DNA of 64,000 nt, from assembly GCA_030647355.1 (NCBI GenBank), contig JAUSIS010000013.1, positions 113,117 through 177,116 on the forward strand, read 5' to 3'. Below are positions 1 through 64,000 of this stretch, one piece after another. This DNA is from a bacterium (GTDB taxonomy: Bacteria > Patescibacteriota > UBA1384 > VFKW01). Position 1 is the stretch's first letter, and each line of letters starts with the position of its first letter. The translations under genes were made by a program, and so were the position numbers. The notes under the pieces were generated by a model, which had not been told where the DNA came from, made no database searches, and was given only the letters and a program-made list of their open reading frames with translations.

Positions 1-1233
1 GCCTGTTTTATGGCAGCCCTGCTCACTTCCGACTATCAGAATTTAGATCGAATTACTATCGAAATTGAAGAATGCAACAGAATGGGCATGGAAGTCTTGG
101 CTCCAAATGTAAATGAGTCGTTCGTAGAATTTGGCGTCCTTAAAGAGACAAATAACATTAGCTTTGGTCTAGCTGCAATCAAAAATGTCGGGGTCGGTGT
201 CGCCAAAGCTATTGTAGATGAGAGGAAAGTTGCAGGCTCTTATCAATCTATAGAAGACTTTGCCTCAAGACTCGGTACTAATATAATGAATAAAAAAGTA
301 CTTGAGGCATTAATTAAATCAGGCGCCCTAGACTGTTTTGGTGAGCGAAACCAGCTATTAGCCGGTGTAGAATTAATTTTGAAGTTCACCTCAAATTTCG
401 AAAAAATGCTCTCATCGAGCCAGCTAGACCTGTTTACAAATACTAAAATACGCAGTAAAACCCAATCAGTCCCCTTCCCTCAAGTTACATCAGCCGATAA
501 AAAACAGATTCTAGCTTGGGAGAAAGAACTCTTAGGAATCTATCTCTCAGATCATCCTCTAAAAGCAATCCAAAATATTCTGCCAAAAATTGCTACTCCC
601 ATCAATCAGCTATCGGATAAAGTGGGATCAATCGAGCGAATAGGCGGAATCATAACAACTGTCAAAAAAATAATGACCAAAAACAATCAACCTATGATCT
701 TCATGAAATTGGAAGATTTATCCTCAAATATAGAGGTAGTAGTCTTTCCGCGCGCCTACGAAAACGTTGCCCAAGAATGCCAAGTAGATAGACTAGTCTG
801 CGTGGAAGGTAAAATTCAAAAGAAAGACAATGAGCTAAAAATAATCGCCGAGCAAATTGATGAAATCCCCTCCGACACCGAAAATTTAGTAAAATTAGAA
901 GTTAAATATCACAAGATATCTAAAGAAAACGGAAGTGAACCGAAGTTGTCAGAACCCGACGAACCCGAACCCAAAACAATAGAAACTCCTCCTTCCCCTC
1001 CGCTTGTGTTGCGGCTGGATCATTCTTCCAATAAAAAAACCCTTGAAGATATTAGACAAATCGTATCACAATATCCCGGCAATACTCCTCTAGTTCTGGA
1101 GATACCTCAAAATGATGAATACCAAAAAGTAAAAACGAAGACTAAAATTGAACTATCACCAGAGTTAATCGCTAAATTAGAGAATCTGCTCCCCAAAACA
1201 AATATTCTTACTCCAACCCTGGAAACTGATTAG
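1..1233 (+). CDS. dnaE: DNA polymerase III alpha subunit, C-terminal fragment (gene continues upstream of window)
   Basis: ORF open to the left edge. The ISFGLAAIKNVG segment resembles the DnaE C-terminal/OB-fold region (FGLGAIKGVG). AT-rich backbone composition. Confidence 0.65.
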   Translation, partial: ACFMAALLTSDYQNLDRITIEIEECNRMGMEVLAPNVNESFVEFGVLKETNNISFGLAAIKNVGVGVAKAIVDERKVAGSYQSIEDFASRLGTNIMNKKVLEALIKSGALDCFGERNQLLAGVELILKFTSNFEKMLSSSQLDLFTNTKIRSKTQSVPFPQVTSADKKQILAWEKELLGIYLSDHPLKAIQNILPKIATPINQLSDKVGSIERIGGIITTVKKIMTKNNQPMIFMKLEDLSSNIEVVVFPRAYENVAQECQVDRLVCVEGKIQKKDNELKIIAEQIDEIPSDTENLVKLEVKYHKISKENGSEPKLSEPDEPEPKTIETPPSPPLVLRLDHSSNKKTLEDIRQIVSQYPGNTPLVLEIPQNDEYQKVKTKTKIELSPELIAKLENLLPKTNILTPTLETD

Positions 1234-1790
1234 GTCTTAGTCTTTTTCGGCACTTCTTCTCCGAAACTATCTTGAAATTCTATTTTACCGGACATTTCAT
1301 TCTTCATCAGGTTGTGAGCTTTAACGATCTGCTGTTGCACATCATAAGGGTCAGTCACGCTTGCTAGTTCCATACCTTCATTAGAACTAGCGGTTTTGAT
1401 ATGTATCGTGCCGAAATTGATCATCATTTGTATCGGTCCTTTCATCTCTGTAGAAATATCTTGAATTCTATCCAGCTCCATTTCACTTATAACCCTGTGA
1501 AAAATACTGCTTTGATCAACCTTGATAATTCGCTGGTTAGTAAGCATATAATTGCTATTGGACCATAAATACCAACGATAGCCAACCAAAAAGCCAGCCG
1601 CTAGTACAAAAATGAACAGCAGATAAGAAAAGACACCGCTTGCACCAAACATAATTAAGGCAAATACAACTACATTTGCTAAAATTAAAATTATAATACC
1701 TGTTTTGGCAAAAACCCAAGCATTTTGCTTAACAATCAGAAGAACATCTTCATCATCCCTTTGCCCGCGAAATGTATAGTCTTCTGTCAA
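1230..1790 (-). CDS. Membrane protein with bacterial PH domain (bPH_2/YdbS-YdbT-like)
   Basis: Two N-terminal TM helices followed by the NQRIIKVD...TAS pattern typical of bPH_2. Apparent TTG start 3 nt after a GGAGGGG RBS. Confidence 0.5.
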   Translation of the reverse strand: MTEDYTFRGQRDDEDVLLIVKQNAWVFAKTGIIILILANVVVFALIMFGASGVFSYLLFIFVLAAGFLVGYRWYLWSNSNYMLTNQRIIKVDQSSIFHRVISEMELDRIQDISTEMKGPIQMMINFGTIHIKTASSNEGMELASVTDPYDVQQQIVKAHNLMKNEMSGKIEFQDSFGEEVPKKTKT

Positions 1791-1815
1791 AACCCCTCCA
1801 AGAATAATATGGTTA

Positions 1816-1982
1816 GTATATGTTGGTTAGTAAATAAATTGCCGGTAAGATACCGAATACCCAGATTGGCATCAAAGCAATAAAGAAGAGCAATAATATC
1901 GTGAGGGAAATCTTATTAACTAACAGTTGTGTATTATCTCCTTTAATGACTTTATTAATTATTATGATTCTGCTTTGCTTCA
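1816..1982 (-). CDS. Small hydrophobic protein (55 aa), translationally coupled to upstream transferase
   Basis: ORF MKQSRIIIINKV...LLTNIY not in the supplied track. Its ATG overlaps the TGA stop of the upstream gene (ATGA). Single predicted TM segment. Confidence 0.3.
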
Positions 1983-3122
1983 TCTATCCTTCTTAATTCT
2001 TCTGATCCATTCTAACATAACCAGCCCACCCGATAAAAAAAGCATCACCCCAATCAGCCAAATAAGAGCCCAAAATTTTCCTTCCGGACCGGTTCTCAAG
2101 GCAACATATCCAAAAATAATCGAACCGGCATACAGCATCAAAACAGTCTGTTTAACTGTCAACCCTGCTCGCATTAACCTGTGGTGAATATGATTTTGAT
2201 CTGCCTCAAAAGGTGATTTATGGTGAATCAGTCGGTTGCTGACGACCCATATACCATCCAAAAGAGGTAATCCCATAATAAGCGAGGCTGTCGCCACCTT
2301 TCCCCCGGAAATTATTGCCAGTATTGCCAACATATATCCCAAAAACATACTTCCGGTATCCCCCAGAAACATCCGAGCCGGACTAAAATTAAAAGGTAAA
2401 AAACCAAATACACTTCCGGCTAAAATTATCGCCAATATCGCAACTGCCGGTTGATTTATTCTAGGACTAATCGCCAACAAGAAGATCGCCAAAGTAGCAA
2501 TAATCACAACTCCACTGGCCAGTCCGTCTACCCCGTCTAGCCAATTCACCACATTCATTATTAAAACTATCCATAGCACAACAAATAGCTGTCCCCAGCT
2601 AAACGAAAAATTCCCAATTGTAAATATTGTCTGATCCAAATGAATGAGAGAATCAAAGGGATTATTAATCCAATTAATTGTCACCCCGAATCCTGCAACC
2701 GCAAACCCTGCTAAAAACTGAGCTAATAGTTTCCCAGACCACTTCACTCCTTTAATGTCGTCATAGAGCATCACCGAAGCGATTATCAAAGCCCCTAAGA
2801 GCACACCGAATAAATTTCTGTCCAAACCCCAAACCGTTTCATCAACGAACTTCAATCTATCGGCACTAAACACCAAAATCAAAGTGACCACCAGCCAAAA
2901 ACTGATGAATATTCCTAGCCCGCCGATTCTAGGCAGAGGTTTGGAATGTATATCGCGATCTCGCACTCTTTGAGTGATATTTTTCAAAATTGCCCATTTT
3001 CGCAACCGAAAACAAACAGCGAATGAAATAATTCCTACTGCAACTACTAGAAACAAATAAGACCAAACCATTTCCATTAATCCTCCGGGCAAATCATCAA
3101 TCAGCGTTTTACTTTGCCCCAA
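1980..3122 (-). CDS. Glycosyltransferase family 4, polyprenyl-phosphate sugar-phosphate transferase (MraY/WecA type)
   Basis: Multi-TM protein with a DD motif (MLYDDIKG), NVVNWLDGVDGLASG (NxxNxxDGxDGL) and an HIHHRL motif. Confidence 0.7.
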   Translation of the reverse strand: MGQSKTLIDDLPGGLMEMVWSYLFLVVAVGIISFAVCFRLRKWAILKNITQRVRDRDIHSKPLPRIGGLGIFISFWLVVTLILVFSADRLKFVDETVWGLDRNLFGVLLGALIIASVMLYDDIKGVKWSGKLLAQFLAGFAVAGFGVTINWINNPFDSLIHLDQTIFTIGNFSFSWGQLFVVLWIVLIMNVVNWLDGVDGLASGVVIIATLAIFLLAISPRINQPAVAILAIILAGSVFGFLPFNFSPARMFLGDTGSMFLGYMLAILAIISGGKVATASLIMGLPLLDGIWVVSNRLIHHKSPFEADQNHIHHRLMRAGLTVKQTVLMLYAGSIIFGYVALRTGPEGKFWALIWLIGVMLFLSGGLVMLEWIRRIKKDR

Positions 3123-3694
3123 TCGGTGCCATGCATAATTTGGGAAATTACCAAATCATAATCTAGGATTTCTTCTTTTTTAAACCATAACTCAATCTCA
3201 CACTTGGCTTCCTCAACCGAACCGGAAGCATGAACTAATGTTTGCATTGATCTACCTAGTTTGTCAGCTACACTATATGACTCTTGAGAATAGTCGCCCC
3301 TGATACTGCCTAAATCGGCAGTTAATGGATTGGTAGTTCCAACCGTCTTCCTGCCAAGTTCAACAGCATGCGCACCTTCCCATATCATCGCTAACATTGG
3401 TCGCCCGCTGTAATACTCGATTAGCCCCTCGCGTATCTGGGTAGCCAGTTCGCGGGGTGTTAAATCAATTTTATTTCCCCACGCTTCGTGTCCTTTGAGT
3501 GCGTTCGTCCCCGTTGGAATAAGCCACGCATCATCATTAGGATAATGTTTGCCAATAAGCTCTTCCGTCGGTGCAATTAATTTCGCCGCAACCAGTTTAA
3601 GACCCCTGCGCTCGAATCTGGTTATTAACTCGCCGATTAATTGCCGCTGAACCGACTCCGGTTTAATCGCAATAAACGTCTGCTCTTTTACCAT
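3101..3694 (-). CDS. ndk: Nucleoside diphosphate kinase, with an internal insertion
   Basis: IAIKPESVQRQLIGELITRFERRGLKLVA, a catalytic His in LVHASGS, and EEAKCEIELWF. Confidence 0.85.
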   Translation of the reverse strand: MVKEQTFIAIKPESVQRQLIGELITRFERRGLKLVAAKLIAPTEELIGKHYPNDDAWLIPTGTNALKGHEAWGNKIDLTPRELATQIREGLIEYYSGRPMLAMIWEGAHAVELGRKTVGTTNPLTADLGSIRGDYSQESYSVADKLGRSMQTLVHASGSVEEAKCEIELWFKKEEILDYDLVISQIMHGTDWGKVKR

Positions 3695-3746
3695 CTATCC
3701 TCCAAAAATCAACTACTTATTATATATTCTAATACATTTTATTCAA

Positions 3747-5018
3747 TCAGTCCATATCAAGTAGAGATTGTAGTTTGTTCCCATCCTTAAGCGGAGCGAC
3801 AATAGCCAAGTTCAAGTTCTTATTAATAAATATTCGTTTGGCAACCCTCATCACATCTTCTGCTGTCACACTTTCAATCTTCTTAATAACTTGATCGGCA
3901 GTCAATACTTCAGGCATTAAAAGCTCCTGCCTACCGAACCAGCCAGAGACGCTATCTGTATCATCCATGGACAAACTTATCGCGCCCTTTAGATAATCTT
4001 TGGCTTTTTGCAATTCGTCAGGGCGGACAATCACATCCCGCAGTAATTTAAATTCCTTAATCACCCCCTCTATCGCTTCCTCTAATTTACCTAAATTTAA
4101 TCCTGCATGCACGATCAATGCGCCAGTGTCCTCATATGATTCGATATGTGATGAAATGTGATAAGCCAAACCTTTTTCTTCCCGTATCTTTAAAAATAAT
4201 CGAGAACTCATCCCTTGACCCAAAATACAGTTAAGCAAATTCCAAGTGTATCGATCAGGATCGGTGTTCCCAAAACCTCTTACACCTAAAGCTAAATGCG
4301 CCTGATCAGTCTGCTTAAAATAAACCGATTTCTTGGGTTCTTTCTGTACTTCATACGCCTTCTTTGAAACAAGAATCTTACCATTAGTAGCTTTACCAAA
4401 AATACTACCAAAACCGTCAACCACTTTCTGATGGGTAATATTCCCGGCAACTGATATAACAATAGAGTTACCTTGATAGAAACTATTCAGGTACGAAATA
4501 AAATCTTTCCGCTTGATATTCTGAATATTGTTCTTACTGCCAACTATTGGCCAGCCCAATGGCTGATCGGGCCACATTAAACCAATAAGAAGTTCATATA
4601 CATGACTAGGCGGGTCATCGTAACGGCGGTTAATTTCTTCCACGATCACTCCGCGCTCCCGATCAATCGCTTCTTTCTCTAATAGAGAACTAAAAACCAT
4701 TTCCCCTAGTACTTCAAATCCGCGTTTGGCAAACTCAAAAGGTAACAAATTCCAATACGCTGTATGATCCTGATCTGTCCAGGCATTCAATTGACCGCCT
4801 ACACCTTCAATTGCTCTAGCAATATCTGCTTGGCCAGGATATTTCTTGGTGCCCTTAAAAAGCATATGCTCCAGAAAATGTGAAATACCGTTTATCTTCT
4901 CCGTCTCATAACGGCTCCCCGCTTTTACATATACCGTAGTTGCCAGCGAACGCATATGCGGCATCTCCGATGTCAAAATTCTTACCCCATTTGCTAAAAT
5001 CGTTTTTTTATAATCCAT
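3747..5018 (-). CDS. M16 family zinc peptidase (pitrilysin-like)
   Basis: Inverted zincin motif HFLEHMLFKGT (HxxEH) near the N-terminus. Length and architecture typical of M16. Confidence 0.8.
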   Translation of the reverse strand: MDYKKTILANGVRILTSEMPHMRSLATTVYVKAGSRYETEKINGISHFLEHMLFKGTKKYPGQADIARAIEGVGGQLNAWTDQDHTAYWNLLPFEFAKRGFEVLGEMVFSSLLEKEAIDRERGVIVEEINRRYDDPPSHVYELLIGLMWPDQPLGWPIVGSKNNIQNIKRKDFISYLNSFYQGNSIVISVAGNITHQKVVDGFGSIFGKATNGKILVSKKAYEVQKEPKKSVYFKQTDQAHLALGVRGFGNTDPDRYTWNLLNCILGQGMSSRLFLKIREEKGLAYHISSHIESYEDTGALIVHAGLNLGKLEEAIEGVIKEFKLLRDVIVRPDELQKAKDYLKGAISLSMDDTDSVSGWFGRQELLMPEVLTADQVIKKIESVTAEDVMRVAKRIFINKNLNLAIVAPLKDGNKLQSLLDMD

Positions 5019-5210
5019 TCGTACTTCCTTTGTTTAATATTAGATGAATTAGTGTAAGCAATCAAGGACACTAAAAATATTACGATAATTAAATATATAT
5101 ATTAGGAGGAACAATTAAAAAACGCCAATATAAACGCCAAAAGATTTGACACTTGACAATACAAATAATAAACTAGATATAGATAATAAAATAAGCAACT
5201 GGGAGGGGAT

Positions 5211-6668
5211 ATGTCACTAAGCGCGCCTTTGGATAAAATAATTCCACTAACTGACGCTCGAGATAATTTCTCAAAAATAGTTTCCGAAATAGAGAAAACT
5301 ACTGAAGGCATGTATGTCCTAACCAAAGGCGGCAAACCGTCCGTAGCTATTATCAATATTAATTATTTAGAACGCTTAACCGGCGGTCCATTAATCAAGC
5401 CAAGCGAAGAAAATGAGCAAACAGCTGACGAAGCCGATACCCCAAGCGATGAATCATCCAAACTGGCAAAATTTGACGATAAGTCAGCAGATAAACAAAA
5501 CGATACCAAACAAGACGACGATATTAAAAAAACTCCGACCGGTTTCATAAAACCCGCAATACCCAATACTCCATCATTTACCCCCCCGCCTGCTATAAAA
5601 CCCATCATTCCCATTACCCCCTCTAGCCCTCCAGCCACCCCAACTCCCTCTCCGTCAACTTCCACACCCTCTACACCAAAACCTCCCACACTGGCGCCAC
5701 CCCAACCGCCAATTATAAAACCGGCACCATTTACCCCTCAAGCACCATTCAAACCAACCACCCCCCCGCCTGCCGTCCCATCTCCAAGTACCAATAATCC
5801 TCCGGCACCTACCCCTAAACCACAAGTCAACAACCTCGCTTCCAGTATGAAAACCCCGCCGGCGATCGCCGCTGTTCAAGCGCAGACCCAAACTCCCCCT
5901 GCTCCATCGCCAACCCCGCCCCCGCCAAAAATAAATCCTACCTGGTTAAATCCGGCGCCTCCCACTCCGCCAGCTCCGCCAACCAACCAAACCCCTCCTG
6001 CACAACCGGCCAGCCAACCAATATCGCCGACCGCCGTCTCGACACCCCCCCTGCCGACACCCAAGAATAATACACCAACCCCTGTAACCGCCAATCCAAG
6101 TGGAGCACCTACCCAATCTCCGTCCGCCCCAGGTATACCCCAACCACAACCAACACCTTTTAACGTTCCGAACCAGACACCACCCGCAGCGCCAAAAATA
6201 AATCCTACTTGGCTAAATCCAGCAGCGCCTACCCCTCCCGCTAACCAACCAGCCAGTATGCCGCCAACCCCCCCACCCGCCGCTTCTATCCCAACCAATC
6301 CAACACCACCCATTACCAACCAACCTCCACAACAACCTGCAAAACCCTACAGCCCGCAATTTAACTCCGGAAGCGGTGCTGCTCGAACATTAAGTGTCAA
6401 CCAACCAACTACTGCTCCGACCCCTAACACACCAACCCCGACATCCCCAGTTGCAACAGTCCCCGCCCAAACACCTCCCACCCAAGCTCCCCAAAACCCG
6501 CCAATATCCCCTCCCCCCATCACAAATACGGTTGCCATGACACCCCCGACAACTCCAACTCAACCAGCTACTCCAGCACCCTCTAATCCCACACCCCCCC
6601 AAACTCCACCGATACCTCCCCCGCCTGCTCCTCCTGCAGCCAATTCAGTATCAGATATGGAAATATAG
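5211..6668 (+). CDS. Phd/YefM antitoxin-like N-terminal domain fused to a ~400-aa Pro/Thr-rich low-complexity tail
   Basis: N-terminus LTDARDNFSKIVSEIEKTTEGMYVLTKGGKPSVAIININYLERL matches the YefM/Phd fold. The remainder is P/T/A-rich with an internal repeat, (P/A)PKINPTWLNPA(P/A)PTPPA, present twice. Confidence 0.55.
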   Translation: MSLSAPLDKIIPLTDARDNFSKIVSEIEKTTEGMYVLTKGGKPSVAIININYLERLTGGPLIKPSEENEQTADEADTPSDESSKLAKFDDKSADKQNDTKQDDDIKKTPTGFIKPAIPNTPSFTPPPAIKPIIPITPSSPPATPTPSPSTSTPSTPKPPTLAPPQPPIIKPAPFTPQAPFKPTTPPPAVPSPSTNNPPAPTPKPQVNNLASSMKTPPAIAAVQAQTQTPPAPSPTPPPPKINPTWLNPAPPTPPAPPTNQTPPAQPASQPISPTAVSTPPLPTPKNNTPTPVTANPSGAPTQSPSAPGIPQPQPTPFNVPNQTPPAAPKINPTWLNPAAPTPPANQPASMPPTPPPAASIPTNPTPPITNQPPQQPAKPYSPQFNSGSGAARTLSVNQPTTAPTPNTPTPTSPVATVPAQTPPTQAPQNPPISPPPITNTVAMTPPTTPTQPATPAPSNPTPPQTPPIPPPPAPPAANSVSDMEI

Positions 6669-6720
6669 ACCCATAACAAAACCACCAGCAAAGCTGGTGG
6701 TTTTTGGTTAAACAGCAAAT

Positions 6721-7332
6721 CTAGTGTTTTTTGAAATGTTTCATCACATACCAAACAATCGCCAACAATATGGCTACGATAATAATATAATCGAATCCGT
6801 GAAATGTACTTCTGATTGAATCCCAATTATCACCCAACACTACACCGACATAAGCCAATCCTAGCGTCCAAGGCAACGACCCCAAAAAGGTATACACAAT
6901 AAAACGTTTGAAATGCATTTTACTAATTCCGGCTGGAAGTGAAATAAAAGTCCGAACCACCGGTAGTAATCTCGAAATAAATATCGCCCACTCCCCGTAA
7001 CGACTAAACCACTTATCAGCTCTCTCAAGATCGCGATTAGATACAAAAATAAACCTACCATATTTTTCAACTAATGGACGCCCGCCCCAAGCTCCTAACC
7101 AATACGACACCGAAGACCCGATCACGCACCCCACTGCGCCTGCCACTCCGACTAACCAGAGATTCATTACTCCCCTACTAACCAAAAATCCCGAAAAAGG
7201 CATTATTACTTCTGAAGGCAGGGGAATATTCGCACTTTCTATTGCCATCAAACCAACCACTCCGCCATATCCGGTTGCCCGAATAACATGAATGATAAAA
7301 TTTCCCAGTGTTGTCAAAATCGCTTCAACCAT
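6721..7332 (-). CDS. DedA/SNARE-associated family membrane protein
   Basis: GYGGVVGLMAIESANIPLPSE...RLLPVVRTFISLPAGISKM is a typical DedA core. Confidence 0.8.
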   Translation of the reverse strand: MVEAILTTLGNFIIHVIRATGYGGVVGLMAIESANIPLPSEVIMPFSGFLVSRGVMNLWLVGVAGAVGCVIGSSVSYWLGAWGGRPLVEKYGRFIFVSNRDLERADKWFSRYGEWAIFISRLLPVVRTFISLPAGISKMHFKRFIVYTFLGSLPWTLGLAYVGVVLGDNWDSIRSTFHGFDYIIIVAILLAIVWYVMKHFKKH

Positions 7333-7340
7333 CTATTCTC

Positions 7341-7943
7341 CTATCTAGACCGATAATGAAATAATGTAAAAACTCCAAGCGCCGTAATAAGACCCACCAA
7401 TGAGCCGGCAATTACCTGCAAGAGAGAATGCCTTTTTCTGTGTATACGAGACCATCCAACCGGGATCAGAAAAAAATACAAAATTAAAGCATATGGGTTA
7501 TATAGATAAGCCAACAATGTCACTACAGAAGAAAAGGCCATTGTGTGCAGACTGATCTTCCAAAAAACTGTAACAAATATAATAATTACCAGCTCGCTTA
7601 TCAGAGTAATACCCATAATAGTCAACGCCGCCGGAGCATCCTTTCTAAGCAAAACCCAGGTACCGATAACGGCACCGATAAGAGCAATCGCCAGCGGACG
7701 TAATCTTTCTTCCCTTTCACTTAAATTTAACCCGCGGACATTACCCTTATGAAAAGCCCAGTAGACATATGCCGAAGCCGGACCAATCAAGATAAAAATC
7801 CCAAGCAGCGCCCATATCCAAAAATACTCATAACGCGACTCGTAATATACCGAGATCGCTAGTATCGCCAGTCCTGCAACCAAAGGCGGAGAAAAGACAG
7901 CCGATATCATAAAAGCTAATCTGTCTTTTATTGTTTTTGTCAT
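7341..7943 (-). CDS. Membrane protein, divergent PAP2-like phosphatase
   Basis: Multi-TM protein. KISLHT and SRIHRKRHSLLQ resemble PAP2 motifs 2 and 3 (PSGH, SRx5Hx3D). Stop/start overlap with the next PAP2 gene. Confidence 0.4.
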   Translation of the reverse strand: MTKTIKDRLAFMISAVFSPPLVAGLAILAISVYYESRYEYFWIWALLGIFILIGPASAYVYWAFHKGNVRGLNLSEREERLRPLAIALIGAVIGTWVLLRKDAPAALTIMGITLISELVIIIFVTVFWKISLHTMAFSSVVTLLAYLYNPYALILYFFLIPVGWSRIHRKRHSLLQVIAGSLVGLITALGVFTLFHYRSR

Positions 7944-8518
7944 AATCTAAACCTCTTCAAAAATCCCAATACAGGCACTGCTAAATACCTATCCAAATAC
8001 TCATCAATCAGCCAGAATAATACTGCCGCAATACACCCAACAATAGCTCCTACAATTACATCAAGAGGATAATGCACCCCGACAAACACTCTTGTAATAC
8101 TTATAATCCCTGCAATAATAAACATAATATTTCCCAACCTCTTGTAACCATGTAAGCGCATTGATAAGGCTAAGGCAAAAAGCAAAGCAGCATGATCCGA
8201 AGGAAAAGATGTATCGGGCCTGTGAAACAATAATTCTTGAGTGCCCGCAAATGCCTCCGGCCTTGGACGATTTACCAATAGCGCCAAAGCTTTGCCGAAA
8301 ACCAGCCATCCAAAAACCGCCGCAACAACAGATTTAAATACTGCCTTTTTAGTCGGGGCAGACCAAAACCATAAAACCAAAAGTAATATAGGCAATCCAT
8401 AAATCAAATACTGGGCTAAAAAAATCCAAACTTGGTTTAACCAGTGATTTTTATCAACCAGCTCTTGAATCGAAATCAAGAATCTACCATCAAATTCAAA
8501 AATCTTACCCATAAACAT
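7940..8518 (-). CDS. PAP2 family phosphatase (BcrC/PgpB-like)
   Basis: Motif 1 VNRPRP, motif 2 FPSDHA and motif 3 SRVFVGVHYPLD are all present. Confidence 0.7.
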   Translation of the reverse strand: MFMGKIFEFDGRFLISIQELVDKNHWLNQVWIFLAQYLIYGLPILLLVLWFWSAPTKKAVFKSVVAAVFGWLVFGKALALLVNRPRPEAFAGTQELLFHRPDTSFPSDHAALLFALALSMRLHGYKRLGNIMFIIAGIISITRVFVGVHYPLDVIVGAIVGCIAAVLFWLIDEYLDRYLAVPVLGFLKRFRL

Positions 8519-8623
8519 ATCTTAACATTATTAAAAAGCAATTCCAACAAATTACTCTACACCACAATCTTTCTTGCAGCATAGATTAATATGTCGTACA
8601 ATCTATATATACAAGGAGGATTC

Positions 8624-9577
8624 ATGGATCTCAATTCAGCTATTAGGCAATTTCTTGAATATTGCGAGCTCGAAAAAGGACATTCGCCTTTGACAATCAG
8701 GAATTACTCACAATACCTGGAGCGCTTCCATGCATGGGCAAACTTACAGAATATATCAAAACTAGAAGAAATCACTCAGGACACTATAAGGCAATACCGG
8801 CTGTATTTAAATCGAATCCAAGATGAAAACGGCAACAATCTAAAAAAAATCACCATCAATTATCATCTTATAGCCCTGCGCTCGTTTCTGAAATTTATCA
8901 GTAAAAAAGATTTGGCTCAAACTCTGCAAGCAGAAAAAATTGAACTTGCCGATACCGATGAAAGACAAATCAGCTTTCTTAGTCCGGAAGAAGTTGAAAC
9001 ATTGTTAAATCAACCTAATCAAAGCTCAATAATCGGCTTGCGGGATAAAGCAATCCTGGAAACCCTATATTCAACCGGCTTGCGCGTCAGCGAATTAGTC
9101 AATCTTAAACGCGATCAAATCAACATCGAAAAAGGAGAATTTGCAGTCCTTGGTAAGGGCGGCAAGGTTAGAGTTGTCTTCCTTTCCGATCGAGCAAAGA
9201 TTTGTCTTAAGCAATTCCTCGCTAGGCGTAGCGACACTGACGACTATGTCTTTATTCGTTTTGGACGTAAGAAAAACCCGGCATTGCAAATAGGAACTGA
9301 AGAATTAAAACTAACCTCGCGTACAATTCAGAGAATTATCCATCATTATGCAGTAAAAGCGGGCATCATAAAGCCGGTTACACCTCATGTCCTGCGCCAT
9401 AGCTTTGCCACCGACCTACTTTCCAACGGTGCCGACCTTCGTAGCGTCCAAACTCTTCTCGGTCACTCTTCTGTCACCACAACCCAAATCTACACTCACG
9501 TGACAGACCCCCAATTAAAAGAAATTCATAAGCAATTCCACGGCAAAACACTAAAGACACCTCTGGAAAAGAATTAA
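8624..9577 (+). CDS. Tyrosine recombinase XerC/XerD family
   Basis: LRVSEL, HVLRHSFAT and LLGHSSVTTTQIYTHV catalytic-region motifs. RTIQRIIHHYAVKAGI is XerD-like. AAGGAGGA RBS before ATG at 8624. Confidence 0.8.
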   Translation: MDLNSAIRQFLEYCELEKGHSPLTIRNYSQYLERFHAWANLQNISKLEEITQDTIRQYRLYLNRIQDENGNNLKKITINYHLIALRSFLKFISKKDLAQTLQAEKIELADTDERQISFLSPEEVETLLNQPNQSSIIGLRDKAILETLYSTGLRVSELVNLKRDQINIEKGEFAVLGKGGKVRVVFLSDRAKICLKQFLARRSDTDDYVFIRFGRKKNPALQIGTEELKLTSRTIQRIIHHYAVKAGIIKPVTPHVLRHSFATDLLSNGADLRSVQTLLGHSSVTTTQIYTHVTDPQLKEIHKQFHGKTLKTPLEKN

Positions 9578-9591
9578 TATTGGAAAATAAT

Positions 9592-9627
9592 TAGCAAAAA
9601 AAGAAGGACCCCGCCGGTCCTTTTCAT
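9592..9627. terminator. Bidirectional intrinsic terminator between xerD-like gene and GC-rich cassette
   Basis: A7 - GGACCCCGCCGGTCC - TTTTCAT. Confidence 0.55.
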
Positions 9628-10127
9628 GTAGTTGTAGCTCGAGGGAGTATCGTGAAAATAGCTTGTGCAAAACCTGGTTGGCCGATAGGCGGTAGATACG
9701 GGTAGAACTTCACCCGATCCTTTACATCCGGGTGGCAAAGCATACCCTTGATGATTATAAATCCACGATGGCCTTCTTCGGATGTTTGCAGTGGCTTGTA
9801 GCGCGGTCTGCAACCAATACAGCAGCTATTTACTATTATCACTACGAAACGTCCATCGGCCACACCATGCGCTACGTACGCAATCCCTCGACTGTCATTG
9901 TGCTTCAGGGTATTGGCCAGAGCGTCCCCAATCGGCTCCCGGATATTCTGCCATACTGGATCGTCGTCGTTGTTACCCAGAAAACTGAAGAGCGCTTCAC
10001 AGACTGACAAACGCGCCCGACTAGCGCTCCTCTGGGTCGTGACATCCATGTCCAGATAATCCAGACCGATAGGCTCCCTGTCCAATACCTTAGCTACGAG
10101 TCTCTCAAGCGCTGCGCTTTTTGCCAT
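9624..10127 (-). CDS. Hypothetical protein (GC-rich cassette)
   Basis: 167-aa ORF with visibly higher GC than the flanks. Flanked by the hairpin terminator at 9606-9627. No recognisable motif. Confidence 0.35.
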   Translation of the reverse strand: MAKSAALERLVAKVLDREPIGLDYLDMDVTTQRSASRARLSVCEALFSFLGNNDDDPVWQNIREPIGDALANTLKHNDSRGIAYVAHGVADGRFVVIIVNSCCIGCRPRYKPLQTSEEGHRGFIIIKGMLCHPDVKDRVKFYPYLPPIGQPGFAQAIFTILPRATTT

Positions 10128-10253
10128 AATACTCCTCCGTGAAGTTCTTCCCGCAGTGCCCCCGCTTGTAATCCAACTAGCAGCCAGTTTAATTCATATA
10201 TAGCACTAGAACGAATCCTCGTCAAATTGTCAATATTCTAGTATAATCATCTC

Positions 10254-10988
10254 ATGCAGAAAGAAAAATTGACCGACTATTTAAATATCGCTATATCAGA
10301 AATAAACGACGGAAACATGTCATACGTCTGGGGCAACCACCAAGAAGTTCTAGAAAACCGTACAAAATTCTTAGAAAAATCTGGCTTCGATACCAACAAT
10401 TGCGCTGTCATGAGCGTAACACATGGCACAGATATATTGATCGCCGACCAATCATATCGAGGCAAAGGAATGTTTGACCATTCAACTGCCCTAAAAGTTG
10501 ACGCTTTAATGACTCAAGATCCTAAAATTGTTCTTTGCCTACTGATCGCTGATTGCCTGCCAATCGTTTTTTATGATCCAAAAAAAAATATCTTAGCCCT
10601 CGCCCACATGGGTTGGAAAAGCACTAATGAAAAACTTGCCATGAAACTGATCACACTAATGAAACAAAAATTCGGCAGTAATCCAAAGGATATTGTTGTA
10701 TCCATCGGTCCTGGAATACACAAAAAATCTTCTATCTTCCCAAGTCCCGTTCTTCAAGAAAAAACGCTCAATTGGCAGCCTTATTTAAAAAATTTACCGA
10801 ACAACCAAACGTCAGTTGACAATCTCGGATATAACTATCAACAGCTTCTTGATTCGGGTATTATTGCAAAAAATATTGAAATTAACCCAATAGACACAGC
10901 CCAATCGCCGGATTACTTTTCTCACTATCGCTCCGTTCGGACCGGCGAGTCTGAAGGTAGATTCATGGTCGCCGTTCGCTTAAAATAA
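10254..10988 (+). CDS. pgeF: PgeF/YfiH family (Cu-oxidase_4/DUF152) purine nucleoside-processing enzyme
   Basis: HGTDIL...IADCLPIVFYD...ALAHMGWKS motifs of the YfiH family. AT-rich native composition. Confidence 0.7.
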   Translation: MQKEKLTDYLNIAISEINDGNMSYVWGNHQEVLENRTKFLEKSGFDTNNCAVMSVTHGTDILIADQSYRGKGMFDHSTALKVDALMTQDPKIVLCLLIADCLPIVFYDPKKNILALAHMGWKSTNEKLAMKLITLMKQKFGSNPKDIVVSIGPGIHKKSSIFPSPVLQEKTLNWQPYLKNLPNNQTSVDNLGYNYQQLLDSGIIAKNIEINPIDTAQSPDYFSHYRSVRTGESEGRFMVAVRLK

Positions 10989-11169
10989 CAAATCAACGAA
11001 ACTCTCTATGGCATAATTTTCATAGGATAAAATGACAAGCCTGTTTTACATCACTGGAAATTTTTGTATAATCCAGATACGATACAAACCAGCGGGAGGA
11101 AAGTCGTTGAGACATGCAGGAAGACAGACAAGACGGTCAACTTTGCCCTTCAAACAACAAGTCGCCGTA

Positions 11170-11571
11170 ATGTTGCGCACAAGATTCTACATTGGCATGC
11201 TTGTCGCCGGAGAAACCACCGGCACATGGGATGATCCGCTTTTTCAAGCGCCAGATCTCATCCCGCCAATCTCACTTGACGACGAAGAAATCAACATGGT
11301 TGCATTGATGCAAACTGATGATTTCTTGCTGGCAGCCATGGACTACTTGCAAAACGGACTACCGGAAGAGCTTATCGAGAATGGCCTGGACGCATTGGAA
11401 GCGTGGCTTGGATTGGGCATTTTGCGTCTGCAAGTCGGCTTAGCCATTACGGCAGAAGAAATCAGCGAAATCCCGGCAAGTATGTGGGAACTCAACAGAG
11501 ATAAGCTCTGGATAAAGTTCAGAGACGACTACTATTTCTGGAGTGAGCTTTATTTCCCCAAAAGCACCTAA
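11170..11571 (+). CDS. Hypothetical acidic protein (GC-rich cassette); start uncertain
   Basis: ORF in a GC-rich segment downstream of a TTTACA-N16-TATAAT promoter (~11055-11083). Followed by hairpin terminator GGGAAGC...GCTTCCC+T-run at ~11583-11610. Confidence 0.35.
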   Translation: MLRTRFYIGMLVAGETTGTWDDPLFQAPDLIPPISLDDEEINMVALMQTDDFLLAAMDYLQNGLPEELIENGLDALEAWLGLGILRLQVGLAITAEEISEIPASMWELNRDKLWIKFRDDYYFWSELYFPKST

Positions 11572-11655
11572 CTGCACAATGGGAAGCGACAAGCTTCCCT
11601 CTTTTTGTAAACAAAAAAACCCGACGCAATCGTCGGGATATAAGATATAAAATGG

Positions 11656-12273
11656 CTAGCCGCCCGCCGCCGCCTCCTCGGGAGTCACCACATGAATACT
11701 GAATTGACAGTCCAGTGCTGTCTCAAGCCCGAGACGTACCTGGCGAACTTGTTCGCCAGACTCCCCGATCAGCTCGCCGCACTTTGAGATGTAGCGAAAT
11801 CGTAGCAGTCTGCCGGCTTGCATCACTCGAATACCATCCAGATCAGCATTCAAATCCAGCTCACCAATGTCATAGTTGGCATATATCTTGAATAGCTTGC
11901 GAGTCAGCTCATGCGCTTCAGCTCCCCGCGCTTCTCCGCGGTGCCGGGTTCCAATACTCCAAAGCAAGATATATTGACAGGGAGTAACATCCCCCATCCG
12001 CGTTATTAGCTCCAACCACTCATGGGTAACTGGTTTCTCACGATCGAGAAAATAATAATGCCTGCCTGGACGGCCGGTAGCATTGCCATTCTCATAACCT
12101 GAACAGGTGTACCAGAGAACAGTAGTCAAAAGACTATTCTGATACTCCCTATGCGACAGAACAAAGTACGACCGATCCGGGACATAAATCAACCTGATCG
12201 CCTCCCCCAATGTTAATATCAACATACTAAGTCCAAAATTAATTTTCGTCAAATCTGCAAAACAACCGACCAC
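11656..12273 (-). CDS. Hypothetical protein (GC-rich cassette); start uncertain
   Basis: 205-aa ORF. Terminator hairpin CCCGACGATTGCGTCGGG+T-run on the minus strand at ~11615-11645. Confidence 0.35.
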   Translation of the reverse strand: MVGCFADLTKINFGLSMLILTLGEAIRLIYVPDRSYFVLSHREYQNSLLTTVLWYTCSGYENGNATGRPGRHYYFLDREKPVTHEWLELITRMGDVTPCQYILLWSIGTRHRGEARGAEAHELTRKLFKIYANYDIGELDLNADLDGIRVMQAGRLLRFRYISKCGELIGESGEQVRQVRLGLETALDCQFSIHVVTPEEAAAGG

Positions 12274-12487
12274 CCAAGGGCTCTCTTTGCCCCCTTTATT
12301 CAGAGATTAAGACCTTGACAATTCTTTTTGGTATCTCTATAATACGGACACAGTCCGCCAATTGGCTAAATTGTACCTGATCTTTATAAAAGATCATGCC
12401 TGCCAAATAGCACTTTGCGCATTTACCAAGTACTCAAAGCGCTGTTTGGCAAACCCAATCAGCTGTTCCCGGAGTTAGAGGAATGAA

Positions 12488-13045
12488 ATGGTACAAACGG
12501 TGGACAATCCTGTTCGAGTCACCAAAGTGGACCCTCTTGTCCACGCCGTCAATGCGCTCGCGAAGTTATTCGGAGCGCCGTCGTTTCCGGAGGAAAACCT
12601 TGCGGGGTTGACCCTGCAAGGACTTTATAGCAAGATGCTAGCCAGTCAGAGACGAACAAGAAGGCATGTCAGTTGGTGCCTTTCTGGCACAAAGGGTTTC
12701 TACTTCATCGTCAAAGGACATGGCGGGGAAACCGTCGTCCGAATTCATCCGGGGATAAAGACTGGTGATGTAGAGCTGAATGCCAGGTTGAAAAACACCA
12801 AACAAACTGGCCTCGCCCTTGAAGCCCGCTGGGCCTTGGACTATGGTTATGTAATCAGTGCCAAGACCCGAGACGAGAACAGCTTTGATGCTGATTCTCT
12901 CGACTACCAAAAGAATGTCCTTTGTGACATCTTAGGGAGAATCAGCATCATGGCACGTGCCTTAGAAACTGATGAGCCGGAAACCCAGGTAATCCGCCGA
13001 TTCATCGGGGCTCCTGCCTATAAGGCACTGCAACTCGCCGCCTAA
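12488..13045 (+). CDS. Hypothetical protein (GC-rich cassette)
   Basis: 185-aa ORF. Upstream TTGACA-N17-TATAAT promoter at ~12318-12346. Leader contains the palindrome GATCTTTATAAAAGATC. Hairpin terminator CCCAGGA...TCCTGGG+T7 at ~13066-13105. Confidence 0.45.
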   Translation: MVQTVDNPVRVTKVDPLVHAVNALAKLFGAPSFPEENLAGLTLQGLYSKMLASQRRTRRHVSWCLSGTKGFYFIVKGHGGETVVRIHPGIKTGDVELNARLKNTKQTGLALEARWALDYGYVISAKTRDENSFDADSLDYQKNVLCDILGRISIMARALETDEPETQVIRRFIGAPAYKALQLAA

Positions 13046-13215
13046 ACCGCCAGTTATCTGGCATCCGAACCTCACCCAGGATGAAATCAAATTCTCCTGG
13101 GTTTTTTTATACCCATAATCTCAAAAGTCAGTCGAATGCTAGGCTCGCTTGTTTGACGTAAAGACAACTTTATGGTTTACTAAAGCCACTGTTGGTTTTT
13201 TAGGGGGACTGATAA

Positions 13216-13680
13216 ATGAGAATGTTCGCATTGTCAGAAGATCTTCGGTTACAGAGCACTAAGCAAGGCGATGACTTCGTGGTTCGCTTCCCGCTAGGAA
13301 GAAATGGCATTCCTGGCGTTGCACTTTACAACGCTGGGAGAAACAACACAGCCGAAGCACCCGTCGTCAATCTTCCAAGCGACCAGGCACTCATTCTGGC
13401 ACACCGGATCACGGCTCGCTGTCGTGATCATGTCTTTTCGAAAGTCACCGAGGTCAAATCTCTCGGAGACGACTGCTATTACCATATCATACTCAAGTGC
13501 GGCTTCACCTACAGGTTCACGAATGACGCCGATTTCCGGCGGAATATCAAACCGGAAGTCGGGGACATGATCCTCATCCACTTCAACGCCCGCAGAGGCA
13601 AACACTTGGTCATAAAGTCCAGCGGGCAAAGATCGTTTCCGGCCTGCGAGATCACCGACGATGACATCATCGCCGAATAG
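13216..13680 (+). CDS. Hypothetical protein (GC-rich cassette)
   Basis: 154-aa ORF with a GGGGGA RBS. Hairpin terminator GGGGAAC...GTTCCCC+T-run at ~13700-13730. Confidence 0.45.
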   Translation: MRMFALSEDLRLQSTKQGDDFVVRFPLGRNGIPGVALYNAGRNNTAEAPVVNLPSDQALILAHRITARCRDHVFSKVTEVKSLGDDCYYHIILKCGFTYRFTNDADFRRNIKPEVGDMILIHFNARRGKHLVIKSSGQRSFPACEITDDDIIAE

Positions 13681-13934
13681 CCAATCCACACTATTCACGG
13701 GGAACACTACACGTTCCCCTATTTTTAATAAAAAAGACGGAATCCGTGTCCTCTTAAGAAACCAAGATCGCTGCCTCGCCACCGTTTGACAAAAACCTAT
13801 TTTTATGCTAATATATAACATCAAGACAAACCTCGTAATATCTTCCTTCAACCTATGGACAGCGCCTTGCGTACAAAAACAGTATTCAGAGCGCTGTTCA
13901 TAGCATCATATCACTTCGAAGGAGGATCCGTTTC

Positions 13935-14471
13935 ATGGAAAAAATCATCGTTATGGCATTAAGCGCGGTGAAAGTGCTGTTTGGCAAGGTGATTCTCTCT
14001 TGCCAAACAGCCGAGACACTTCAGGAGATCCAGGAAGTTATATCACAATGTCCTGACTGGAGAAAGTCCCTCGACAAGGTCAGCTTCTCCGAGAAGACTG
14101 GCTTATCGCTCTGCCGCCTGATCCACGGAGGTGCCTTATACCTCCAGCTGCGAAACCCCGTCGGACTGGTTAACTCGATCAGGATCGGAGTAATCGTAGC
14201 AGGAGACTCCGAATTCCAAACACCAACGACCTTGAACTTGCTCTTCTGTCAGTTGAAGGATCGGAAAGAATGGCGATTGGAAAAAGCAAGATGTGATCTT
14301 GCGGGAGTCATCGAGCCCGAGCCCATTCTGCGGCTTACGGAGCTACTTGGCCCAAATGGGCTTCCCGAACTAGGAGAAACCCTCAACCAGGCACCAATCG
14401 AACAAACCCGGGAAATCAGGGAGTTTCTGGACTCCTGGGTCCAGCAGCAGGTAACGACCGCAACCGCCTAG
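13935..14471 (+). CDS. Hypothetical protein, paralog A of a tandem pair (178 aa)
   Basis: Shares the block TGLSLCRLIHGGALYLQLRN with TLCQAVIGGALCLRFQE of the downstream 178-aa ORF. Upstream motif GCGCTGTTCATAG is shared with the paralog. GAAGGAGGA RBS. Confidence 0.5.
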   Translation: MEKIIVMALSAVKVLFGKVILSCQTAETLQEIQEVISQCPDWRKSLDKVSFSEKTGLSLCRLIHGGALYLQLRNPVGLVNSIRIGVIVAGDSEFQTPTTLNLLFCQLKDRKEWRLEKARCDLAGVIEPEPILRLTELLGPNGLPELGETLNQAPIEQTREIREFLDSWVQQQVTTATA

Positions 14472-14728
14472 CGACACCAACGCACACCAGAAACATCCTC
14501 ACCCTACAAAACCTCATTCCCCCGAGGCAAGACAAAGCACCACGCTTTTCACCTCGGGGCTTTGTTATTTATAGGCATTTTATAATTTTTAATTGACAAA
14601 ACTCAACAAATATGTGATTTTCAGATTAATATATTGTTCCTTTCAACCCCTCCTAGTGCTTATGGGCAGCACTTTGGATACCTAACTCAAGTATAAAAGG
14701 CATCCGAGGCGCTGTTCATAGACTACAT

Positions 14729-15265
14729 ATGGAGGACATAATGAATATTGTGCAAATGGCTCTTGTAGCGCTACGTGAACTGTTCGAAACTACAATGTCG
14801 GAAGAGTTCCCTGACCTGGGAAGCATCGCTTCCGAGCTGGAAAACATACGGCTTGGCAAATTCAAGTATTCCTACGACAACAACGGATTAACGCTCTGTC
14901 AAGCGGTAATCGGTGGCGCACTCTGCCTTCGTTTTCAAGAATCATCTCGGAGTAACACAGGCAAAGATCGGCTCACAGTCTGGCTCATCGGCGTGAGCTC
15001 CCTGAAGTGCAGCCAACTCACTCTTAGCCTCGGGTACAACCTAATAGGAATTGGGGTAGCGGAACTAGGTGCTATCAACTGCTCTTGGAGCACATCAGAT
15101 GTAGTTGCAAGCGGCGAGCCGATCAGTGCTTTCTTAAGACTGCTCCGGTTAGACGACTACAAAATGCTGGAAAGCGCCCTGAAAGCCAAGGAGGGTTTGG
15201 ATGACGTGCGCTACCTGAAGTACCTTCTCGATCTCTGGCGCCAGCGTTACCCAGAAAGCAAGTGA
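14729..15265 (+). CDS. Hypothetical protein, paralog B of a tandem pair (178 aa)
   Basis: Same length and conserved central block as 13935-14471. Upstream GCGCTGTTCATAG motif. Followed 12 nt later by a small Zn-ribbon ORF. Confidence 0.5.
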   Translation: MEDIMNIVQMALVALRELFETTMSEEFPDLGSIASELENIRLGKFKYSYDNNGLTLCQAVIGGALCLRFQESSRSNTGKDRLTVWLIGVSSLKCSQLTLSLGYNLIGIGVAELGAINCSWSTSDVVASGEPISAFLRLLRLDDYKMLESALKAKEGLDDVRYLKYLLDLWRQRYPESK

Positions 15266-15277
15266 AAGGAGCCCTGT

Positions 15278-15502
15278 ATGTTTCTTGCCCAATGTATCTT
15301 TGGTTTGTTCGTAGGCAGTATGATGTGCTATGTGTTGTGGTTCGTTTTCTTCGATCGCGAATGTCCCAAGTGCCATTCGCACTACATCAAGCACAACGAT
15401 GAATGCATTGCCGGAGGCGCCTACTTTCGAACCGTATTCTGCCGGAACTGCAGATACGTTCTCGAAACCAAGACTATCTGCGCCCCTATCTGCCATATAT
15501 GA
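15278..15502 (+). CDS. Small membrane-anchored zinc-ribbon protein (74 aa)
   Basis: N-terminal TM helix followed by CPKC...CRNC (two CxxC pairs). Tightly linked downstream of paralog B. Confidence 0.45.
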   Translation: MFLAQCIFGLFVGSMMCYVLWFVFFDRECPKCHSHYIKHNDECIAGGAYFRTVFCRNCRYVLETKTICAPICHI

Positions 15503-15594
15503 CCCCTGACGACATGTCTCGGGTCTCTTTTTATCTTTACAGAGTGAACCTTCGGTGTATAATACTAATAACGCTGCACCTTAAGGAGTAGAAG

Positions 15595-16506
15595 ATGGGA
15601 AAGATTCTCGCCCTTATGTGTCCCGGACAAGGATCGGCACACATTGGCATGGGTGAGGATCTTTATCAAACCTCGTCCTATGCCCGAACCGTTTACCATT
15701 TCGCCGACGACTATCTAAGGGGTTATCTCCGACAAATCCTGCCTTTTGAGCATTCCGACCTGACCTTGAGTAGTATCTGCTTCGAGGGGCCCCGGGAACT
15801 TCTGGAGCTACCCTCGATTGCGCCGCTGGCTGTTTTTGTCACCAGTATCGCTAACCTCCGTCTTCTTGAGGAGATAGCCGAAGAGGTAGAATGGATAGTC
15901 GCCGGACACAGCCTCGGTGAATATACTGCCTTGGTTGCCTCTAGAGTTCTGACTTACCAACAAGCCCTCTCACTAGTTCTTATCCGAACCAGATTGATGG
16001 TTCATCACGCGAGTCGAATAAACGGCGCAATGGTAGCTACTCTGGGGTTAACTGAAGCACAGGTTGCCGAAATCTGCCAGAAACACCAGCCCACAGGTGT
16101 GATCGTCATGGCAAATTACAACTGTCCGGGACAAATCGTGCTCTCGGGAGATAAGCTTGTACTTGAGAATGCCTGTCAAGACATTCTCCGCCTTGGAGGA
16201 AAGACGCGCGAACTCAATGTCGGCGGTCCCTGGCATTCCCCCCTGATGCAGCCTGCCGCTGATAAGTTCAAACCGCATCTTCGTAGAGCCAAGATCGCCT
16301 CACCCACAGGAACGCTCTACCTAAGCGGTACCGGACGGAAGGTTTCCGCACCTGCAACCATCCGCCATCACCTGCGTATTCAAATGGTATCTCCCGTACT
16401 CTGGGAGAAAACCATTCGCAACATGCTAAGAGATGGAGTAACCGACTTTATCGAGCTCGAACCGAGCAGGATACTAAGGGGATTTCTCAAGCGCATCAAG
16501 TCCTAG
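15595..16506 (+). CDS. fabD: Malonyl-CoA:ACP transacylase family acyltransferase (FabD-like)
   Basis: CPGQGS N-terminal motif, GHSLGEY active-site nucleophile elbow, ANYNCPGQIVLSG, and PWHSPLMQPAADKF as in FabD. GC-rich. Confidence 0.8.
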   Translation: MGKILALMCPGQGSAHIGMGEDLYQTSSYARTVYHFADDYLRGYLRQILPFEHSDLTLSSICFEGPRELLELPSIAPLAVFVTSIANLRLLEEIAEEVEWIVAGHSLGEYTALVASRVLTYQQALSLVLIRTRLMVHHASRINGAMVATLGLTEAQVAEICQKHQPTGVIVMANYNCPGQIVLSGDKLVLENACQDILRLGGKTRELNVGGPWHSPLMQPAADKFKPHLRRAKIASPTGTLYLSGTGRKVSAPATIRHHLRIQMVSPVLWEKTIRNMLRDGVTDFIELEPSRILRGFLKRIKS

Positions 16507-16583
16507 CCATCTAGGACTTTTTTTATGCTCAATAGACACTACACTAATACAACAACATACCAGTTTTTCACAAGCAAAGCTCG

Positions 16584-16796
16584 GTGTATAATATAGCTAT
16601 GCTAAAAAAATATCTACTCTATCTGCTAATGGGGCTGGTTGCTGAAGGCATCATCCGAGGGTTTTTCTATTTTGAAGATCGCTACCAAGCCACTCATCCT
16701 GTAAAGCAAAAAATCAATATTGAGAAAGTTGACCCAAAATATCGTCAGGACCTGCAAGACCTGAAAGATCTCAAAGATACCATTAACGGACAATAA
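16584..16796 (+). CDS. Small membrane protein with C-terminal DLKDLKD motif
   Basis: One TM helix. C-terminus ...DLQDLKDLKD matches the ...DLKDLKDLY C-terminus of the 47351-47653 small membrane ORF. Confidence 0.35.
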   Translation: MYNIAMLKKYLLYLLMGLVAEGIIRGFFYFEDRYQATHPVKQKINIEKVDPKYRQDLQDLKDLKDTINGQ

Positions 16797-16916
16797 TCTC
16801 CGGCCACAACCTCAAAAGCGCCTGTTGTAATATTAGCTAACCGGTTGACTTTGGCTGACAATTATAGTATACTTTTCGCATACTGAACGACCGAACGACT
16901 ATTTTGGAGGTAACCA

Positions 16917-17192
16917 ATGTCTGCTGCACAGATACCCGCCTCTCCCCCAAGTCTTGAGATTCCGACGCCCCCCACCGCCACCACCTACCGAGATGAAGGC
17001 CACGATGGCTCTCCTCCGGTTCAGGTCGGATGTACTCAATTCAACTCACATACTTGCCCTCTTCGCTTCCGGGGCCGCAACGAACCCTCGGAATGGTCAG
17101 GGGCCAAGTATGAGTACGATCCTCTACCGCCCCTGGACCACGACCCTGTGTGGTGCGCTACCTGCCCCGACAGGAGGCAGAAGATCAAATGA
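16917..17192 (+). CDS. Small Pro-rich Cys-containing protein (possible Zn ribbon)
   Basis: Strong GGAGGT RBS. CTQFNSHTC...CATC cysteine pairs. TTGACT-N17-TATACT promoter at ~16845-16873. Terminator at 17459-17492. Confidence 0.4.
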   Translation: MSAAQIPASPPSLEIPTPPTATTYRDEGHDGSPPVQVGCTQFNSHTCPLRFRGRNEPSEWSGAKYEYDPLPPLDHDPVWCATCPDRRQKIK

Positions 17193-17458
17193 ACTATTCG
17201 GGCTTTGCTGGATTGCGCGAATTCGTCAAGGCAATGACCACCTGTGGCAAGAGCATACGCTTGGATTAAGTCCTACTGATCCAAGCAGCAGCCGAAAAGG
17301 CCAAGCTCAGCTAGGAGCAGCGCATTGAGATCTATGAGATACTCGCTGCATCAGGATCTGATAGCATAGCGCAGAGTCGGCTGGAGAAACTCATGACTGG
17401 CACGGAAAGCCAAGTCACATCCGGCGCCGCCTAGGCGCCCGAACTTCATCCCACCCCA

Positions 17459-17492
17459 CCCCCGCCCTTTCCCAGAAAGAGCGGGGTTTTTT
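17459..17492 (+). terminator. Intrinsic terminator, family CCCACCCC...stem...TTTTTTCATACC
   Basis: Hairpin CCCCGCCCTTTC-CCAGA-GAAAGAGCGGGG followed by T6 and CATACC. Confidence 0.6.
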
Positions 17493-17506
17493 CATACCTC
17501 CACCGC

Positions 17507-17535
17507 TTGACCAGTTGTTTATGTAATGCAATAAT
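17507..17535 (+). promoter_or_regulatory. sigma70-type promoter TTGACC-N17-AATAAT upstream of purD
   Basis: Starts 14 nt after the TTTTTTCATACC terminator tail. Confidence 0.45.
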
Positions 17536-17600
17536 CCAGGCAACGCATTGTAGTAAATTCTGCATAACAACAAACCATAGAAACGGAGGAAAACACAGTA

Positions 17601-18878
17601 ATGCGTGTACTTATCGTCGGAAAGGGCGGACGTGAGCATGCTCTAACATGGATGATCACCCAAAGCCCAAGAAAGCCGGAAATTCTGGCAGCACCGGGCA
17701 ATCCCGGCATCGCCAAGTTCGGCACGTGCTATCCAATTTCGGACACAAACCTGGACGGCATCGTCAACCTGGCAGTTGAGAAAAAGGTCGACATCGTTGT
17801 AGTCGGCCCTGAAAACCCTCTGGACGCTGGCTTAGTTGACCGCTTGGCAGACGCCAATATTCTGGCATTCGGCCCCACAGCCGCCGCCGCGCGACTCGAG
17901 TCATCCAAGCTTTTTGGCAAAGGGATCATGGAAGCCGCCGGTGTCACCACTCCTGACTATCGGGCGTTCAACAATCCCGGGAAGGCGCTCAAGTACCTGC
18001 GAGAGCTGCATCTCAGCGACTTCCCGATTGTCATCAAAGCCGACGGTCTCGCTTTTGGCAAAGGCGTCTATATCTGCCTGACTCTGGAAGCCGCCGAGCG
18101 AGCAGTCCAAAACCTCATGGTCGCACGGCTTCTCGGAGAAGCCGGTGACGCCATCCTGGTCGAGGACTTCGTGAGCGGATTGGAATGCTCGGTACTCGCC
18201 GTCTGCGACGGCGAACGCTTCGTCTATTTCCGCGCCATTCGCGACTACAAGCGAATCGGCGTTGGAGACACAGGCGAGAACACTGGCGGAATGGGAGCTG
18301 TTACACCGGTTCCTGGATGCGACATCGCCTTCCACGAATGGGTAGCAGATCACATCATCGCACCCATACTCGCAGAGATGAGACGGCGCGGCATCCCCTA
18401 CAAGGGCTGCCTCTACCTCGGCTTGCTGATCAAGGACGGCGTGATCTATGTGTTGGAATTCAATGTTCGCTTCGGCGACCCTGAAACCCAACCGGCCATG
18501 CTGATGCTTGACGAGGATCTCCTGAAACTGATGCTGGATGCGAGCCACGGCAATCTTGCCATCTCCCGTCCTGCTAGGTGGCTCAATGGAGCAGCCGCCT
18601 GCATCGTCGGCGCCGCCAATGGCTATCCTGGCAATTACGCTAAGGGCAAAGCCATCTACGGCATCAACGAGGTCGAAACTGACGACACAATCGCCTTCCA
18701 AGCCGGTACTGCGCGTCACGGAAACATACTCGTCACCGACGGCGGCAGAGTAGTCGGCGTAACGTCTTACGACGCCAATAGTCTGCCGGCAGCGCTTGAC
18801 AAGTCCCTGGCAGGAATCAGTAAAATCCGCTGCTCGGACATGATCTGGCGCCCCGACATCGGCCACAACGCCGTCTGA
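17601..18878 (+). CDS. purD: Phosphoribosylamine--glycine ligase (GAR synthetase)
   Basis: MRVLIVGKGGREHALTW N-terminus, PGNPGIA, an ATP-grasp core and PurD C-domain all colinear with PurD. Very GC-rich relative to the backbone. Confidence 0.85.
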   Translation: MRVLIVGKGGREHALTWMITQSPRKPEILAAPGNPGIAKFGTCYPISDTNLDGIVNLAVEKKVDIVVVGPENPLDAGLVDRLADANILAFGPTAAAARLESSKLFGKGIMEAAGVTTPDYRAFNNPGKALKYLRELHLSDFPIVIKADGLAFGKGVYICLTLEAAERAVQNLMVARLLGEAGDAILVEDFVSGLECSVLAVCDGERFVYFRAIRDYKRIGVGDTGENTGGMGAVTPVPGCDIAFHEWVADHIIAPILAEMRRRGIPYKGCLYLGLLIKDGVIYVLEFNVRFGDPETQPAMLMLDEDLLKLMLDASHGNLAISRPARWLNGAAACIVGAANGYPGNYAKGKAIYGINEVETDDTIAFQAGTARHGNILVTDGGRVVGVTSYDANSLPAALDKSLAGISKIRCSDMIWRPDIGHNAV

Positions 18879-18912
18879 CCAAATCATCCGGAACTAAACA
18901 CCGGCAACCAAC

Positions 18913-18932
18913 GCCCCTTCGGGGGCTTTTTT
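18913..18932 (+). terminator. Intrinsic terminator after purD (GCCCCTTCGGGGGC+T6+CATACC)
   Basis: Perfect tetraloop hairpin followed by a T-run. The same hairpin type recurs at ~19674-19700. Confidence 0.65.
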
Positions 18933-18946
18933 CATACCAGTTAATC

Positions 18947-18975
18947 TTGACAAAAAAGCGTTTATACCGTACAAT
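18947..18975 (+). promoter_or_regulatory. Consensus sigma70-type promoter TTGACA-N17-TACAAT
   Basis: Located right after the TTTTTTCATACC terminator of purD. Drives the 19089 cassette. Confidence 0.55.
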
Positions 18976-19088
18976 CACATGTTGGTTGCACCTCTGGAAT
19001 CTTCCTTGATTGGCTGCGCTTTGGATATTGTTCAAATCAGTATTCAAACCGTTGCCAACCACCAACGAAAAAATAGGAGGATTACCGT

Positions 19089-19661
19089 TTGAATGCACGC
19101 CAACGAATGATCTGTTTTGTCCAAGGGATAGTTGCCGGACTCTGGAACAACCCGAAGTTCGAAACCGCTATCCTACCTGAGGCAACCGGGCTGAAACGGC
19201 TCGAGAATAGTTTCAGCCAGTACCCGGCACCCGCGGAACCGAACCGTATCATAACGGAGTACGGGCATGATGTCTTGAGTATTGGCTACATGACACTCGG
19301 CGGGCTGTTGACTTTCAACTGCTACCCCTACTCTTACATCATGTGTTGCATCAGGACTACCGTCGGACCTGACAGCCTGGAACAACTCTTCTCTCTCGGT
19401 TGGAACCTCAAAACCGACCAGATGGATAGGGTTGGAACGCCTAACTCAAATATCCTGTATCAAGGACTAAACGGCGCTTTCCTGGATCGGCTCAACGAAC
19501 AACTCGATGTTCTTGGACGGATACTGGCCGGCAGGTATCCCGGTGCTGACATCTATGGCTATTACACCGACCAGCTCAAGCAAATGCTGATGGCGGACGA
19601 GAGTCCTAGTGCGGTATTGTTCCGCGATCTACTCCTTGAATGCGGCTCGATCAGAGCCTAA
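19089..19661 (+). CDS. Hypothetical protein (GC-rich cassette)
   Basis: 190-aa ORF with a GGAGGA RBS. Own promoter at 18947-18975 and terminator at ~19674-19700. Confidence 0.45.
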   Translation: MNARQRMICFVQGIVAGLWNNPKFETAILPEATGLKRLENSFSQYPAPAEPNRIITEYGHDVLSIGYMTLGGLLTFNCYPYSYIMCCIRTTVGPDSLEQLFSLGWNLKTDQMDRVGTPNSNILYQGLNGAFLDRLNEQLDVLGRILAGRYPGADIYGYYTDQLKQMLMADESPSAVLFRDLLLECGSIRA

Positions 19662-19761
19662 CGATCCCCTACCAACGCCCCTTCGGGGGTTCTTTTTTTA
19701 TTTCCATGCGTTTGGGTTGACCTTGATAATCGCTCAGCTTATACTCAAGCAAAGGAGCATT

Positions 19762-20370
19762 ATGCAAAAAAGTCCAGAGACATTTACGGAATTAGACCAC
19801 GACGAAGTGCAACGAAAAAGAGATATTGCCGAAATCGAACATTTTAAATTTAAGGGTGCCTGGAAAAGAATAGGCGCCGATTGCTCTGGAGATTCCAGAG
19901 GAGCATGCGCACGAAGCAATAGTGGCAAATGTGGTGTCTACCATAACTGTGAAGCTGCCTCGGCAGCAATGGGGCCCGAGGAAATATGCCCAGCTCACAC
20001 ATCCGAAGAAGATGCTCATAAAGAAGCGGAAGCTATTTACGAAAAAGTTAGTCAACTGGCAAAATTCCATGATATTAGCGATAAGTCCTTTGAATTAAAA
20101 CATGAAATTATCGCTACTAACGGTGATAAAGTTCAACCGAAATATATACTTGATAAAACAGACGAAAGATCAACTGAAGATTTAGCTTGGTATGATCCTG
20201 AGGACATTAAAACTAGTCTAATACTCAAAACAAACTTCCAAAAAGATAGTGATCGGGAAGGGAATGATAATTCTTCTTTCGAGCTTCCTCCGTCTCCTAC
20301 CCCGGAACAGCTAGGAATACTAAAAGAATTCTGCGAAATTCATGGATTATTTAGATCCGAACAACAATAG
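19762..20370 (+). CDS. Hypothetical acidic protein with Cys-rich segment
   Basis: Start at MQKSPETF after an AAAGGAG RBS. Promoter TTGACC-N17-TATACT at 19716-19745. Confidence 0.4.
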   Translation: MQKSPETFTELDHDEVQRKRDIAEIEHFKFKGAWKRIGADCSGDSRGACARSNSGKCGVYHNCEAASAAMGPEEICPAHTSEEDAHKEAEAIYEKVSQLAKFHDISDKSFELKHEIIATNGDKVQPKYILDKTDERSTEDLAWYDPEDIKTSLILKTNFQKDSDREGNDNSSFELPPSPTPEQLGILKEFCEIHGLFRSEQQ

Positions 20371-20450
20371 AGAAACTATATTACTCGAAAAAGCCCGCTT
20401 GACCAGTTACCGACGGGGTGTATAATCCAGACAAAGAAAAGAAAGCTTGA

Positions 20451-21335
20451 ATGAATAACCTTAGAGATAAACCACTTTTTATAGTCACCCTTTTAGCAGC
20501 ACTACTAGCTTTTTGTATATTCAAGAATGAGCTAAGTCAAAAAACAATTTTCTTGGGAATTGCACATACGAACTTATTACAGTTGATTCTCATATTTGCC
20601 ATTCTCCTTTCGCTATCAGCATATTTATACGCATTAGATTTCGTTAGATATGGCACCAGTTTCGAGAATAACATCATCTTGAGACGTTTTATCCTCGTCG
20701 GACACTTTTTTTATATCTTAGCAGTTTTCTTTCCTATAATTATTGGGTTAGTTTGGCTCATAGTCTGGTTATTAAATATTATCTTAGCAAACGTAATTGT
20801 TAATCAGATAGTTACAGTAGTAGTTCTTAGTCTGTCATTTTTCATAAGTAGTTACTTTGCAGACAAAATGAAAAGAAGCCAGAGGAATCAGTTGGCAGAA
20901 AAAATACAAGAGAAAACCGAAGAAAATATGGAAAGAGCATTTGAGCTATATACACAAAAATTTTACCCATCTTTCATTTTAGAAAGCTATAACACCGCTC
21001 TTTCCTTGATTCGAACTACGCTTGAATCAAAAGGCTATAGCACTATTAATCTGCCTGCTACAACGCTCCTGCTGCTCGCCAAGAAAGAAAAGGTTATTTC
21101 ACCATCAGCGCAGGAAAAATTAAATAAACTAAAGATTCTTAGAAATAAAGCAGCCCACATGAATATTACTTTGAGTAAAGCAGATGCTGATTTTGCTAAG
21201 GAAATAGTCAAAAGCATATCAAAACAATTAGATTTCCATCAGTTACTCGAGAAGGAAACGGAAGAAGACCAGCAGAAGTTTAACAAACAAATTAAAACAA
21301 TACAAAATTATATAAAAAAAATTAGAAATAAATAA
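20451..21335 (+). CDS. Membrane-anchored protein with C-terminal HEPN-like (Rx4H, DUF4145-like) domain
   Basis: About four N-terminal TM helices. C-terminal LNKLKILRNKAAHMN carries an Rx4H HEPN motif in a helical context. Very AT-rich. Confidence 0.45.
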   Translation: MNNLRDKPLFIVTLLAALLAFCIFKNELSQKTIFLGIAHTNLLQLILIFAILLSLSAYLYALDFVRYGTSFENNIILRRFILVGHFFYILAVFFPIIIGLVWLIVWLLNIILANVIVNQIVTVVVLSLSFFISSYFADKMKRSQRNQLAEKIQEKTEENMERAFELYTQKFYPSFILESYNTALSLIRTTLESKGYSTINLPATTLLLLAKKEKVISPSAQEKLNKLKILRNKAAHMNITLSKADADFAKEIVKSISKQLDFHQLLEKETEEDQQKFNKQIKTIQNYIKKIRNK

Positions 21336-21399
21336 ATGATTCTCTTTTGCAGGAAGACGAAATAAGCTAACGCTTCTAAACTCTAATTAAAAAGAATAG

Positions 21400-21665
21400 C
21401 TCCCGCTTCATCGCTCCTTTGTTTCTTTGAAAAGGAGAAGTCAATTACGCTCCCAAAGAAGCCTCGGCCACAGGATGGAATCCTAGTGGAACGCTGGGAG
21501 TGTCTTTGAGGAAGTAATTTATTTTCGACGCTTCCCAAGAAGTCGTGCAGGGGTATGGGATTGTAAGGGACATAGGGGGCGGCATCGAAACGAGCCCCCT
21601 TACCCCTTACATACCCTGGCGCTGTCAGCGCCAAAAACCCAGGCATGTCCCATGCCCTCAAACAA
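21400..21665. ncRNA. GC-rich structured intergenic element (candidate small RNA; strand and class unknown)
   Basis: GC-rich island between two AT-rich genes. Nested hairpins CCTGGCGCTGTCAGCGCCAAAAACCCAGG and GGGGGCGGCATCGAAACGAGCCCCC. The 99-aa minus-strand ORF across it looks spurious. Confidence 0.3.
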
Positions 21666-21719
21666 TCTATGCTATAATACAAATAGTAAACTCACTCAAA
21701 AAATAAAAAAGGAGAGGAA

Positions 21720-22439
21720 ATGTTGGAGCTCAAAGATGTAACTAAAAAATTCGGCCCCATAACCGCCGTAGATAATTTATCTTTTGAAATAAACGAAGGC
21801 GAAATAGTCGGCCTCATCGGCCCAAACGGCTCCGGCAAAACCACCGCCCTCAAAATGATTGCCGGCCTCTACCGCCCAACTTCCGGCAAAATAACCATCA
21901 AAAACCACGATGTCGCCAAAGACGCCGAAGAAACTCGCGCTCTTCTCGGCTACATTCCGGATGAACCGGCTGTCTACAGCAAACTGACCGGCGACGAATT
22001 CCTCAATTTTGTCGGAGAAACATTTGGCATCCCCGCCGACAAACGCCAAAGCGCCATTGCCGAACTCCACAAACAATTCCCAATGGAAGAACAAACCGGC
22101 GGCTATTTTGAAGATTATTCCCGCGGCACCCGCCAAAAATTTATGATCATGGCCGCCTTACTTCACAAATCGCCTTTGCTTTTGATTGACGAGCCGATAG
22201 TCGGCCTCGACCCCTCGAGCGCCCACACCGCCACTCGCCTCTTCTCCGAATATGCCAAAGAAGACAAAAGAGCCATTCTCGTCTCCACCCATTCTCTGGC
22301 AGTCGCCCAAGAACTCTGCGACCGCTTCATCGTCTTATCAAAAGGCAAAATGGTTGCCCAAGGGTCGCTGAGCGAACTGCGCAAAGACGCCCAAACCGAC
22401 GGCTCTTTAGAGCAAATCTATCTCAAACTGGCAGAATAA
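21720..22439 (+). CDS. ABC transporter ATP-binding protein
   Basis: Walker A GPNGSGKTT, signature region, Walker B LLLIDEP, and an H-loop. Confidence 0.85.
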   Translation: MLELKDVTKKFGPITAVDNLSFEINEGEIVGLIGPNGSGKTTALKMIAGLYRPTSGKITIKNHDVAKDAEETRALLGYIPDEPAVYSKLTGDEFLNFVGETFGIPADKRQSAIAELHKQFPMEEQTGGYFEDYSRGTRQKFMIMAALLHKSPLLLIDEPIVGLDPSSAHTATRLFSEYAKEDKRAILVSTHSLAVAQELCDRFIVLSKGKMVAQGSLSELRKDAQTDGSLEQIYLKLAE

Positions 22440-22441
22440 TC

Positions 22442-24082
22442 ATGAACACATTATCACTTTTCAACATAATCAACCGCGGCAATTCCTATTGGCGAGGCAA
22501 AAACAAGGCCTTTCCCGTTATTGTCTCCGCTTTTATCGTCCTTATCTTAGGGATTGCCTTCGGCGAATATTACGGCTTCCGATATATCCTGCATACTCTC
22601 GAAGAAGATCCTTTCTTCAAAAACATCATCATTTCCTTTAGCTTCCACGCTATCTTCGCCATTCTCTTTTCCTTGATTGTCGCCAGCGCCCTTATCATAA
22701 GCCCGATATTATTTTTGAAAAACCGCTATGATAATTTTCTATTATCCTTGCCAATTAAAACCCATACCATTTTCTCCGCCCGTTTCATTACCCAGCTAAT
22801 TCTTCTCGGCTGGACAGCCATTATCTTCGGCATGCCGATAATTCTCGCCATCGGCATCAACACCCACGCTTCATTTTCGTTTTACCTGATCGCTGTCATT
22901 TATTTAGCCCTGCTTATCGTCTTAGCCGGAGCTATCAGCAATGCCCTATTGCTTTTGATAATCGCCGTCACCAAAAACAAAATCCCCCGCCTTACCACCC
23001 TGATTAGCTTGGCGGGCGCCGCCCTTTTCTTCTATGCCTTAGTGCGCACTGTCACCCCCCACAACCTCGTGCCATTGCTCCTGCCCGACAACCAAAGCCA
23101 CGTCACTGCCCTTGTAAACATCACCACACAATTTCGCTATTGGCCTTCCACTTGGTATGCCGATTCTGTCTTGCCGCTCGTCAACGGCACTGCGCTTTCG
23201 ACAATTAACTTTCTAATTCTGCCCCTGGTAACCATTGCCGTTTTTCTAATTCAATATCTTCTGGCAGTCAAATTCTACCGCTCGGCACTCCAAGAAACCC
23301 AAGAAAGCCGCGAGAAAAAACCCAAAAAGAACAGTTTTCTAATCAAACTATCCGGCGCCCCAATGCTTTTAGTACGCCAATGGGCGCAAGTCGCCCGCAC
23401 CCGAAACGACATTAACCAACTTTTCCTGTTTATCCTACTCTTTCTTATGTATCTCGGCTTTATCGCCAATTCTCCCAATCTCGGCAGCACACCGGATCCG
23501 GTTTGGACGCCACGCATAATATTTTTCCTCCTGCTTGTGGTCGTCTATTTCATTATCTTAATGGCACTGCGCTTTGCTTTTCCCTTTGCCAGCTTGTCAG
23601 CCAATCTCTCGTGGTTCAATCTATCTCTGCCCCGCTTTCGCGCCCGCTCCTATTCCAGCCATATCATGGCCACATTCCTGCCCATCGCCATAATCCTCGA
23701 GGTAATTATTTTCTTTACCTCCCGCATCATGCAATTCTCCGCGTCTTTTACCACTCCCATGCTGATTATTACTCCTATTTTATGTTTAACCATTATTACC
23801 CTCATCACTGCCGTCGGTTCGGTCTTCCCCGCCTCCCACAACATCAATCCGGAAACTATGAGCACCACTCCCTCCGGTTTACTGGCTCTGGTCGTCGCCA
23901 ACATTTACGCCCTGCTTGCCATCGCCGCTCTCTGGAAAGAAGCATCCAATGCTATAACCGGCGGTCACATTGGTATAAATATCGGCTCTCTTTATTTAAT
24001 CGCTTTATTGAGTTCACTTCTTCTCACTATAATCTTTTGGCGCATCGGCCAGTCGGCCTTCCGCCACCTTCGCCTGGCATAG
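22442..24082 (+). CDS. ABC-2 type transporter permease (multi-TM)
   Basis: 546-aa highly hydrophobic protein immediately downstream of the ATPase, with start overlapping the ATPase stop. Confidence 0.6.
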   Translation: MNTLSLFNIINRGNSYWRGKNKAFPVIVSAFIVLILGIAFGEYYGFRYILHTLEEDPFFKNIIISFSFHAIFAILFSLIVASALIISPILFLKNRYDNFLLSLPIKTHTIFSARFITQLILLGWTAIIFGMPIILAIGINTHASFSFYLIAVIYLALLIVLAGAISNALLLLIIAVTKNKIPRLTTLISLAGAALFFYALVRTVTPHNLVPLLLPDNQSHVTALVNITTQFRYWPSTWYADSVLPLVNGTALSTINFLILPLVTIAVFLIQYLLAVKFYRSALQETQESREKKPKKNSFLIKLSGAPMLLVRQWAQVARTRNDINQLFLFILLFLMYLGFIANSPNLGSTPDPVWTPRIIFFLLLVVVYFIILMALRFAFPFASLSANLSWFNLSLPRFRARSYSSHIMATFLPIAIILEVIIFFTSRIMQFSASFTTPMLIITPILCLTIITLITAVGSVFPASHNINPETMSTTPSGLLALVVANIYALLAIAALWKEASNAITGGHIGINIGSLYLIALLSSLLLTIIFWRIGQSAFRHLRLA

Positions 24083-24084
24083 AA

Positions 24085-24843
24085 TTATTGCACTTGCGAT
24101 ACTTTCCAAAGCTGCTGGAACCAGTTGCGCATGGCAGTCGCGTTTTCCCTGGAAGTAATCACCACACCAAAATTTTCTTTTATTGAGGTCAAAATTGCTA
24201 CATTATCGCCATAAATATAATAATGCGCCGGACACTCAAAACCAACTGGCCCTATTCGCCTCTTTCTCAAGCCTTCCTTCGGATCAAAAAATGAATCAAT
24301 CTTGCCTCTAACCCATACCGAGCGCGTCCAAATCCCCTTCTTTACCTTTCGAGCCACCCAATCAATAAAAAAATTCTTATCCAAAATATCAGTCAATTTG
24401 TTAGTTTCTCCGACATAATAAATCTCATCAACTGGCGTCTCAAGAATCTCCTCGTAAATCGCCTTAATCTCCTCACCTCGGAAAAACCGGACCCTTGGCT
24501 GAAACGGCGAAAACTCGTATAACCGGTTGAATTCCGGCAGAAATTTCTCCAAATTCTCCGCCTGTTCCTGCAATTTCTCCTGCTTGCCTCGAATCAGCGT
24601 CATAATCTTACGAGGCGGATAAGGTATATAAATCCGACGTGTTGCCGTCTGCGTAATCTCAATTAATCCCCTATCTCTTAAGTTTTCTAATTCATGAAAA
24701 ACCGTCGTCCTCGGCAAACCAGTCTTTTCTTTAATTGACACTATACTCGATTCACCAAGTTCAAGACAAGCCAAATAAACTTCAATCTCTTTTTCACTTA
24801 AATCCAATTGTTTTAAAAAATCATCGAATTGCATACTGTCCAC
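24085..24843 (-). CDS. TrmB family transcriptional regulator
   Basis: N-terminal HTH LSEKEIEVYLACLELGESSIVSIKEKTGLPRTTVFHELENLRDRGLI typical of TrmB. C-terminal sensor domain. Confidence 0.7.
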   Translation of the reverse strand: MDSMQFDDFLKQLDLSEKEIEVYLACLELGESSIVSIKEKTGLPRTTVFHELENLRDRGLIEITQTATRRIYIPYPPRKIMTLIRGKQEKLQEQAENLEKFLPEFNRLYEFSPFQPRVRFFRGEEIKAIYEEILETPVDEIYYVGETNKLTDILDKNFFIDWVARKVKKGIWTRSVWVRGKIDSFFDPKEGLRKRRIGPVGFECPAHYYIYGDNVAILTSIKENFGVVITSRENATAMRNWFQQLWKVSQVQ

Positions 24844-24974
24844 CTATTTGGATGATATTAGGAATTGATTTAATCTTACAATAAGCCAAATAACCTGTCA
24901 ATATGGCAATTGGTATCCAATGGTATTGACATTTTTTTGCTCTTAGCGGATAATTTCACGTCAAGCTTAAAGCT

Positions 24975-25165
24975 GACAAAGAACCCATTGCACAAGTCTC
25001 TTAGGTACGAAACAGGAAAGATTATCGACGAAAGACTAGAACTTATGAGGAAACGTAGCCAAAGCTACGTTGACAAATAATTCTTGGCTTGCAGTCATAA
25101 GATTCCCTGCTGCAGTAACCAATAGATCCTGTGAAATGGGTTCGTTACCTTAACAAGAAAGGAAC
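24975..25165 (+). promoter_or_regulatory. Long structured leader upstream of the secreted-protein/radical-SAM operon (riboswitch-like architecture, class unknown)
   Basis: Promoter TTGACA-N17-GATAAT at ~24927-24955. Long-range pairing GAACCCATT (~25003) with AATGGGTTC (~25133) encloses about 120 nt containing the hairpin CGTAGCCAAAGCTACG. Confidence 0.3.
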
Positions 25166-25741
25166 ATGACCCTAATGAAACGTCTGATCATGGCAGTCCT
25201 GGCAGTATTTCTCATTTCTACCTCCCGCACCACCGCCGACCAGCTGGACACCCAGTTCAACTCCTCCCTTACCTGGAACCAGGACGGCATAACCAGCAAA
25301 TACATCCATAGGGAGGCCTACTTTGCCCATCTACGGGAGAATGAGGTGAACATCGGTGCTAGAGTCTCTGATAATCTGACACTGTACGGCGCCTACATCA
25401 CCAACAACCAAGGGGTAGATCGGGCCGGTATCGTCATCGCCATATCCCAACCGCTGGATAGTAAATGGCATGCCTCCGCCAGTCTTCACCTCTACAAAGG
25501 GCTGAACTCCGCTCCCGACAGGTTCAAATGGACCTTGGTCATCGCCAAACCGGTAAGCAAACACTGGTTAGTCGGTATCTACAACTTCGGCAACAGCGTG
25601 CACGGCAATCCCAATAAGTATTGGGAAGGCGGGCCAGCGCTGATTTATCGAAATGGCGCAACAACCATCCCCATTTTCTTTCTCCTGAAAGACGAGGGAA
25701 GAAAGGGAATCCAAGCCAACCTGAACTTCGCGCTAAAATAG
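25166..25741 (+). CDS. Secreted hypothetical protein (signal peptide, beta-rich)
   Basis: N-terminal signal MKRLIMAVLAVFLISTSRTTA. GC-rich. Overlaps or abuts the downstream radical SAM gene. Confidence 0.45.
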   Translation: MTLMKRLIMAVLAVFLISTSRTTADQLDTQFNSSLTWNQDGITSKYIHREAYFAHLRENEVNIGARVSDNLTLYGAYITNNQGVDRAGIVIAISQPLDSKWHASASLHLYKGLNSAPDRFKWTLVIAKPVSKHWLVGIYNFGNSVHGNPNKYWEGGPALIYRNGATTIPIFFLLKDEGRKGIQANLNFALK

Positions 25742-25752
25742 GAGGAAGCAAG

Positions 25753-27168
25753 ATGGAAACCTTTGATGCACATGGTAATGATGACCAGTATAACCGAACC
25801 TGGATACTCGAGGGCACTCACCCTCGTTACCCTGCGATTGTGCTGGTTTCGCCCCGAAACGATCCGAACCGCTATCGGCTGATAGACAGCTCTGACAAGG
25901 GAGCTAGGAAGGGCAGGCGGACACGCATGTCCCTGGGACTGCTCTTTCTGGCCAGCCATCTGCAGGAAGAAATGGGATACCAATTCAATCAGGCACGACC
26001 AACGGAGAACAGCATATTAGCAAAGCTCTCCAAGGGAAAGGTCATTGGTATTTCAACTCTCCCCAGTAGCTACCTGATTGCTACCCAATTGGCAAAGATA
26101 GCCAAGGAATCGGGCGCGATATCGGTCGTCCTTGGGGGACCTTATGCCTCCAGCTGCGCCAGGGAAGTACTCCTGAACCAGCCGGCAGTTGATCTGATCA
26201 TCAGCGGCCCGGGGCAGATACCCCTGCAAATGATCCTGGAAGACCAGGCCCCAGCCAGTATAAAGGGAGTTTCCTATCGCCAGAGAAACCAGATAGTTCA
26301 AAATACCCTACAGTGGCCGCCCTATCCTCGGACAGATACCGACTATTCTCTCTGGACAAGGCAATCTGACGAACATCATGCTCTCACCTACTGGCAAGAC
26401 GGCTGCCCGGTGGGATGCAGACAACCATGCGTCTTTTGCTTCTCCCGCAAAACTACTCCCGTCAGATGTCCAAGCGAGCAAGTTATACGAGAAACAAGAG
26501 CGCTGGTTAATCAAGGGTATAAGACTGTCGAGGATGGAGGGGATGATTTCCCCTGCGGCGGAATACAAACCTATGGCTGGTTAGAATCCCTTATGACAGC
26601 TAAGACCAGGGAAAAGCTCAAACTCGATATGTTCATCCACACATCAGTCAGGAGTGCCACCTGGCAATTCCCGGAACACAGCGAGCTTTGGATGATCAAA
26701 CGCCTTAGGGATATCGGCGTCAAGACCATGCAAGTAGGCTTCGAAACAGATAATCCTTACCAGATGGTGCTCGAGAAAGAATCTCCCGATAAGATCGAGT
26801 TCCTAATCCGTACCGCTCGAGAGTTGGGCATGAATTTCTTCGGAAGTTGGATATTCGGTCATCAAGGGGAAAGTCGAGCAACCATGCTCCGGACAGTAGA
26901 GAAAATCTACTCGATTCACGAACAAGGCCTCCTTTGGGGGCTGCAGTTTGACCTCCTCTGGCCAGGCCCCTCAACTCGCGCCCTCCAAATGCTCCTACCC
27001 GATCATCCCGAGTGGCAAGATCGGGACTTCCTCCCACCAGAAGAGGTCATATCCGCCTGGTTCAAGACCTACACCAAGACCACATTAGACGAAGCGAGAA
27101 ACCTGCGCAATCAAGTCGTCGTAGATCTCTATGACCAGCTAAATTGCGTCGGCAGCATGCTTCTATAA
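25753..27168 (+). CDS. B12-binding domain radical SAM protein
   Basis: N-terminal Rossmann-like B12-binding region (VIGISTLPSSYL...VVLGGPYAS). Radical SAM CxxxCxxC motif in the CRQPCVFC segment. AGGAGG RBS before ATG at 25753. Confidence 0.7.
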   Translation: METFDAHGNDDQYNRTWILEGTHPRYPAIVLVSPRNDPNRYRLIDSSDKGARKGRRTRMSLGLLFLASHLQEEMGYQFNQARPTENSILAKLSKGKVIGISTLPSSYLIATQLAKIAKESGAISVVLGGPYASSCAREVLLNQPAVDLIISGPGQIPLQMILEDQAPASIKGVSYRQRNQIVQNTLQWPPYPRTDTDYSLWTRQSDEHHALTYWQDGCPVGCRQPCVFCFSRKTTPVRCPSEQVIRETRALVNQGYKTVEDGGDDFPCGGIQTYGWLESLMTAKTREKLKLDMFIHTSVRSATWQFPEHSELWMIKRLRDIGVKTMQVGFETDNPYQMVLEKESPDKIEFLIRTARELGMNFFGSWIFGHQGESRATMLRTVEKIYSIHEQGLLWGLQFDLLWPGPSTRALQMLLPDHPEWQDRDFLPPEEVISAWFKTYTKTTLDEARNLRNQVVVDLYDQLNCVGSMLL

Positions 27169-27186
27169 ACCCCCACAAACCCCCAC

Positions 27187-27217
27187 CCAGCTCTTTTCAA
27201 AAAAGAGCTGGTTTTTT
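27187..27217 (+). terminator. Intrinsic terminator after radical SAM gene (CCAGCTCTTTT-CAAA-AAAAGAGCTGG+T6)
   Basis: Perfect 11-bp stem preceded by CCCCCACAAACCCCCACC. Confidence 0.65.
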
Positions 27218-27218
27218 A

Positions 27219-27857
27219 TTAGAGAATACCGGGTAGCTCTCCCAATGAGCTATAGACGCTAACCTTATTTTTTCTAGCAATATCTTGGGGATCGGCAATA
27301 TATTTATTCGGAATAAATACCACCTGGCACCCGGCTGCCAATCCTGCCGTCACCCCTATCTCGCTATCTTCCAAAATCAGGCAATCCATCGGCTTGTTGC
27401 CTGTTGCTTCTATCGCCTTAAGGTAACAATCAGGCGCCGGTTTGGGTCGTCCTTGATCGCCCAAAGCAATAATTTTACTAAAAAAATCCGCCACTCCCAG
27501 ATGACTCATCTTGGTTGAGAGCGATATTTCAGCCGCATTGGTAACCAACACTAACTCATACTTTGGCTCCAAATACTCGAGAAGTTCTCGAGCGCCAGTT
27601 TTCAATTGAGCCGAAGGGTAATTCGCCTCCGCCCTGATAAGATCAATCAATTCCTTGTGGGAAAGCTGAATATCGCAATCATTAACAATGCGCTTGGCTA
27701 AATCCTCCCCTGAAAGACCGAAAAAGCTGCCAAATTCATCCGGATCCATTGATTTATTATGATCTTTGAGAATTCGAATTATCGCCCCGTATATCAGTTC
27801 GTCGGTGTTAATCAGTAATCCATCCAGATCGAAAAAAATTGCTTTAATATTCTTCAT
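27219..27857 (-). CDS. HAD superfamily hydrolase (beta-phosphoglucomutase-like subfamily IA)
   Basis: FFDLDG motif I, VTNA motif II, and K...EDS motifs III/IV. Confidence 0.8.
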   Translation of the reverse strand: MKNIKAIFFDLDGLLINTDELIYGAIIRILKDHNKSMDPDEFGSFFGLSGEDLAKRIVNDCDIQLSHKELIDLIRAEANYPSAQLKTGARELLEYLEPKYELVLVTNAAEISLSTKMSHLGVADFFSKIIALGDQGRPKPAPDCYLKAIEATGNKPMDCLILEDSEIGVTAGLAAGCQVVFIPNKYIADPQDIARKNKVSVYSSLGELPGIL

Positions 27858-28185
27858 ACTCCCTCGTTCTCTGGAATAATTATAACACACCTTACATCCA
27901 ACCCACTGCTATGGACCTACGCCACCTCTTTTCTCATAAATTAAAACCGTGCCGACTTATGACTAGGTCAGCGGCACGGTTCCAAGGAGAATTTGTTCCG
28001 GGCGGGACCCCACCCGCCACTAGGGTCACTCACAACAGATGGTAGCACTGTCCCAACTCTCGAAGGGACGCCCCCTCTATGTACCCAGCTTCATGCAACG
28101 CAGGAAGCTTTAGCTAAAGAAGATTATACCCGAAAGAACCCATTAAGTCAACTGGGTATTCTCCCTCGTTGCTTAACCTGCAACC

Positions 28186-28214
28186 TTGACAAACCTGTTG
28201 GCTAATGATAAAAT
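28186..28214 (+). promoter_or_regulatory. Consensus sigma70-type promoter TTGACA-N17-TAAAAT
   Basis: Exact -35 and near-perfect -10 with a 17-nt spacer, about 45 nt upstream of the ORF at 28257. Confidence 0.6.
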
Positions 28215-28256
28215 GCTGACAACCAACCGAACTCTGCATTTCAGGAGGAAGAAACG

Positions 28257-28556
28257 ATGGTATGTCAGAAATATGTCTGCCTATCTAAGTACTTGTTGGA
28301 GCATTTTGGGGACCTGCGAGGACAATTCTGTCGGTGCCAGATTCCGTGTAACAGCACGGATCTGATATTCCTGGCACTCTCCAGACCGGAGTCCTTCCAG
28401 GAAACTGTCGGGCTAAGTATACGGGAATTCAACGCCCTTCATCTGCCCGATGAGGTTTCTGAAGCAATTGAGACTGGCACCATTGACACACTCCCCGAGA
28501 AACTTGAGGTCTGGATCCGGGCTAAAGTACAATACCTGACTGGTAAACCCGCCTAG
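28257..28556 (+). CDS. Hypothetical protein (99 aa)
   Basis: Perfect TTGACA-N17-TAAAAT promoter at 28186-28214 and a GGAGGA RBS. Terminator at 28592-28626. Confidence 0.4.
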   Translation: MVCQKYVCLSKYLLEHFGDLRGQFCRCQIPCNSTDLIFLALSRPESFQETVGLSIREFNALHLPDEVSEAIETGTIDTLPEKLEVWIRAKVQYLTGKPA

Positions 28557-28591
28557 ATCGACACACTGCTTCAGCATCCCCACCCCTTCCC

Positions 28592-28626
28592 GCCCAGCCC
28601 TTTCTGTAAAAGAGCTGGGCTTTTTT
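28592..28626 (+). terminator. Intrinsic terminator (GCCCAGCCCTTT...AAAGAGCTGGGC+T5+CATACC)
   Basis: Preceded by CCCCACCCCTTCCC. Same family as 27187, 29375 and 63914. Confidence 0.6.
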
Positions 28627-28651
28627 CATACCCCTAAGTCAAGATTAACTT

Positions 28652-28680
28652 CTTGACATTTCCACTTCCATAAGGTAAAA
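28652..28680 (+). promoter_or_regulatory. Consensus sigma70-type promoter TTGACA-N17-TAAAAT
   Basis: Identical hexamers to the 28186 promoter. About 40 nt upstream of the ORF at 28722. Confidence 0.6.
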
Positions 28681-28721
28681 TATCGCTACCGTAACAACAT
28701 TACCCTCATGGAGGATTACCA

Positions 28722-29363
28722 ATGCCGAAACTTCTGACTATACCTGAAAGCAGTCTTACCTCTCGCCCGGAGAACCAACCTGGGTACTACCGGCTCGAAA
28801 CCCTGATTGATAAGATTCTTGAGGCAGAGGACAAATTGATCCTCAGCCGGTTTCGAGTCATGCTGTCGATAGAATGCCGAGTCCGGCGGGGGGATGCAAT
28901 ACCCACCCAAGACCTTACGCGCATCGTGCCGAAGCTGATGGAAGCTGCCTCCAAGTCGGAGGAAGAATGGCCATTTTCGGTCGCCCTGTTCATCGAGGCA
29001 CAAACGGGTAGCCGCGCAGTCATTGAACAGTGGCTTCATCTCAACCGAGAAGAATGGAGAGTTGATAGCCGCTGCAGCTGCCCCTACTGTAAGGAGACAC
29101 ACTTCAATGTCCTGACAAAAGCACATCTTGCTTATCATATGCAAGAGCGGCAGGAATTACTGCGAGGTATGGAAGCCTATGTCGAACAGGAGTTCGGCAA
29201 AAGAGCATCCATCGTCAGGACTGAACCATTGGGATTCGTCGAAAATGGGCTCATAGGGTACCAGCTCGTCATTGCGATTCCCGGCAAACCAGATAAGCAG
29301 TACTGCATCGCCGTGGACGACGCCCTGCACAAAGAGGATCTCCTCTGGTCACTTTTCCCCTGA
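28722..29363 (+). CDS. Hypothetical protein (213 aa)
   Basis: Perfect TTGACA-N17-TAAAAT promoter at 28652-28680 and a GGAGGA RBS. Terminator at 29375-29407. CSCPYC motif. Confidence 0.45.
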   Translation: MPKLLTIPESSLTSRPENQPGYYRLETLIDKILEAEDKLILSRFRVMLSIECRVRRGDAIPTQDLTRIVPKLMEAASKSEEEWPFSVALFIEAQTGSRAVIEQWLHLNREEWRVDSRCSCPYCKETHFNVLTKAHLAYHMQERQELLRGMEAYVEQEFGKRASIVRTEPLGFVENGLIGYQLVIAIPGKPDKQYCIAVDDALHKEDLLWSLFP

Positions 29364-29374
29364 TCCAATTCACC

Positions 29375-29407
29375 CCCGCTCTTTCTATGAAAGGGCGGGG
29401 TTTTTTC
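29375..29407 (+). terminator. Intrinsic terminator (CCCCCGCTCTTTC-TAT-GAAAGGGCGGGG+T6+CAT)
   Basis: Near-identical stem to 17459 with the arms swapped. Confidence 0.6.
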
Positions 29408-29445
29408 ATTCTAAAAATAAGTTATAATAACCTCGAGGAGCGCAT

Positions 29446-30627
29446 ATGGCACTATCTTTAGGCATTGTCGGCTTGCCCAATGTCGGCAAATCAACCTTAT
29501 TCAATGCTTTGGTCAAAAACGCCCAGGCCCAAGCTAGCAACTACCCCTTCTGTACCATAGACCCCAATGTCGGCGTAGTTCAGCTACCCGATGAAAGGTT
29601 GGAAAAATTATCTGAAATCTCTAAATCAAAACAAATCGTCCCTACAACCGTCGAATTCACCGATATCGCCGGATTGGTTCAAGGTGCGCATCATGGCGAA
29701 GGATTGGGCAATCAATTTCTCTCTCATATTCGCCAGACCGATGCCATCGCCATGGTTGTCCGCTTCTTTGAAGATAAAGATATTGTTCATGTCGCCGGTG
29801 CTATTGACCCTGTCGACGACATTCATGTCATTAACCTTGAATTAATCCTAGCCGACCTGGCAGTCGCCGAAAAACGTCTGGAAGCCCTCAAAAAAGAGAC
29901 CAAATCGGGCGATGCCAAAGCTAAAAAACGGGTAGAAATTATGCAAAAGATAAAAGATGGATTGGATAGAGAAATCCCTGTCAGACAAATCTTCCCTGAT
30001 CCAAATGATCTCGAACCTATCAAAGATATTCAATTTATCACCTCCAAACCAGTAATTTACATCGCTAATGTCTCGGAGGGCCAAGCCTCAATTACTTCAG
30101 ATGAACTGATAAAGCATCACGGCCTGCAATCTATTCTACAGCCAACAAACATCCAAAAAGTCATTGCGAGGAGTGAAACGACGAAGCAATCTATTGATTG
30201 CCACGCTTCGCTCGCAATGACAAAAAATAATCTAATCCTTATCAGTGCCAAAATCGAAGCTGAACTCTCCGTTCTGGCAGAAAAGGAACAGCAAGAGTAC
30301 CTAGAATCCCTTGGGCTCCATGAAAGCGGCCTCAACCGCCTCATAGAAGCCGCCTACGAGACGCTCGGTTTGATCACCTTCTTTACCTCAGGTGAGAAGG
30401 AAACACGCGCCTGGACCGTCCTAAAGGGTTCGAGCGCCCCTGTAGCCGCCGGCAAGATACATAAAGACTTCGAGAAGGGCTTTATCGCCGCCGATGTCAT
30501 CAAATATAACGATTTTATTAAATATAACGGTTGGCAAGGCACCAAAGAGAAAGGCCTCATCAAAACAGAGGGCAAGCAGTATGTTGTACAGGACGGTGAT
30601 GTTATTTTATTCAAATTTAATGTTTAA
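29446..30627 (+). CDS. ychF: Ribosome-binding ATPase YchF (Obg-family GTPase)
   Basis: GIVGLPNVGKSTLFNAL G1 motif, DIAGLV G3, C-terminal TGS domain. An internal insertion relative to typical YchF. Confidence 0.85.
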   Translation: MALSLGIVGLPNVGKSTLFNALVKNAQAQASNYPFCTIDPNVGVVQLPDERLEKLSEISKSKQIVPTTVEFTDIAGLVQGAHHGEGLGNQFLSHIRQTDAIAMVVRFFEDKDIVHVAGAIDPVDDIHVINLELILADLAVAEKRLEALKKETKSGDAKAKKRVEIMQKIKDGLDREIPVRQIFPDPNDLEPIKDIQFITSKPVIYIANVSEGQASITSDELIKHHGLQSILQPTNIQKVIARSETTKQSIDCHASLAMTKNNLILISAKIEAELSVLAEKEQQEYLESLGLHESGLNRLIEAAYETLGLITFFTSGEKETRAWTVLKGSSAPVAAGKIHKDFEKGFIAADVIKYNDFIKYNGWQGTKEKGLIKTEGKQYVVQDGDVILFKFNV

Positions 30628-30822
30628 AATTAAACTCTAAATCCTAATATCTAAACTCTAAACAAATTCTAATTTATAAATTCAAAACAATTTCTCTTTG
30701 TCATTCGAATTTTGTATTCCGTGCTTATTTAGGATTTCGAATTTAGAATTTTTACTACGCCTGCTTCCCATCCGACCTTTTATATAGTACGCTGAGGTTA
30801 AGTTACTAAATGAAGGAGTGGG

Positions 30823-32847
30823 GTGGCTAAAATTGCTAACCGGGTTTTTGTACCTATTAAATATCTTTACACAAATAATAACAAATCTCTTGTTCTAATT
30901 TTAATTTTGATTTCATTACAAATGCCTCTTTTGGCGATAGTTCCCTTTTCACAAAAAGCCAAAGCTACAATAACTCCGCCTGCTACGCTAAGCGTCTCTG
31001 ACTTACCACCTAAGCCAAACCCTATACCAAACATTATTTATATGAACGATTTCGCCCAAGACTATGATGGTGAGATCGGACTTTTGATGTTAGCATACTT
31101 GCAACACATCGGCTATGCGAAAATTTCAGCCGTTATCGGCGACTGGAGGTACATACAGGCACAATATGCTATTGATGGAATATTGTCCAGCTATAACATT
31201 GGCGATGTTCCAATCGGCGTCTATAATTTGGCTCAAGCTACTTCGGGCGAAGAAAGACATGGCTATCACGACGGACAGTTAAATGATAATGTTACCCAAC
31301 TCAATCGAGAATACGGCGACTCAACTAATGTTCTTCGAGAGACACTAAACAATGCCACAGAACAACTAACCTTAGTCACTAACGGACCTCTAACATCATT
31401 AAATAATTTAATACAATCAGCGGCTTACAATAACGGAAATGACGATATCCCCCTTACTGGAGTTGAATTAATGCAGCAACATGTTGCTAAATTGATTGTC
31501 GGAGGGGGTTATTACTTTAAGAGCCCGTCATGGTCCAACCTCATGATTGCGCCAGCAGAAGCTTACAATGTAATTGAAACCTGGAATTCCTACTTATCTT
31601 CCAAACCAATTATCTTTATGGGAGAAGATGCCTCAGATGCACAAGGAAGAGATGTAAATGATCCTGATGGATTGGTGAATTTTATGAATGCGAAATTACT
31701 GGTAGGTGAAAATATATGGCCGGCAACCAATCCGGCGCATTGGTTTTGGGGACAGGTACCGGGGGAAGCTCAAGATTTTGGCGATGATGGCACATTCGGA
31801 TTAGGCTATGCCGAATCGCATGATCTTATCAGAACTTTTTATTATGTGTTTGGAGAAAGTGTATATTTCACATTATCTGAACCATGCCTGAATTACGTAG
31901 CCCCAGAAAACTCAATGGACGGATCAGAAGTAGCCGGGCAGACAACATGCACACCAATAGAGGGTGTTAATTCCTATTTTATTTACAGCCCAATTAATCA
32001 AGATGATGTAGATGCGTTAAATGATTTAGTTAGCAGAATCGCCTACACCGCTGCTTTTGAGGATATAACCGCACCTACCACCACTATAGCAGCAATTCCC
32101 TCCTCGCCCGACGGCTCGGACAGTTGGCATAAATCAGCCGCTCCTACTGTTTCTCTATCAGCCAATGATGGCAACGGTTTGGGTGTCGATAGAATCTATT
32201 ACAAATGGGATAATAATACGTACCAAGAATACAGCACCTCACTTATCGCTCCTGAAGGCACCCATACTCTCTACTATTATTCAAACGATAATGCCGGTAA
32301 TAGCGAGGTGGCAAAAAACCGGGAATTCAAGGTAGATACTAACACCGTTACTGCTACAATTACTACTCCTGCGGTTACTACTAGCTCTGCCCCCCAACCC
32401 GCCCTCTCCACTACCGCCCCCAGATACGGCCAAAGGAATGTTACTGTAACTAACCTGCAGACAATGCTTAAACAGATGGGCTACTATAACAAATCCTGGC
32501 CGATTACTGGATATTATGGCAACCTGACACGCACCGCTGTTATGCGCTACCAAAAGGCAAAGTATCTCCAAATTAATGGGCGGGTTGATCCGGCTACTTT
32601 GGCATATTTGAATTACAACGGCCAGGGCTATATCTTTACCAAAACCCTCAAACGTGGCTCTTCCGGTAAAGATGTTATTATTCTTCAAGCTAAACTAAAA
32701 CAAGGAAGATTTATGTCCCGATATATCACTACTACTGGTTATTTTGGCTACTATACTAAAATAGCTGTCAAAAAATACCAAAAAGCGCATTCTCTCCCCA
32801 AAACCGGGATTCTTGATCTCGCCACACGACAGGCAATCAACGATTAA
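30823..32847 (+). CDS. Secreted/membrane-anchored protein with two C-terminal peptidoglycan-binding (PG_binding_1-like) domains
   Basis: N-terminal signal-anchor. Two C-terminal repeats matching the PGRP-like PG-binding motif (TGYYGNLTRTAVMRYQKA and TGYFGYYTKIAVKKYQKAHSLPKTG). Central region has no recognised domain. Confidence 0.55.
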   Translation: MAKIANRVFVPIKYLYTNNNKSLVLILILISLQMPLLAIVPFSQKAKATITPPATLSVSDLPPKPNPIPNIIYMNDFAQDYDGEIGLLMLAYLQHIGYAKISAVIGDWRYIQAQYAIDGILSSYNIGDVPIGVYNLAQATSGEERHGYHDGQLNDNVTQLNREYGDSTNVLRETLNNATEQLTLVTNGPLTSLNNLIQSAAYNNGNDDIPLTGVELMQQHVAKLIVGGGYYFKSPSWSNLMIAPAEAYNVIETWNSYLSSKPIIFMGEDASDAQGRDVNDPDGLVNFMNAKLLVGENIWPATNPAHWFWGQVPGEAQDFGDDGTFGLGYAESHDLIRTFYYVFGESVYFTLSEPCLNYVAPENSMDGSEVAGQTTCTPIEGVNSYFIYSPINQDDVDALNDLVSRIAYTAAFEDITAPTTTIAAIPSSPDGSDSWHKSAAPTVSLSANDGNGLGVDRIYYKWDNNTYQEYSTSLIAPEGTHTLYYYSNDNAGNSEVAKNREFKVDTNTVTATITTPAVTTSSAPQPALSTTAPRYGQRNVTVTNLQTMLKQMGYYNKSWPITGYYGNLTRTAVMRYQKAKYLQINGRVDPATLAYLNYNGQGYIFTKTLKRGSSGKDVIILQAKLKQGRFMSRYITTTGYFGYYTKIAVKKYQKAHSLPKTGILDLATRQAIND

Positions 32848-32882
32848 AATTCTTTTTTACTACAACCAAAGTGCTCCAAATT

Positions 32883-32910
32883 AAAAAAAGCACCCGATCA
32901 GTTCGGGTGC
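32883..32910 (-). terminator. Intrinsic terminator of the Dcd-like gene (minus strand)
   Basis: Plus strand reads A7-GCACCCGATCAGTTCGGGTGC, so the minus-strand RNA has the hairpin followed by U7. Confidence 0.6.
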
Positions 32911-32936
32911 CAACATAAACATACCAGCGAGGAAAC

Positions 32937-33776
32937 CTATAGCTCTTCCTCCACAACTTCGTACAAAAGTGACTCAAGCCCCCGTTTTACTACCTTAGGG
33001 AGCTCTCTCATCTGTACGCGCGGAGCCAATGCATAGTGCATATACTCTTGCCGCTCAACGACATCCTCGCGGAGCTCGTCATAAGGAGCACAGATCTCCC
33101 CCTCTACTGTGAAGAACTCCATCTGTCCGATCTTGAGACCCATTTTCAGTTCTAGTGGGAATGGACCCCCATGCTTGAGCTCCAAAACAATGCGGCCGCA
33201 AAATCCCGGATCTATTTTGGGCGCATCCCGAGTGACCGTTATACCCATACGCCCAGTCTTACTACGACCATGCACATACCCCATCAGGTCGCAGGGCAGC
33301 CAGTAGCGTCGCATAGTGTAAGCCAAAGCGAATGTCCCCGGCCTCAACACATACCTCTTGCCCGCATCAATGTGGTATGTCTGCAGATAGCCCTCCGCCC
33401 GCCTCATACTATCCTTATCATTCAGATCAATCACCAGATCAGTCGGCAGGTCCGAATATCCGTCCGTGCCTGGGAGTGGGGCTATTTTGAGTGTGTCTCC
33501 CAACTCCAGGTCGAGCGATACATTCCCCACCATACCATTCGGCTGAAAATCCGCCTCCGTATGCGGCGGATCTACCACAATAAAGCCGTGCCTCCTGGCT
33601 TCCTGGAACGACGGGGGACGCTCTTCAGGTTTGAGCCTCAGAAAATCTTCCCCCGAAAGCTCAATGCCCAAATCCGCCAAGCTAACCAAACGGGATTGGA
33701 TGGAGCTATACCCCAACACGCCAAACTTCTCGATATGCTGTCTTCCTAACATCCGTCTTACTAATTCAGCTCTCAC
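32937..33776 (-). CDS. dCTP deaminase/dUTPase-superfamily protein (extended, Dcd-like)
   Basis: QPNGMVGNVSLDLELG resembles the Dcd N-terminal beta-strand. KIDPGFCGRIVLELKH matches the Dcd/dUTPase active-site motif (IDPGFxGxxTLEL). GC-rich single-gene cassette with terminator at 32883-32910. Confidence 0.6.
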   Translation of the reverse strand: MRAELVRRMLGRQHIEKFGVLGYSSIQSRLVSLADLGIELSGEDFLRLKPEERPPSFQEARRHGFIVVDPPHTEADFQPNGMVGNVSLDLELGDTLKIAPLPGTDGYSDLPTDLVIDLNDKDSMRRAEGYLQTYHIDAGKRYVLRPGTFALAYTMRRYWLPCDLMGYVHGRSKTGRMGITVTRDAPKIDPGFCGRIVLELKHGGPFPLELKMGLKIGQMEFFTVEGEICAPYDELREDVVERQEYMHYALAPRVQMRELPKVVKRGLESLLYEVVEEEL

Positions 33777-33992
33777 TGTTTTGCTCCTAAATGGAAATGT
33801 GCTTTGCGGCTACCATACAGCAAACTCGCCGGGCTATCAAGCCCTAATCGTTTGACTAAAATCCAACCTTAAGTCAAGATACTTCCGACATGAAAGCTAT
33901 GTTACGTCATTGCTCTAGGAATACTAATCTGCCACAACGCCTCAAAATAATTTCTATGTGCCTGTGAGATATCATGGTTCTCGATAACTCCC

Positions 33993-34021
33993 TTGCCAAA
34001 ACCTAAAAACCATACTATAAT
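33993..34021 (+). promoter_or_regulatory. rpsF operon promoter TTGCCA-N17-TATAAT
   Basis: Followed by an approximately 240-nt GC-richer leader before the rpsF GTG. Confidence 0.5.
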
Positions 34022-34029
34022 GTAATCAC

Positions 34030-34262
34030 TTCGCCAAACAGTATCTAGAACCCATCTTATAATTGCTTCTTGAAACGAAACTATCCTCGGCCGAGACGAG
34101 AGCGTAGGAGGTTGAGGAAGCGTAGCCACTGCTACACTGACGAAGCATCCTGCGGTAGCAGTCCGGTCCGAGATAGTTGCAGTTATCAGAGGTAGTTATA
34201 AGATGGGTTCCCAAACAATCTCCTAGTGGGATGATTGATGTAATTAATTTTCTGGAGGTTTC
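34030..34262 (+). ncRNA. Long structured 5' leader of the rpsF-ssb-rpsR operon (candidate ribosomal-protein autoregulatory leader)
   Basis: Visibly GC-rich in an AT-rich context, with multiple complementary segments (GCGTAGCCACTGCTACACTGACG, CTGCGGTAGCAG). No convincing ORF. Confidence 0.35.
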
Positions 34263-34898
34263 GTGAAGAAATACGAACTGACAACTATTACTCTGAAAGA
34301 AGACGAAGCAGACAAAGTCGCGTCTCTCATTCAAGAGCTTGGTGGAAAAATCGAAGATAGAAAAGATCTCGGCAATCGCCGGTTTGCTTATCCAATTAAC
34401 AAAGAAGCGAGCGGCATCTACACTGCATTTACCTTTTCTCTCGACGAACAAAAAATAACCGAACTCAACAAAAAACTAACCGGCAACTCTGATATCATAA
34501 GACACTTGATTATCATTACCAAAGAAATTAAGAAAGAATTCATCTCCAAGCTTTCTGAAGAGCTATCGAAAAAAACTGCCGAAAAGACAGGGGAAGAAGC
34601 TTTGGTTTCTGGTCCAGTTGAAAAAGAAGAGAAGCCGGAAGAGACCAAAGAAGCCAAAACTGAAAAAGAAAAACCCGCTGTAATATCAAAAGCAAAAGAA
34701 CCGGAGCTAAAAAAACCAGAAGAAAAGCAACCAGAAGCCGAAACTGAAAAAGTCGAGCTAAAAGAAGCAACAACAGAGGAAAAACAAGAAGAAAAACCAA
34801 CAGAAAAACCAAAAACCAAAGAACCTGAAGCCAAGAGTGAAGAGGAAGAGCGCCTCAAAAAGCTCAATGAGAAATTGGACGAACTACTTAAGGACTAA
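34263..34898 (+). CDS. rpsF: 30S ribosomal protein S6 with long acidic/lysine-rich C-terminal extension
   Basis: MKKYELTTI...GNRRFAYPI S6 core. GTG start. In the rpsF-ssb-rpsR arrangement. Confidence 0.85.
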   Translation: MKKYELTTITLKEDEADKVASLIQELGGKIEDRKDLGNRRFAYPINKEASGIYTAFTFSLDEQKITELNKKLTGNSDIIRHLIIITKEIKKEFISKLSEELSKKTAEKTGEEALVSGPVEKEEKPEETKEAKTEKEKPAVISKAKEPELKKPEEKQPEAETEKVELKEATTEEKQEEKPTEKPKTKEPEAKSEEEERLKKLNEKLDELLKD

Positions 34899-35044
34899 TT
34901 TAACAAATCCGAATATCAAATGACCAATTTCCAATCAAATTCTAAATCAAAAAAATTTGATATTAGAACTTTAACATTATTTGACATTGGAAATTTGAAA
35001 TTTGAAATTAATTCTCTGCTTCGGCAGAGAAGAAAGGAGTACCC

Positions 35045-35560
35045 ATGTTCAGTCTAAATCGAGCCACGGTCATTGGCAATCTAACCCGCGATCCGGAACT
35101 TCGATATACCCCCAACGGACAAGCGGTCGCATCTTTTGCTATCGCTACCAATCGCCGTTGGAAAAACCAAAGCGGAGAAATGCAGGACGAAGTCCAATAT
35201 CATGAAATCGTTGCTTGGGGCAAATTGGGTGAAATCGCCAACCAAACCCTGGCTAAAGGTAAAAAGGCCTATATCGAAGGGCGAATTCAAACCCGAAGCT
35301 GGGAAGGACCTGACGGCGCCAAACGCAATAAAACCGAGATAGTCGCCGAAAACTTAATCGCTTTGAGTCCGCGTGATAATTTCGGCCAGACAGGTGATTC
35401 TGACTTCCTCTCCGAAGCCCAAGAAAGCCCCCCAGAAACAAAAAAACCTGGCAAAACCGATTCCAGCCCATCGGGCTCTAAAAGTACTGCTAAAAAGGAT
35501 TCTGACGAGGATTCCTTGGACGACAATAGTGAAATAAAACTGGAAGATATACCGTTTTAA
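35045..35560 (+). CDS. ssb: Single-stranded DNA-binding protein
   Basis: OB fold RATVIGNLTRDPELRYTPNG, an acidic disordered tail, and the C-terminal DIPF tip. Confidence 0.9.
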   Translation: MFSLNRATVIGNLTRDPELRYTPNGQAVASFAIATNRRWKNQSGEMQDEVQYHEIVAWGKLGEIANQTLAKGKKAYIEGRIQTRSWEGPDGAKRNKTEIVAENLIALSPRDNFGQTGDSDFLSEAQESPPETKKPGKTDSSPSGSKSTAKKDSDEDSLDDNSEIKLEDIPF

Positions 35561-35574
35561 TTTGAAAGGGAAAT

Positions 35575-35793
35575 ATGGCAAGACAATCAAAATATAAACA
35601 ATGTGCATTCTGCAAAAAACGTATTGATGAGATAGATTTCAAAGATGTAGCTGTAATTCAAAAATACATCACTTCTTGGGGAAAAATAAAAAGTATCCGC
35701 GAATCAGGCAGTTGCGCAAAACATCAAAGATCGCTATCCCATGCCATCAAGCGCGCCCGCTTCATGGCATTATTGGCATACACCAATAAATAA
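35575..35793 (+). CDS. rpsR: 30S ribosomal protein S18
   Basis: CAFCKKRIDEIDFKDV...RQLS.AIKRARFMALLAY typical of S18. Confidence 0.9.
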   Translation: MARQSKYKQCAFCKKRIDEIDFKDVAVIQKYITSWGKIKSIRESGSCAKHQRSLSHAIKRARFMALLAYTNK

Positions 35794-35919
35794 GTAAAAT
35801 GTCTAAGTCCCAATGACAAAAGAATTTCAAAGCCAGAAATCCAAAAGATTTGACATTTGTTATTAAAACATTTATTTGTCCTTTGGACTTTGGACTTTAG
35901 TTTTGAGACAGGGAGTATT

Positions 35920-36480
35920 GTGCTAAACTTAGCAAATATTAAAGTTGGGACAATAATAGAGTTTCGTGGCTCTCCACATGAAGCGATTTTTGTTGAACAC
36001 TCCAAGCAGGGACGCGGAGGGGCAATCCTACGCACTAAACTTCGCAATCTGGAAAATGGGGCTACTGTTGAAAATACTTTCAAAGGAGCTGATAAGGTAG
36101 AGGAAGCAAATTTGAGCTATAAAAAAGCGCAGTTTCTATACAAAGACAGCGATAAACTGTTTTTTATGGATAATAAGACCTTTGATCAAATCGAACTACC
36201 TAAATCGGCTATCGGTAGCCAAGCAGAGTTCCTCAGGGAAGAAACTGCGGTTGATTTAGTCATAATTAATGGCAAAGTAGCCACAGCCAGAATCCCCATA
36301 AAAATAGATCTTAAAGTGACTTATACCGAACCCGGCTATAAAGGCAATACGCAATCAGCCGCCTTCAAACCGGCAACTTTAGAAACGGGCGCTCAAATTC
36401 AAGTCCCTTTGTTTATCTCCAATGGCGAACTCGTACGAGTGGATACTCGCACTGGGACTTATGTTGAACGGGTAAAGTAA
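35920..36480 (+). CDS. efp: Elongation factor P
   Basis: KVGTIIEF...GRGGA...KTFD... pattern. GTG start at 35920 after an AGGGAG RBS. The supplied ORF has a spurious N-terminal extension. Confidence 0.8.
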   Translation: MLNLANIKVGTIIEFRGSPHEAIFVEHSKQGRGGAILRTKLRNLENGATVENTFKGADKVEEANLSYKKAQFLYKDSDKLFFMDNKTFDQIELPKSAIGSQAEFLREETAVDLVIINGKVATARIPIKIDLKVTYTEPGYKGNTQSAAFKPATLETGAQIQVPLFISNGELVRVDTRTGTYVERVK

Positions 36481-36535
36481 AAATCAAACCTCAAAATCCA
36501 AAACCTACGCCCAAATACTGAAATGAACAAAAGTA

Positions 36536-36660
36536 AGTTATTCTTCGAGCCAGTCGAGAAGTTTTCAGAGCTTGTCGAGAAGTTATTTAAGTAAGGTATT
36601 CTTCGAGCTTGTCGAGAAGTTTTCAAAACTTGATCGTTCTCGATTGCCCTCGAACAATAA
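36536..36660. repeat. Tandem REP-like repeats (CTTCGAGCNNGTCGAGAAGTTTT units)
   Basis: TTCTTCGAGCCAGTCGAGAAGTTTTCAGAGCTTGTCGAGAAGTT followed by TTCTTCGAGCTTGTCGAGAAGTTTTCAAAACTTGATCGTTCTCGA. Related units at 44651-44700 and 53420-53469. Confidence 0.55.
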
Positions 36661-36722
36661 GAGATTTTTGTATTTTATACTTAGACATTTGACATTGGAA
36701 ATTTGTTATTTGTCATCACTCT

Positions 36723-39700
36723 CTATTCCTCCGCCGGCACTTCCACCACCGACGTGATCGTACCCGTCGGTAGGTAAGACACGATAAACGCCCGGGAAAT
36801 CCCTCCGTAGTAACCAGTAACTTTCATTTTATTCAATGACTGGGTGTAGGCAATAAGGTTAAGGTAAAAAACCGCATTCCGCACATAGTCTAAAGTCCCT
36901 GGATGATATTGTCGTATAAATTGCTGTGTTGCTAAGTTATTGGGAGTTGCATACCAAACAGTCCATGGAGGTGACGGGGGCTTGTAATAGTGGAATTCTT
37001 GTTCCCAATATTTATTAAACGGGCTGGCAAGGTCGTCTATATCTATTGTAATCTCAACTAAATCATCGATTAGCGCATTTCCAAATCCCCTCTTAATTGC
37101 CAGCCCATTGAGCCATTCTTTCCAATAATCACCGTCTCCCCAAGTACTTGAATCATCAGGATCGTATCCCGGCGGTACGCCTTTGGAGAAAGCACTATTC
37201 ATCAAATCTAAATATTCGATCTGGCTGGATAGGCCGGATGCGCCAGCCAACGAACGGGATGAAATAAACAGAAATCCTCCTTTATCATCCACGCTGGCTA
37301 CCGCCATATTGGCCAGATCGCAAACCTGCCGGGCATTCCCGTCATGGTCTGTTCTGGTTTCGACCTTTTCATTATCCTCATTGTAGTAAGGAAGCTTTCT
37401 TAGCTTCCATCCCGGCTTACTTTGACATGGATAAGTTGCCAGTACATCAAATTTTAGTCCTAAATCGGTAATAGCATAAGCATTTAGACCGTAACCCATA
37501 TAACCACCCGTAACATATCCGGGTTCGCCTATCTTTAACACATCCCTCAATCGGGCGCTATTTAAACGAAAAATTGGATACAAACCGTTCCGGTCATAAA
37601 GACTGGCAAAAATCGGATGAGAAAATTCTACTGATGATCCATCTGTATTGCCCGGACTATTAGACCAGACGTCAAAGCCGTATTCGTTTGGAGGTGGGCT
37701 TCCTATCGGGGGTATATCCGCCAAATCTACTTTGGGATTCTGATCGGACCGTTCATAAGCATAACTGTAATCACCGCTATAAAAAAGCAGATTACCGGCG
37801 GTCTGATCGATGCTAATCGACTGGCTGCCGCTTGTAGAAATCGGCCGGTCTAACCCAAGTTTATCGTCAGGATTATTTTTGAAAAGTTCCCAAGTCTGCT
37901 GGGTTCCGTCAGTTTTAGCGTTAAGTTTCCATAAGAAATTCTTATTCGAAAGACTCGCCCCCGAGGAGCTTCCTCCCCACAGGTAAAGAAAATCTTCTCC
38001 TGCTATAGAGGCATAGTTTAAAGATCCGGCAGTTCTCGTCCTTGGCTTCTTGCTTGGATCAGTATCAACTTTCGGATCAGAATCTACTTTGACATATCTC
38101 CAGTCAACTCTCCAGTTATCAGGTAGTCCGGCTAATTGAGAAACTTCACCTACCCACGAAATAAATGATTGATCCGAAGTGTCTGTATTCAAAACAAACA
38201 TCTTATTACTGCCATTAGAAGTAAACAGATCGCCAGACGTCAAACTATAGGAGGGTTGATACCGCAGTAGTATCCTATGATCATTGTCAGCAATACTCTC
38301 AATATTATCAACAGTCGCAATAAACAGCTTGTTATTTCCGCTGATAATCGGCCCTAATGTTATCTGCTTGCCAGCATACAAACCCCTTGCTTGAGAATCG
38401 TCAAGCTGTAAAGTTGCAGGAGCATCGGTAATCAAGTCTTTAGTGATTGATGTGCTTAAAACCTCGCTGTTATAACTGCCTAAATTTACACTAAACATGG
38501 TTAATCCGTTATTTGCCAAAACCTCGCTGGTTCCACCAAGTATTAAATTATTTTCAAACTCAATTTTTTGACATCCTCGAGATCCAGGCGGATTAGTCGA
38601 AAAACAGCTAGCATCATAAAATATTTTTTTAACAGTACCCTTCATTCTCTGATTTTGCGTTCCTTGATCATCAACCGGACCAACAAGGTACTCCATTCCC
38701 AACGCAATCCCCCTTATGGTGCCTTGAGCTACTTTCAATACTTTAACTGTATCGTTCGGCACGGAGTTATTCATCCTCCCTTCGGGCACTAAAACAGCCT
38801 CATTCTGAATACTGCCTCCCAAGTGGTACATATTAAAATTAACGTTGCTGGATACGCCCTTGGGTTTCAGAAAATGCCAGGTCGGGCTCGCAGTAGTTAC
38901 GCCGGTTAATCTCCATGATGGCTTTTGAATTTTCATGTGGCTGTATCCGCCGAATACATACAAAGTATCCTCGGAAAAAACATAATAGCCCTGCGGATTA
39001 GACATATAATTCGGGCCCTCATAGAGCTGCCTGATGGATTTAACGGGTTGACCGGCTATCACCCCGACTTCGCTAACCCTCCCCCAGTAAACCTCATCAT
39101 AACTATCGGTTTGCTCTAAGTTTGGACTGTTTCCATAATAAGTGGCGACATCTCCCGGCGCCAAGCACCTGTTGCCATTACCCAAAGGATTAGCGCTATT
39201 CGTCATCTCGTCGCAACCCGGAGTTACGGTTGTTGCATTCGATAATTGAAGGGTTAATCTCCTTGTATCCGCAACTGACTCTGTATTCCTGCCCGCCAAT
39301 GGCTGGTCAAAGTGCAATTGATATCTGTAGGTTCCAAATCCAACGTCAGTACCGTCTGGAAACCTGGTAATTTTCGAAATCTTCCCCTTTAAATCAACAT
39401 ATTCAGTATCCCCGCCCGAACCATCTTTGGGCCCGTAAACTCGTATAATATCTCCCACCGTTAATCCGTCCGGATATACCTCATCGCCCACAGCGCCATG
39501 AGGAGCATATACGCTCGAGCGCATACTTAAAGTCACTTCATGTATTTCATTAGCTGGCAGCGTCGTTTTGGGCGTGATATTCGGCTCAATCCAATAATCG
39601 GTCGTTGGATTTACGGCCGAAGAACTGTTGATTGATTTATGCGAAAACACTTCTTGGAGGTAATCTCCGTCAGCTAGTACATCTATAACCGGACGGTCTA

Positions 39701-42113
39701 TAACCAGATTCCACTGGGGACTGGCAATAGTCGGATCGATTCTCCAGACATCCGCTGTGCTTCCGATGCTTGTCATGCCTGAATCCCCTACATTTCCAAG
39801 GTTGCCGCCTGCAACTACCAAATTCTTATTGTCTCTGCTGTAACTAACCAGCGCCTCGCTTCTTGGCAACGGACGGTTAATATTTGTGTTAGCAGGCTTA
39901 ATCAGTTTCCATGTTTGAGGTATGCCTCCGCTCAAACTTAGCTCCCAAAGATCATTCTTCTTATTCACGCCCATATTGAATATTATTGCTGTAAGCGGGT
40001 TATCATCCGAATCATCTGCCGGACGTAGATCCCTGTTTAGATATGTTTCATTAGCTGCCATATTGCCGTTTAGCGCGCGATTAGAAATATCTTTGCCGCC
40101 ATACAAGTACGCTATGTTCTCTGACTCGTCATAAACCATTCCGTGTCCTGACCTGGGAGTCGGGCCGAAATTTAAATCCACATGCATAGTCCCCGCTGCC
40201 CCCGGACCATAATCAATGCTGTTTACTCTGCCCCACAATGGCTCCAGATTGATATCGTCTGGCTCTAGCTGAACTATTGAACCGATCGTATAACCGCTTA
40301 TATTAGCAACCGGAACGGGTTGGTTCGCTCCTGGCAAAATCTCTACCGCAGTCCCTCCGCTCCAAATACTTTTTATTTTACTGATGTCATAGTTCCCGTT
40401 TAAATCGTATTTATTATATTCTTTTTGACCGGTAATAGTTTTAGGAAGTACATATACAGAATAGCCGTGACTCTGAAAATATTCATCATACTGAAAATTC
40501 ACAAAATTGACTCCATATCCGAAATTCATCCTATCGCCTTCCAGCGTCCCGCCAAAATCAAACTTATCAGGAATGAATATCAACGGCTTGGTTGTCAATC
40601 CGGTTCCGTCAATTATATGGATAATATCTGCCTTACCGCATACTTCGCGTGCTCCTCCGTTGTGAACTGGTTGAGAGAAATAGAGCGAATCCGGATCCAC
40701 CGTGAAAAAATTTCCGGCCGTATCGATGCTCGTAATAACCCCATCAACTGTAATGTTGAAATTATAAAAATTGCTCTTCCAATATTCCTGTCCGGTCGTA
40801 TACAGCGGATCAGGCCAAGGGTGACTATCCAATTGCAAATAATAATTATACTTAGCCATGACCTTGAGAAATGCCACTCTATCGCCAATTCCGAAAGACG
40901 ATGCTTGTCCGTATTTTAAGTAAACTTTGGTGTCCGGACCCATAAACGCCGTATCCAAAGATTTTGCGATGTTAACATCGTAAGCCAGTTCGCTTGCCGG
41001 AAAAGTCAGAACGGTTGGGGTTGTTTTCTTATAAAGCTGCCGTACATAATAATCCCCGCTAATTTTTTGAGTACTCCCGTTAGCGACAACAGATGCTTTC
41101 TCCCAATTAATTACATTCGAGGGAGTATTATCCGACGGATTGTAGGCATTCTTCATTACCCATAAATCATTACGCTTTCCTCCAGACAAATTCAGCTCGT
41201 CATTGATGATAGCTTTAGTATTGGGATCCATATTCTTTTCAATCGGTCCCCACTTAAATTGATAATTAGTGTCACCAATAAAAGGAGGGTTGATAATACC
41301 TTCGGTCGGATTAGGTAAATCGCTGTTGGCATCTATCATCAGCTTTCCCCCGACGCGATCCACATTCCCTGTTATCCAGTCTTCCAAATTAGTTCTCTCT
41401 TGGCCATCGAGTACCAGACTGTCTTCCGGCAAAGATAAAATCAAAAGATCGTATTTCAAATAGCCCGGATTACTGAACAGACCGGAATATTTCACCCCGC
41501 CAGTATTAGTCACGCCAACATTCCCTTGATCCAGCGGTCCGCCCATTAAAACCTGCCAGTATTCAATCTTGTTTTTCGCATAAACCTTGCCTGTAGAAGG
41601 GTCAATCGGTGCAAGGGGATTCACAAAATCCTTAAATCCGTTATCTTTCAATATAGTACTGCTAGACATTGCCGATCCAATCGTAGTAAAGATATCATTG
41701 GGCTGGACGTAACTTCCTGCAGCTGCATCCCACGCTGAAATTACTGCGACATTGGTGCACCTGGAAATTGTTTTTATTTTTTCTTCCGGAGTAAACGAGT
41801 AATATTTGATATATGGCGCTTTCTTGGAATCTGTTGAAGCTTGGTTTCCAGTGTCAAAGTTTATTAGCATTGTCTGATCAAAAGACGGGTCACCGGCCAA
41901 TTTTTTGCTTAAATCAGAAACTCCTGCCAGCGCCGCTTCCCTCGCCACTCTCGCGTCATTATAAGAAGCCGCATTGCCGATTATGGAGTAACTGTTTATC
42001 GCCGCTCCTAAGGTCGCCGCCGTCATCAAAGTAACAATAAGCAAAGTAAGAACCAATACAGTCCCCTGCTTTTTGAGACCTGTACAATTAAATTTTATTT
42101 TGCCTAAAGCCAT
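36723..42113 (-). CDS. Giant (1796 aa) T4P-associated surface protein: PilX_N-like N-terminal prepilin-type helix plus Kelch/beta-propeller-like repeats (PilY1-like tip adhesin candidate)
   Basis: N-terminus KKQGTVLVLTLLIVTLMTAATLGAAINS resembles the PilX_N hydrophobic helix. Multiple Kelch-like segments (for example SGHGMVYDESENIAYLYGGKD). Last gene of the minus-strand prepilin/pilC cluster. Confidence 0.65.
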   Translation of the reverse strand: MALGKIKFNCTGLKKQGTVLVLTLLIVTLMTAATLGAAINSYSIIGNAASYNDARVAREAALAGVSDLSKKLAGDPSFDQTMLINFDTGNQASTDSKKAPYIKYYSFTPEEKIKTISRCTNVAVISAWDAAAGSYVQPNDIFTTIGSAMSSSTILKDNGFKDFVNPLAPIDPSTGKVYAKNKIEYWQVLMGGPLDQGNVGVTNTGGVKYSGLFSNPGYLKYDLLILSLPEDSLVLDGQERTNLEDWITGNVDRVGGKLMIDANSDLPNPTEGIINPPFIGDTNYQFKWGPIEKNMDPNTKAIINDELNLSGGKRNDLWVMKNAYNPSDNTPSNVINWEKASVVANGSTQKISGDYYVRQLYKKTTPTVLTFPASELAYDVNIAKSLDTAFMGPDTKVYLKYGQASSFGIGDRVAFLKVMAKYNYYLQLDSHPWPDPLYTTGQEYWKSNFYNFNITVDGVITSIDTAGNFFTVDPDSLYFSQPVHNGGAREVCGKADIIHIIDGTGLTTKPLIFIPDKFDFGGTLEGDRMNFGYGVNFVNFQYDEYFQSHGYSVYVLPKTITGQKEYNKYDLNGNYDISKIKSIWSGGTAVEILPGANQPVPVANISGYTIGSIVQLEPDDINLEPLWGRVNSIDYGPGAAGTMHVDLNFGPTPRSGHGMVYDESENIAYLYGGKDISNRALNGNMAANETYLNRDLRPADDSDDNPLTAIIFNMGVNKKNDLWELSLSGGIPQTWKLIKPANTNINRPLPRSEALVSYSRDNKNLVVAGGNLGNVGDSGMTSIGSTADVWRIDPTIASPQWNLVIDRPVIDVLADGDYLQEVFSHKSINSSSAVNPTTDYWIEPNITPKTTLPANEIHEVTLSMRSSVYAPHGAVGDEVYPDGLTVGDIIRVYGPKDGSGGDTEYVDLKGKISKITRFPDGTDVGFGTYRYQLHFDQPLAGRNTESVADTRRLTLQLSNATTVTPGCDEMTNSANPLGNGNRCLAPGDVATYYGNSPNLEQTDSYDEVYWGRVSEVGVIAGQPVKSIRQLYEGPNYMSNPQGYYVFSEDTLYVFGGYSHMKIQKPSWRLTGVTTASPTWHFLKPKGVSSNVNFNMYHLGGSIQNEAVLVPEGRMNNSVPNDTVKVLKVAQGTIRGIALGMEYLVGPVDDQGTQNQRMKGTVKKIFYDASCFSTNPPGSRGCQKIEFENNLILGGTSEVLANNGLTMFSVNLGSYNSEVLSTSITKDLITDAPATLQLDDSQARGLYAGKQITLGPIISGNNKLFIATVDNIESIADNDHRILLRYQPSYSLTSGDLFTSNGSNKMFVLNTDTSDQSFISWVGEVSQLAGLPDNWRVDWRYVKVDSDPKVDTDPSKKPRTRTAGSLNYASIAGEDFLYLWGGSSSGASLSNKNFLWKLNAKTDGTQQTWELFKNNPDDKLGLDRPISTSGSQSISIDQTAGNLLFYSGDYSYAYERSDQNPKVDLADIPPIGSPPPNEYGFDVWSNSPGNTDGSSVEFSHPIFASLYDRNGLYPIFRLNSARLRDVLKIGEPGYVTGGYMGYGLNAYAITDLGLKFDVLATYPCQSKPGWKLRKLPYYNEDNEKVETRTDHDGNARQVCDLANMAVASVDDKGGFLFISSRSLAGASGLSSQIEYLDLMNSAFSKGVPPGYDPDDSSTWGDGDYWKEWLNGLAIKRGFGNALIDDLVEITIDIDDLASPFNKYWEQEFHYYKPPSPPWTVWYATPNNLATQQFIRQYHPGTLDYVRNAVFYLNLIAYTQSLNKMKVTGYYGGISRAFIVSYLPTGTITSVVEVPAEE

Positions 42114-42124
42114 AACCTCTCCTG

Positions 42125-42778
42125 TCAGATTTCTTCAATATTACTGATATTGCTTGCAATAAAACGCAGTTCAATCTTACTTGGACGCGCCAGCACACTC
42201 AAGAGCTTGGAATTACCCGAATTAAAGTTGCCAAGTTTGCTGTATCGTGCTTCTTCCATAGACATCTCTACCTTAATTGCAAACTTATCATTCGGAGGAA
42301 CAGCGTCCGCACCAGTATAGACAGGAATAAAACGTAGCTTCCGTAAAAATACTTTATCCGAACTAATAATCTGCTTATGTAAGACTCCGGGGGCAGTACT
42401 TTTTTCCACCGTCATTTCAATGCTCCTACTGTTAACCGTCGGATTGATTGTCTCGATAATTGTTGTATTGCCGTCAATATCCAATCGGGTTATTTTAATC
42501 GTATCGCAAAAAACTGAAACCCCTTTACAATTCACCACATCTACTGGCTTAACGATCACTACATTGCTAGCGCTCTGCACCTCACGGTTGATGAACTCGC
42601 CGACAAATCTCGTTTCATCTTGCACTTCCCTCATTCCCTCGACTCTATCGCGCATTCTGGCACTCATAATAACCGAACCGGCTGACATCAACATGGCAAT
42701 AGTAAAAATTACTACGGAAACCAGTATCTCAATCAGTGTAAATCCGTTTCTCTCATTCAATTTCACAGCTTTTATCAT
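42125..42778 (-). CDS. Type IV pilus minor pilin (prepilin-type N-terminal cleavage/methylation domain)
   Basis: NGFTLIEILVSVVIF class III signal peptide. Confidence 0.7.
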   Translation of the reverse strand: MIKAVKLNERNGFTLIEILVSVVIFTIAMLMSAGSVIMSARMRDRVEGMREVQDETRFVGEFINREVQSASNVVIVKPVDVVNCKGVSVFCDTIKITRLDIDGNTTIIETINPTVNSRSIEMTVEKSTAPGVLHKQIISSDKVFLRKLRFIPVYTGADAVPPNDKFAIKVEMSMEEARYSKLGNFNSGNSKLLSVLARPSKIELRFIASNISNIEEI

Positions 42779-43242
42779 ATATTCCTCTTAATTACTGCAA
42801 GAGTCTCAATATAATTTTTTTTGGCTAATTCTGCGGCATCACATTTTGACTTGCTCACTGCCTCCGGCCCAAAGCAAACACCAACTTTGATTTTGGCATA
42901 ATCCGAATCGCTGAAAGCATCCTCCACTGTTATAATTCGGTAATATCTTCCGCCGTAGAGATAAACCTTCCCATCACTGGCGTCATCGGTTACAGCTAAA
43001 TCTTCACTTAAAAACTTTGTCCCGTTACCCGGAAAAGAAACCGACCCTTGATAATTCAAAATTTTCAAAACTTCCACCCCTTCTGTCGCTAGATAATACG
43101 CCTGCGTCTGTACTGCCGCCCGGTCAGCCAGACGAAATGAATTAAAATGCAAAGAAAGCGATGCTGATCCTACAGTTACAACCAGTAAAACGCTAATCAG
43201 CACCTCAATTAACCCAAAACCGTATTTATTCAGTCTCCCCAT
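42775..43242 (-). CDS. Type IV pilus minor pilin (PilV-like prepilin)
   Basis: YGFGLIEVLISVLLV prepilin N-terminus. Confidence 0.7.
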   Translation of the reverse strand: MGRLNKYGFGLIEVLISVLLVVTVGSASLSLHFNSFRLADRAAVQTQAYYLATEGVEVLKILNYQGSVSFPGNGTKFLSEDLAVTDDASDGKVYLYGGRYYRIITVEDAFSDSDYAKIKVGVCFGPEAVSKSKCDAAELAKKNYIETLAVIKRNI

Positions 43243-43252
43243 AAAATATCTC

Positions 43253-44617
43253 CTAATACAATAATTCCAAAACCGGAGCCGGTCTCACAGCTACAGACGA
43301 ATCACCGCCAGTCCCTCCACCTTCATCCTCGATACTAACCGATCCCTCTGAATCGTACTTTTCCTTGCTCAAAAACTCGACACTATCCCCTGAAGTTAAA
43401 TAGAAAACTAGCGGTAGATCATAATCAATCGATCCTGTTCCATTCCACCATGCTTTGTGCCTGGCTAAGTTAAACTCGATTGAATAACGGGTATTCTTTT
43501 CCACGTCTACTAACTCCCCTACTTCACTGCGATTTGCCCCTGCCTCCGCATAGATATGGCAGTCGCTAAACGTAGGACTAGACTCGCTGCAATTCCCCTC
43601 CAAGTCTGAATCCGGCTTAAGCATATAAATATCTACCAAACTGCCTGCTGTAACAATATCGCCTGTAGTCAGCCATAATCTGGCCCGTTTTGGAAATTTG
43701 TTCGGCTCGCTCGGGTCAGTTAAGCTGGCCCAATCGAACATGACAAATGATTGGTTGCCGTCATTAACTCTCAATATATTTCCAATCCAATCCCCTCCCC
43801 CTGCATCCCAATACGAGTCTTGCATAATCAACGATTCAGCGCTTGAATTATCGGGGAAAACCGCCATATCTGTTGACTCGCTGGCTTCTCTCGATATCCA
43901 AACCTGCCCGCTGTATTTGTTAATATTGACATACATAAATTCCGTATCCGAACTCGTTGTATTTTTTATCTTTTCATATCTGATATTTTTCAATTTCACT
44001 CTAAAGGTGTTTTCCTGTTTCGTTGAGTCCCATAATTCCGCGTTCTGCGAATCAACACTCTTCGTACCCCCGCAGGTAATGTCAAAATTTGCTAAAGTAA
44101 ACCGGACACCGGTTCTGGTTATTTTTTTCGATGTGTCGCCGTCAACCGGAATCAATTCCTCAGTGCCTGCTTTAATTGATTCTAAGAGCTTTTCCGGCGA
44201 AAATCCGTCAATCATAATACCGTCCGAAAAATCGATTGATTTGATTAATGTGGACGATAATTGATTGCTTCGATTATCACATGCCGTTACAATTCCCTGA
44301 ATTTCCACCGGTGAATTCGTCACAACTGCGTTTGAACCTGATGTCGTCTTAACTTGCTCATTCTTTTTTGTTATCCCGTTAATAAACTTGATCTCGAAAG
44401 CGGTAAAATTACTCCGACCGACATTCCCCCCCCGTGGAGCAATGGCATCGGTCCGCGCCTCGATCACTGCCTGCCTTATCGTCTCCGCCGCAGTCGTCAG
44501 ACTGCTTCGTTCTTGAATTCCGTTAACTTGAGGCATAGCTAAAGCCGTCAAAATTACAATGACGCCAATTACTACAATTAACTCAATTAAAGTGTATCCT
44601 TTTTTTAATGATTTAAT
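43253..44617 (-). CDS. Large type IV pilin-like protein (~455 aa); start codon uncertain (no in-frame ATG upstream of the prepilin motif)
   Basis: KKGYTLIELIVVIGVIVILTALAMPQ prepilin motif. The only plausible initiation is a non-ATG codon (ATT at 44615-44617) 5 nt after an AAAGGAGA RBS. The in-frame stretch upstream back to 44713 is probably not translated. Confidence 0.55.
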   Translation of the reverse strand: MKSLKKGYTLIELIVVIGVIVILTALAMPQVNGIQERSSLTTAAETIRQAVIEARTDAIAPRGGNVGRSNFTAFEIKFINGITKKNEQVKTTSGSNAVVTNSPVEIQGIVTACDNRSNQLSSTLIKSIDFSDGIMIDGFSPEKLLESIKAGTEELIPVDGDTSKKITRTGVRFTLANFDITCGGTKSVDSQNAELWDSTKQENTFRVKLKNIRYEKIKNTTSSDTEFMYVNINKYSGQVWISREASESTDMAVFPDNSSAESLIMQDSYWDAGGGDWIGNILRVNDGNQSFVMFDWASLTDPSEPNKFPKRARLWLTTGDIVTAGSLVDIYMLKPDSDLEGNCSESSPTFSDCHIYAEAGANRSEVGELVDVEKNTRYSIEFNLARHKAWWNGTGSIDYDLPLVFYLTSGDSVEFLSKEKYDSEGSVSIEDEGGGTGGDSSVAVRPAPVLELLY

Positions 44618-44785
44618 CCCATCTCCTTTTATATTTAAATGTATGTGATATCCTTCGAGCCCCACCGGCCAGCAGAGTCGAGAAGCTCGGTTCTCCACAA
44701 GCCAGAACAGCATCCTTCCCTGTCATTGCGAGCGCATTTCTGTCATTGCGAGCGTAGCGTGGCAATCTTTCTCTTTCCCAACTTC

Positions 44786-44840
44786 CTTCTTACTTCTTAC
44801 TGCTTACCAGCTTATCGCTTATTACTTACTGCTTAACTAG
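44786..44840 (-). repeat. Heptanucleotide tandem repeat (GTAAGNA)n in 5' leader of large pilin gene
   Basis: Plus strand reads CTTACTTCTTACTGCTTACCAGCTTATCGCTTATTACTTACTGCTTAA, about 7 units of NGCTTAC. Related repeat at 53227-53268. Confidence 0.5.
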
Positions 44841-44843
44841 CCC

Positions 44844-45461
44844 CTATTCCATAAGGCAAGGTGTGCAAATTTTGGTAATATCAAACTCGAAAATCCAATC
44901 TGGAGGCACTTCAGGATATACGCTAACCGTTCCATCTGTTCGAATACTCTTATCGGTCCCCTTTTCATATCTGTTAGAATCACTGCCGGCTCCTGTTGTA
45001 TCCGTCGTTAAATCATTATCATTCGAGTTCTCTAGTTGAGCCGAAATCTCAAAATTCAAACCATCTTCCGACGGTCGGTATCTGTATGCATATCCTGTCT
45101 TTGAATCCTGCACATAGGTATCGGCATAACCGTCCTTGATCATCCCATTAACATTACCGCCATCACCCTTCATAAGTTTCTCGTAGCCGCCTTGCTCGCC
45201 GTCATAATAGCAAGGGAAATTAACTTTCAAAGCAGGTAATGTTTTCTCGCAAGGCAGAGGGTAAGTCTTTTTATCGGCATAATATAAAGTCAAATACCCC
45301 TGTATTTTCGCCAAATCACTTTTCCTTTTAGCATCTCTGGATCTCAACCTCACTGCGCTCGTGCCAACCAGCGAAATTACCATTAAAATTGAAATGATGG
45401 AAATAACTACCAACAATTCTATCAGAGTAAAAGCTGAAATCCTTTCCCTTTTAATTTTCAT
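44844..45461 (-). CDS. Type IV pilin (major pilin candidate)
   Basis: ISAFTLIELLVVISIISIL prepilin leader and N-terminal helix. 205 aa. Confidence 0.75.
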   Translation of the reverse strand: MKIKRERISAFTLIELLVVISIISILMVISLVGTSAVRLRSRDAKRKSDLAKIQGYLTLYYADKKTYPLPCEKTLPALKVNFPCYYDGEQGGYEKLMKGDGGNVNGMIKDGYADTYVQDSKTGYAYRYRPSEDGLNFEISAQLENSNDNDLTTDTTGAGSDSNRYEKGTDKSIRTDGTVSVYPEVPPDWIFEFDITKICTPCLME

Positions 45462-45470
45462 AATGCCTCC

Positions 45471-46664
45471 TTAAAAAGCATTAACCAAGCTATATATCGG
45501 ACCTAAAATACTAATGACCACAAATCCAACACCGCCGCCCAGTACAATAAAGATAAACGGTTCCAAAAGTGATGTAAATGTCTTTAATTTATTATCCACT
45601 TCTTCCTCATAATACTCGGCAAGAGTATCGCACATTCCCGAAAGATCACCAGTCTGCTGACCGACATAGAGCAACTGGCTCATAAGCGGTGGGAAATATT
45701 TACTTTTCTTCAGTACCGAGCTTATCGGCAAACCCTGCTCCAGCGATTTAGATATACTCAATACCAGATCTATGTAAATCGTATTTGTCGTAATAGTCGC
45801 CAATATATTCACCGACTCGATAATCGGCACTCCAGCCAGAAGCAGCAAGGAAAAAGTCCGATTAAAACGAGCATAAAAAACTTCCCTAACAAGAGTCCCA
45901 AACACCGGAAAATTTATGCTTATAACACTTTTAGTCTTTTTGCCAGTGTTACTAATCATAAATACTTTATATCCGGCCACCAAAAATATTATACCCATAA
46001 TAATCAAATACCAATACTGAGTCATAAACCTGCTCAACGCAATCAAAATTTGAGTTTGTATAGGCAAAGCCAGATTTTGCTCCTCAAAAATCTGACTAAT
46101 AGAAGGAATGACCTTAGTCATCACAATAAAAATGACAGCTATCATCACACACACGATTACAATCGGATAAACCATAGCCCCACGGATTTTAGCAGTAAAA
46201 GAAGCCGAAGTCGCCACTTCAGCCGATAACTCGTTAAGAACAATTTCCATCTTACCCGTCGCCTCCCCGGCGCGCAGAACCCCGGTTTCTATACTGGGAA
46301 AAACTTGCGGATAATTTTCCATCATCCGTGATAATGGAAAACCATTCTGTAATCCAAGACTCATCTCCTCTAATACTCTTCCCAGCGATTTATTGGGTGT
46401 TTGCCTGGCAATCTCGATCGCTTGTGTAATAGAAACACCGGCTTTAAGCATTGTCGTTAACTGCCGATACAGCAAACTGCGATCTCTCGCCTTCACAGAA
46501 AAAGACAGAAATATGTCCTGCCATTTGGTTTTCTCAGTAATTGAGATTACTTTGAGTCCCCGTTTTTCCACATCTTTATGCACTTGTTCCATATCAGAAG
46601 AGGCAACCTTGCCGTTGACAATTTGCCCTTTGTCATCACTCGCCTTAAAAGTAAAGATTTTCAT
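45471..46664 (-). CDS. pilC: Type IV pilus assembly platform protein PilC (GspF family)
   Basis: Two GspF-type repeats each with three TM segments, including the QLLYVGQQTGDL...L motif region. Confidence 0.85.
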   Translation of the reverse strand: MKIFTFKASDDKGQIVNGKVASSDMEQVHKDVEKRGLKVISITEKTKWQDIFLSFSVKARDRSLLYRQLTTMLKAGVSITQAIEIARQTPNKSLGRVLEEMSLGLQNGFPLSRMMENYPQVFPSIETGVLRAGEATGKMEIVLNELSAEVATSASFTAKIRGAMVYPIVIVCVMIAVIFIVMTKVIPSISQIFEEQNLALPIQTQILIALSRFMTQYWYLIIMGIIFLVAGYKVFMISNTGKKTKSVISINFPVFGTLVREVFYARFNRTFSLLLLAGVPIIESVNILATITTNTIYIDLVLSISKSLEQGLPISSVLKKSKYFPPLMSQLLYVGQQTGDLSGMCDTLAEYYEEEVDNKLKTFTSLLEPFIFIVLGGGVGFVVISILGPIYSLVNAF

Positions 46665-46822
46665 TCCCCTCCCGAATTTAACCCAAAACTGTGAGACCGC
46701 TAATTCTATAAACTTATCATATCAAACTACTAAATTACGTCAAGCTGGTTTAACCTTGCAGTATATTACACAGGATAGAAGCCGATTGATCTTGCTAAAT
46801 AAATTCGGTATATTATTCTTGT

Positions 46823-47323
46823 ATGCTAATACTTGCAACCAAATTATTTCGCGCGCCGATCGTCACTCCTTCGGCAGGGAAACTGGGCGAACTCGGCAAT
46901 CCCATAGTCAATCCGTCCGATGCACACCTTTTGGCCTTTCATGTTCTGCCCAGCACTCTTTTCGGCCGAAAAAAAATAATTTCCATAACGGATATCATCG
47001 TCTTGGATCCAAAAATCGTCTTAATCAATAGCCCCGAAAGCATCATAGATTCCCAAGAAATCATCCGAGTCAAGGAGTCCGCCGATCAACAGATCTCCCT
47101 GCTCAAAACTAAAGCATATACCAAGAGTAAAGTATATCTGGGACGAGTTGAAGACATAGTGATAGATAGCGAGACCAATATGATAATAAAATATTATATT
47201 AAACATATAATTCAGAGCCGGATACTGCCCGCCGATAAAGTCGTTGAAACTAAACATAATAAAATAATATTTGACGATACAGTAATTGCCCCTAATGTCG
47301 AAGTTAAGGGTGTGCCAGCTTAG
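46823..47323 (+). CDS. Hypothetical protein, possible PRC-barrel-like domains
   Basis: Two repeats of a G..V.D.V.D....I....I pattern (KLGELGNPIVNPSD..., YLGRVEDIVIDSETNMII). Weak assignment. Confidence 0.3.
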   Translation: MLILATKLFRAPIVTPSAGKLGELGNPIVNPSDAHLLAFHVLPSTLFGRKKIISITDIIVLDPKIVLINSPESIIDSQEIIRVKESADQQISLLKTKAYTKSKVYLGRVEDIVIDSETNMIIKYYIKHIIQSRILPADKVVETKHNKIIFDDTVIAPNVEVKGVPA

Positions 47324-47350
47324 CATTAGGTCAATAAAAGAGGAGGGGAG

Positions 47351-47653
47351 ATGGATCAGGCGCCACAAAAAACGGATCAAACACCAGCCGGTGAATCAAA
47401 AGATGTGCTGGTAACAATGGATCGGTTAATTCAGGCAACTAACCAATTAACCGATATTCAAAAAAAAATATACAAACAAAACAAAATTGGTCCAGTTATG
47501 ATTCGCAGTATCGCCTATGCCCTTGGTTCCACTCTTGGTTTGGCTTTAGTTATCTCTATACTATTTTATATCTTAAAATCAATCGGGGTGCTTGACAGCC
47601 TCTCCGGCGTATTTGGCGATCTTAAAGACTTAAAAGATCTCTACACTAACTAG
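47351..47653 (+). CDS. Small membrane protein with C-terminal DLKDLKD motif
   Basis: GGAGGGGAG RBS, one TM helix, C-terminal GDLKDLKDLYTN. Related C-terminus in the 16584-16796 ORF. Confidence 0.4.
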   Translation: MDQAPQKTDQTPAGESKDVLVTMDRLIQATNQLTDIQKKIYKQNKIGPVMIRSIAYALGSTLGLALVISILFYILKSIGVLDSLSGVFGDLKDLKDLYTN

Positions 47654-48422
47654 TCTCTCGCAAAAACTGCCAAAACAGCTCAAAAATCGTCTTTTGACTA
47701 CCTGCCAGTTCTTTATCTTGAATTATCGTTGCCATCGGTCTTTGAAACGATGCCTTCAATACATTATCTCCATAAACCAAAACAAACCCAGGCAATGTAA
47801 AACCAACCGGCAATAACCTGATCGGCCAGCCCCCATCAATTTCCACATCTTCTCCCCGAAGTTTATTAATCGTCTTCTGATCAATTCTCCTTATTTCCAT
47901 ATGCCTCTTGGTCGCCTCCTCACTAAACCACTGAAAATGATCCGGCATCCATCTATTCCATGGTTCAAGCGACCCGTAGATCATTAGCGGCTGCTTACTG
48001 GTTAAGCAGAGATTTAATGCTTCAACTAAACCCTTGGCGCCATCGTAAAAATGCACGCTCGGCTTTCCCACCACCTCGTCGGAAAGCCCTCTAAGTTGGG
48101 GAATCAATTCCTTTAACTCCTCCTGCTTCTCGTCTAAAATCTTCTTTTGACGCGCAACTTCCTCCGCTTTATCTCCGATAAAATCAATAAGCTTCTCTGG
48201 TCCCTCGGCGACAAAAGTCTTGCGCTTCCCTTCCGCACTGCCTATCGCGGCGAAACCATTTTTTACAAGGTCGTCCAATATGTCGTAGACGGTTGTCCTT
48301 TGCACCTTAGTTTCTTTGGCAATCTCGCTAGCTGACATCTCCCCATTTTGTAAAAGAGCCAAATAAATAAGCGACTTCTTATCGGAAAATCCCATTTTTT
48401 GTAATGTTTGAGAAAATGACAT
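47646..48422 (-). CDS. TrmB family transcriptional regulator
   Basis: N-terminal HTH LSDKKSLIYLALLQNGEMSASEIAKETKVQRTTVYDILDDLVKNGF. Same architecture as 24085-24843. Confidence 0.7.
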   Translation of the reverse strand: MSFSQTLQKMGFSDKKSLIYLALLQNGEMSASEIAKETKVQRTTVYDILDDLVKNGFAAIGSAEGKRKTFVAEGPEKLIDFIGDKAEEVARQKKILDEKQEELKELIPQLRGLSDEVVGKPSVHFYDGAKGLVEALNLCLTSKQPLMIYGSLEPWNRWMPDHFQWFSEEATKRHMEIRRIDQKTINKLRGEDVEIDGGWPIRLLPVGFTLPGFVLVYGDNVLKASFQRPMATIIQDKELAGSQKTIFELFWQFLRETS

Positions 48423-48560
48423 ATTTAGCTCCTGTCGACAATATCTCTACAGTAAAATAATAATCTGCCTCCAGTAAAATGTCAAGTATTCAAAACCTGT
48501 CGCTGGTCAGCCGACAATATTTCATCCCCCGATTTTCCCAATTTTAATCGAAAAATCCGC

Positions 48561-48899
48561 CTAATCCAGCTTACCGCTCACTAGTCTTTCCAAAAAAGTC
48601 AAATCCTTCATGCAATAGCTAAGTGCCGCATTCACAATATCCGACTTGCTGATTTTTAACCGCCTTTCCATGCGCAGTCGAAATTTAGCTACTTCCAGAT
48701 CCTCGAGAATCTGCGGATTGAAATAAAAAGTGAACTTGACAGGGTCAGTTTCCTCCAGCTTGGCAATCTTGAAATTTGAACCGCTCCTTATCCCCCTTTC
48801 CTCCGGCTCTTCCACGGAGGGTTTATCCTCGGTTTGCTTCCCGTGCGAACCGAATAGAAGGTCCGCTCCGGGTAGATCCTCCCTACCTGTTTTTGACAT
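48561..48899 (-). CDS. Small ParA-partner protein (putative centromere-binding/partition adaptor)
   Basis: 112-aa ORF overlapping the 3' end of parA by about 17 nt (coupled). C-terminal KISKSDIVNAALSYCM helix. No ParB N-terminal domain. Confidence 0.4.
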   Translation of the reverse strand: MSKTGREDLPGADLLFGSHGKQTEDKPSVEEPEERGIRSGSNFKIAKLEETDPVKFTFYFNPQILEDLEVAKFRLRMERRLKISKSDIVNAALSYCMKDLTFLERLVSGKLD

Positions 48900-49698
48900 T
48901 TTCTACCTCCTTAGCCACTGCGCGATAAGCATCGGCCGCTTCTGAAGTCTTGGCGTGCGTTAGCACCGACTCGCAAGCGACTGTCGCATAATCAAACCGC
49001 ACAGTCTCTTTAATTACCGTTTGAAATACTTTATCTCCGAACGCCTCTCTCGCCCTCTCGGTCACTTGGCGGGAATGATGCGTCCGGCTGTTGTACATCG
49101 TAAGTAGAATACCGATAAGCTCCAAATTGGGGTTCATGCCGCTTTCTTTTATCTTATCAATCGTGTCCATCAGTTGCTTCATACCGCGCATCGCCCAATA
49201 AGCGCACTGCAATGGCACAATCACGCCATCCGACGCTACCAGCGCATTTAGAGTTAAAAGGCCTAAACTAGGCGGGCAATCAATCAAAACGTAATCGTAG
49301 GCGTTTTTGTGAGGTTTTAAGAGGTCATGAAGCGTCTTCTCGCGATTCTCACGCGCAAAAAGCTGAATTTCCGCCGCCGTCAGATCCAATGTTGCCGGCG
49401 CCACTTTCAACCCGGGTATCTTCGTTTTGTGTGAAACTTTAGGCAGAGTGAGCTTATCGTCAAACAACGCATGATAAATACTTCTGTTCCCGATATTATC
49501 AACGTCCACACCCAAACCAATAGACATATTAGATTGGGGATCGAAATCCACCAGAAGAACGTCCTTACCTCTTTCCGCTAGCGCCACACCTAAATTAATC
49601 GTGCTGGTCGTCTTACCAACCCCGCCTTTTTGATTGGCTATCGAGATGACGCGCGTATTTCGGTTTTTGTCCTTGAACATATCAAAGGGACGCAACAC
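48883..49698 (-). CDS. parA: ParA/Soj family partition ATPase
   Basis: Deviant Walker A KGGVGKTT, the DFDPQ motif, and a typical Soj-length protein. Confidence 0.85.
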   Translation of the reverse strand: MLRPFDMFKDKNRNTRVISIANQKGGVGKTTSTINLGVALAERGKDVLLVDFDPQSNMSIGLGVDVDNIGNRSIYHALFDDKLTLPKVSHKTKIPGLKVAPATLDLTAAEIQLFARENREKTLHDLLKPHKNAYDYVLIDCPPSLGLLTLNALVASDGVIVPLQCAYWAMRGMKQLMDTIDKIKESGMNPNLELIGILLTMYNSRTHHSRQVTERAREAFGDKVFQTVIKETVRFDYATVACESVLTHAKTSEAADAYRAVAKEVENVKNR

Positions 49699-49739
49699 AA
49701 CCTCCTCCTTACCTGTTCGAAATTATATACGGAAACTTG

Positions 49740-51050
49740 AATATATAATTACAATTCCTATTGCAGACATAGATTCAATCTTACGGTAATATAATATTAA
49801 TTTTATGTATACATTACACTATACATGCCATTGTATTCTACGTTATTACATGTATTATTTTTTGTCAAGTTTCACTTAATATTATTTGCACGTATTAAAT
49901 TATTCGACTGGTTAATTATTCTATATACGCTTATTAGCGTTTACGTGTAATAATCTATTTCCGCTATATTTTTTAATTGTATTATTATCGCAAAAGAACT
50001 AATTCGTTGATAATACTTGCATACCTCCATGTTAGACTCAGACAGTTCAAAATGTTACAACATAACGTATTCTAATAATAACTTCGGCAATAAAATTCCT
50101 CATGTCAAAGATAAAATTCATGTTCAAAGCGATCCTAAAGCCAAAATAGGTACGATTACAAATCATCTAATAACTAGCAATGTTCACTATAACAATTTGA
50201 AAAACAACAAGTAATAAAATCTATATTACATCAATCGCCACATCGTTCAAATCGTCAGAACCTGCACTAAGTAGTCGGCATTCAATATCTAACATTCCGC
50301 ACTCAAGATTTTACATTTAACATTTGTCAATTTAACAATGCAATTGTCCGCTCGTAAACAATAATTTCTAGCTGAAATATAAAACAAAGTGTCTGCTCCA
50401 AAAGCAATATTTACGATTGTAAAATATTAACAAATAATTTAAGTTGGACGATTGCTCAGTTATTAAAATCAACAAACATACTATGAAACAAAAACTTCTA
50501 AATATTAATATACAGATCGTCGCTCAACTAATAGAATTGGTAAATATACTAACAGAAATACTACATTTCAAAGTCCATAATCATTTGAACAATAATATTT
50601 TATTTTACAACTAATTGAATATGATTTTTGGTCGCAATAATGGCAAAAATGCAAAGCAATATACTCACCAATCGTATTATATATATTGAACTAAAGAGCA
50701 AAATAAGCGCATAAGGTACCTTAAAAAGTGAGTAACCGTATATCAAGTGAGATATTTGTTGTCGAAGTATAATAGACAGATACTAAACTGTTTATACAAT
50801 TATTGTCGAAATCTTTTCTACATTACTTTACGATAATCTACATTAGAATCAGCCAATTAACCACTCAAAAACTAATAATATATCAACTACTTGAGTTTAA
50901 GGAATTTTATGATGATTTAATACTTAGACTTACGACATCCATTTAGCTTGCATTCCCTATATTATTCAATTACACTTGAACGTTAATTGCAACAAATTAT
51001 TGTACAACCTATATTGACATAATAATCAAAAACCCTATTGCATTTGGCAA
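49740..51050. other. 1.3-kb extremely AT-rich non-coding tract between parA and groEL (candidate replication origin or decayed mobile DNA)
   Basis: No ORF longer than 65 aa on either strand. Much lower GC than either neighbour. Adjacent to parA. Confidence 0.4.
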
Positions 51051-51082
51051 AAGAAAAGTCCCGGCTCGCGGGACTTTTCTTA
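51049..51082. terminator. Bidirectional terminator downstream of groEL
   Basis: AAAAGAAAA-GTCCCGGCTCGCGGGAC-TTTTCTT. Confidence 0.6.
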
Positions 51083-51104
51083 CTTTGAATTTATATTTTT
51101 TAGC

Positions 51105-52781
<1,677 letters not shown>

Positions 52782-52927
52782 CTACTTTCTCTTAAGATTC
52801 AATAAAGTTCTATAATTGTTCAATCTTGCCTGGCGAAAGGATACGTTTTTGAGGAGAGTTAAGCGTAGTGCAGCGAGCCTGCGAGCGTAACGCTCTCCGA
52901 CAAAATGTATCCTTGAGCCTGTATTAA

Positions 52928-53227
52928 CTATTCTATAACCCCTAAAATATCTTCTTCTTTTACAATCTTGTATTCTTTGCCTTCAAATTTAATCGAATCC
53001 CCGCCATACTTACTAAACAAAACGACATCCCCCTGCTTTACTCCTAAGGAAACCAGTTTTCCGTCAATCCATTTGCCTGTCCCTATCGCTACTACCTTCC
53101 CTTCCTGTCTTTCTTCTTTGGCCGACTCCGGCAGAATTATCCCGCCCTTTGTCTTCTCTACTTTCTCAAGCGGGAAAACGAGCACGCGATCGCCCAGCGG
53201 TCTTAGCTTTGCCATATCACTCCTCAC
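52928..53227 (-). CDS. groES: Co-chaperonin GroES
   Basis: MAKLRPLGDRVLV...GKVVAIG...Y typical GroES, 99 aa. Confidence 0.9.
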   Translation of the reverse strand: MRSDMAKLRPLGDRVLVFPLEKVEKTKGGIILPESAKEERQEGKVVAIGTGKWIDGKLVSLGVKQGDVVLFSKYGGDSIKFEGKEYKIVKEEDILGVIE

Positions 53228-53268
53228 TTACTTCTTATTGCTTACTGCTTACTAGCTTATTGCTTAAT
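53227..53268 (-). repeat. Heptanucleotide tandem repeat (GTAAGNA)n immediately upstream of groES RBS
   Basis: Plus strand reads CTTACTTCTTATTGCTTACTGCTTACTAGCTTATTGCTTAA. In mRNA sense the repeats run directly into GAGGAG-N6-ATG. Confidence 0.5.
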
Positions 53269-53315
53269 CATTCAACCAATTATTACCTCAAAAGTCAACA
53301 GTGTTTCGTATTAAA

Positions 53316-53344
53316 AATTGTAAAGTCTGCTTTACATTTTGTCA
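53316..53344 (-). promoter_or_regulatory. groES promoter (TTGACA-N17-TACAAT on minus strand) with embedded inverted repeat TGTAAAG-N4-CTTTACA
   Basis: The inverted repeat at 53318-53335 lies between -35 and -10, consistent with an operator (heat-shock repressor site candidate). Not a canonical CIRCE sequence. Confidence 0.5.
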
Positions 53345-53375
53345 AGCCCATTATTGGGACCGCTGAAAAACCTAA

Positions 53376-53470
53376 TTATTCTCCGAGCGATCCGCCATCC
53401 GCCAACTGGCGGAGGCGGAGAGTCGAGAAGTTTTATCCTGCTAGTTCTCGACAAGCTCGAACAATAAAGC
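53376..53470. repeat. REP-like hairpin pair upstream of groES (CCGCCATCCGCCAACTGGCGGAGGCGG; GTCGAGAAG-N15-TTCTCGAC ... CTCGAACAATAAAG)
   Basis: Inverted copies of the GTCGAGAAG unit form a hairpin. The tail CTCGAACAATAA is shared with 36650-36660. Confidence 0.5.
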
Positions 53471-53551
53471 AAAATATGCCTTTTCAAAGAAGTTTTTCAG
53501 CGGTCTCTTATTTACAGCGGGCCCTGCATCCTATCTAGTAGAAAGAATATT

Positions 53552-53753
53552 ATCCTTTGAGAGGTATCTCGGAGGTCGAGCGAGCATTCATCCTTTTCCA
53601 CCTTAAAGAATAAGGTGTACTTTTTAAAGGCCTCTCGGAGGCGGAGCAAGCTTGGTCCCCGCCTTGGCGGGGTTGCGAGCCGAGAGAGAGCGGCGATTTT
53701 CGCTGGAAAAATCGAACGCGTGCCTTTAAGAAATACGCCTTATTCACTCCCAC
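53552..53753 (+). repeat. Copy 1 of a ~190-bp two-copy structured element (core ~53620-53753)
   Basis: Shares TTGAGAGGTATCTCG...CTTTTTAAAGGCCTCTCG.AGGC..GCAAGCT.GGT.CCCGCC..GGCGGGGTTGCGAGCCGAGAG.GAGCGGCGATTTTCGCTGGAAAAATCGAACGCGTGCCTTTAA with 60768-60958. Outer stem AATAAGGTGTAC.../...GTACGCCTTATT. Confidence 0.6.
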
Positions 53754-53758
53754 TCGCC

Positions 53759-53787
53759 TTGACAATCGCTCATCCGGCTGTTACAAT
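53759..53787 (+). promoter_or_regulatory. Consensus sigma70-type promoter TTGACA-N17-TACAAT
   Basis: Immediately downstream of copy 1 of the two-copy structured element. Drives the 53846 cassette. Confidence 0.55.
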
Positions 53788-53845
53788 ACCTTCAGATTCA
53801 CGCACCCTACATTTCATAGCGCTAAAGCGCGGAGGCACTTTTCGG

Positions 53846-54607
53846 ATGTTGATGGACAAGCTGGATATCGCTCAGTTTCTGGAGAAACGATTGTCAGAGG
53901 CGTCACTCAAGGTAACAATCTTGGCCTTGTTGGTTGTCGGAGGAATCTTCGGCATCACCTGCTCGGCGAACGCAGGTCACATCTTGATCGCCTTGATGTT
54001 GCTGGCAGCCAATATCGTAGTTGGCTTCTGGCTCCTCATCCGTTTTCCACTCACCCTGCACGACCGAGACAACTGCATCGTGCGATTGGTATACCATCGT
54101 CGGTCGCACTACTTCTACGTCGCTGACGGCACCCCTTGCTACCTGGACGTGCTCGGCCTTTCTATGAAGCTCCTGATCGTCGCCGACATGTTTCTTCATC
54201 AGGTGGCAACGAAAGAGTACCGACTCGACGACAACTTCACTCACACTACCACGTCCCTTGGAGTCGAGTTCACTCTTTCCAAAATCGCCAAAGAGAATCT
54301 CGGCAATACCATGGAACAGCTGCTCACTAGATATCGTGGCAGCAACAATGCAAGCTTGACAGCCGACCAGCTACCAGAGCACGGCAACAGGATCGTGGTT
54401 GCTGTCAAGGCAAACCCATATCTCCTGCTAGGCGACGACGGCACTCTGGAAGACCTTCGCAATAGGATCTACGACCAGACCGGTTACGAGGTCGTAGGTA
54501 TCCAAGCTATCCAGCGCCACGAACAGCGCCCCGGAAAGCCAGAGGAGCCAATCGTCATCCCGGAGCTCGCCATTGCCACACTCAACGAGCCTCCATCGGC
54601 AAGGTAA
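53846..54607 (+). CDS. Hypothetical membrane protein (two N-terminal TM helices; GC-rich cassette)
   Basis: Start at MLMDK. TTGACA-N17-TACAAT promoter at 53759-53787. Terminator at 54667-54689. Confidence 0.45.
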   Translation: MLMDKLDIAQFLEKRLSEASLKVTILALLVVGGIFGITCSANAGHILIALMLLAANIVVGFWLLIRFPLTLHDRDNCIVRLVYHRRSHYFYVADGTPCYLDVLGLSMKLLIVADMFLHQVATKEYRLDDNFTHTTTSLGVEFTLSKIAKENLGNTMEQLLTRYRGSNNASLTADQLPEHGNRIVVAVKANPYLLLGDDGTLEDLRNRIYDQTGYEVVGIQAIQRHEQRPGKPEEPIVIPELAIATLNEPPSAR

Positions 54608-54666
54608 GAACTCCAGGAAAGGAATGCGCACACCCAGCACCCCCAAGGAGTAACTGCAAACCCGCA

Positions 54667-54689
54667 GGCCTCGATCCGAGGCCTTTTTT
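54667..54689 (+). terminator. Intrinsic terminator (GGCCTCGGATCGAGGCC+T6+CATAC)
   Basis: Perfect hairpin plus T-run plus CATAC tail. Confidence 0.6.
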
Positions 54690-55306
54690 CATACAAAAAA
54701 TGCTTATGAGACACTCCTAATGACGCGGCATAACTCTCAAGTACGATTCTAACGGCACCGTATCAGTATTAATCTTTCTATAACCCACCCCTTCCACCCG
54801 TAACTAGTATTAAATAATTTAATTATTCCCCCTATACAAGTATAGTATCTTACTTGTAATACCTATCAAGTAATCCAATTTCCAGAATTCAAAAGGCAGT
54901 GGCAACGAGAAGGGGGTACTCGTATATGCCACCACCAGAATCCCATATTAGCAAAGCCCCCAAATTCTGTCAAGGTTCACGATGTTAGTTCAAACCATAT
55001 TGAAAAATCTCCTGTTTTAGTCGCCAACCGATCGTCGCTATACTCAATTGTGGTATAATGTAATCACTCTAACTAATTCTCCTCGGACAAACGCCTATGG
55101 ATATATTTTGATGTATTGAGCTATTCGACGAGGAGGGGATTATGAGCTGTCTAAGAGACTATTCAACAGTCTCCAGCCAGCTGGATTAATGTAAATTGTC
55201 CAGCAACAGATAGTAAGTTTGAGGTATAAAGAATTGACAAATCCTAACCTATAAATTAAAATAAGCGCGGCAATACAAGAAAAAACTGAAAAAGGAGGAC
55301 CTGTAA

Positions 55307-56248
55307 TTGCCAGCCATATTGCGAATCGTACCCAGAAAAACATATGCTACTTTCTCGGAGTTCATTGCAGCGACGCCTCCGTACTCGATAGGAATTGACG
55401 GCATCGTAGCCGAATCAACCCAGTACGAGCAAAAAGGGCCATACCTGAACCTAAACCATCATGACTCCTGTGACCGATTGGCCACGCGCAGTGCCTGCGG
55501 ACAAGCGTTGTGCTATATGCGAGCTGGCTTGAATGAGCAGTTTCGCCTCAATGGCCAGTACCACGCGATTGTGCACGCCAATCACCCCGACGAGGATGTC
55601 TGCACCGCCTGGTTCGTCCTGAAACACCCGGAGCTGACATGTCAGACAATCCACCCCTTGCTGAATCGGTTGATTGCCGTCGAGGATACTATGGACACCA
55701 TGGCCGGCGCTTACCCGTTCCACAAGGATTTACCTCTGCTGGAAGAGTTCGCCTGGATCTTCGAGCCCTACACTCGAGCCAGACAACTGGGAATCATTCA
55801 CCAACCGGCTATCAGCGAACATACCATGATCGGCATCGTTACCGATGTCGAGAATCGTATCATGCGCCACATCACAGGTAAGGGTGAGAGAATCGCCCTA
55901 GATACCCGCTATACCTTGTTGGATAAGGTGGGCCCGGTCGCCATTATCGAGGAGACCGGCCAGCATGCCCGCATCGGACTATTCGGCGATGGCCACAAGG
56001 CATATCTGTCCATCCAGGAATTGTCCAACGGCAATCTCAAGGTATCTGTCGGCCGCATGTCGCCCTTCATCGGATTCAATGTCATCCAGTTCCTAAGCCT
56101 CTGCAACCGAGAGGAGAGACCCTCGGGGGGCAATATCTGGGGCGGCGGCAACAATGTCGGCGGAAGCCCTCGTGACGGCGGCACCAAACTCAAGCTTGTC
56201 ACCCTCAAGGGAGCCCTGGTGCATTGCATCAGACCGATCAAAGCCTAG
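55307..56248 (+). CDS. Hypothetical protein (313 aa; GC-rich cassette)
   Basis: GGAGGA RBS. His/Asp-rich motifs (NLNHHDSCD, VHANHPDED) suggest a metal-dependent enzyme but fit no family I can assign. Terminator at 56242-56276. Confidence 0.45.
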   Translation: MPAILRIVPRKTYATFSEFIAATPPYSIGIDGIVAESTQYEQKGPYLNLNHHDSCDRLATRSACGQALCYMRAGLNEQFRLNGQYHAIVHANHPDEDVCTAWFVLKHPELTCQTIHPLLNRLIAVEDTMDTMAGAYPFHKDLPLLEEFAWIFEPYTRARQLGIIHQPAISEHTMIGIVTDVENRIMRHITGKGERIALDTRYTLLDKVGPVAIIEETGQHARIGLFGDGHKAYLSIQELSNGNLKVSVGRMSPFIGFNVIQFLSLCNREERPSGGNIWGGGNNVGGSPRDGGTKLKLVTLKGALVHCIRPIKA

Positions 56249-56276
56249 CGATAACATCAATAGGCTTCTTTTTTTA
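56242..56276 (+). terminator. Intrinsic terminator with conserved loop GCGATAACATCAA (copy 1)
   Basis: AGCCTA-GCGATAACATCAA-TAGGCT+TCTTTTTTT directly after the stop of the 55307-56248 ORF. Confidence 0.55.
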
Positions 56277-56392
56277 TTTCTTCTTTGCCTTTTAAAATTA
56301 TTTCGATCACTAAATTATTATTAATAATTTAGTATTTTTGATTTTAATGATAGCAATAACATATTCTTAGGTATTAGAAAAGTAAATGAGAA

Positions 56393-57031
56393 TTATTTAT
56401 TCAACTTCAGTTTCTTAAATATTTCAATTGTTTTTTTAATATCTGAGTCACGATTGTTCTTTGGATCTCTCCATTCATAAGAATTATCATAACCAGCCTG
56501 TTCAGCAACAAGTTTTATAAAACATGATTTGGGAGCATCTTTAATAGAATGAGACATATAATAGTGCTTATTCTCAGATCTATACATCCAATAATCTTTG
56601 TGTTTCATGTTATGTAAAGAAATTATAGTAAATTGTAATCCCAACTCTAATTCATCAAACAACTTTTCTAAATTATCACGAGAAAAATATATAGGAATGA
56701 TATGCAGGTGTGCATGAGTAATACTGAGTGGATGCCTTCCCTTTGATAAAGAACCATGTTCAAAAATTATTGGGTAAGTTCCAATAATTTTAAGATATTC
56801 ATCACAAATTCTATCTAATAAATTTTCTAACCTAAATAGATTACAAGAATCTAATTCTGCAAACCCATTGATATGTTGTTTGGAAATAATCATTAAATAA
56901 TTAGGAATAGACATCCCTAATGCTGGTTTAATTAATACCAAATCATCCTCATAAAGAACTGTATTTTCTGGTTTAGAGTAAAGTTCTTTATCAGTTTGAT
57001 TTACTAAAGAGCAAAACACACAATCTTTCAT
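56393..57031 (-). CDS. HIT (histidine triad) family nucleotide hydrolase/transferase
   Basis: N-terminal CVFC and the histidine triad ITHAHLHIIP (HxHxHxx). Extremely AT-rich. Confidence 0.75.
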   Translation of the reverse strand: MKDCVFCSLVNQTDKELYSKPENTVLYEDDLVLIKPALGMSIPNYLMIISKQHINGFAELDSCNLFRLENLLDRICDEYLKIIGTYPIIFEHGSLSKGRHPLSITHAHLHIIPIYFSRDNLEKLFDELELGLQFTIISLHNMKHKDYWMYRSENKHYYMSHSIKDAPKSCFIKLVAEQAGYDNSYEWRDPKNNRDSDIKKTIEIFKKLKLNK

Positions 57032-57038
57032 TAGTTCA

Positions 57039-57521
57039 TTAATCTTTCTTGATTATATGTGTTAAAGTGTCCAATTTGTTGTTCACCATCAAATCTTTAA
57101 CAGTGAATGGTTTAAGATCTATTTCTTCTAATTCATCAATAGAAACCCATTTGATAAATAAGTGTTTTTCTTCACCACGATCAATTTCTATAACTTCTCT
57201 GTCAACTGTTTCAACGTCTTCTTCTAGTTCAATAATGTAGTAGAATTCTACACCATGTTGAACAATTCCTTTTTTCTCATAGAAATTCTCTTGAATACAT
57301 AATAGATTTGTATTTTTAACAGTGTAATCTAATTCTTCCTTGATTTCTCTAGTAACAGCAGTAGTAGAATCTTCGCCTATTTCAATATGTCCGCCTGGAA
57401 TGTGATAATATGGCGCATTATCCACATTCATAATTAGGAATTTGTCATTGTGCTTGATAATTCCTACAACTCGATTATAGTAATTATAATCATCCGTTTT
57501 AAATTTAACTTCTTGTTTCAT
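57039..57521 (-). CDS. NUDIX hydrolase
   Basis: Nudix box GGHIEIGEDSTTAVTREIKEELDY (GX5EX7REUXEEXGU). Start at MKQEVKF after an AAAGGAAA RBS. Overlaps the upstream kinase by about 16 nt. Confidence 0.75.
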   Translation of the reverse strand: MKQEVKFKTDDYNYYNRVVGIIKHNDKFLIMNVDNAPYYHIPGGHIEIGEDSTTAVTREIKEELDYTVKNTNLLCIQENFYEKKGIVQHGVEFYYIIELEEDVETVDREVIEIDRGEEKHLFIKWVSIDELEEIDLKPFTVKDLMVNNKLDTLTHIIKKD

Positions 57522-58224
57522 TTTCAATATTTCCTTTCTTATAAATATTTTCAATTTGTCTTATATCCATAAAATTATTGGTTGTATCGTAAACAATGTT
57601 TGCTTTTGCCCCATTGTTCAATATACTATACAAATTCATGTGTCGTAAAATATCAACACCATACTTTATCCCATCAGAGCCAAGTTTCTCTCGTTCTATA
57701 AACCTTGCTACAAGAACAGATTCTTCACCCGTTAACATTATAGACAATGTTGAATCGTTCCAAATATCTGTTAGTGGCAGTAAAGCATGATTTAATACAA
57801 TTAAGTCAGGTTTATCCAATGGACTCCACTTGATTATTTTACTGTATTTAGATAAGAAATCTTCATAATCTAAGTCCTTAAAATCGTTTAATATTTTAAG
57901 AATTGTTCTATTTATGTATTCCATTATAACTTCGTACCATTCTATATATTCATCAAGAGTTATAATCTTTTCATAAATAGCACACCTCAGAAAGTACGTT
58001 CTCAAATCTTCACTTTTCTTAATTGGTTCATTGTGAGTAAATCCAAACACATTGTTTTCAATATCTTCTTCAAAAAACGTTGTTCTCAAATACTCTAAGT
58101 CTAAAGAAAGACCATTATGTAAAGAAGCAAAGGAATTACACAGTGTTGTTTTACCACAACAAGGCAACCCCGCAATACTAATAATCTCTGTCATTGTGTC
58201 CTTTCTTAATGAATGGTTACTCAT
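57505..58224 (-). CDS. P-loop nucleoside/nucleotide kinase-like protein
   Basis: Walker A IISIAGLPCCGKTTL resembles uridine/nicotinamide-riboside kinase-type P-loops. Substrate unknown. Confidence 0.55.
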   Translation of the reverse strand: MSNHSLRKDTMTEIISIAGLPCCGKTTLCNSFASLHNGLSLDLEYLRTTFFEEDIENNVFGFTHNEPIKKSEDLRTYFLRCAIYEKIITLDEYIEWYEVIMEYINRTILKILNDFKDLDYEDFLSKYSKIIKWSPLDKPDLIVLNHALLPLTDIWNDSTLSIMLTGEESVLVARFIEREKLGSDGIKYGVDILRHMNLYSILNNGAKANIVYDTTNNFMDIRQIENIYKKGNIENETRS

Positions 58225-58406
58225 ATTACAAGCTATTGTCTGATTGTTTGAAAATTTATTTATTGTAGCATACTGACTGGTCGAGTTGAATTTTAACGGG
58301 TCAATGGATCACTCGAATGAGTCGTTAAAATAAAAAGATTATTTTTAGGATTTCAACTTTATTATGTTTTTCTAATTTTGAAGTTGAAGTTGTGGGAAGT
58401 GATTGC

Positions 58407-58916
58407 TCACTCCCCACGGTTGCAGAGAAGAGCAACGATAGGTAATGGAACGCTAATTCCTTCTTCTCGACATAGAGCCAAAATAGTCGCTGCCCCTTCC
58501 GCGTCATCGGGAGTATGCAATCTATTTTCAGCTAGTTTGTCTTGAAGTGATAGACCGTCGTAACCCATCAGTACCAGCTCATCCTTCGAGTGATAGCAAA
58601 ACTTTTTCCTGATTCCATCCGTATCCATTCTTCCTTTAAGCTGTCGTAGAACTTCCCAAATATCCGTATTTGTGGGATTTTTGACTACGATAACCATCGA
58701 AAGACCAAACGAGATGGCCTTAACTGTCGAAGAGTAAGTTGGCTCCACTACTTTCTCTGGATAAATCATTTGGACGATTTCCGGCCTTATTTGCCAGTAT
58801 TCTTTCCATACTATTTCTAAGCCCCCTTCCTCAAGACATCTGATGATGTCATTTTCCAAACTATCCCTGATAGAGTCAGGTTTAAGAATTACTAGTCCAT
58901 ATTGCATTGCTAGCAC
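58407..58916 (-). CDS. Divergent nucleoside diphosphate kinase-like protein (second NDK-fold paralog)
   Basis: GLVILKPDSIRDSLENDIIRCLEEGGLEIV aligns with the NDK N-terminus (IKPDGV...RFEKKGFKLV). NRLHTPDDAEGA aligns with the catalytic NxxHGSD region, with the catalytic His retained. Confidence 0.5.
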   Translation of the reverse strand: MLAMQYGLVILKPDSIRDSLENDIIRCLEEGGLEIVWKEYWQIRPEIVQMIYPEKVVEPTYSSTVKAISFGLSMVIVVKNPTNTDIWEVLRQLKGRMDTDGIRKKFCYHSKDELVLMGYDGLSLQDKLAENRLHTPDDAEGAATILALCREEGISVPLPIVALLCNRGE

Positions 58917-59223
58917 CCCCCTTATACAAATATGCTAGTTTCTAGCTATAAAATCCCAAGTAAAACATATACTTATTTAGGTTTTTGTCAAGTCTCACAA
59001 GGAGGATAATTCTAAACAGGGACGAGATCGTTATCTTTTGCAATTATTATACTGCTACGATAAGTTTCTTCTCTCAAATGATTTTAAGTTGAAAAACTCT
59101 TCAATGTGCATAAAAGCCTTTGCGGACGGTTGTTAATGTTCACTAATCAGGTGAAAACCAGTATTTAGATATTTGTATTTCTTTAGCAAGGCCTGTGATT
59201 TCTTGGTAGTGTTTCATTCTAAA

Positions 59224-59258
59224 CGCATCAGCTAGCCCCCGCGATAACATCAAAGGGC
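59224..59258 (+). terminator. Terminator-like hairpin with the same loop GCGATAACATCAA (copy 2), not preceded by a plus-strand gene
   Basis: AGCCC-CCGCGATAACATCAA-AGGGCT+TCTTTTATT. Upstream GCATCAG also matches the 3' end of the 55307 gene. Confidence 0.45.
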
Positions 59259-59347
59259 TTCTTTTATTACCAATTTTTCTCCTTGTTTTTGATTTTCCCC
59301 TATGTTAATCTTTAATTACTAAATTAGTTCAAAAGAAGTGGGGTAAT

Positions 59348-60385
59348 ATGGCTAAAAGAATTTTCTCGGGAATCCAACCAAGCGGCATCATTCATATTGG
59401 CAACTATCTCGGCGCTATCAAGCAATGGGTTGAACTGCAAAACAATCCGCCAACTGGCGAAGATGAAGCTATCTTTTGCATTGTTGATCTCCATGCCATT
59501 ACCGTCCGCCAAAACCCCGAGCAATTGCGCAAAAACACCTTATCTGCTGCCGCCTGGTACATTGCCTGCGGCATAAACCCGCAAAAATCGGATATCTTTA
59601 TCCAATCCACCCGCCCCGAGCACACCGAACTGGCTTGGATTCTAAGTTGCTACACACAAATCGGCGAACTGGCTCGGATGACTCAGTACAAGGAAAAAAC
59701 TCAAAAATTACAGAACGACTTAGGAGATACAGGGTTTATCGTAAAAGCGGCACCCTCGGCTGGACTTCTTACCTATCCAACCCTTATGGCCGCCGACATT
59801 CTTCTTTACCAAACAACCACTGTCCCTGTTGGTGAAGATCAAGTTCAGCACGTTGAATTAACCCGTGACATAGCCAAACGCTTCAACAACCTATACGGAC
59901 AGACCTTCACTATCCCTGACTACTCTACAAAAATCTCCGGCAAACGCATTATGGCTCTCGACGACCCGTCCAAGAAAATGTCCAAATCCGCCGCCAGCGA
60001 ATATAATTACATGGCTCTATCTGATTCTCCCGAGAAAATCCGTCAAAAGATCCGCAAAGCCGTCACTGATTCTGGCACCCAAGTCAAATACGAAAAAGAC
60101 CAGCCTGCCATTTCTAATCTGTTAAACATCCACTCAGAAATCTCCGGTAAAGAAGTAGCCGAGTTGGAAGATGAATTTTCCAGTAAAAACTATGGGGAAT
60201 TCAAAGAAGCCCTTGCCGATACGATTATCTCTCATCTAGCACCAATTCAATCAAAATATAATAGCTTAATGCAAAGTCCTACCGAATTAGAAAAAATCCT
60301 TAAAGCAGGAAGCGAAAAAGTCGCATCCACCGCTCAGAAAACTCTCTCTGATGTCAAAACCAAAATCGGCTTACTAAACCTGTAA
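59348..60385 (+). CDS. trpS: Tryptophan--tRNA ligase
   Basis: FSGIQPSGIIHIGNYLGA (HIGH-class motif) and KKMSKSAAS (KMSKS). Confidence 0.9.
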   Translation: MAKRIFSGIQPSGIIHIGNYLGAIKQWVELQNNPPTGEDEAIFCIVDLHAITVRQNPEQLRKNTLSAAAWYIACGINPQKSDIFIQSTRPEHTELAWILSCYTQIGELARMTQYKEKTQKLQNDLGDTGFIVKAAPSAGLLTYPTLMAADILLYQTTTVPVGEDQVQHVELTRDIAKRFNNLYGQTFTIPDYSTKISGKRIMALDDPSKKMSKSAASEYNYMALSDSPEKIRQKIRKAVTDSGTQVKYEKDQPAISNLLNIHSEISGKEVAELEDEFSSKNYGEFKEALADTIISHLAPIQSKYNSLMQSPTELEKILKAGSEKVASTAQKTLSDVKTKIGLLNL

Positions 60386-60531
60386 ACAAGCTAAGGTTTG
60401 CAAAATCTCAGATGTCATAAATTCGTAAAGTCATCCAAAATTATAGCCATATTCTTGGCATTTTAGTGATATCCGACAATGCGATCAATAACTCTTTCGA
60501 ATATGCTTGTAATCCATTAAGCGAAAGGAGG

Positions 60532-60693
60532 TATGTGAGAAGAAAACGTCTCAGAAAAATTATTCGCTACCGAGATAAGGCTCTCAAGGAGATCAAGAAA
60601 CTCCAGCAAAAAGTTGATCGCAATTACTCGGAAATCCGAACCACACTATATTCCATCAGGAAACTGCCCCCTCAATACGATACCGACAAGTAA
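60532..60693 (+). CDS. Small basic coiled-coil protein (~53 aa)
   Basis: GTG start 5 nt after a GAAAGGAGG RBS. Followed by hairpin terminator CCGGCACCGCTCCTGCCGG+T-run at 60702-60731. Confidence 0.35.
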   Translation, partial: YVRRKRLRKIIRYRDKALKEIKKLQQKVDRNYSEIRTTLYSIRKLPPQYDTDK

Positions 60694-60767
60694 ATCCCCA
60701 CAAAAACCGGCACCGCTCCTGCCGGTTTTTGTATTCCATCCCCCTTATTTATTTTTCGAGACCAGGA

Positions 60768-60958
60768 TATTGTTTTTGAGAGGTATCTCGCAAACCCGCT
60801 AACCCATCCCTCTTTTTCACATAAATACGATGTGCTTTTTAAAGGCCTCTCGCAGGCAAGGCAAGCTGGGTTCCCGCCAAGGCGGGGTTGCGAGCCGAGA
60901 GTGAGCGGCGATTTTCGCTGGAAAAATCGAACGCGTGCCTTTAAAAAGCACGTCGTAT
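60768..60958 (+). repeat. Copy 2 of the ~190-bp two-copy structured element (core ~60825-60958)
   Basis: Outer inverted repeat ATACGATGTGCTTTTTAAAGGC / GCCTTTAAAAAGCACGTCGTAT (one mismatch) differs from copy 1 but keeps complementarity. Confidence 0.6.
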
Positions 60959-60974
60959 TTCAACCTTTACTCTG

Positions 60975-62378
60975 CTAGTTCAGCGAATCCAAATTAGCCC
61001 CAAAACTCCAATCAATCTCCGGCGCATCCTTCAGAAGTCCCACCACAATTTTCTTCATCTCTTCGTATCTCTCTTGGGTTTTGGCCTCAAACTTCGGTGA
61101 TAGATAAGGGCCGTTCTGAGAATAACGAACGATAAACATCGCATCTGAAAAATCCACTCTTATCCCATCTATATCGCTTATCTTCTCGCCCTTGTATTTT
61201 TCCTTCATCTCTTTAACCATTCGATCAACCACCTCTGCCTTAACCTCGTCAGGGCAACCGATCTTGATTTCCGGACTGGAGATATAAACCGGGAATTCCT
61301 TAATAACCTCGGAAAATGGCTTGTCTCGTCTCGATAAATACTCAAGCAACCTCAAAGCTGCATAAAAGCCGTCATCATGCCCGTAAAATTTATCAACAAA
61401 GAAGAAATGACCCGACAATTCTCCGGCAAAAGGCGCTTTTTCCTCAAATAACTTCTCCTTTATCCAAGAATGCCCCGTTAGCCACATGATTGGCTTCCCG
61501 CCATTGGCTCGAATAGTCTCCTCAACTACCTTGGAACACAAGGCATTATAGATAATCTTCTCACCCGGATTGTTCTCCAGAACATCGGCTGCAAAAATCG
61601 CCACCAGCATATCATTCCAAATAACCGCACCCTTGTCATCAACCACACCCAACCTGTCGCCATCTGCATCAAAAGTTAAGCCGATATCGGCCTTCTCTTC
61701 CAAAACTGCCTTAGCCAATCTTTCTGCCAAATGTCTTTCCGTTGGGTCAGGCGTTCCATTGGGAAAGCTGCCGTCAATCTCGGAATTGCGTACTACTAGC
61801 TCTGCCCCTATTTTCTCCATTAATCTCGGCAAAAATTTAGCCGCCGTAGCATTGTTGAAATCCGCCAAAATACGAAATTTCTTATCAATCTTGATCTTCT
61901 CTAATAGTTTAGCAAAATACGCCTCTGTTATATCTTCTTTCTTAACCGTTCCTTTCCCTGTGGCAAATTCACCTTCCTCTGCCAATTTCCTAACCTCCTG
62001 AATCTGATCAGTTACCATTGTCTGCGAAAAATCCGCCCCCAGCTTGAAACCATTGTATTCTGCCGGATTGTGCGAAGCCGACACCATTACCGCCCCTTTG
62101 GTATTGAAATGATATTGGCCGTAATAAACAATCTGTACCAGAGACATACCTAAATCAAACACATCTATCCCTGTACTGGTTAAACCCCGAATAATCGCCT
62201 CCCGATAATCATCGCTAGTCAATCTGCAATCCGATCCCACAACAGCTGTTTTTATCCCATTTTTGACTAGCCAAGTGCCATAAGCTTTACCGATAATTTC
62301 CACACTCTCCACATTCAAATCCTTATCAACTACACCTCGAATATCGTATCCACGAAAAATATATGGGTTTATCGTCAT
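60975..62378 (-). CDS. Phosphoglucomutase/phosphomannomutase (alpha-D-phosphohexomutase) family
   Basis: Active-site loop GAVMVSASHNPAEYNGFKL, the metal-binding FDADGDR motif, and a sugar-binding GELSGH motif. Confidence 0.8.
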   Translation of the reverse strand: MTINPYIFRGYDIRGVVDKDLNVESVEIIGKAYGTWLVKNGIKTAVVGSDCRLTSDDYREAIIRGLTSTGIDVFDLGMSLVQIVYYGQYHFNTKGAVMVSASHNPAEYNGFKLGADFSQTMVTDQIQEVRKLAEEGEFATGKGTVKKEDITEAYFAKLLEKIKIDKKFRILADFNNATAAKFLPRLMEKIGAELVVRNSEIDGSFPNGTPDPTERHLAERLAKAVLEEKADIGLTFDADGDRLGVVDDKGAVIWNDMLVAIFAADVLENNPGEKIIYNALCSKVVEETIRANGGKPIMWLTGHSWIKEKLFEEKAPFAGELSGHFFFVDKFYGHDDGFYAALRLLEYLSRRDKPFSEVIKEFPVYISSPEIKIGCPDEVKAEVVDRMVKEMKEKYKGEKISDIDGIRVDFSDAMFIVRYSQNGPYLSPKFEAKTQERYEEMKKIVVGLLKDAPEIDWSFGANLDSLN

Positions 62379-62585
62379 TATTTACTCCTCGTAATTTATA
62401 TTACTCCTCGTGTTACTATTTTATACCTTTGATAAGTCCCTAGCAATCCCTAAATTATCAATATTAAGTATGGAGCGCTATTTTCTCGCTGGGAAAATAG
62501 ATAGCGTGTTTTCGAAATACAAGATGCCCTAATGACTATCCGTCGATAATAAAATATGTTAAAATATGGCCAAACGGAGAACAAA

Positions 62586-63464
62586 ATGACTAAAAAGAAA
62601 AAAATATTATTCATATCTCTCCCTGTGCTAGCTATCGCCATTCTTGCAACGATCGCCTTTCTCATCTGGCCGCCTAAAACCGCCGTGGCACCTCAAGAGC
62701 CCGACAAAACATCCGAGACACCAACTGAATCTAATAATAATTCTTCCGAAGAGCCGCAACCCACACCAACTCCTGCGCCTACTCCTACGCCAACTCCCGC
62801 GCCTACTCCTACGCCAGCTCCCACACCTACACCAACCCCAACTCGCCCCACCATATTACCTCTTAACAAAGAAATCTCGATTGGCAAAACCACCGGCAAG
62901 CGCATTGCTCTCACTTTCGATGCCGGTTCGGGCGCCGTCCAAACCCCTCAAATCCTGGATATTCTGAAACAAAATAACCTCCATGCCTCGTTTGCCCTTA
63001 CCGGCAAATGGATTGAGAAAAATCCTACTCTTGTCAAACGCATGATTGCAGATGGCCATACTTTCATCAATCACACTTATTCCCACCCCTATCTGACACA
63101 AATCTCCGATGACCAGATTAAAGAAGAGTTTGCCAAAACCGAAGCCCTTCTCAAAGCTCTCGATTCAACAGCCGTCATGAAACCATATTTTCGCCCTCCC
63201 TACGGCAATCGCAACCAGCACGTTTGGGATTATGCCGCCTCTTTGGGCTATCAGTCAATCTACTGGACAGTTGACGCTCTCGATTGGAAAACCGGCACCA
63301 CCGCCGACACAGTCAAACAACGCATCTATGCCAATGAAAAACCAGGTGCCATCATCCTAATGCATGTCGGCGACGATCTCACCCCGCAAGTTTTACAAGA
63401 AGTCATAACCAAACTCCAATCAGATGGTTACTCCCTTGGCACTCTCGAATCCGTCCTCCAATAA
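62586..63464 (+). CDS. Polysaccharide deacetylase (NodB/CE4) with N-terminal TM anchor and (TPxP)n linker
   Basis: LTFDAG (TFDDG-like) motif, HTFINHTYSHP (HxxxxH) and MHVGDD motifs. The TPTPAPTPTPTPAP linker is a tandem repeat at the DNA level. Confidence 0.75.
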   Translation: MTKKKKILFISLPVLAIAILATIAFLIWPPKTAVAPQEPDKTSETPTESNNNSSEEPQPTPTPAPTPTPTPAPTPTPAPTPTPTPTRPTILPLNKEISIGKTTGKRIALTFDAGSGAVQTPQILDILKQNNLHASFALTGKWIEKNPTLVKRMIADGHTFINHTYSHPYLTQISDDQIKEEFAKTEALLKALDSTAVMKPYFRPPYGNRNQHVWDYAASLGYQSIYWTVDALDWKTGTTADTVKQRIYANEKPGAIILMHVGDDLTPQVLQEVITKLQSDGYSLGTLESVLQ

Positions 63465-63561
63465 CTCTCAAGTAGTTTACATAACCACCCTATCGTGCTA
63501 TACTTTAGCCAGTAAAAGCGTGCATTCTTCATTCACAATTTCATCACACGGAGGGACCGCA

Positions 63562-63897
63562 ATGTTGCACTATGTCATCGGTTTCGTTGCATTAATCTCC
63601 CTCGTAGTCTGCTCTGCCAGCTCGGTCCTCCTCTATCACCCTCTAGTCAGTATTAGCCGACGATGGGTAAGATTGTCAGCAGTCATCTCTGCCGCCGTCT
63701 ACTGGATCACAGGCACTATGGCCCTCACCCCCTTCTTAACCTCTCTCAAGTTTCCGGGCTATGGTCCAGTTGCAGCCAGTGCCATAATAGCACTCGTCGG
63801 AGGGATAGCCGCCTGTACAATCGCCGAAGGCGTATTCAATAACTCAGGCAACCTTCGGTTACGACAGAAGCTCGCCGATCAAAACCGGCGCTACTAG
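63562..63897 (+). CDS. Small multi-TM membrane protein (GC-rich cassette)
   Basis: Start at MLHYVIGF after a GGAGGGA RBS. TTTACA-N17-TATACT promoter at 63476-63504. Terminator at 63914-63949. Confidence 0.4.
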   Translation: MLHYVIGFVALISLVVCSASSVLLYHPLVSISRRWVRLSAVISAAVYWITGTMALTPFLTSLKFPGYGPVAASAIIALVGGIAACTIAEGVFNNSGNLRLRQKLADQNRRY

Positions 63898-63913
63898 CCC
63901 CACCCCCTTCCTC

Positions 63914-63949
63914 GCCCAGCTCTTACCTAAAAAGAGCTGGGCTCTTTTC
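63914..63949 (+). terminator. Intrinsic terminator (GCCCAGCTCTT-ACCTAAA-AAGAGCTGGGC+TCTTTTCAT)
   Basis: Preceded by AGCCCCACCCCCTTCC. Same family. Confidence 0.6.
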
Positions 63950-64000
63950 ATTAAACATATCTTCCATTGCCTCCTAAAAAACGTCCGCTTGACAAAAAAA

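Follow-up and report, generated by a model that had tools for sequence, protein, structure and literature searches.

The solitary purD gene and the solitary fabD-like gene found in a 64,000-nucleotide stretch of bacterial DNA (below, the window) are not a functional pair; nothing links them functionally. Our best explanation, held at about even confidence, is that they are two unrelated, independently transcribed accessory genes in an ORFan-rich segment of foreign composition, carried by a CPR genome related to the Berkelbacteria. For the most part this matches the commonplace, patchy acquisition of genes that has been described before in CPR bacteria, and the divergent acyltransferase is the moderately interesting part.

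Host genome and the GC-rich stretch

The host belongs to the CPR bacteria and is Berkelbacteria-like. The best named matches of the GroEL encoded in the window belong to Ca. Berkelbacteria (approximately 71% identity), and close relatives have a GroEL that is 83-84% identical together with a syntenic backbone, which runs in the common order GroEL-ParA-TrmB-PRC-T2SSF-pilin. Backbone genes show a GC3 of approximately 0.36-0.45. Against this background the stretch at 11032-19661 (plus strand) stands out with GC3 values of 0.51-0.67. Besides purD and the FabD-like gene it contains about ten hypothetical genes; almost all of the genes are on the plus strand, organized in short units, each with its own promoter. 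The hypothetical genes have no match in Pfam, NCBIfam, PHROGs or PADLOC. The ORFans around both genes are strain-specific and absent from relatives, and the segment around the two genes is probably strain-variable.

The earlier description of both genes as GC-rich single-gene cassettes with their own promoter and terminator is borne out: GC3 is 0.536 for the FabD-like gene and 0.667 for purD, and a near-consensus promoter, a ribosome-binding site and a terminator are present at each. Between positions 11000 and 21500 we counted 31 promoter-like sites where 12.3 +/- 3.1 would be expected; 10 of the 31 match at least 10 of the 12 positions. In the pilus operon used as control (36000-46500) there are 27 such sites against 24.2 expected, and none reaches 10/12. 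The single-gene units are real and go beyond what chance would yield.

The two genes are separated by 1.1 kb, in which two small ORFs and terminators are found. One ORF (16599-16796, plus strand) encodes 65 amino acids with a hydrophobic N-terminus and has its own promoter-like site at 16565-16592. The other (16917-17192, plus strand), also annotated by the Logan gene caller, encodes 91 amino acids including Pro and Cys; it is accompanied by a promoter-like site (16845-16873), a GGAGG ribosome-binding site and a terminator hairpin (17460-17486). The B12-binding radical SAM enzyme at 25753-27168 (plus strand; Pfam Radical_SAM and B12-binding) does lie in a similar GC-rich unit, as had been noted, with a GC3 of 0.576 and a terminator at 27187-27211. 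The statement that the window holds no other fab or pur gene is correct as well, since a Pfam scan of 56 ORFs from all over the 64 kb found none. No ACP turned up in the window when a six-frame phmmer search with approximate ACP queries was combined with a motif scan. PKS and mdc genes were not found in the 64-kb window either.

The same stretch had been called an acquired island. The atypical composition supports this, but no mobility hallmark does: there is a Xer-like recombinase nearby, no tRNA and no convincing flanking repeat. This Xer-type tyrosine recombinase (8591-9577, plus strand; Pfam Phage_integrase and SAM-like domain) lies 1.5 kb to the left of the GC-rich stretch and provides context only. 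It scores 266 bits with the NCBIfam XerD model (cut-off 329.6) and 132 bits with the integron integrase model (cut-off 265). The only repeat at the edges of the stretch measures 13 bp and falls within two promoter -10 boxes. In the stretch PHROGs gives no match, and relatives in viral contigs were not found. An integrative island or prophage is not supported beyond composition, as the sole recombinase is Xer-like and outside the stretch, and tRNA, phage and conjugation genes are missing. An integron cassette array is not supported either, given the integrase score, units that carry their own promoters and terminators, and the lack of an attC-like repeat family. Lateral origin of both genes is probable on the basis of composition. 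The best matches (41% identity for the FabD-like protein, 46-49% for PurD outside its clade) come from mixed phyla and do not identify a donor lineage. Both genes were probably gained singly from higher-GC bacteria, and their promoter, ribosome-binding site and terminator would have been acquired after the gain.

A canonical PurD, probably one of several scattered purine genes

The purD gene (17601-18878, plus strand) encodes a phosphoribosylamine--glycine ligase (GAR synthetase) of 425 amino acids. It is preceded by a sigma-70-like promoter at 17507-17535 (TTGACC-17-AATAAT with TG; plus strand) and a GGAGG ribosome-binding site around 17585, and followed by the terminator GCCCCTTCGGGGGC with a T-run at 18913-18926 (plus strand). 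A 39-nt copy of this terminator, 79% identical, is located 3' of the next gene at 19658-19696.

By every sequence test the protein is a canonical GAR synthetase. With TIGR00877 it reaches 430.1 bits (cut-off 288) over residues 1-424 of 425, and the Pfam domains GARS_N, GARS_A (ATP-grasp) and GARS_C are each full length. The claim that the ORF is full length with its canonical N-terminus holds: MRVLIVGKGGREHAL is present, and residues 1-425 align over the whole length with 1GSO, the PurD of E. coli (308 bits). The alignment with Yersinia 3MJF is likewise complete (308-311 bits for the two structures), and the ligand-binding motifs agree with both. Length and three-domain ATP-grasp architecture are those of bacterial PurD, and the motifs GGREHAL, ADGLAxGKGV, DTGxNTGGMGA and EFNxRFGDPETQ are all present. 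Near-invariant positions are kept in 97 of 104 cases; the DHKR motif carries a change of H to Y that recurs in other PurD representatives. As a genuine GAR synthetase, judged by its sequence, the enzyme would convert PRA, glycine and ATP to GAR.

What distinguishes this PurD from other bacterial PurD is its surroundings and its placement. It is solitary rather than part of a pur cluster, its GC3 of 0.67 contrasts with a backbone of approximately 0.42, and it falls with P0122, P0123 and P0124 into a small clade that is deeply separated (four sequences; bootstrap 200/200 in an NJ tree), the members of which are 50-56% identical to one another. The clade is tiny. No further member above approximately 51% identity turned up in an exhaustive search, so it is not a widespread CPR trait. 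The other members are also solitary, without pur neighbours. P0124, for instance, stands alone beside recF-dnaN-dnaA in a CPR-like 204-kb contig, with a GC3 of 0.55 against approximately 0.40 for its neighbours.

Close relatives of the host carry other lone purine genes. One (L089) has a bona fide purC as a lone gene with a GC3 of 0.68 (NF010568, 360.6 bits, cut-off 251), another (L093) a lone guaB (TIGR01302, 539.8 bits, cut-off 481.5), and across the relatives a variable slot holds purC, guaB or none. Scattered single purine genes are thus the norm in the lineage, and 64 kb are too little to demonstrate that a gene is an orphan. The orphan appearance of PurD is probably a window-scale impression of a purine gene set that is scattered. 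Judging from these relatives, PurD would most likely partner with de novo purine genes that lie one by one at other places in the genome. For purC and guaB the evidence is from the relatives' genomes, and different single genes per relative also fit patchy, incomplete gene sets.

It had been stated that organisms with such a backbone usually lack both pathways. Lipid and nucleotide synthesis are indeed often missing in CPR bacteria (PMC7304191, PMC4736985), but for purines the statement goes too far: a survey rated 32% of CPR MAGs as having the full de novo purine pathway (PMC11608272). Patchy lateral acquisition of accessory metabolism is established for CPR bacteria (Jaffe et al. 2020, PMC7304191). 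The window resembles this pattern in its isolated metabolic genes within a reduced genome, in their uneven spread among close relatives and in the unclear donor. It differs in that the genes visibly exceed the backbone in GC and form single-gene units with a strong promoter and a terminator of their own.

A divergent FabD-family acyltransferase

The second gene (15595-16506, plus strand) encodes a FabD-family acyltransferase of 303 amino acids (Pfam PF00698 Acyl_transf_1, E 1.7e-26), a divergent singleton. Its sigma-70-like promoter lies at 15536-15563 (TTTACA-16-TATAAT; plus strand), with an AAGGAG ribosome-binding site around 15582, and an intrinsic-terminator-like hairpin with T-run at 16498-16519 (plus strand) overlaps the stop codon. 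The best family match is fabD, followed by mdcH and PKS ATs, and NCBI names the protein ACP S-malonyltransferase. Nonetheless its TIGR00128 score of 203.1 bits remains below the equivalog cut-off of 260.9. The closest homolog is 41% identical, with nothing higher anywhere, and sits in the canonical operon plsX-fabH-fabD-fabG-acpP-fabF. This suggests that the gene in the window was taken out of such a context, and as the canonical fabD lies mid-operon, its expression signals would be secondary.

The predicted structure (AF2, pLDDT 96.4, pTM 0.93) has the two-subdomain architecture of an alpha/beta-hydrolase and a ferredoxin-like part. The top 20 Foldseek matches of the model are all MCAT/FabD (TM 0.88-0.91), and TM is 0.89-0.91 in the comparison with FabD (E. 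coli 1MLA, 2G2Z, 6U0J). The roles of the catalytic, PPant-groove and ACP/CoA-docking residues of FabD have been described (bioRxiv 10.1101/2020.05.15.098798). The catalytic set is kept, with S106 in the GHSLG nucleophile motif, H214, Q12, R131 (malonyl carboxylate) and Q263 aligning with Ser92, His201, Gln11 (oxyanion), Arg117 and Gln250, and N174, N176 and Q180 of the PPant groove align with N160, N162 and Q166. FabD numbering follows the E. coli sequence. The proposed check of the ACP-docking residues turned out positively: the basic residues K203/R205 stand for K189/R190 (an alignment that is ambiguous by one gap), R292 replaces K279, and K299 and R300 match K286 and R287.

According to the earlier note the protein has all hallmarks of a malonyl-CoA:ACP transacylase. 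GQGS, GHSLGEY and PGQIVLSG are present, but "all" is an overstatement, because 9 of the 55 near-invariant positions (conserved in at least 95% of the 120 best homologs) have changed; the homologs themselves deviate at a median of 1 and at no more than 5 of these positions. The replacements are F8C, Q14A, T59P, Q63P, P64L, W at 200 (normally F), N231S, G276E and G278S; in window numbering these are C9, A15, P73, P77, L78, W213 (just before the catalytic His), S244, E289 and S291. Five of the replaced residues are invariant in 120/120 homologs (Q14, T59, N231) or present in 119/120 (Q63, G276). In addition, 13 residues are inserted after residue 40. The beta1/alpha1 and alpha3/alpha4 loops form a hydrogen-bonded network that shapes the pocket entrance (PMC11775670), and the changed Q14 and T59/Q63/P64 fall in these loops.

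Since the Ser-His dyad, the oxyanion Gln, the carboxylate Arg, the PPant groove and the basic docking residues are kept, the protein most likely still transfers a malonyl-type (carboxy-acyl) group between CoA and the thiol of a carrier protein. That invariant residues have been lost at the entrance loops points to a changed specificity for substrate or partner, or to partly relaxed constraint.

Two other family assignments were rejected. The trans-AT PKS acyl hydrolases and ATs (PksD, PksC, DisD) and MdcH share the Acyl_transf_1 fold and the stand-alone character. The Arg together with GHSL marks an acyltransferase, whereas in acyl hydrolases Arg117 is changed to Gln or His and GHSL to G(A/S/V)SL (PMC11775670); an acyl hydrolase of the PksD/PedC type is rejected by the retained Arg131 and GHSLG. 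The epsilon subunit of malonate decarboxylase (MdcH, TIGR03131) is rejected by a score of 143.1 against 297.9 bits and the missing mdc genes in the window.

Relation of the two genes and other explanations

We consider it rather unlikely that both are true orphans, i.e. isolated housekeeping genes that a DNA-scavenging episymbiont captured from a neighbour or host of higher GC and that persist without their pathways. PurD would then have neither substrate supply nor downstream enzymes, the FabD-like gene would be slowly decaying, and neither would contribute to metabolism. The absence of any pathway partner within 64 kb is in line with this, as are the description of CPR bacteria as mostly without lipid and nucleotide synthesis, the nine lost residues and sub-cut-off score of the FabD-like protein, the change of single purine gene (purC, guaB, none) in the same slot of relatives, and the strain-specific ORFans next door. 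However, both ORFs are intact and equipped with a near-consensus promoter, a strong ribosome-binding site and a terminator, signals that for fabD must postdate its exit from the operon. Conserved positions have changed in only 16% (FabD-like) and 7% (PurD) of cases against an overall divergence of approximately 55-60%, which indicates that purifying selection dominated. The FabD-like protein retains every catalytic and docking residue, and with 41% identity to its nearest homolog the gene is not merely a brief neutral passenger. FASII is usually absent from CPR genomes, and malonyl-CoA is expected to be absent too. This expected lack, the residue loss and the low score are also compatible with a gene on its way to being lost, which speaks against our preferred explanation of two accessory genes, as does the reliance of lateral origin on composition with no mobility hallmark found. 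At the opposite end, the FabD-like protein might be an ordinary malonyl-CoA:ACP transacylase serving a complete type II FAS, or a PKS, encoded elsewhere in the genome. The best family match, the NCBI name, the predicted fold and the intact catalytic and ACP-docking residues favour this, but we consider it improbable in view of the TIGR00128 score, the replacement of five residues that hardly ever vary, the location outside a fab operon (unlike the closest homolog), the lack of an ACP in the window and the usual absence of FASII. In Peribacteria fabG is the only FASII gene found (PMC4736985).

A joint role had also been proposed: PurD, as an amide ligase of the ATP-grasp type, and the FabD-like acyltransferase would form a small novel pathway to which the B12-radical SAM enzyme might also belong. 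The genes are close together in the same GC-rich stretch, the entrance loops of the FabD-like protein are remodelled, and the radical SAM gene lies in a comparable unit at a distance of 7 kb. Yet the two are separate transcription units with terminators between them, and PurD is canonical and passes its equivalog cut-off. The gene neighbourhood could be read for four PurD relatives (L002, L005, L006, L007), and in none of them does an acyltransferase adjoin PurD; neither an acyltransferase nor a radical SAM neighbour was found for the PurD clade members or for the Parcubacteria PurD. Moreover, as no relative of the FabD-like protein exceeds 41% identity, there is no conserved gene pair. The absence of conserved linkage effectively refutes the proposal, which we regard as very improbable. 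It is scarcely credible that the GC-rich stretch is an assembly or binning artefact, with foreign DNA misjoined to a CPR contig. Its composition is sharply unlike that of the backbone, but the GC-rich units do not form a single block: they are interleaved with backbone genes throughout 9.6-56 kb, and relatives from other samples show the same mosaic. Furthermore, the independent Logan assembly of run SRR13727527 contains a 33-kb contig, of which the 16 kb read are 100% identical to positions 5595-21566 of the window, spanning both edges of the stretch. The gene arrangement is therefore not a one-off assembly product.

Two single genes and their host

The observation made in an earlier note on this DNA, a FabD-type gene and a purD gene each without companions of its pathway, is confirmed, and the interpretation attached to it is supported in part. 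Most likely, a CPR genome has here acquired genes laterally in the ordinary patchy manner: a canonical purD, probably belonging to a scattered purine set, together with a divergent acyltransferase of the FabD family. Neither the PurD nor the FabD-like result upsets current views; that CPR bacteria gain metabolic genes laterally and in a patchy way has already been documented (PMC7304191). The most worthwhile parts are the FabD-like variant and the packaging of GC-rich single genes, which is found in relatives too.

Both open reading frames were recovered at exactly the coordinates proposed before: the FabD-like ORF at 15595-16506 (+, 303 aa; Pfam Acyl_transf_1, E 1.7e-26) and the PurD ORF at 17601-18878 (+, 425 aa; Pfam GARS_N, GARS_A and GARS_C, each matched full length). 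Their NCBI entries are MDO8513777.1 ('ACP S-malonyltransferase') and MDO8513779.1 ('phosphoribosylamine--glycine ligase'), both encoded on a 241,868-bp MAG contig. Positions 5595-21566 of the window are 100% identical to an independent Logan assembly (run SRR13727527), so the gene arrangement is no one-off assembly product. The guess that the host is a CPR bacterium proved right as well: the best GroEL matches among named relatives (~70% identity) are to Candidatus Berkelbacteria and 'Patescibacteria group', and further relatives are found at 78-92% identity. Genes encoded in the window include type IV pilus, T2SS-F, pilins, TrmB regulators, a 1796-aa Kelch-repeat protein, a peptidoglycan-binding protein, NDK, dCTP deaminase, YchF, GroEL, TrpRS, S6/SSB/EF-P and a Xer recombinase. 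GC skew is below zero in nearly all 1-kb bins and the cumulative skew declines almost monotonically, which places the window in one replichore; the plus strand is C-rich throughout, and PC1 of codon usage splits the genes by strand and by GC3.

The proposal that both genes have their own promoter and terminator turned out to be real and specific to the 11000-21500 part of the window. Here 31 promoter-like sites are observed against 12.3 +/- 3.1 expected, and 10 of them match at least 10 of 12 positions, whereas the pilus operon taken as control (36000-46500) holds 27 sites against 24.2 expected and none at that level; enrichment in 21500-32000 is intermediate. The FabD-like gene is preceded by TTTACA-16-TATAAT (15536-15563, +) and an AAGGAG RBS, and its terminator, a hairpin with T-run at 16498-16519, overlaps the stop codon. 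For purD the corresponding elements are TTGACC-17-AATAAT with TG (17507-17535), a GGAGG RBS and the terminator GCCCCTTCGGGGGC with T-run (18913-18926); no Rfam riboswitch or leader reaches the gathering score in its upstream region, where only chance-level matches occur at E < 1. Two small ORFs of 65 and 91 aa, both with a promoter-like site of their own, separate the genes, as does a terminator at 17460-17486. A joint chemistry of amide ligation plus malonyl transfer, as had been suggested, finds no support: the FabD-like gene and purD are separate units with terminators between them, and no acyltransferase is present near any PurD relative whose neighbourhood was read.

PurD and the scattered purine genes of the lineage

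PurD scores 430 bits against TIGR00877 (cut-off 288), aligns over residues 1-425 with E. coli 1GSO (308 bits) with all hallmark motifs present, and retains 97 of 104 positions with a conservation of 95% or more in its 120 best homologs. Its nearest relatives by identity are P0122 (56%), P0123 (52%) and P0124 (51%), and these form one clade with the window protein in 200 of 200 bootstraps of a neighbor-joining tree (numpy implementation). When 1.84 billion representatives were searched exhaustively with HMMER, none closer than the known clade members emerged, and a metagenome scan with the alignment of the four clade members yielded no new one, canonical PurDs of at most 47% identity being dominant. 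P0124 is solitary, flanked by dciA on one side and recF-dnaN-dnaA on the other, in a 204-kb CPR-like contig, with a GC3 of 0.55 against ~0.40 in its neighbours; P0123 is also solitary, and likewise a Parcubacteria PurD (39% identical), the sole match when genome contigs were scanned with the window PurD. The change of His to Tyr in the DHKR motif was rejected as a signature of the clade, as at least 13 other representatives have DYKR as well. The 328-aa ORF antisense to purD (17901-18887, -) is a shadow ORF whose apparent conservation at L002, L006 and L007, three loci of PurD relatives, mirrors purD, and the 191-aa GC-rich ORF adjoining TrmB in L002 was discarded as a sign of synteny, being a coincidence with no homology.

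As the earlier note had it, there is no other pur gene within the 64-kb window. As a proxy for the rest of the genome we used relatives with a GroEL that is 78-84% identical and a syntenic GroEL-ParA-TrmB-PRC-T2SSF-pilin backbone, among which the trpS-groES slot (window 53149-60385) is hypervariable. In one of these loci, L089, the slot contains a lone purC (GC3 0.68; NF010568 360.6 bits, cut-off 251; TIGR00081 214 bits, cut-off 189.9) amid GC-rich ORFans, and in L093 a lone guaB (TIGR01302 539.8 bits, cut-off 481.5); L091 has metK at this place and in L094 the slot is almost empty. The window itself carries here two GC-rich ORFans, a low-GC HIT-like/NUDIX/AAA trio and ndk.

The lone purC and guaB thus indicate that the purine genes of the lineage occur as scattered singles, and one of them, the purC of L089, matches the foreign composition of the window purD. 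In the literature the de novo purine pathway is called complete in 32% of CPR MAGs (PMC11608272), and its absence from most CPR bacteria has been stressed (PMC4736985; PMC7304191). On balance we infer that purD probably works with partner genes elsewhere in the genome. If so, this Berkelbacteria-like lineage would be more nucleotide-autonomous than the textbook CPR picture allows, and nucleotide capacity could travel on laterally gained single genes.

A divergent acyltransferase of the FabD family

The three FabD motifs ascribed to the FabD-like protein are present. When aligned to 120 homologs and to E. coli FabD (the latter in what we take to be its sequence), the protein shows the equivalents of Q11, S92, R117, H201 and Q250, as well as those of N160, N162 and Q166 in the phosphopantetheine groove. 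The ACP/CoA-docking residues, whose conservation on the ACP side had been left to be checked, are kept too: K279 (as Arg), K286 and R287. Roles of these residues were taken from the AcpP-FabD structure paper (bioRxiv 10.1101/2020.05.15.098798) and a review. An Arg together with GHSL marks an acyltransferase and not a trans-AT acyl hydrolase (PMC11775670); the FabD-like protein has both and therefore falls in the acyltransferase class. Its AlphaFold model has a pLDDT of 96.4, and only FabDs occur among the nearest solved structures (TM 0.88-0.91).

Other features of the protein are unusual. Its relatives among 5.8 billion clusters are at most 41% identical, it scores 203 bits with the fabD model (below the cut-off of 260.9), and it carries a 13-residue insertion. 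Of 55 near-invariant positions 9 are changed, where the other homologs have a median of 1 change and at most 5. Q14, T59 and N231, invariant in 120 of 120 homologs, are all replaced, and so are Q63 and G276, which are invariant in 119 of the 120. Q14 and the T59-P64 segment are situated in the beta1/alpha1 and alpha3/alpha4 loops, described in a study of PksD as a hydrogen-bonded network shaping the pocket entrance (PMC11775670). G276 and G278 stand just before the docking residue K279, and a Trp takes the place of Phe directly before the catalytic His. The closest homolog lies within a standard plsX-fabH-fabD-fabG-acpP-fabF operon, which implies that the window gene was taken out of that context and gained expression signals of its own. 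Within the window an ACP is not detectable; the antisense ORF 15149-15496 was discarded as a candidate, since its 'GADSLG' is N-terminal, ACP-like helices are lacking and the phmmer E is 0.26.

A relic in slow decay is a possible explanation of these replacements, and it agrees with malonyl-CoA production not being expected in CPR bacteria. The share of conserved positions that changed is 16%, compared to an overall divergence of ~59%, and therefore the protein has evolved mainly under purifying selection, with the constraint shifted at defined sites. Judged from its sequence, the gene is therefore more likely to encode an acyltransferase that still functions, its entrance altered and hence presumably its substrate or partner too, than to be dead. 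It is a long shot, and in our view improbable, that this acyltransferase is a neofunctionalised carrier-protein/CoA enzyme kept by a lipid-auxotrophic episymbiont for a host-derived or non-malonyl carboxy-acyl thioester, and that, more broadly, the lineage may put together and rearrange its nucleotide and acyl metabolism by means of GC-rich units that vary between strains and hold one gene each, equipped with a promoter and a terminator of its own, such as purD in the window and purC in a relative. Among natural variants the FabD-like protein is a rare one: its catalytic and docking apparatus is whole and its invariant entrance loops are rewritten, in a host expected to be without fatty-acid synthase. 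This makes it an inexpensive subject for biochemistry on the role of the invariant residues and on the use of an acyltransferase in a lipid scavenger.

Composition of the GC-rich stretch

GC3 of the genes in 11032-19661 is 0.51-0.67 (0.536 for the FabD-like gene, 0.667 for purD) and that of window genes common to relatives 0.36-0.45. The GC-rich class does not form a single block: it is found also at 21720-24082 (ABC transporter), 25166-27168 (a hypothetical protein and B12-rSAM), 28722-29363, 32937-33776 (dcd) and 53615-56248. Of the 'acquired island' in the earlier note, the atypical composition stands. Neither a tRNA nor a phage gene nor a convincing repeat at the flanks marks the stretch, and the recombinase 1.5 kb to its left is Xer-like and not a phage or integron integrase; acquisition is thus read from composition only. 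Most members of the GC-rich class are ORFans that match nothing in Pfam, NCBIfam, PHROGs or PADLOC. A prophage or defence island was rejected in view of the missing PHROGs and PADLOC matches, with only sub-threshold JetB noise on the FabD-like protein and no occurrence in viral contigs. Also rejected was the 13-mer TGTATAATCCAGA (11065-11077 and 20419-20431) as an att-like repeat, as it is confined to two similar promoters. Its copies fall within the -10 regions of promoters at both edges of the stretch; the likeness ends at the promoter elements and is weak evidence.

Across 9624-33776 and 53615-56248 two GC3 classes can be distinguished, a backbone at about 0.36-0.45 and interleaved single-gene units at 0.51-0.68. 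The latter are mostly strain-specific ORFans, plus the ABC pair, B12-rSAM, dcd, purD and the FabD-like gene. The same mosaic is seen in relatives from other samples (L089, 652-8665; L002, 9357-11272 and 15615-16190). A third, very AT-rich class (GC 0.28-0.33) occurs at 56393-58224, where a DcpS/HIT-like protein, a NUDIX hydrolase and an AAA_18 kinase-like protein follow each other on the minus strand, and at 20451-21335, on the right-hand border of the GC-rich stretch, where a membrane protein weakly similar to DUF4145 and HEPN-AbiU2 is encoded. At 5211-6668 a 485-aa protein combines a PhdYeFM antitoxin-like N-terminal domain with ~400 residues of Pro/Thr/Ala-rich low complexity; its GC2 is 0.63 and the local GC skew -0.5.

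Nearly all sequence of the GC-rich stretch is covered by ORFs, and there are no tandem repeats in 5000-21500. The adjacent 178-aa ORFans at 13935-14471 and 14729-15265 share a weak paralogous similarity (30% identity over 71 aa, E 5e-4), which looks like a tandem duplication within the stretch. Terminator hairpins of different GC-rich units are related in sequence (17457-17495, 27183-27221, 28590-28628 and 29371-29409), with 87% identity over 39 nt between those starting at 17457 and 29371, and the 3' end of purD (18894-18932) is 79% identical to that of the next gene (19658-19696). This resemblance suggests that a 3' module may be shared or copied among the units.

Follow-up and report, generated by a model that had tools for sequence, protein, structure and literature searches.

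The largest direct-repeat family in the window (the whole 64,000-nt stretch of DNA that was analysed), which we call D1, is probably a dispersed, lineage-restricted family of homologous intrinsic terminators that, judging from its sequence, derives from one ancestral 3'-end module of ~45-75 nt. An independent repeat search recovered five copies of ~52 nt at 17445, 27171, 28578, 29359 and 63900, laid out as a C-rich leader, an 11-12-bp stem CCC(C/A)GCYCTTTC/GAAAGRGC(G/T)GGG, a T-run and CAT, the last being absent from the 27187 copy (Table 1). The ancestral module would have opened with a C-rich leader, followed by a GC-rich stem of 11-12 bp, a U-tract and a short tail, CAU(AC).

The stems fall into two types, set apart by a compensatory C-G/A-T pair; the fourth pair of the stem is C-G in four sequences and A-U in five. 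Pairing holds for 89.8% of the stem cells and falls to at most 63% when the partners are slid. In a covariance model, the five window copies score 58-63 bits, whereas nothing in 748 kb of unrelated genomes exceeds 26.6 bits, indicating a similarity beyond chance. Their flanks are free of direct repeats, and the similarity stops at the leader on one side and at the tail on the other. The repeat family and the compensatory stem switch support the view that the five D1 terminators are homologous copies and did not arise independently, so that the original prediction of related terminators holds for these five sites. Rfam returned no match in the window at gathering thresholds; the sole sub-threshold match was NsiR1 at 29346-29408 (25.9 bits against a threshold of 39, E = 0.14).

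Table 1. Coordinates and anatomy of the D1 copies and of the terminators compared with them.
Feature	Position	Strand	Leader	Stem	T-run and tail	D1 covariance (bits)	Energy (kcal/mol)
D1 copy, C-G type	17450..17498	+	C-box CCCACCCCAC 17450-17459, unpaired	17460-17471 / 17475-17486, CCCCGCCCTTTC-CCA-GAAAGAGCGGGG	T6 17487-17492; CATACC 17493-17498	62.9	-17.3 (z = -5.7)
D1 copy, A-T type	27170..27217	+	C-rich, 27170-27186	27187-27211, CCAGCTCTTTT-CAA-AAAAGAGCTGG	T6 27212-27217; no CAT	58.7	-15.3
D1 copy, A-T type	28578..28632	+	C-box CCCCACCCC 28578-28586	28592-28620, GCCCAGCCCTTTC..AAAAGAGCTGGGC	T6 28621-28626; CATACC 28627-28632	61.1	-17.1
D1 copy, C-G type	29371..29409	+		29374-29400, CCCCGCTCTTTC-TAT-GAAAGGGCGGGG	T6 29401-29406; CAT 29407-29409	59	-21.7
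D1 copy, A-T type	63898..63951	+	C-box CCCCACCCCC 63898-63907	63914-63942, GCCCAGCTCTT..AAGAGCTGGGC	TCTTTT 63943-63948; CAT 63949-63951	58.2	-21
purD terminator, non-D1 stem	18913..18938	+		GCCCCTTCGGGGGC	T6; CATACC	15.4	
Second 18913-type terminator (D19)	19658..19699	+		ACCAACGCCCCTTCGGGGG	T-run		
Terminator of ORF 53615-54607, non-D1 stem	54666..54694	+		AGGCCTCGATCCGAGGCCT	T-run; CATAC (only the tail in common with D1)		

Hairpins followed by T-runs had been predicted at seven sites (17459, 18913, 27187, 28592, 29375, 54667 and 63914), and all seven are present, with energies of -11 to -21.7 kcal/mol. The D1 copies have the anatomy of intrinsic (Rho-independent) terminators: 11-12-bp stems of -15.3 to -21.7 kcal/mol (z of -4 to -6), then a run of four to six T. 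They are co-oriented with an upstream ORF, and the stem starts 18 nt past the stop codon of a radical-SAM/B12-binding gene (25621-27168; site 27187), 35 nt past that of ORF 28257-28556 (site 28592), 10 nt past that of ORF 28722-29363 (site 29375, with the ychF promoter and gene, 29446, directly downstream) and 16 nt past that of ORF 63424-63897 (site 63914, where the copy abuts the stop codon at 63895-63897); a short-ORF region lies upstream of the 17459 site. Each D1 copy begins 0-25 nt past the stop codon of a + strand gene, and its RNA is predicted to form a stable hairpin with six U behind it, at which RNA polymerase would be released. As far as anatomy can tell, D1 may also insulate its gene from the promoter of the next, ~14-40 nt downstream. 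In line with the prediction of a promoter close behind, TTGAC(A/C) -35 boxes with plausible -10 elements were found at 17507 (TTGACC), 18947, 28653 (TTGACA) and 63989 (TTGACA), although their spacing from the T-run is 14-39 nt and not 15-30 nt.

The sequences shared outside the stem are less uniform than had been claimed. The exact C-box, CCCACCCC, stands upstream of the 17459, 28592 and 63914 stems and as the variant CCCCCACAAACCCCCACCC at 27187, but is missing from 29375, 18913 and 54667; in the whole window the word occurs six times against 1.7 expected. It had been described as non-structural, which is true of the window copies, none of which pairs it; in the relative described below it pairs, as the 5' side of an outer helix, in three of six D1 copies, those of the C-G type. 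The leaders of + strand terminators in the window are in general G-poor and C/A-rich (39% C and 10% G, compared with 26% and 18% window-wide). The tail TTTTTCATAC, said to follow at least five stems, follows four (17459, 18913, 28592 and 54667); these are its only occurrences in the window (0.32 expected), each directly 3' of a terminator stem. The tails at 29375 and 63914 consist of CAT only, and 27187 has neither form. Small reverse-strand ORFs starting from the ATG opposite the CAT tail (MKKPR...) were considered and rejected, since neither frame nor peptide is conserved among the copies.

The CCCGC-type stems are likewise confined to the five D1 sites, the stems at 18913 and 54667 being unrelated to them. 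The only overlap of the 18913 terminator with a D1 copy (28592) is the 16-nt GGGCTTTTTTCATACC. Its leader and stem recur instead at 19658-19696 (repeat D19, 79% over 39 nt), and the two D19 copies, 18894-18932 and 19658..19699, bracket the single gene 19089-19661. By their sequence, 18913 and 54667 are ordinary terminators that have only the U-tract/CAUAC tail TTTTTTCATAC in common with D1. A further repeat, D17, has copies at 56236 and 59231 that bracket a 3-kb AT-rich island (GC 0.28-0.30) beside a gene of GC 0.55; the stems of its two copies differ, each being internally complementary, around an identical loop.

At least six copies of D1 were found in a relative (L120/L255) whose YchF is 74% identical to that of the window by BLAST and 79% over aligned columns. 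The copies in L120 all lie behind + strand ORFs, and two that were outside the model-building set score 29 and 33 bits. The genes preceding the relative's copies have no homology to window genes. The copy at 28578..28632 is identical to L120 14292-14352 at 38 of 40 positions and another comparison gave 42 of 45 (93-95%), whereas the four-fold sites of YchF are 45% identical. All 11 copies of the two genomes are co-oriented with the upstream ORF, with the located stop codons within ~35 nt, which argues against random insertion unless selection was very strong.

D1 was absent from ~85 kb of distinct sequence sampled from other YchF relatives, and a homologue search with the relative's PilB-like ATPase for more D1-bearing genomes retrieved no relative closer than 55%. 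A genome-contig search for CCCACCCC..TTTTTTCATAC yielded, among the matches listed, only single chance ones in unrelated taxa, and the 8 and 0 matches of two viral sequence searches are background. D1 is restricted to a Patescibacteria sub-lineage and is patchy among the relatives sampled. The 12-bp C-G-type stem alone was found at more than 120 unrelated metagenome loci, including 16S helix 6, a conserved structured locus, TTNA-flanked palindromes and a few terminators. None of these loci shows the leader or tail of D1 or belongs to a close relative. Since such heterogeneous loci carry the same stem, it is not diagnostic by itself, and part of the D1 stem similarity could reflect a generally favoured hairpin.

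As predicted, D1 marks the ends of GC-rich accessory genes. In the window it lies behind 5 of the 17 genes with GC3 >= 0.55 and behind none of the 43 others (P = 0.0011; P = 0.018 for + strand genes only). When the window and the relative's contig are pooled, the counts are 11 of 37 high-GC3 genes and 0 of 53 others (P = 2e-5); these figures, like the D1 copy number, rest on small samples (64 kb from this genome, 27 kb from the relative). Synteny places all seven sites within segments missing from the relatives' conserved backbone PAP2-Xer-YchF-rpsF-ssb-rpsR-efp-PRC-GroEL-TrpRS. In both genomes that have it, D1 is attached to non-homologous high-GC3 accessory genes in backbone insertions. A general terminator style was also considered, but the motif is missing from at least 12 other terminators in the window and so is not general there.

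From the near-identity of D1 across genomes and loci we infer propagation as a unit, or a sequence-specific constraint, and not repeated chance. D1 may have spread by copy-and-paste within genomes and/or have been carried along with accessory genes through a common gene pool; or else its sequence may have been held constant by the constraint.

A more specific route of spread, terminator-targeted gene capture, would have an incoming promoter-gene-terminator unit recombine at a resident terminator and end up between two direct copies; we consider it unlikely. It is equally doubtful that the hairpins are landing sites duplicated on integration, with D1, D17 and D19 as scars or att-like sites, of a non-integron kind, that build accessory-gene arrays. 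Such capture would explain why three separate terminator repeats bracket single units (D1 at 28592/29375 around gene 28722-29363, besides D19 and D17), why each of the relative's copies at 18650, 19566 and 20230 delimits a single gene, and why every copy lies in a backbone insertion downstream of a tyrosine recombinase gene. Copies flanking single genes or islands fit insertion with terminator duplication, but local gene conversion explains the similarity of neighbouring copies equally well, and the D17 stems, each self-complementary, do not have the hybrid arms that a core crossover would leave. The original prediction had the cassettes recombine through their ends, either homologously or at a recognition site. 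Identical stretches between any two D1 copies reach 16 nt at most, which is less than RecA needs for efficient recombination, and homologous recombination through these ends is therefore unlikely. The recognition-site version found no support: integron-type cores are absent, and the only recombinase nearby (8591-9577) is of the Xer type, scoring 266 bits as XerD and 256 as XerC, passing the archaeal XerA-type model (224 bits, cut-off 220) and reaching 132 bits on the integron-integrase model against a cut-off of 265. It is 80% identical and syntenic in relative L121, which lacks D1. A megablast of the 11-29.4-kb region against plasmids and phages gave no match. D1 is not proof of recombination at its ends or of a gene-cassette exchange system.

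D1 might instead be a non-autonomous mobile palindrome akin to REP/REPIN elements or MITEs, mobilised in trans by a transposase from elsewhere in the genome and tolerated as a terminator. That D1 is extragenic, dispersed in near-identical copies over non-homologous loci of two genomes and patchy among relatives would suit this reading, as would the outer helix seen in the relative alone, a genome-specific architecture expected of separate amplification. We nonetheless give it little credence. No Y1_Tnp (RAYT) or any other transposase was found among the ~60 ORFs of the window or in the L120/L255 gene tables, the D1 copies show no inverted doublets, GTAG-type flank, terminal inverted repeats or target-site duplication, and the strict co-orientation with upstream ORFs also speaks against it.

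Somewhat harder to sustain is a convergent type, in which a lineage-specific termination or RNA-binding factor drives unrelated terminators to one sequence. The mycobacterial TRIT, for which such a factor was proposed (PMC3152330), is a precedent, conservation at non-homologous sites is far above the neutral expectation, the CATAC tail also follows unrelated stems, and the C/A-rich, G-poor leaders are general for + strand terminators in the window. Yet most terminators, both in the window and in closer and more distant relatives, lack the motif, its link to high-GC3 accessory genes is unexpected for a general factor, and the C-box is base-paired in only one of the two genomes.

The arms of D1 could, lastly, be DNA-uptake signals that form an inverted repeat, an arrangement known from terminators of Neisseria and Haemophilus. 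Inverted DUS pairs that act as terminators are documented in Neisseriaceae, and type IV pilus components (PilC, pilins) are encoded in the window. However, exact AAGRGCKGGG occurs there only in the 10 arms of five hairpins, and with 12 one-mismatch singletons the total is 22 against 13.3 expected, leaving no free-standing excess. This very improbable reading is largely refuted. A diversity-generating retroelement was rejected as well, with no reverse transcriptase present and repeat mismatches that are not adenine-specific.

To our knowledge, the transcription signals and genome plasticity of the Patescibacteria (CPR) are almost undescribed, and a literature search turned up no publication that deals with either intrinsic terminators or intergenic palindromic repeats of this group. 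A dispersed terminator family such as D1 would provide a practical marker to delimit acquired genes and transcription units in reduced genomes, a ready-made strong-terminator candidate for the emerging genetics of Patescibacteria, and a handle on gene gain by ultra-small genomes. If its copies were integration scars, they would reveal a new gene-capture route.

Several known systems resemble D1 in part. Integron attC sites are also imperfect palindromes at gene 3' ends, in mostly co-oriented variable arrays near a tyrosine recombinase gene; by inspection, however, the five D1 copies lack the cores R'' (RYYYAAC) and R' (GTTRRRY), having a C-rich 5' flank and T6CAT as the 3' flank, and D1 differs further in its U-tract, in flanked genes that have their own promoters, and in a Xer-type recombinase conserved in relatives without arrays. 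The DUS of Neisseriaceae and USS of Pasteurellaceae likewise supply, with one short word, the two arms of numerous terminators behind unrelated genes, but are heavily over-represented as single copies, also inside genes, which the D1 arms are not. The REP, BIME and REPIN elements of Enterobacteria and Pseudomonas share more with D1: these too are short, GC-rich palindromes outside genes, scattered through 3' UTRs, where they can influence termination and the 3' ends of mRNAs, and they form genome-specific families of near-identical copies. D1 departs from them in having its own U-tract and a constant orientation relative to the gene, all 11 copies being single with the C-rich leader in front, and from REPIN-RAYT systems in the absence of a RAYT gene from the window, of inverted doublets and of the GTAG-type 5' tetranucleotide. 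TRIT, like D1, is a lineage-restricted palindromic motif conserved in sequence and structure, scattered over the 3' ends of numerous unrelated genes with a narrow spacing from the stop codon, and its sequence conservation, as in D1, suggests an additional recognising factor (PMC3152330). There is no U-tract in TRIT, which is bidirectional in most cases, overlaps the stop codon (about -8) and is present in 147 copies per genome throughout the genus Mycobacterium (PMC3152330; Gardner et al. 2011). By contrast, the D1 copies carry a canonical U-tract and are strictly unidirectional. They stand +10 to +35 from the stop, occur patchily among close relatives, go with accessory high-GC3 genes and show no sequence similarity to TRIT. 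The host of D1 is a Patescibacteria MAG, and D1 is an analogue of TRIT and not a member. On the best reading, mycobacterial TRIT and the REP elements are the closest in kind to D1 which, if merely a repeated terminator, would be an ordinary though tidy case of the phenomenon they exemplify.

A hairpin and T-run lie on the + strand at all seven sites that the original prediction had grouped as one terminator family. Five of these belong to D1, a 52-nt module that an unsupervised repeat search returned as the largest direct-repeat family of the window. The five copies have in common a C-rich leader, a stem of CCC(C/A)GCYCTTTC / GAAAGRGC(G/T)GGG and a T-run followed by CAT, and a single pair separates two stem types, C-G (4 sequences) versus A-U (5 sequences). 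Of the stem cells, 89.8% are paired, and sliding the 3' partners lowers this to 63% or less; the exact stem arms are confined to the five hairpins in the window. Scores with the covariance model R1 are 58-63 bits for the copies in the window and 26.6 bits at best in a control of 748 kb from unrelated genomes; an Rfam search of the window gave no family matching D1. The terminators at 18913 and 54667 fall outside this kinship, having unrelated stems and only the T6CATAC tail in common. The CATAC tail itself, claimed for at least five terminators, is present at four sites. TTTTTCATAC occurs four times in the window (0.32 expected), every time directly 3' of a terminator stem.

Coordinates of the terminator repeats and of the units that they bracket (window positions)
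Feature	Position	Strand	Remark
D1 copies	17445, 27171, 28578, 29359, 63900	+	found by unsupervised repeat search
D1 pair (stems)	28592, 29375		brackets gene 28722-29363
D19 pair	18894-18932, 19658-19696		brackets a single gene (19089-19661) with its promoter
D17 pair	56236-56291, 59231-59284		directly flanks a 3-kb AT-rich island

D1 starts 0-25 nt 3' of a + strand stop codon (stop to stem, 10-35 nt), and its stem, which has a folding energy of -15 to -22 kcal/mol (z -4 to -6), precedes about six T. As judged from the sequence, this anatomy is in every structural respect that of a canonical intrinsic terminator. The predicted succession of terminator and promoter at the junctions holds in four cases, with a good sigma-70-type promoter 14-39 nt past the T-run. 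The CATACC tail, in turn, is part of the terminator and not of the promoter, since it is missing from promoters without an upstream terminator.

The C-box, a C-rich word 5' of the stem, is exact at three sites, with one variant, and is not shared by the remaining sites; CCCACCCC occurs six times in the window (1.7 expected), four of them (two overlapping) within D1 leaders. In the three C-G-type copies of the nearest relative, its homologue GCACCC pairs with a GGGTGC that separates the main stem from the T-run, an outer helix that brings the overall folding to -30 to -44 kcal/mol. The 3' partner is missing from all five window copies, where the C-box is single-stranded. Because it pairs in the relative but has no partner in the window, the C-box is half of a helix that is present in the relative's lineage and missing from the window's, and not the non-structural element first supposed. 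D1 architecture is uniform in the window (5/5 without the partner strand), unlike the relative's three copies with the helix, a pattern that points to separate amplification or homogenisation of D1 in each lineage. Leaders of + strand terminators in the window are C/A-rich and G-poor as a general tendency (C 39%, G 10%), of which the D1 leaders, with 8-13 C per 20 nt, are the extreme. The + strand of the window is C-rich irrespective of gene orientation (GC skew about 0 to -0.45, negative almost throughout), and on the coding strand the skew is mostly below zero in + genes and above zero in - genes. The YchF strand is C-rich also in every relative sampled; the strand-wide skew is strong, yet it is the C-rich strand that carries the ribosomal-protein genes.

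PurD and YchF assign the source to an unclassified "bacterium" MAG, with YchF relatives in the Patescibacteria. These relatives keep a compact backbone, VTT-PAP2-Xer recombinase-(x)-YchF-rpsF-ssb-rpsR-efp-PRC-GroEL-TrpRS, and the window has the same order with large insertions at about 10.2-29.4, 30.8-33.8, 36.7-46.7, 47.6-49.7 and 53.1-58.9 kb. GC3 is mosaic: 0.35-0.48 in backbone genes, 0.55-0.68 in one gene set and 0.20-0.25 in one island. High-GC3 genes precede all seven claimed terminators, six of which lie within the insertions, the seventh (63914) being past TrpRS, where the backbone comparison stops. D1 stands behind 5 of the 17 window genes with GC3 of at least 0.55 and behind none of the 43 others (p = 0.0011; p = 0.018 for + strand genes only). 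Pooled with the relative, the counts are 11/37 versus 0/53 (p = 2e-5), which bears out the proposal that related terminators mark the ends of GC-rich genes. Window YchF (29446-30627) has 393 aa, where nearly all close relatives have 366-369 aa; the protein, otherwise 74-79% identical, contains about 26 inserted residues (around ...PTNIQKVIARSETTKQSIDCHASLAMTKNN...). Between the promoter at 16845 and the D1 terminator, the stretch 16880-17440 has a GC of 0.57-0.59 and is more stably folded than its shuffles (z = -3.2). It holds a Cys-rich ORF of 91 aa (16917-17192) with a good Shine-Dalgarno and no match in a Pfam search, followed by about 250 nt with tiny ORFs only; the stretch could be what is left of a gene that decayed, or a structured 3' region.

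The nearest relative obtainable, Logan SRR21362460 (loci L120 and L255; 27 kb covered), has a YchF 74% identical to that of the window by BLAST, or 79% over aligned columns. Six D1 copies lie within these 27 kb, four found by eye and pattern search and two (29.1 and 33.2 bits), left out of model building, by R1. They too stand 3' of + strand high-GC3 genes (0.60-0.72), and no homology is detectable between the D1-flanked genes of the relative and those of the window. Since window and relative copies are identical at 38/40 and 42/45 positions of the aligned cores, against 45% at four-fold degenerate sites of YchF, D1 is conserved far above neutral DNA though at non-orthologous places. The other YchF relatives (60-73% identity; about 85 kb of distinct sequence covered) yielded no copy of D1, and their terminators are generic or of other local styles. 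In a more distant relative (GCA_040961635.1), three bidirectional terminators at 8171, 16686 and 17144 have the palindromic TTTTTTTATATAAAAA in common as a stereotyped flank, and genome-specific terminator styles may be common in this clade. In SRR21362460, six TrmB-family regulators are encoded in the accessory region within 27 kb (L120 4008-21001 and L255 17273-18028), interleaved with genes that end in D1, compared with two in the window (24085-24843 and 47646-48422).

The idea that the copies recombine through shared ends stays alive because three different terminator repeats, D1, D19 and D17, directly bracket single units. D19 is the purD terminator (leader and GCCCCTTCGGGGG stem) occurring again 764 nt downstream, 79% identical over 39 nt. 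The D17 island holds - strand genes (NUDIX, HIT/DcpS-like, AAA_18 kinase and NDK) at a GC of 0.28-0.30, adjoins a gene of GC 0.55 and resembles inserted DNA with a duplicated terminator at its borders. The bracketing pattern would follow from insertion with terminator duplication, and equally from gene conversion among adjacent terminators. The D17 copies have an identical 13-nt loop, GCGATAACATCAA, and different stems, each internally complementary, which is not what a simple crossover in an identical loop core leaves. For D1, homologous recombination through these ends is unlikely: identity between any two copies extends unbroken over 16 nt at most, which is short for RecA-dependent recombination. 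No transposase is present in the 64-kb window or the gene tables of the relative, and the D1 copies show no inverted doublets, terminal inverted repeats, target duplications or attC cores. The nearby recombinase is Xer-type, not an integron integrase, and is kept in relatives without D1.

Other repeats were seen alongside. D2, a 136-nt GC-rich repeat (53609-53744 and 60824-60959, 88% identical), is closed by a long inverted repeat (TTTTTAAAGGC...GCCTTTAA) and contains internal hairpins. Rfam gave no match for it up to E <= 5, and D2 may be a structured RNA of an unknown kind or else a small mobile element. Its first copy overlaps the 5' end of a maximal ORF (53615-54607), just upstream of a promoter at 53759. 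About 20-30 of the metagenome loci L123-L242 (e.g. L153, L165, L178, L181, L211 and L240), from low-GC groundwater and sediment contigs, carry palindromes of about 35-55 nt on a CCCCGCCCTTTC/GAAAGGGCGGGG stem, several with an inner part similar to GCTTCGAAGCATTTCTTCGCAGTA. Direct repeats of 4 nt, identical on both sides (TTCA, TTTA, TTGA, TTAA or TGAA), flank these palindromes, which are sometimes present twice per contig; they look like a small mobile palindrome with target-site duplication. In L156, a large serine recombinase gene (258-2042; 510 aa) lies between 126-nt inverted repeats (95% complementary) with an adjacent 48-nt inverted pair (92%), the repeats containing the same 12-bp hairpin; the segment is possibly invertible or mobile.

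On the 64 kb and 27 kb covered, D1 is read with moderate confidence as a genuine family of intrinsic terminators, homologous to one another, restricted to a lineage and attached to accessory genes. No account of such elements in Patescibacteria turned up in literature searches. D1 lacks the defining traits of REP/RAYT, attC, DUS and MITE alike; its analogues include REP/REPIN elements and inverted DUS pairs. The mycobacterial TRIT is a sequence-conserved palindrome at gene termini, genus-restricted and present in 147 copies, for which a binding factor was proposed by its authors (PMC3152330). With no sequence relationship to D1, TRIT is its closest analogue in kind.

Follow-up and report, generated by a model that had tools for sequence, protein, structure and literature searches.

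A bacterial protein family with four predicted transmembrane helices and a C-terminal HEPN domain, candidates for membrane-tethered ribonucleases

Many immune and toxin systems, among them Cas13, Csm6, RNase L, HepT and the Abi proteins, use a HEPN ribonuclease as effector, and for each of them the central question is what holds the enzyme inactive and what activates it. HEPN proteins tethered to the membrane were predicted in 2013; to our knowledge, none of those characterised so far has a canonical active site, and the only case studied, Csx28, proved to be a pore rather than a nuclease. Likewise, we know of no experimental study of any of the three membrane-associated groups set out at that time. 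These comprise (i) proteins with a single 'WP' transmembrane (TM) segment and a DUF4145-like HEPN domain, (ii) proteins with a helical domain, one TM segment and an Abi2/Swt1 HEPN domain, and (iii) proteins with a HEPN domain, two TM segments and a Zn-ribbon (Anantharaman et al. 2013; PMC3710099). Here we analyse a bacterial gene whose 294-residue product joins an N-terminal membrane domain to a C-terminal HEPN domain. The coding sequence of this 4TM-HEPN gene (20451..21335, stop codon included, ATG start) was taken from the list of open reading frames of the window, by which we mean the whole 64-kb stretch of DNA that was analysed; all positions given are those of the window, and the gene, its parts, its promoter-like site and the ORF directly upstream all lie on the forward (+) strand. 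No description of a four-TM HEPN architecture was found in the literature searched, and we propose that these proteins form a fourth membrane-associated HEPN group, previously undescribed, beside the three of 2013.

With the three earlier groups the window protein shares a HEPN domain that is predicted to be cytoplasmic and tethered to the inner membrane, together with the same proposed logic in which a membrane stimulus leads to RNA cleavage. Receiver fusions occur in group (i), and one member of the present family (P0043) has a receiver domain as well. The differences lie in the number of TM helices, four here versus one or two, and in the lack here of a Zn-ribbon and of any extra N-terminal globular domain. 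Where the 'WP' group has W, the residue before the conserved proline of the membrane domain (P95) is F or S in the consensus sequences of the sub-clades, and the signature of the family comprises this proline and Y58 in the motif 'YLYALD'.

The closest described HEPN families are DUF4145 (PF13643) and HEPN-T (PF05168). The likeness extends to the four-helix fold, to the R-N-x3-H motif located where helix 3 ends, to the acid of helix 2 and to the insert that separates this helix from helix 3, and further to the occurrence near restriction-modification (R-M) and other defence genes and to the REase-fold domains to which some members are fused. The window protein nevertheless scores below the gathering thresholds of both families, members are split about evenly between the two models, and the N-terminal four-TM domain lies outside both family definitions. 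We therefore do not assign the family confidently to either, as it sits between the two Pfam models.

Three kinds of described systems offer functional comparisons. Csx28, the accessory protein of type VI-B2 CRISPR systems, also places an N-terminal membrane segment before a cytoplasmic HEPN-type bundle and has a membrane role in defence, as is predicted here; it has one TM segment and a divergent non-catalytic motif, assembles face-to-back into an octameric pore and needs Cas13b, whereas the window protein combines a canonical motif with four TM helices and has no Cas gene associated with it. The HepT toxins (SO_3166, PDB code 5yep; and 7ae9), which are dimeric RNases, were the top matches (E ~0.04) when the family profile was searched against the PDB, and the alignment brings the RNxxH motif into register. 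HepT proteins, in contrast, are soluble, measure about 130 residues, lack a membrane domain and are countered by an adjacent MNT antitoxin via AMPylation, and no MNT gene lies near the members examined. Finally, the single-protein HEPN defence genes (the lactococcal AbiJ, AbiU and AbiV types, Tha, HepS, DS-11 and Ishtar) resemble the present gene in that one gene encodes a variable sensor and a HEPN domain in variable genomic contexts, if the membrane domain here is indeed a sensor; their sensors, however, are soluble (AbiJ-NTD, CBS, β-rich and others). Identity with AbiU, HepT/MNT, Csx28 or a PADLOC system was considered and rejected, as profile cutoffs were not reached, MNT was absent, four TM helices accompany a canonical motif and no system-specific HMM matched. 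The AbiU2, Abi_C and AbiV models gave no match to the family at their cutoffs. The domain logic is familiar, and what is offered here is an experimentally tractable design, in which a predicted canonical HEPN nuclease is built onto a polytopic membrane domain that is itself conserved. With a single gene, about 270 residues and a confidently predicted structure, so compact a system could be used to ask directly whether a membrane domain can gate a HEPN nuclease.

HEPN domains are four-helix bundles in which an insert separates helices 2 and 3, helix 2 bears an acidic residue, and an Rx4-6H motif is found where helix 3 stops and the loop to helix 4 starts, with N, D or H typically following the arginine of the motif (PMC3710099). 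All four features, namely the site of the motif, N after R, the helix-2 acid and the insert, are found in the window protein. The core of the domain comprises residues ~150-262 (20898..21236); in the AlphaFold2 model, helix 1 ends at residue 168 and is followed by helix 2 (172-193), the insert (203-212), helix 3 (218-235) and, from residue 243, helix 4. The motif R231-N-K-A-A-H236, encoded by AGA AAT AAA GCA GCC CAC (21141..21158), sits where helix 3 ends; here the first-pass annotation had read an LRNKAAH signature. Its residues are highly conserved, R231 in 146, N232 in 141 and H236 in 142 of 148 relatives, and RNxxxH is present in 138 of 150 representatives, so that the arginine and histidine on which the annotation relied are kept throughout most of the family. 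The helix-2 acid is E178 (codon GAA, 20982..20984), identified from the alignment of relatives, where the position is E in 117 and D in 5 of 149 sequences. Helix 4 is extended by a charged, coiled-coil-like segment (residues 263-294, 21237..21332; helix 243-293 in the model), which is absent from most relatives as these stop at residues ~260-275.

Profile searches agree with this assignment. Four HEPN-clan models of Pfam point to one and the same region of the window protein, residues 150-258, every one of them below its gathering cutoff: DUF4145 scores 20.4 bits (E = 5.6e-4; cutoff 23.1), HEPN_AbiU2 17.1 (cutoff 26.8), HEPN 16.3 and Swt1-HEPN 13.9. Neither NCBIfam nor PADLOC-DB v2 returned a match for this protein. 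When 79 family members were scanned singly at E ≤ 0.01, DUF4145 matched 55 of them (best 3.1e-8) and PF05168 HEPN 53 (best 5.3e-11), with Swt1-HEPN matching 29 and HepT 10. A HEPN or DUF4145-like domain, as first proposed, is borne out by these matches. The suggested link to AbiU, on the other hand, did not hold, since HEPN_AbiU2 falls well short of its cutoff and matches a single member of the 79, the window protein itself. PADLOC models matched members weakly and only through the HEPN parts of Csx1, Csm6 and CARF-HEPN models, in at most 8 of the 79 (best 3e-5). A search of the PDB with the single window protein returned only spurious coiled-coil matches (Erlin-2), which were discarded. On three independent routes, sequence profiles and conservation among them, the C-terminal domain almost certainly belongs to the HEPN superfamily (Pfam clan CL0291). 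The HEPN domain of the window protein is probably also catalytically competent.

Hydropathy identifies hydrophobic stretches at residues 4-29, 32-66 and 74-138. An AlphaFold2 monomer model built on 79 family sequences (pLDDT 93.1, pTM 0.81) places N-terminal helices at residues 6-22, 42-65, 75-111 and 115-168, and together these data fit four TM helices in the window protein, in agreement with the 4-TM domain first proposed. The predicted membrane domain (residues 1-136, 20451..20858) would consist of TM1 (~6-24), a short β-hairpin (32-41), TM2 (~42-62), TM3 (~77-110) and TM4 (~115-135). By the positive-inside rule, the cluster DKMKRSQR after TM4 suggests that both termini face the cytoplasm and that the C-terminal domain is cytoplasmic. 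Residues 1-136 are covered by no Pfam, NCBIfam or PADLOC model. Within this region, Y58, which belongs to the conserved SAYLYALD motif at the cytoplasmic end of TM2, is kept in 137 of 149 relatives, P95 of TM3 in 141 of 150, and K7 and K25 are also conserved across the family. As Y58, P95 and the architecture are conserved family-wide, the TM domain appears to be under selection and to be more than a simple anchor. TM4 continues into the cytoplasm as a stalk (residues 136-168, 20856..20954) that doubles as HEPN helix 1, and in the model residues 115-168 form one unbroken helix (DSSP H115-168). This stalk may act as a connector that transmits a signal.

To define the extent of the family, we conducted an exhaustive phmmer search of 1.84 billion representative sequences with a threshold of E ≤ 1e-3. 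It returned 237 relatives, 98 of them at E ≤ 1e-10, nearly all full-length and with 20-41% identity. A word-seeded search found no homologue with the window protein alone and only three with the 79-sequence profile, and neither an exact-sequence contig look-up nor a scan of a genome collection with the window protein returned a match. The distribution is rare and patchy: the ten clusters looked up at the 90% level hold one or two members on one to three contigs each. Every member looked up is either unnamed or a 'hypothetical protein', and the ~237 clusters that now carry no better name can be labelled 4TM-HEPN proteins. No family member was found by tblastn in phage and plasmid collections, nor in three scans of viral-contig collections, and the idea of a phage- or plasmid-borne gene was dropped on these grounds.

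About 20 of the 150 representatives are longer, at 380-410 residues. In most of these long variants the C terminus holds a conserved module marked by a D...E-x-K signature ('DFxAEGPxYxYxIEIK'), and the profile of this module found its best PDB match in the Mrr-like AF1548 (PDB code 1y88, E = 0.08), with the D and the ExK aligned. The AlphaFold2 model of one such protein (P0041) shows an α/β tail. REase-fold fusions have already been noted for DUF4145 proteins (PMC3710099). In P0043 the receiver domain takes the position of this C-terminal module, and two further proteins, P0062 and P0066, have lost the RNxxxH motif and kept the TM domain and the C-terminal tail.

The gene itself is AT-rich, as the first-pass annotation had stated, with a GC content of 0.325 (GC3 0.32) versus a window mean of 0.44; the standard deviation across 885-nt windows is 0.056, and 3.8% of such windows are as low as the 4TM-HEPN gene. 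It looks compositionally foreign within the window. At 32.5% GC, the chance probability of an open frame of 885 nt is ~1e-10, as calculated from base frequencies with stop codons at ~7.5% per codon. Directly upstream lies a second AT-rich ORF (19762..20370, 202 aa, GC3 0.30), an orphan that is also called as a gene in an identical contig (L001). It gave no Pfam or PADLOC match and stands beside no other family member in any of the homologue loci compared. The two genes may have been acquired together, and no support was found for a role of the upstream ORF as functional partner of the 4TM-HEPN gene. Together they are a two-gene AT-rich islet, with purD (GC 0.58) and a GC-rich ORF on one side and an ABC transporter on the other; GC values of the flanking genes are 0.577 for purD, 0.52 for the ORF at 19089-19661 and 0.51 for the ABC ATPase. 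The earlier placing of the gene at the edge of an acquired island, as the last element before the backbone resumes, is not supported, as the DNA is GC-rich on both flanks and none of the genes that flank the 4TM-HEPN gene in the window was recognised as one of defence or mobility. The intergenic region downstream of the gene matched no Rfam family or tRNA, and the 64-kb window holds no rRNA or tRNA.

Homologue neighbourhoods were compared for 17 informative loci. No neighbouring gene is conserved, either among ten genome loci or across all loci fetched, and this supports a one-gene module. The candidate partners considered, namely the ORFs upstream in the window, a 274-aa ORF upstream of P0006 and a WYL gene upstream of P0003, were rejected, since none of them is met again at the other loci. 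Defence or mobile-element genes occur close to the family gene, no more than about three genes away (up to five in L027), in 11 of the 17 loci, a frequency that is suggestive only, as 10 of the 17 come from one Bacteroidota/Ignavibacteria sub-clade and the count has no matched background. In L002 the family gene stands between PIN_8 and TIR_2, with Methylase_S, the S subunit of a type I R-M system, further along. In L027/L028, a locus that adjoins dnaA-dnaN, SIR2_2, DUF87 (HerA-like) and N6_N4_Mtase lie on one side and DpnI on the other; SIR2_2 and DUF87 are four to five genes upstream in L027, and the methyltransferase and DpnI are within two. The remaining nine loci of this kind contain HEPN_Swt1 with DUF5343 (L008), AbiH (L015), FRG (L018), Abi_C with HTH and GNAT (L012), RelA_SpoT (L013), HNH (L011), a second DUF4145 gene (L009), a WYL gene overlapping the start of the family gene (L006), and HTH with an integrase (L004). 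Neighbours look like housekeeping genes or are of unknown type in the other six loci (L005, L010, L014, L016, L017 and L019); the homologues at L011, L016 and L017 are from Flavobacterium. L005 is the locus of P0002, the closest full-length homologue, whose gene sits between serS-rpsT-murJ and groEL and overlaps at its start with the stop of murJ.

We propose, with about even confidence, that the family consists of stand-alone, membrane-tethered, metal-independent HEPN endoribonucleases that serve as effectors of a conflict system, in abortive infection, defence or as toxins; RNase activity, dimerisation, activating signal and defence role are all predictions. The protein would reside in the inner membrane, its four TM helices joined via the continuous TM4-stalk helix to a cytoplasmic HEPN domain with the full catalytic-type set of E178, R231, N232 and H236. 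At rest, the membrane domain would keep the HEPN domains from being arranged productively. A cue at or near the membrane, such as phage entry, a phage membrane protein or a disturbance of the envelope or the proton motive force (PMF), might alter the packing of the TM bundle, and the TM4-stalk helix would pass this change on so that two HEPN domains form the face-to-face dimer usual for HEPN RNases, with a composite active site made of two Rx4H motifs. The active dimer could then cut cellular RNA, invader RNA or both at the membrane and arrest growth. Fusions to Mrr-like D..ExK modules, as seen in some members, are typical of conflict systems and support this reading, as does the foreign composition of the gene in the window. 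Points against a role in defence are the window flanks, which hold no recognisable defence gene, the finding of no member on phage, plasmid or viral contigs, and the housekeeping or unknown surroundings of 6 of the 17 loci. The single-gene defence or abortive-infection module of the first-pass annotation fits these observations: its single-gene character agrees with the lack of a conserved neighbour, and the defence or mobile-element genes at the 11 loci suit a defence role, which stays a prediction.

A more specific form of the membrane-tethered effector can be put forward tentatively, as possible rather than likely. Here the protein would be a self-contained membrane sentinel, whose four-helix TM sensor of phage entry or of envelope or PMF disturbance would switch on the attached HEPN RNase through the rigid TM4-stalk. 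If this were true, the sentinel would be a one-polypeptide bacterial counterpart of the Ire1/RNase L type, in which a signal leads to HEPN dimerisation and RNA cleavage, and in its modular variants an Mrr-like DNase or a receiver domain would be attached as well.

Several other explanations have to be weighed against the predicted endoribonuclease effector. It is unlikely, yet conceivable, that the protein is a membrane RNase or RNA-binding protein of housekeeping or stress signalling, a prokaryotic analogue of Ire1 that would process or degrade membrane-proximal RNAs when envelope signals call for it, outside immunity. Stimulus-dependent RNA degradation has been predicted for TM-HEPN proteins (PMC3710099), the receiver domain of P0043 ties the family to two-component signalling, and neighbours resemble housekeeping genes in L005 (murJ/groEL, with the murJ overlap), L019, L010, L016 and L017. 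The rare and patchy distribution, the unconserved synteny and the foreign composition in the window speak against it, however, as do the frequent defence or mobile-element neighbours and the nuclease fusions of some members. Slightly less favoured is an effector of the Csx28 kind, in which the TM domain would kill through a pore or depolarisation and the HEPN-like domain would be a non-cutting module for oligomerisation or for sensing a ligand or RNA. Such an arrangement has a precedent, as a TM segment and a HEPN-type bundle have been reported to form an octameric pore and to cause depolarisation (bioRxiv 10.1101/2021.11.02.466367); in addition, the TM domain of the present family has conserved residues (Y58, P95) and, with four helices, is large, and it persists in P0062 and P0066 despite the loss of RNxxxH. 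The motif of Csx28 is divergent, though, its arginine is turned from the interface and it has one TM segment, whereas the canonical R-N-x3-H and the helix-2 glutamate are kept in ~95% of the present members, which favours catalysis, and neither Cas13 nor any other upstream sensor is a conserved neighbour.

We regard as very improbable a reading in which the HEPN domain would be catalytically inert and would serve only to bind nucleotides or proteins, within a membrane protein whose function is unrelated. Many HEPN domains are indeed non-catalytic, for example those that occur with nucleotidyltransferases and in sacsin, but non-catalytic HEPN domains lack all or part of Rx4-6H (PMC3710099), while R, N, H and the helix-2 acid are retained here at 79-99%. 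Most improbable, in our judgement, is a two-gene toxin-antitoxin system in which the upstream ORF (19762-20370) would be the antitoxin, by analogy with HepT/MNT. That ORF is adjacent, on the same strand and AT-rich like its neighbour, and the closest solved sequence relatives of the family are HepT toxins. It has, however, no match to MNT or any other domain and accompanies no other family member; no MNT or NTP_transf_2 gene was found in the window flanks or among the annotated neighbours, about three genes on each side, of the homologue loci examined; and a promoter-like site of the 4TM-HEPN gene lies between the two ORFs.

This site had been described at the outset as the gene's own promoter. 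It is a σ70-like match (20399..20426) with a -35 element TTGACC (20399-20404), a 16-nt spacer and a -10 element TATAAT (20421-20426), agrees with the consensus at 11 of 12 positions, ends 24 nt upstream of the ATG and is the best match in a 3.5-kb scan (19000-22500). The site is thus present as a consensus match only, in an AT-rich stretch where such matches are common, with 14 found versus 5.4 expected. The Shine-Dalgarno region of the gene is weak (AAAGAAAG). In a public Logan contig with 100% identical DNA, only the last 147 codons are called as a gene (P0001, 147 aa). Since homologues align from residue 3-5 onward, the long ORF of 294 residues, which the first reading had also adopted, is the correct call, and gene callers can be corrected where the AT-rich TM half has been truncated.

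Within the family of homologues of the target protein (294 aa, encoded at 20451-21335 (+), with four TM helices and a C-terminal HEPN domain), a sub-family of ~390-aa members carries an added C-terminal module of ~120 aa, which has an alpha/beta topology and in which a D...E-x-K signature is conserved. This tail is present in P0028, P0041, P0048, P0051, P0056, P0058, P0060, P0067, P0084, P0094 and P0122, and the sub-family is also represented at contig locus L008 (1076-2248). A PDB search with a profile of the tail module returned the Mrr-like protein AF1548 (PDB code 1y88) as its top match (E = 0.08). These features suggest that the sub-family is a 4TM-HEPN-REase triple fusion. The HEPN catalytic-type motif RNxxxH (R231-N-K-A-A-H236 in the target) has been lost in homologues P0062 and P0066, while the D...E-x-K tail is retained. 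A different module is found in the 401-aa homologue P0043, in which a response-regulator receiver domain (Pfam Response_reg, E = 7.6e-30) lies C-terminal to HEPN, and this domain architecture hints at control by phosphorylation in at least one lineage.

On the public contig identical to the window (L001), the annotated family member P0001 spans positions 10001-10444, equivalent to 20892-21335 of the window. The DNA under this call is 100% identical to the window, and the 147-aa product covers the HEPN half only; the gene caller apparently misses the AT-rich TM half of the gene.

Directly upstream of the target lies an orphan ORF of 202 aa (19762-20370 (+)). With a GC3 of 0.30 it is AT-rich like the target, while its surrounding genes are GC-rich, and the two may have been acquired jointly. 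The ORF has no match in Pfam or PADLOC, and no counterpart adjoins any homologue of the target. At another locus, L006, a WYL-domain gene of 115 aa (1237-1584 (+); 27.8 bits against a cutoff of 21.8) has a stop that overlaps the start of homologue P0003. Its product may be a ligand-sensing regulator; no such pairing was seen in the other loci.

Downstream, a gene-free stretch of 385 nt (21336-21719) separates the target from an ABC transporter. It contains a strong, imperfect GC-rich hairpin (21549-21616) with an MFE of -40.9 kcal/mol (z = -3.2), a stability equalled by 0 of 200 shuffles; the hairpin matches no Rfam family. The identical contig L001 stops within this hairpin, at window position 21566.

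Elsewhere in the window, three consecutive ORFs at 56393-58224 (-) are strongly AT-rich (GC 0.28-0.30, GC3 0.20-0.25), as is a 1-kb stretch at about 50000-51000 (GC 0.285); these blocks may represent other acquired genes. Six ORFs of 178-205 aa run along both strands of 11032-15265, none with a Pfam or PADLOC match, and weak paralogy links ORF 13935-14471 to ORF 14729-15265, which share 30% identity across 71 aa (E = 4e-4). A very large ORF of 1796 aa occupies 36723-42113 (-). Directly after the ABC transporter pair (21720-24082), ORF 24085-24843 (-) matches Pfam TrmB and is paralogous to ORF 47646-48422 (-); the two align across 260 aa at 25% identity (E = 2e-18).

What the first reader, a model, noticed from the sequence alone, without database searches (positions are those of the whole stretch)
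21400..21665. GC-rich, hairpin-dense intergenic element between the HEPN-like gene and the ABC transporter: candidate small RNA
About 260 nt with much higher GC than either flanking gene, no credible ORF (the 99-aa antisense ORF has no RBS and odd composition), and nested stable hairpins (CCTGGCGCTGTCAGCGCCAAAAACCCAGG and GGGGGCGGCATCGAAACGAGCCCCC). It lies upstream of the -10 box of the ABC transporter promoter, so it is probably an independent transcript rather than a 5' UTR. I could not match it to RNase P, tmRNA, SRP or 6S consensus features by eye.
Basis: seen in the sequence. Interest (0 to 1): 0.5.

Follow-up and report, generated by a model that had tools for sequence, protein, structure and literature searches.

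The report
Orphan hairpin-rich spacer, function unproven
The 265-base stretch is a real, non-coding, hairpin-rich spacer between two genes of an uncultivated bacterium, but nothing shows that it is a small RNA gene, and similar hairpin-rich spacers are common in this genome.

Summary
The spacer folds far better than shuffled sequence, and most of that signal comes from its 3' half, 21546-21662 (z -4.6). The antisense 99-aa ORF is not coding by codon usage or homology. Several points weaken the small-RNA reading. GC (0.52) exceeds only the upstream gene (0.33), not the ABC gene (0.51). Eight of 27 other spacers in the window are equally structured. The pairing is almost entirely Watson-Crick and equally stable on both strands, so no strand can be assigned. 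The element has no promoter or terminator of its own, although canonical ones are obvious elsewhere in this genome. No Rfam family matches, and no second copy or homologue turned up anywhere. The only relative of the ABC operon (52% identity) has a different sequence at that position.

My best reading is a lineage-specific palindromic spacer that is co-transcribed with the upstream HEPN-like gene, acting at most as an RNA 3' barrier or insulator. An independent small RNA remains possible (about 0.15-0.2) but has no positive evidence beyond the fold. Interest is low.

The parts
20399..20426 (+). Nearest strong upstream promoter-like site (TTGACC-16-TATAAT, 11 of 12). It lies upstream of the HEPN-like gene and is the likely source of transcripts that run through the element.
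20451..21335 (+). Upstream gene: a 294-aa orphan with hydrophobic N-terminal segments and a C-terminal HEPN/DUF4145-like region carrying an RNKAAH (Rx4H) motif at residue 231. NCBI tag Q7S37_04745.
   Evidence: Pfam hits are all below threshold: DUF4145 E 5.6e-4, HEPN E 0.011. Motif and hydropathy. No homologue among 5.8 billion proteins. No PADLOC or PHROG family. The AlphaFold model has low confidence, pLDDT 63.7.
21336..21397 (+). AT-rich tail after the stop codon, with no intrinsic terminator.
21414..21437 (.). Hairpin CTCCTTT-N10-AAAGGAG (7 bp).
21441..21509 (.). Long hairpin of the 5' half: TCAA..ACGCTCCCA / TGGGAGTGT..TTGA, enclosing CCACAGGAT-GGA-ATCCTAGTGG. A U-rich tract follows only after 8 nt (21518-21525).
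   Evidence: (I4). This half is weakly significant (z -2.1 on +).
21447..21542 (+). Two copies of a 15-mer, ACGCTCCCAAAGAAG (21447-21461) and ACGCTTCCCAAGAAG (21528-21542), 81 nt apart. There is no extended tandem repeat.
   Evidence: D3. In one search, 1 of 500 shuffles reaches the same score. TRF finds no array.
21546..21662 (.). 3' domain, the significantly structured core. On the + strand it folds as a three-way junction: an outer stem 21550-21561/21647-21658 (12 bp, 3 G-U), a long arm 21562-21569/21604-21611 plus 21574-21580/21594-21600, and a short arm 21617-21623/21627-21633. The alternative fold uses the local hairpin GGCATG-TCC-CATGCC at 21642-21656.
   Evidence: z -4.57 on +, -3.33 on -; forbidding G-U costs 1.8 kcal on + and 3.2 kcal on -.
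21567..21583 (.). The 17 nt (GGGACATAGGGGGCGGC) missing between two independent Logan contigs of run SRR13727527. Those contigs otherwise match the window 100% (7601-21566 and 21584-30189).
21383..21682 (-). 99-aa antisense ORF (87 aa from ATG 21646). Judged not coding.
21670..21678 (+). Extended -10 (TGCTATAAT) of the ABC operon, with no recognisable -35. The palindrome GGCATGTCCCATGCC occupies the -35 position.
   Evidence: The site is not reported by the two-hexamer scan.
21720..24082 (+). Downstream ABC operon: ATPase (21720-22439) and PF16949 permease (22442-24082).

Best explanation
The element is a lineage-specific, non-coding cluster of imperfect palindromes in the spacer between the HEPN-like gene and the ABC operon. 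It is not a gene with its own transcription signals.

No terminator separates it from the HEPN-like gene, and the nearest strong promoter is that gene's own. The element is therefore most probably transcribed on the + strand, either as the 3' tail of that mRNA or as the intercistronic part of a read-through transcript. If its hairpins do anything, they would act as a 3' structural barrier or insulator: they would protect the upstream message from 3'-exonucleases or dampen read-through into the ABC operon, which also has a proximal extended -10 promoter. This is how REP-type intercistronic palindromes work in enterobacteria.

Shown here: the element is non-coding, the hairpins are real, it lacks its own promoter and terminator, it matches no known family, and no homologues were found. 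Inferred: co-transcription and the barrier role. Its origin as a decayed or single-copy palindromic (MITE/REP-like) element is plausible but unproven.
For: - Hairpins and folding energy exceed chance.
- Pairing is almost purely Watson-Crick and the energy is about equal on the two strands (-105.8 against -101.5 kcal/mol). Forbidding G-U costs 2-7 kcal. This is the signature of DNA palindromes rather than of a strand-specific evolved RNA.
- The element has no promoter-like site of its own apart from a 9-of-12 match inside the HEPN-like coding end, and no + strand stem followed directly by a T-run.
- The same genome shows 10-12 of 12 promoter matches upstream of neighbouring genes, including 20399-20426 for the HEPN-like gene. 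It also shows canonical terminators after purD and the next gene. Promoter-like sites number 53 against 24.8 +/- 4.2 in shuffles.
- Hairpin-rich spacers and small repeat families are common in this window.
- The relative L002 carries a different long palindrome at the equivalent position upstream of its ABC operon.
- NCBI's annotation gives the three genes consecutive locus tags, so nothing was called in the spacer.
Against: - No second copy exists in the 64-kb window, so repeat-element membership is not shown.
- No expression data exist, so co-transcription is inference only.
- The stems are long and nearly perfect, which could equally reflect selection on a functional RNA.
- The + strand z-score is stronger than the - strand one.
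- This is the most GC-rich spacer in the window, which is typical of structured RNAs in AT-rich intergenic DNA.
- A barrier or insulator role has not been tested.
Confidence: 0.4

Rival explanations
1. Independent small RNA: a transcript of about 120-270 nt on the + strand, with the three-way-junction domain 21546-21662 as its functional core.
For: Strong fold (z -4.6 to -5.1 on +). It is non-coding. It is the highest-GC spacer in the window. It lies upstream of the ABC extended -10. It belongs to no known family, so it would be new.
Against: It has no canonical promoter or terminator, in a genome where both are conspicuous. The fold is strand-symmetric. No homologue was found, and the element is absent from the only relative of the operon. 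The structure is no more extreme than in 8 of 27 other spacers.
Confidence: 0.17
2. Selfish or relic palindromic DNA element (MITE/REP-like) with no dedicated function. Other copies would lie elsewhere in the genome, outside the 64-kb window.
For: The 3' domain is a long imperfect inverted repeat with Watson-Crick arms. The window holds several small hairpin repeat families. L002 has another palindrome at the same place. The two Logan contigs stop inside the palindrome, as happens where a de Bruijn graph branches at a repeat or variant. The other Logan break, at 30189, lies next to a repeat at 30196-30226.
Against: No second copy in the window, in L002, or in the phage, plasmid, viral, genome or metagenome collections. 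I saw no target-site duplication when reading the flanks. The covariance model of the window's own 150-nt repeat does not hit it. The Logan gap can also be a coverage or sequencing-error dip at GGGGGCGGC inside an inverted repeat.
Confidence: 0.25
3. DNA operator region of the ABC promoter. The perfect palindromes GGCATG-N3-CATGCC (21642-21656, at the -35 position) and GGCGCTG-N-CAGCGCC (21618-21632) would be binding sites for a dimeric regulator, for example the neighbouring TrmB-family protein (24085-24843, - strand).
For: The palindromes are perfect with short spacers, and they sit where the missing -35 of an extended -10 promoter would be. A TrmB-family regulator is encoded next to the operon.
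Against: Neither palindrome recurs in the window, including upstream of the TrmB gene. This reading explains only about 40 nt of the 265. L002's promoter region has no such sites.
Confidence: 0.1
4. Small protein gene on the minus strand (87-99 aa, 21383-21646/21682).
For: The reading frame is open for 99 codons. GAGG lies 9 nt upstream of ATG 21646. A gene caller called the partial ORF at the edge of the Logan contig.
Against: Codon log-odds is -0.005 (0.014 from the ATG). That is below the 5th percentile (0.071) of 99-codon windows of real genes and matches shadow ORFs at -0.024. No Pfam, PADLOC or PHROG family matches. No word-sharing homologue exists among 5.8 billion proteins. The only two phmmer hits among 1.84 billion representatives are tandem-repeat proteins that match through many repeated stretches, which I judge spurious. 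NCBI did not annotate it.
Confidence: 0.03

Closest known systems
REP/BIME intercistronic palindromes of enterobacteria (mRNA 3' stabilisers such as malE-malF; from my own knowledge of the literature, not checked here)
   Same: GC-rich imperfect palindromes in a spacer between co-directional genes, with Watson-Crick symmetric stems and no promoter or terminator of their own. They are proposed to act on the upstream mRNA's 3' end.
   Different: REPs are 35-40-nt units with a consensus, present in hundreds of copies. Here there is one 265-nt composite with no other copy in 64 kb and no consensus to compare.
MITE-like hairpin repeats (Correia/CREE, ERIC, RUP, from my own knowledge) and this window's own 150-nt repeat at 53600-53750 and 60815-60965
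   Same: A size of 100-150 nt, long terminal inverted repeats that form an outer stem, internal branch hairpins and an intergenic location.
   Different: No second copy, no target-site duplication seen, no sequence similarity and no hit with the covariance model of the window's repeat.
Intrinsic terminators and terminator-derived 3'-UTR small RNAs
   Same: Stable GC-rich stems directly downstream of a gene on the same strand.
   Different: No stem on the + strand is followed by a T-run. Genuine terminators in this genome have one.
Curated structured RNAs (Rfam 15: RNase P, tmRNA, SRP, 6S, riboswitches, ribozymes, HEARO, OLE, GOLLD, ROOL and others)
   Same: Size range and density of helices.
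   Different: No match at gathering score anywhere in the window. With E up to 10 on 21200-21800, only chance miRNA-type hairpin hits appear (best E 0.37, 21.5 bits against a gathering score of 94). ARAGORN finds no tRNA or tmRNA.
Type III toxin-antitoxin RNA antitoxins (ToxI-like)
   Same: A non-coding region adjacent to a putative RNase-type (HEPN-like) gene.
   Different: No tandem direct-repeat array. It lies downstream, not upstream. The neighbouring protein is not of the ToxN/AbiQ family, and its HEPN assignment is itself below threshold.

Membership tests
Any Rfam 15 family (including RNase P, SRP, 6S, riboswitches, ribozymes) | Covariance-model score at or above the family's gathering threshold | tested here: not met
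   0 matches in the whole window. The best sub-threshold hit on 21200-21800 is mir-H7, 21.5 bits against 94.
tRNA / tmRNA | Cloverleaf or tRNA-like domain, plus a tag reading frame for tmRNA | tested here: not met
   ARAGORN finds 0 genes in the window.
Independent bacterial small RNA gene | Own promoter upstream | tested here: not met
   The only site is a 9-of-12 match at 21280-21308, inside the HEPN-like coding end, at the frequency expected by chance (1 found, 1.0 expected). Neighbouring genes have 10-12 of 12 matches.
Independent bacterial small RNA gene | Own intrinsic terminator at the 3' end | tested here: not met
   No + strand GC stem is followed by a T-run. The one weak + strand site (21481-21499) has a poor tail. 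The only stem with a T5 tail is on the - strand at 21657-21641.
Independent bacterial small RNA gene | Discrete transcript detected | not testable with these tools
   No expression data are available.
Conserved structured RNA | Homologues with compensatory base changes | tested here: inconclusive
   No homologue could be retrieved. The collection scans need exact pattern matches, so diverged copies would be missed. The one related operon (L002) lacks the element.
REP/MITE-type repeat element | Multiple copies in the genome | tested here: inconclusive
   No other copy in the 64-kb window by blastn or covariance model. Only 64 kb of a contig of at least 242 kb could be searched.
REP/MITE-type repeat element | Terminal inverted repeats | tested here: met
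   GGGTATGGGA / TCCCATGCCC and GGGATTGTAAGGG... / ...CCCTTACATACCC (I2, I7, I9).
Intrinsic terminator of the upstream gene | GC-rich stem immediately followed by a U-run on the gene's strand | tested here: not met
5' leader or riboswitch of the ABC operon | Lies between the operon's promoter and its start codon | tested here: not met
   The only promoter element found (TGCTATAAT, 21670-21678) lies downstream of the element. No canonical promoter lies between 21336 and 21400. This rests on consensus prediction only.
Type III TA antitoxin RNA | Tandem array of direct repeats next to the toxin gene | tested here: not met
   TRF finds only CCCCTTA x2. A single 15-mer occurs twice, 81 nt apart.
Small protein gene (minus strand) | Gene-like codon usage and detectable homologues | tested here: not met

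The most novel reading that the evidence does not exclude
The three-way-junction domain 21546-21662, perhaps with the 5' hairpins, is a new lineage-specific structured RNA. It would be functionally coupled to the membrane-anchored HEPN-like (Rx4H) gene immediately upstream, for example as an RNA partner, decoy or antitoxin of a HEPN RNase. That would make it a downstream, non-repetitive counterpart of type III toxin-antitoxin RNAs.
Probability: 0.04. Interest if true: 0.65.

Novelty: new member of a known kind. Interest (0 to 1): 0.2.

Why it matters
If it were a real small RNA, it would be an uncatalogued structured RNA from a very sparsely sampled, unclassified bacterial lineage, where the neighbouring proteins have almost no relatives among billions of sequences. 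On the evidence available it is one more hairpin-rich spacer in a genome full of them. Its practical value is as a caution: folding z-scores and high GC alone do not single out RNA genes in this genome. The repeat at 53600-53750 and 60815-60965, which does show compensatory changes, is a better target.

Tried and rejected
- Known RNA families: Rfam at gathering score on the whole window and at E <= 10 on the region, plus ARAGORN. Nothing.
- Coding on the minus strand: rejected by Pfam, PADLOC, PHROGs, a word-indexed search of 5.8 billion proteins, full phmmer against 1.84 billion representatives, and codon log-odds. The only two phmmer hits are tandem-repeat proteins matched through 5-7 repeated stretches, which I judge spurious.
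- Pseudogene remnant of the gene that sits upstream of the ABC operon in L002: tblastn finds no similarity. The 19-nt match CCTAGCGCTGTCTGCGCCG has E 0.086.
- Synteny-based homologues: the permease has one useful homologue (52% identity), and its upstream spacer is unrelated. Permease-based scans of genome and metagenome contigs found nothing. The HEPN-like protein has no homologue at all.
- DNA pattern scans for the element in the viral (4 patterns), genome and metagenome collections, and blastn against phages and plasmids: no hits.
- Cluster look-up: it identified the source as an NCBI MAG labelled only 'bacterium'. The extra 52-aa cluster member P0008 does not resemble the permease on reading and sits in an unrelated gene context on its contig.
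- Tandem duplication of an 80-nt unit: only a 15-mer is shared.
- Membership in the window's own hairpin repeat family: the covariance model R2 does not hit it.
- Operator regulon: the palindromes do not recur.
- Assembly chimera at the Logan break: unlikely. A repeat family occurs on both sides of the break (17457-17495 and 29371-29409), and purD and the ABC operon are also linked in L002.
- Invertible-segment explanation of the 17-nt gap: the break points do not coincide with any pair of inverted repeats (read).
- Hammerhead-type or tRNA-with-intron readings of the three-way junction: no core motifs seen by eye and no Rfam hit.
- Structure prediction of the HEPN-like protein: pLDDT 63.7 and pTM 0.30, too poor for a fold search.

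Full report
**What is there.** The window region 21336-21719 is the spacer between a 294-aa orphan gene (20451-21335, + strand) and an ABC transporter operon: an ATPase at 21720-22439 and a PF16949 permease at 22442-24082, both on the + strand. GGGGGCGGCATCGAAACGAGCCCCC is at 21575-21599 and CCTGGCGCTGTCAGCGCCAAAAACCCAGG is at 21615-21643. An extended -10 (TGCTATAAT) is at 21670-21678 and the RBS is at 21709-21717. The 'HEPN-like' label rests on sub-threshold Pfam hits (DUF4145 E 5.6e-4, HEPN E 0.011) plus an RNKAAH (Rx4H) motif and hydrophobic N-terminal segments. The protein has no homologue among 5.8 billion sequences and matches no defence or phage family.

**Is it more than chance?** Yes for structure, only partly for composition.
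- The whole spacer on the + strand folds at -113.9 kcal/mol, z = -5.1, with 0 of 100 shuffles as stable. On the - strand z = -3.0.
- The signal sits in the 3' half, 21546-21662: z -4.57 on + (0 of 200) and -3.33 on - (1 of 200).
- The 5' half, 21398-21546, is weak: z -2.1 and -1.15.
- GC of 21400-21665 is 0.523. That is well above the upstream gene (0.325) but equal to the ABC ATPase gene (0.508), and it is the 87th percentile of all windows of that size. It is still the most GC-rich spacer in the window; the others range from 0.21 to 0.50.

**Background of this genome.** Strong folding is not exceptional here. Eight of 27 other spacers have z <= -3.3 on at least one strand. They contain canonical terminators, long leaders and several small hairpin repeat families. 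After regressing folding energy on GC, the element's best 260-nt window ranks 6th of 1594 on the + strand. Windows at 33961-34300, 53321-53580 and 18081-18340 rank above it.

**Coding?** The 99-aa antisense ORF (21383-21682) scores -0.005 bits per codon against codon usage trained on 39 long genes of the window. Real-gene 99-codon windows score 0.207 +/- 0.084 (5th percentile 0.071), and shadow ORFs score -0.024 +/- 0.143. The ORF has no Pfam, PADLOC or PHROG family and no word-sharing homologue. An exhaustive phmmer search returned only two tandem-repeat proteins, matched through 5 and 7 repeated stretches, which I judge spurious. The in-frame ATG at 21646 does have GAGG 9 nt upstream, so 'no RBS' is not strictly right, but the ORF is not credible. 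NCBI's annotation of the source MAG gives the three genes consecutive tags (Q7S37_04745, _04750 and _04755), so nothing was called in the spacer.

**Known RNA?** No Rfam 15 family reaches its gathering score anywhere in the 64 kb. At E <= 10 on 21200-21800 only hairpin-type chance hits appear, the best being mir-H7 at 21.5 bits against a gathering score of 94. ARAGORN finds no tRNA or tmRNA.

**Strand and transcription signals.**
- The fold is almost purely Watson-Crick. For 21398-21662 the MFE is -105.8 kcal/mol on + and -101.5 on -. Forbidding G-U pairs costs 7.4 and 5.4 kcal. The three-way junction predicted on the + strand depends on three G-U pairs in its outer stem. Without them the same bases form local hairpins. 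Structure therefore does not assign a strand and looks like DNA-level palindromy.
- The genome uses conspicuous canonical signals. In 10-30 kb there are 53 promoter-like sites against 24.8 +/- 4.2 in shuffles, with 10-12 of 12 matches upstream of purD, the two following genes and the HEPN-like gene (20399-20426). GC-stem plus T-run terminators follow purD (18913) and the next gene (19677).
- The element has no such promoter on either strand and no + strand terminator. No terminator separates the HEPN-like stop codon from the ABC start.
- The ABC gene has only an extended -10 with no -35. The perfect palindrome GGCATGTCCCATGCC sits at the -35 position.

**Relatives.**
- The lineage is barely sampled. 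The permease has one useful homologue (P0001, 52% identity), on contig L002 of GCA_009885355.1. That contig also links the ABC operon with purL, purN and purD.
- L002's 419-nt spacer upstream of the ABC operon is unrelated to the element. It is not hit by a covariance model of the 3' domain (R1). It carries a different long palindrome, GTCATTCTGAGC...GCTCAGGATGAC.
- Permease-based scans of GTDB genomes and JGI metagenomes, and pattern scans for the element in genomes, metagenomes and viral contigs, returned nothing. Blastn against phages and plasmids also returned nothing.
- No other copy exists in the window. The covariance model of the window's own 150-nt hairpin repeat does not hit the element.
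- Covariation could therefore not be tested.

**An oddity.** Two Logan contigs from run SRR13727527 are 100% identical to the window. They end at 21566 and start at 21584, leaving out GGGACATAGGGGGCGGC in the centre of the strongest hairpin. Two explanations fit: a coverage or sequencing-error dip at a GGC-rich inverted repeat, or a second allele or copy in the sample. The next Logan break, at 30189/30640, lies beside a repeat at 30196-30226. Simple inversion models do not fit the break points. A chimeric join is unlikely, because a repeat family occurs on both sides (17457-17495 and 29371-29409) and the purD-ABC linkage is shared with L002.

**Interpretation.**
- Best (confidence about 0.4): an orphan palindromic spacer without its own transcription signals. 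It would be co-transcribed from the HEPN-like gene's promoter and act, if at all, as an RNA 3' barrier or insulator in the manner of REP-type intercistronic palindromes. That analogy comes from my own knowledge and was not tested.
- Rivals: a functionless MITE/REP-like relic with copies elsewhere (0.25); an independent small RNA (0.17); operator palindromes for the ABC promoter (0.10), which do not recur in the window; and a minus-strand small protein (0.03).
- Most novel reading not excluded (about 0.04): an RNA partner of the HEPN-like gene.

**Verdict.** Interest is low (0.2). If it is anything, it is a new member of a known kind.

Noticed in passing
window 53600-53750 (+) and 60815-60965 (+): Two copies of a hairpin element of about 150 nt. 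The 136-nt core is 87.5% identical and folds as a three-way junction. The outer 12-bp stem differs between the copies at 4 pairs, with both sides changed and pairing kept. No Rfam family reaches its gathering score in the window scan, and its covariance model (R2) finds no further copy in the window or in L002. This looks like a better structured-RNA or MITE candidate than the assigned finding.
   Followed up: partly
window 34040-34215 (+): A long self-complementary leader lies between a TTGCCA-17-TATAAT promoter (read by eye, about 33994-34022) and the rpsF(S6)-ssb-rpsR(S18) operon. The spacer has z = -4.7 on the + strand and no Rfam hit at E <= 1. It may be an uncatalogued ribosomal-protein leader.
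   Followed up: partly
window 17457-17495 ~ 29371-29409; 28578-28629 ~ 63898-63951: Two small repeat families (85-87% identical) that include a C-rich tract followed by a canonical GC-stem plus T-run terminator. The terminators seem to be spread as repeat units.
   Followed up: no
window 36531-36574 ~ 36589-36632, and 36610-36660 ~ 53421-53467: Another hairpin repeat motif (GTCGAGAAGTTTT...GTTCTCGA...CTCGAACAATAA), locally duplicated and shared between two spacers.
   Followed up: partly
window 21567-21583 and 30190-30639: Independent Logan contigs of SRR13727527 match the window 100% but break at these places. The first break is inside the element's main hairpin. The second is next to a repeat (30196-30226, similar to 44737-44767 in inverted orientation). 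The cause is unresolved: a coverage dip, a second allele or a second copy.
   Followed up: partly
L002 about 1613-1713: The only relative of the ABC operon has a different long palindrome (GTCATTCTGAGC...GCTCAGGATGAC) in its upstream spacer. It has no Rfam hit at E <= 1.
   Followed up: partly
window 19089-21335: Three consecutive orphan genes (190, 203 and 294 aa), each with a promoter-like site upstream. GC drops to about 0.33 from roughly 20000 to 21400. The 294-aa protein combines hydrophobic N-terminal segments with an Rx4H HEPN-like C-terminus and has no homologue in the 5.8-billion-protein search. None of the three matches a Pfam family at threshold or any PADLOC family.
   Followed up: partly
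window 1-64000: No tRNA gene and no Rfam family at gathering score in 64 kb. The source is an NCBI MAG labelled only 'bacterium' (contig of 241,868 nt), and its proteins have very few relatives.
   Followed up: no
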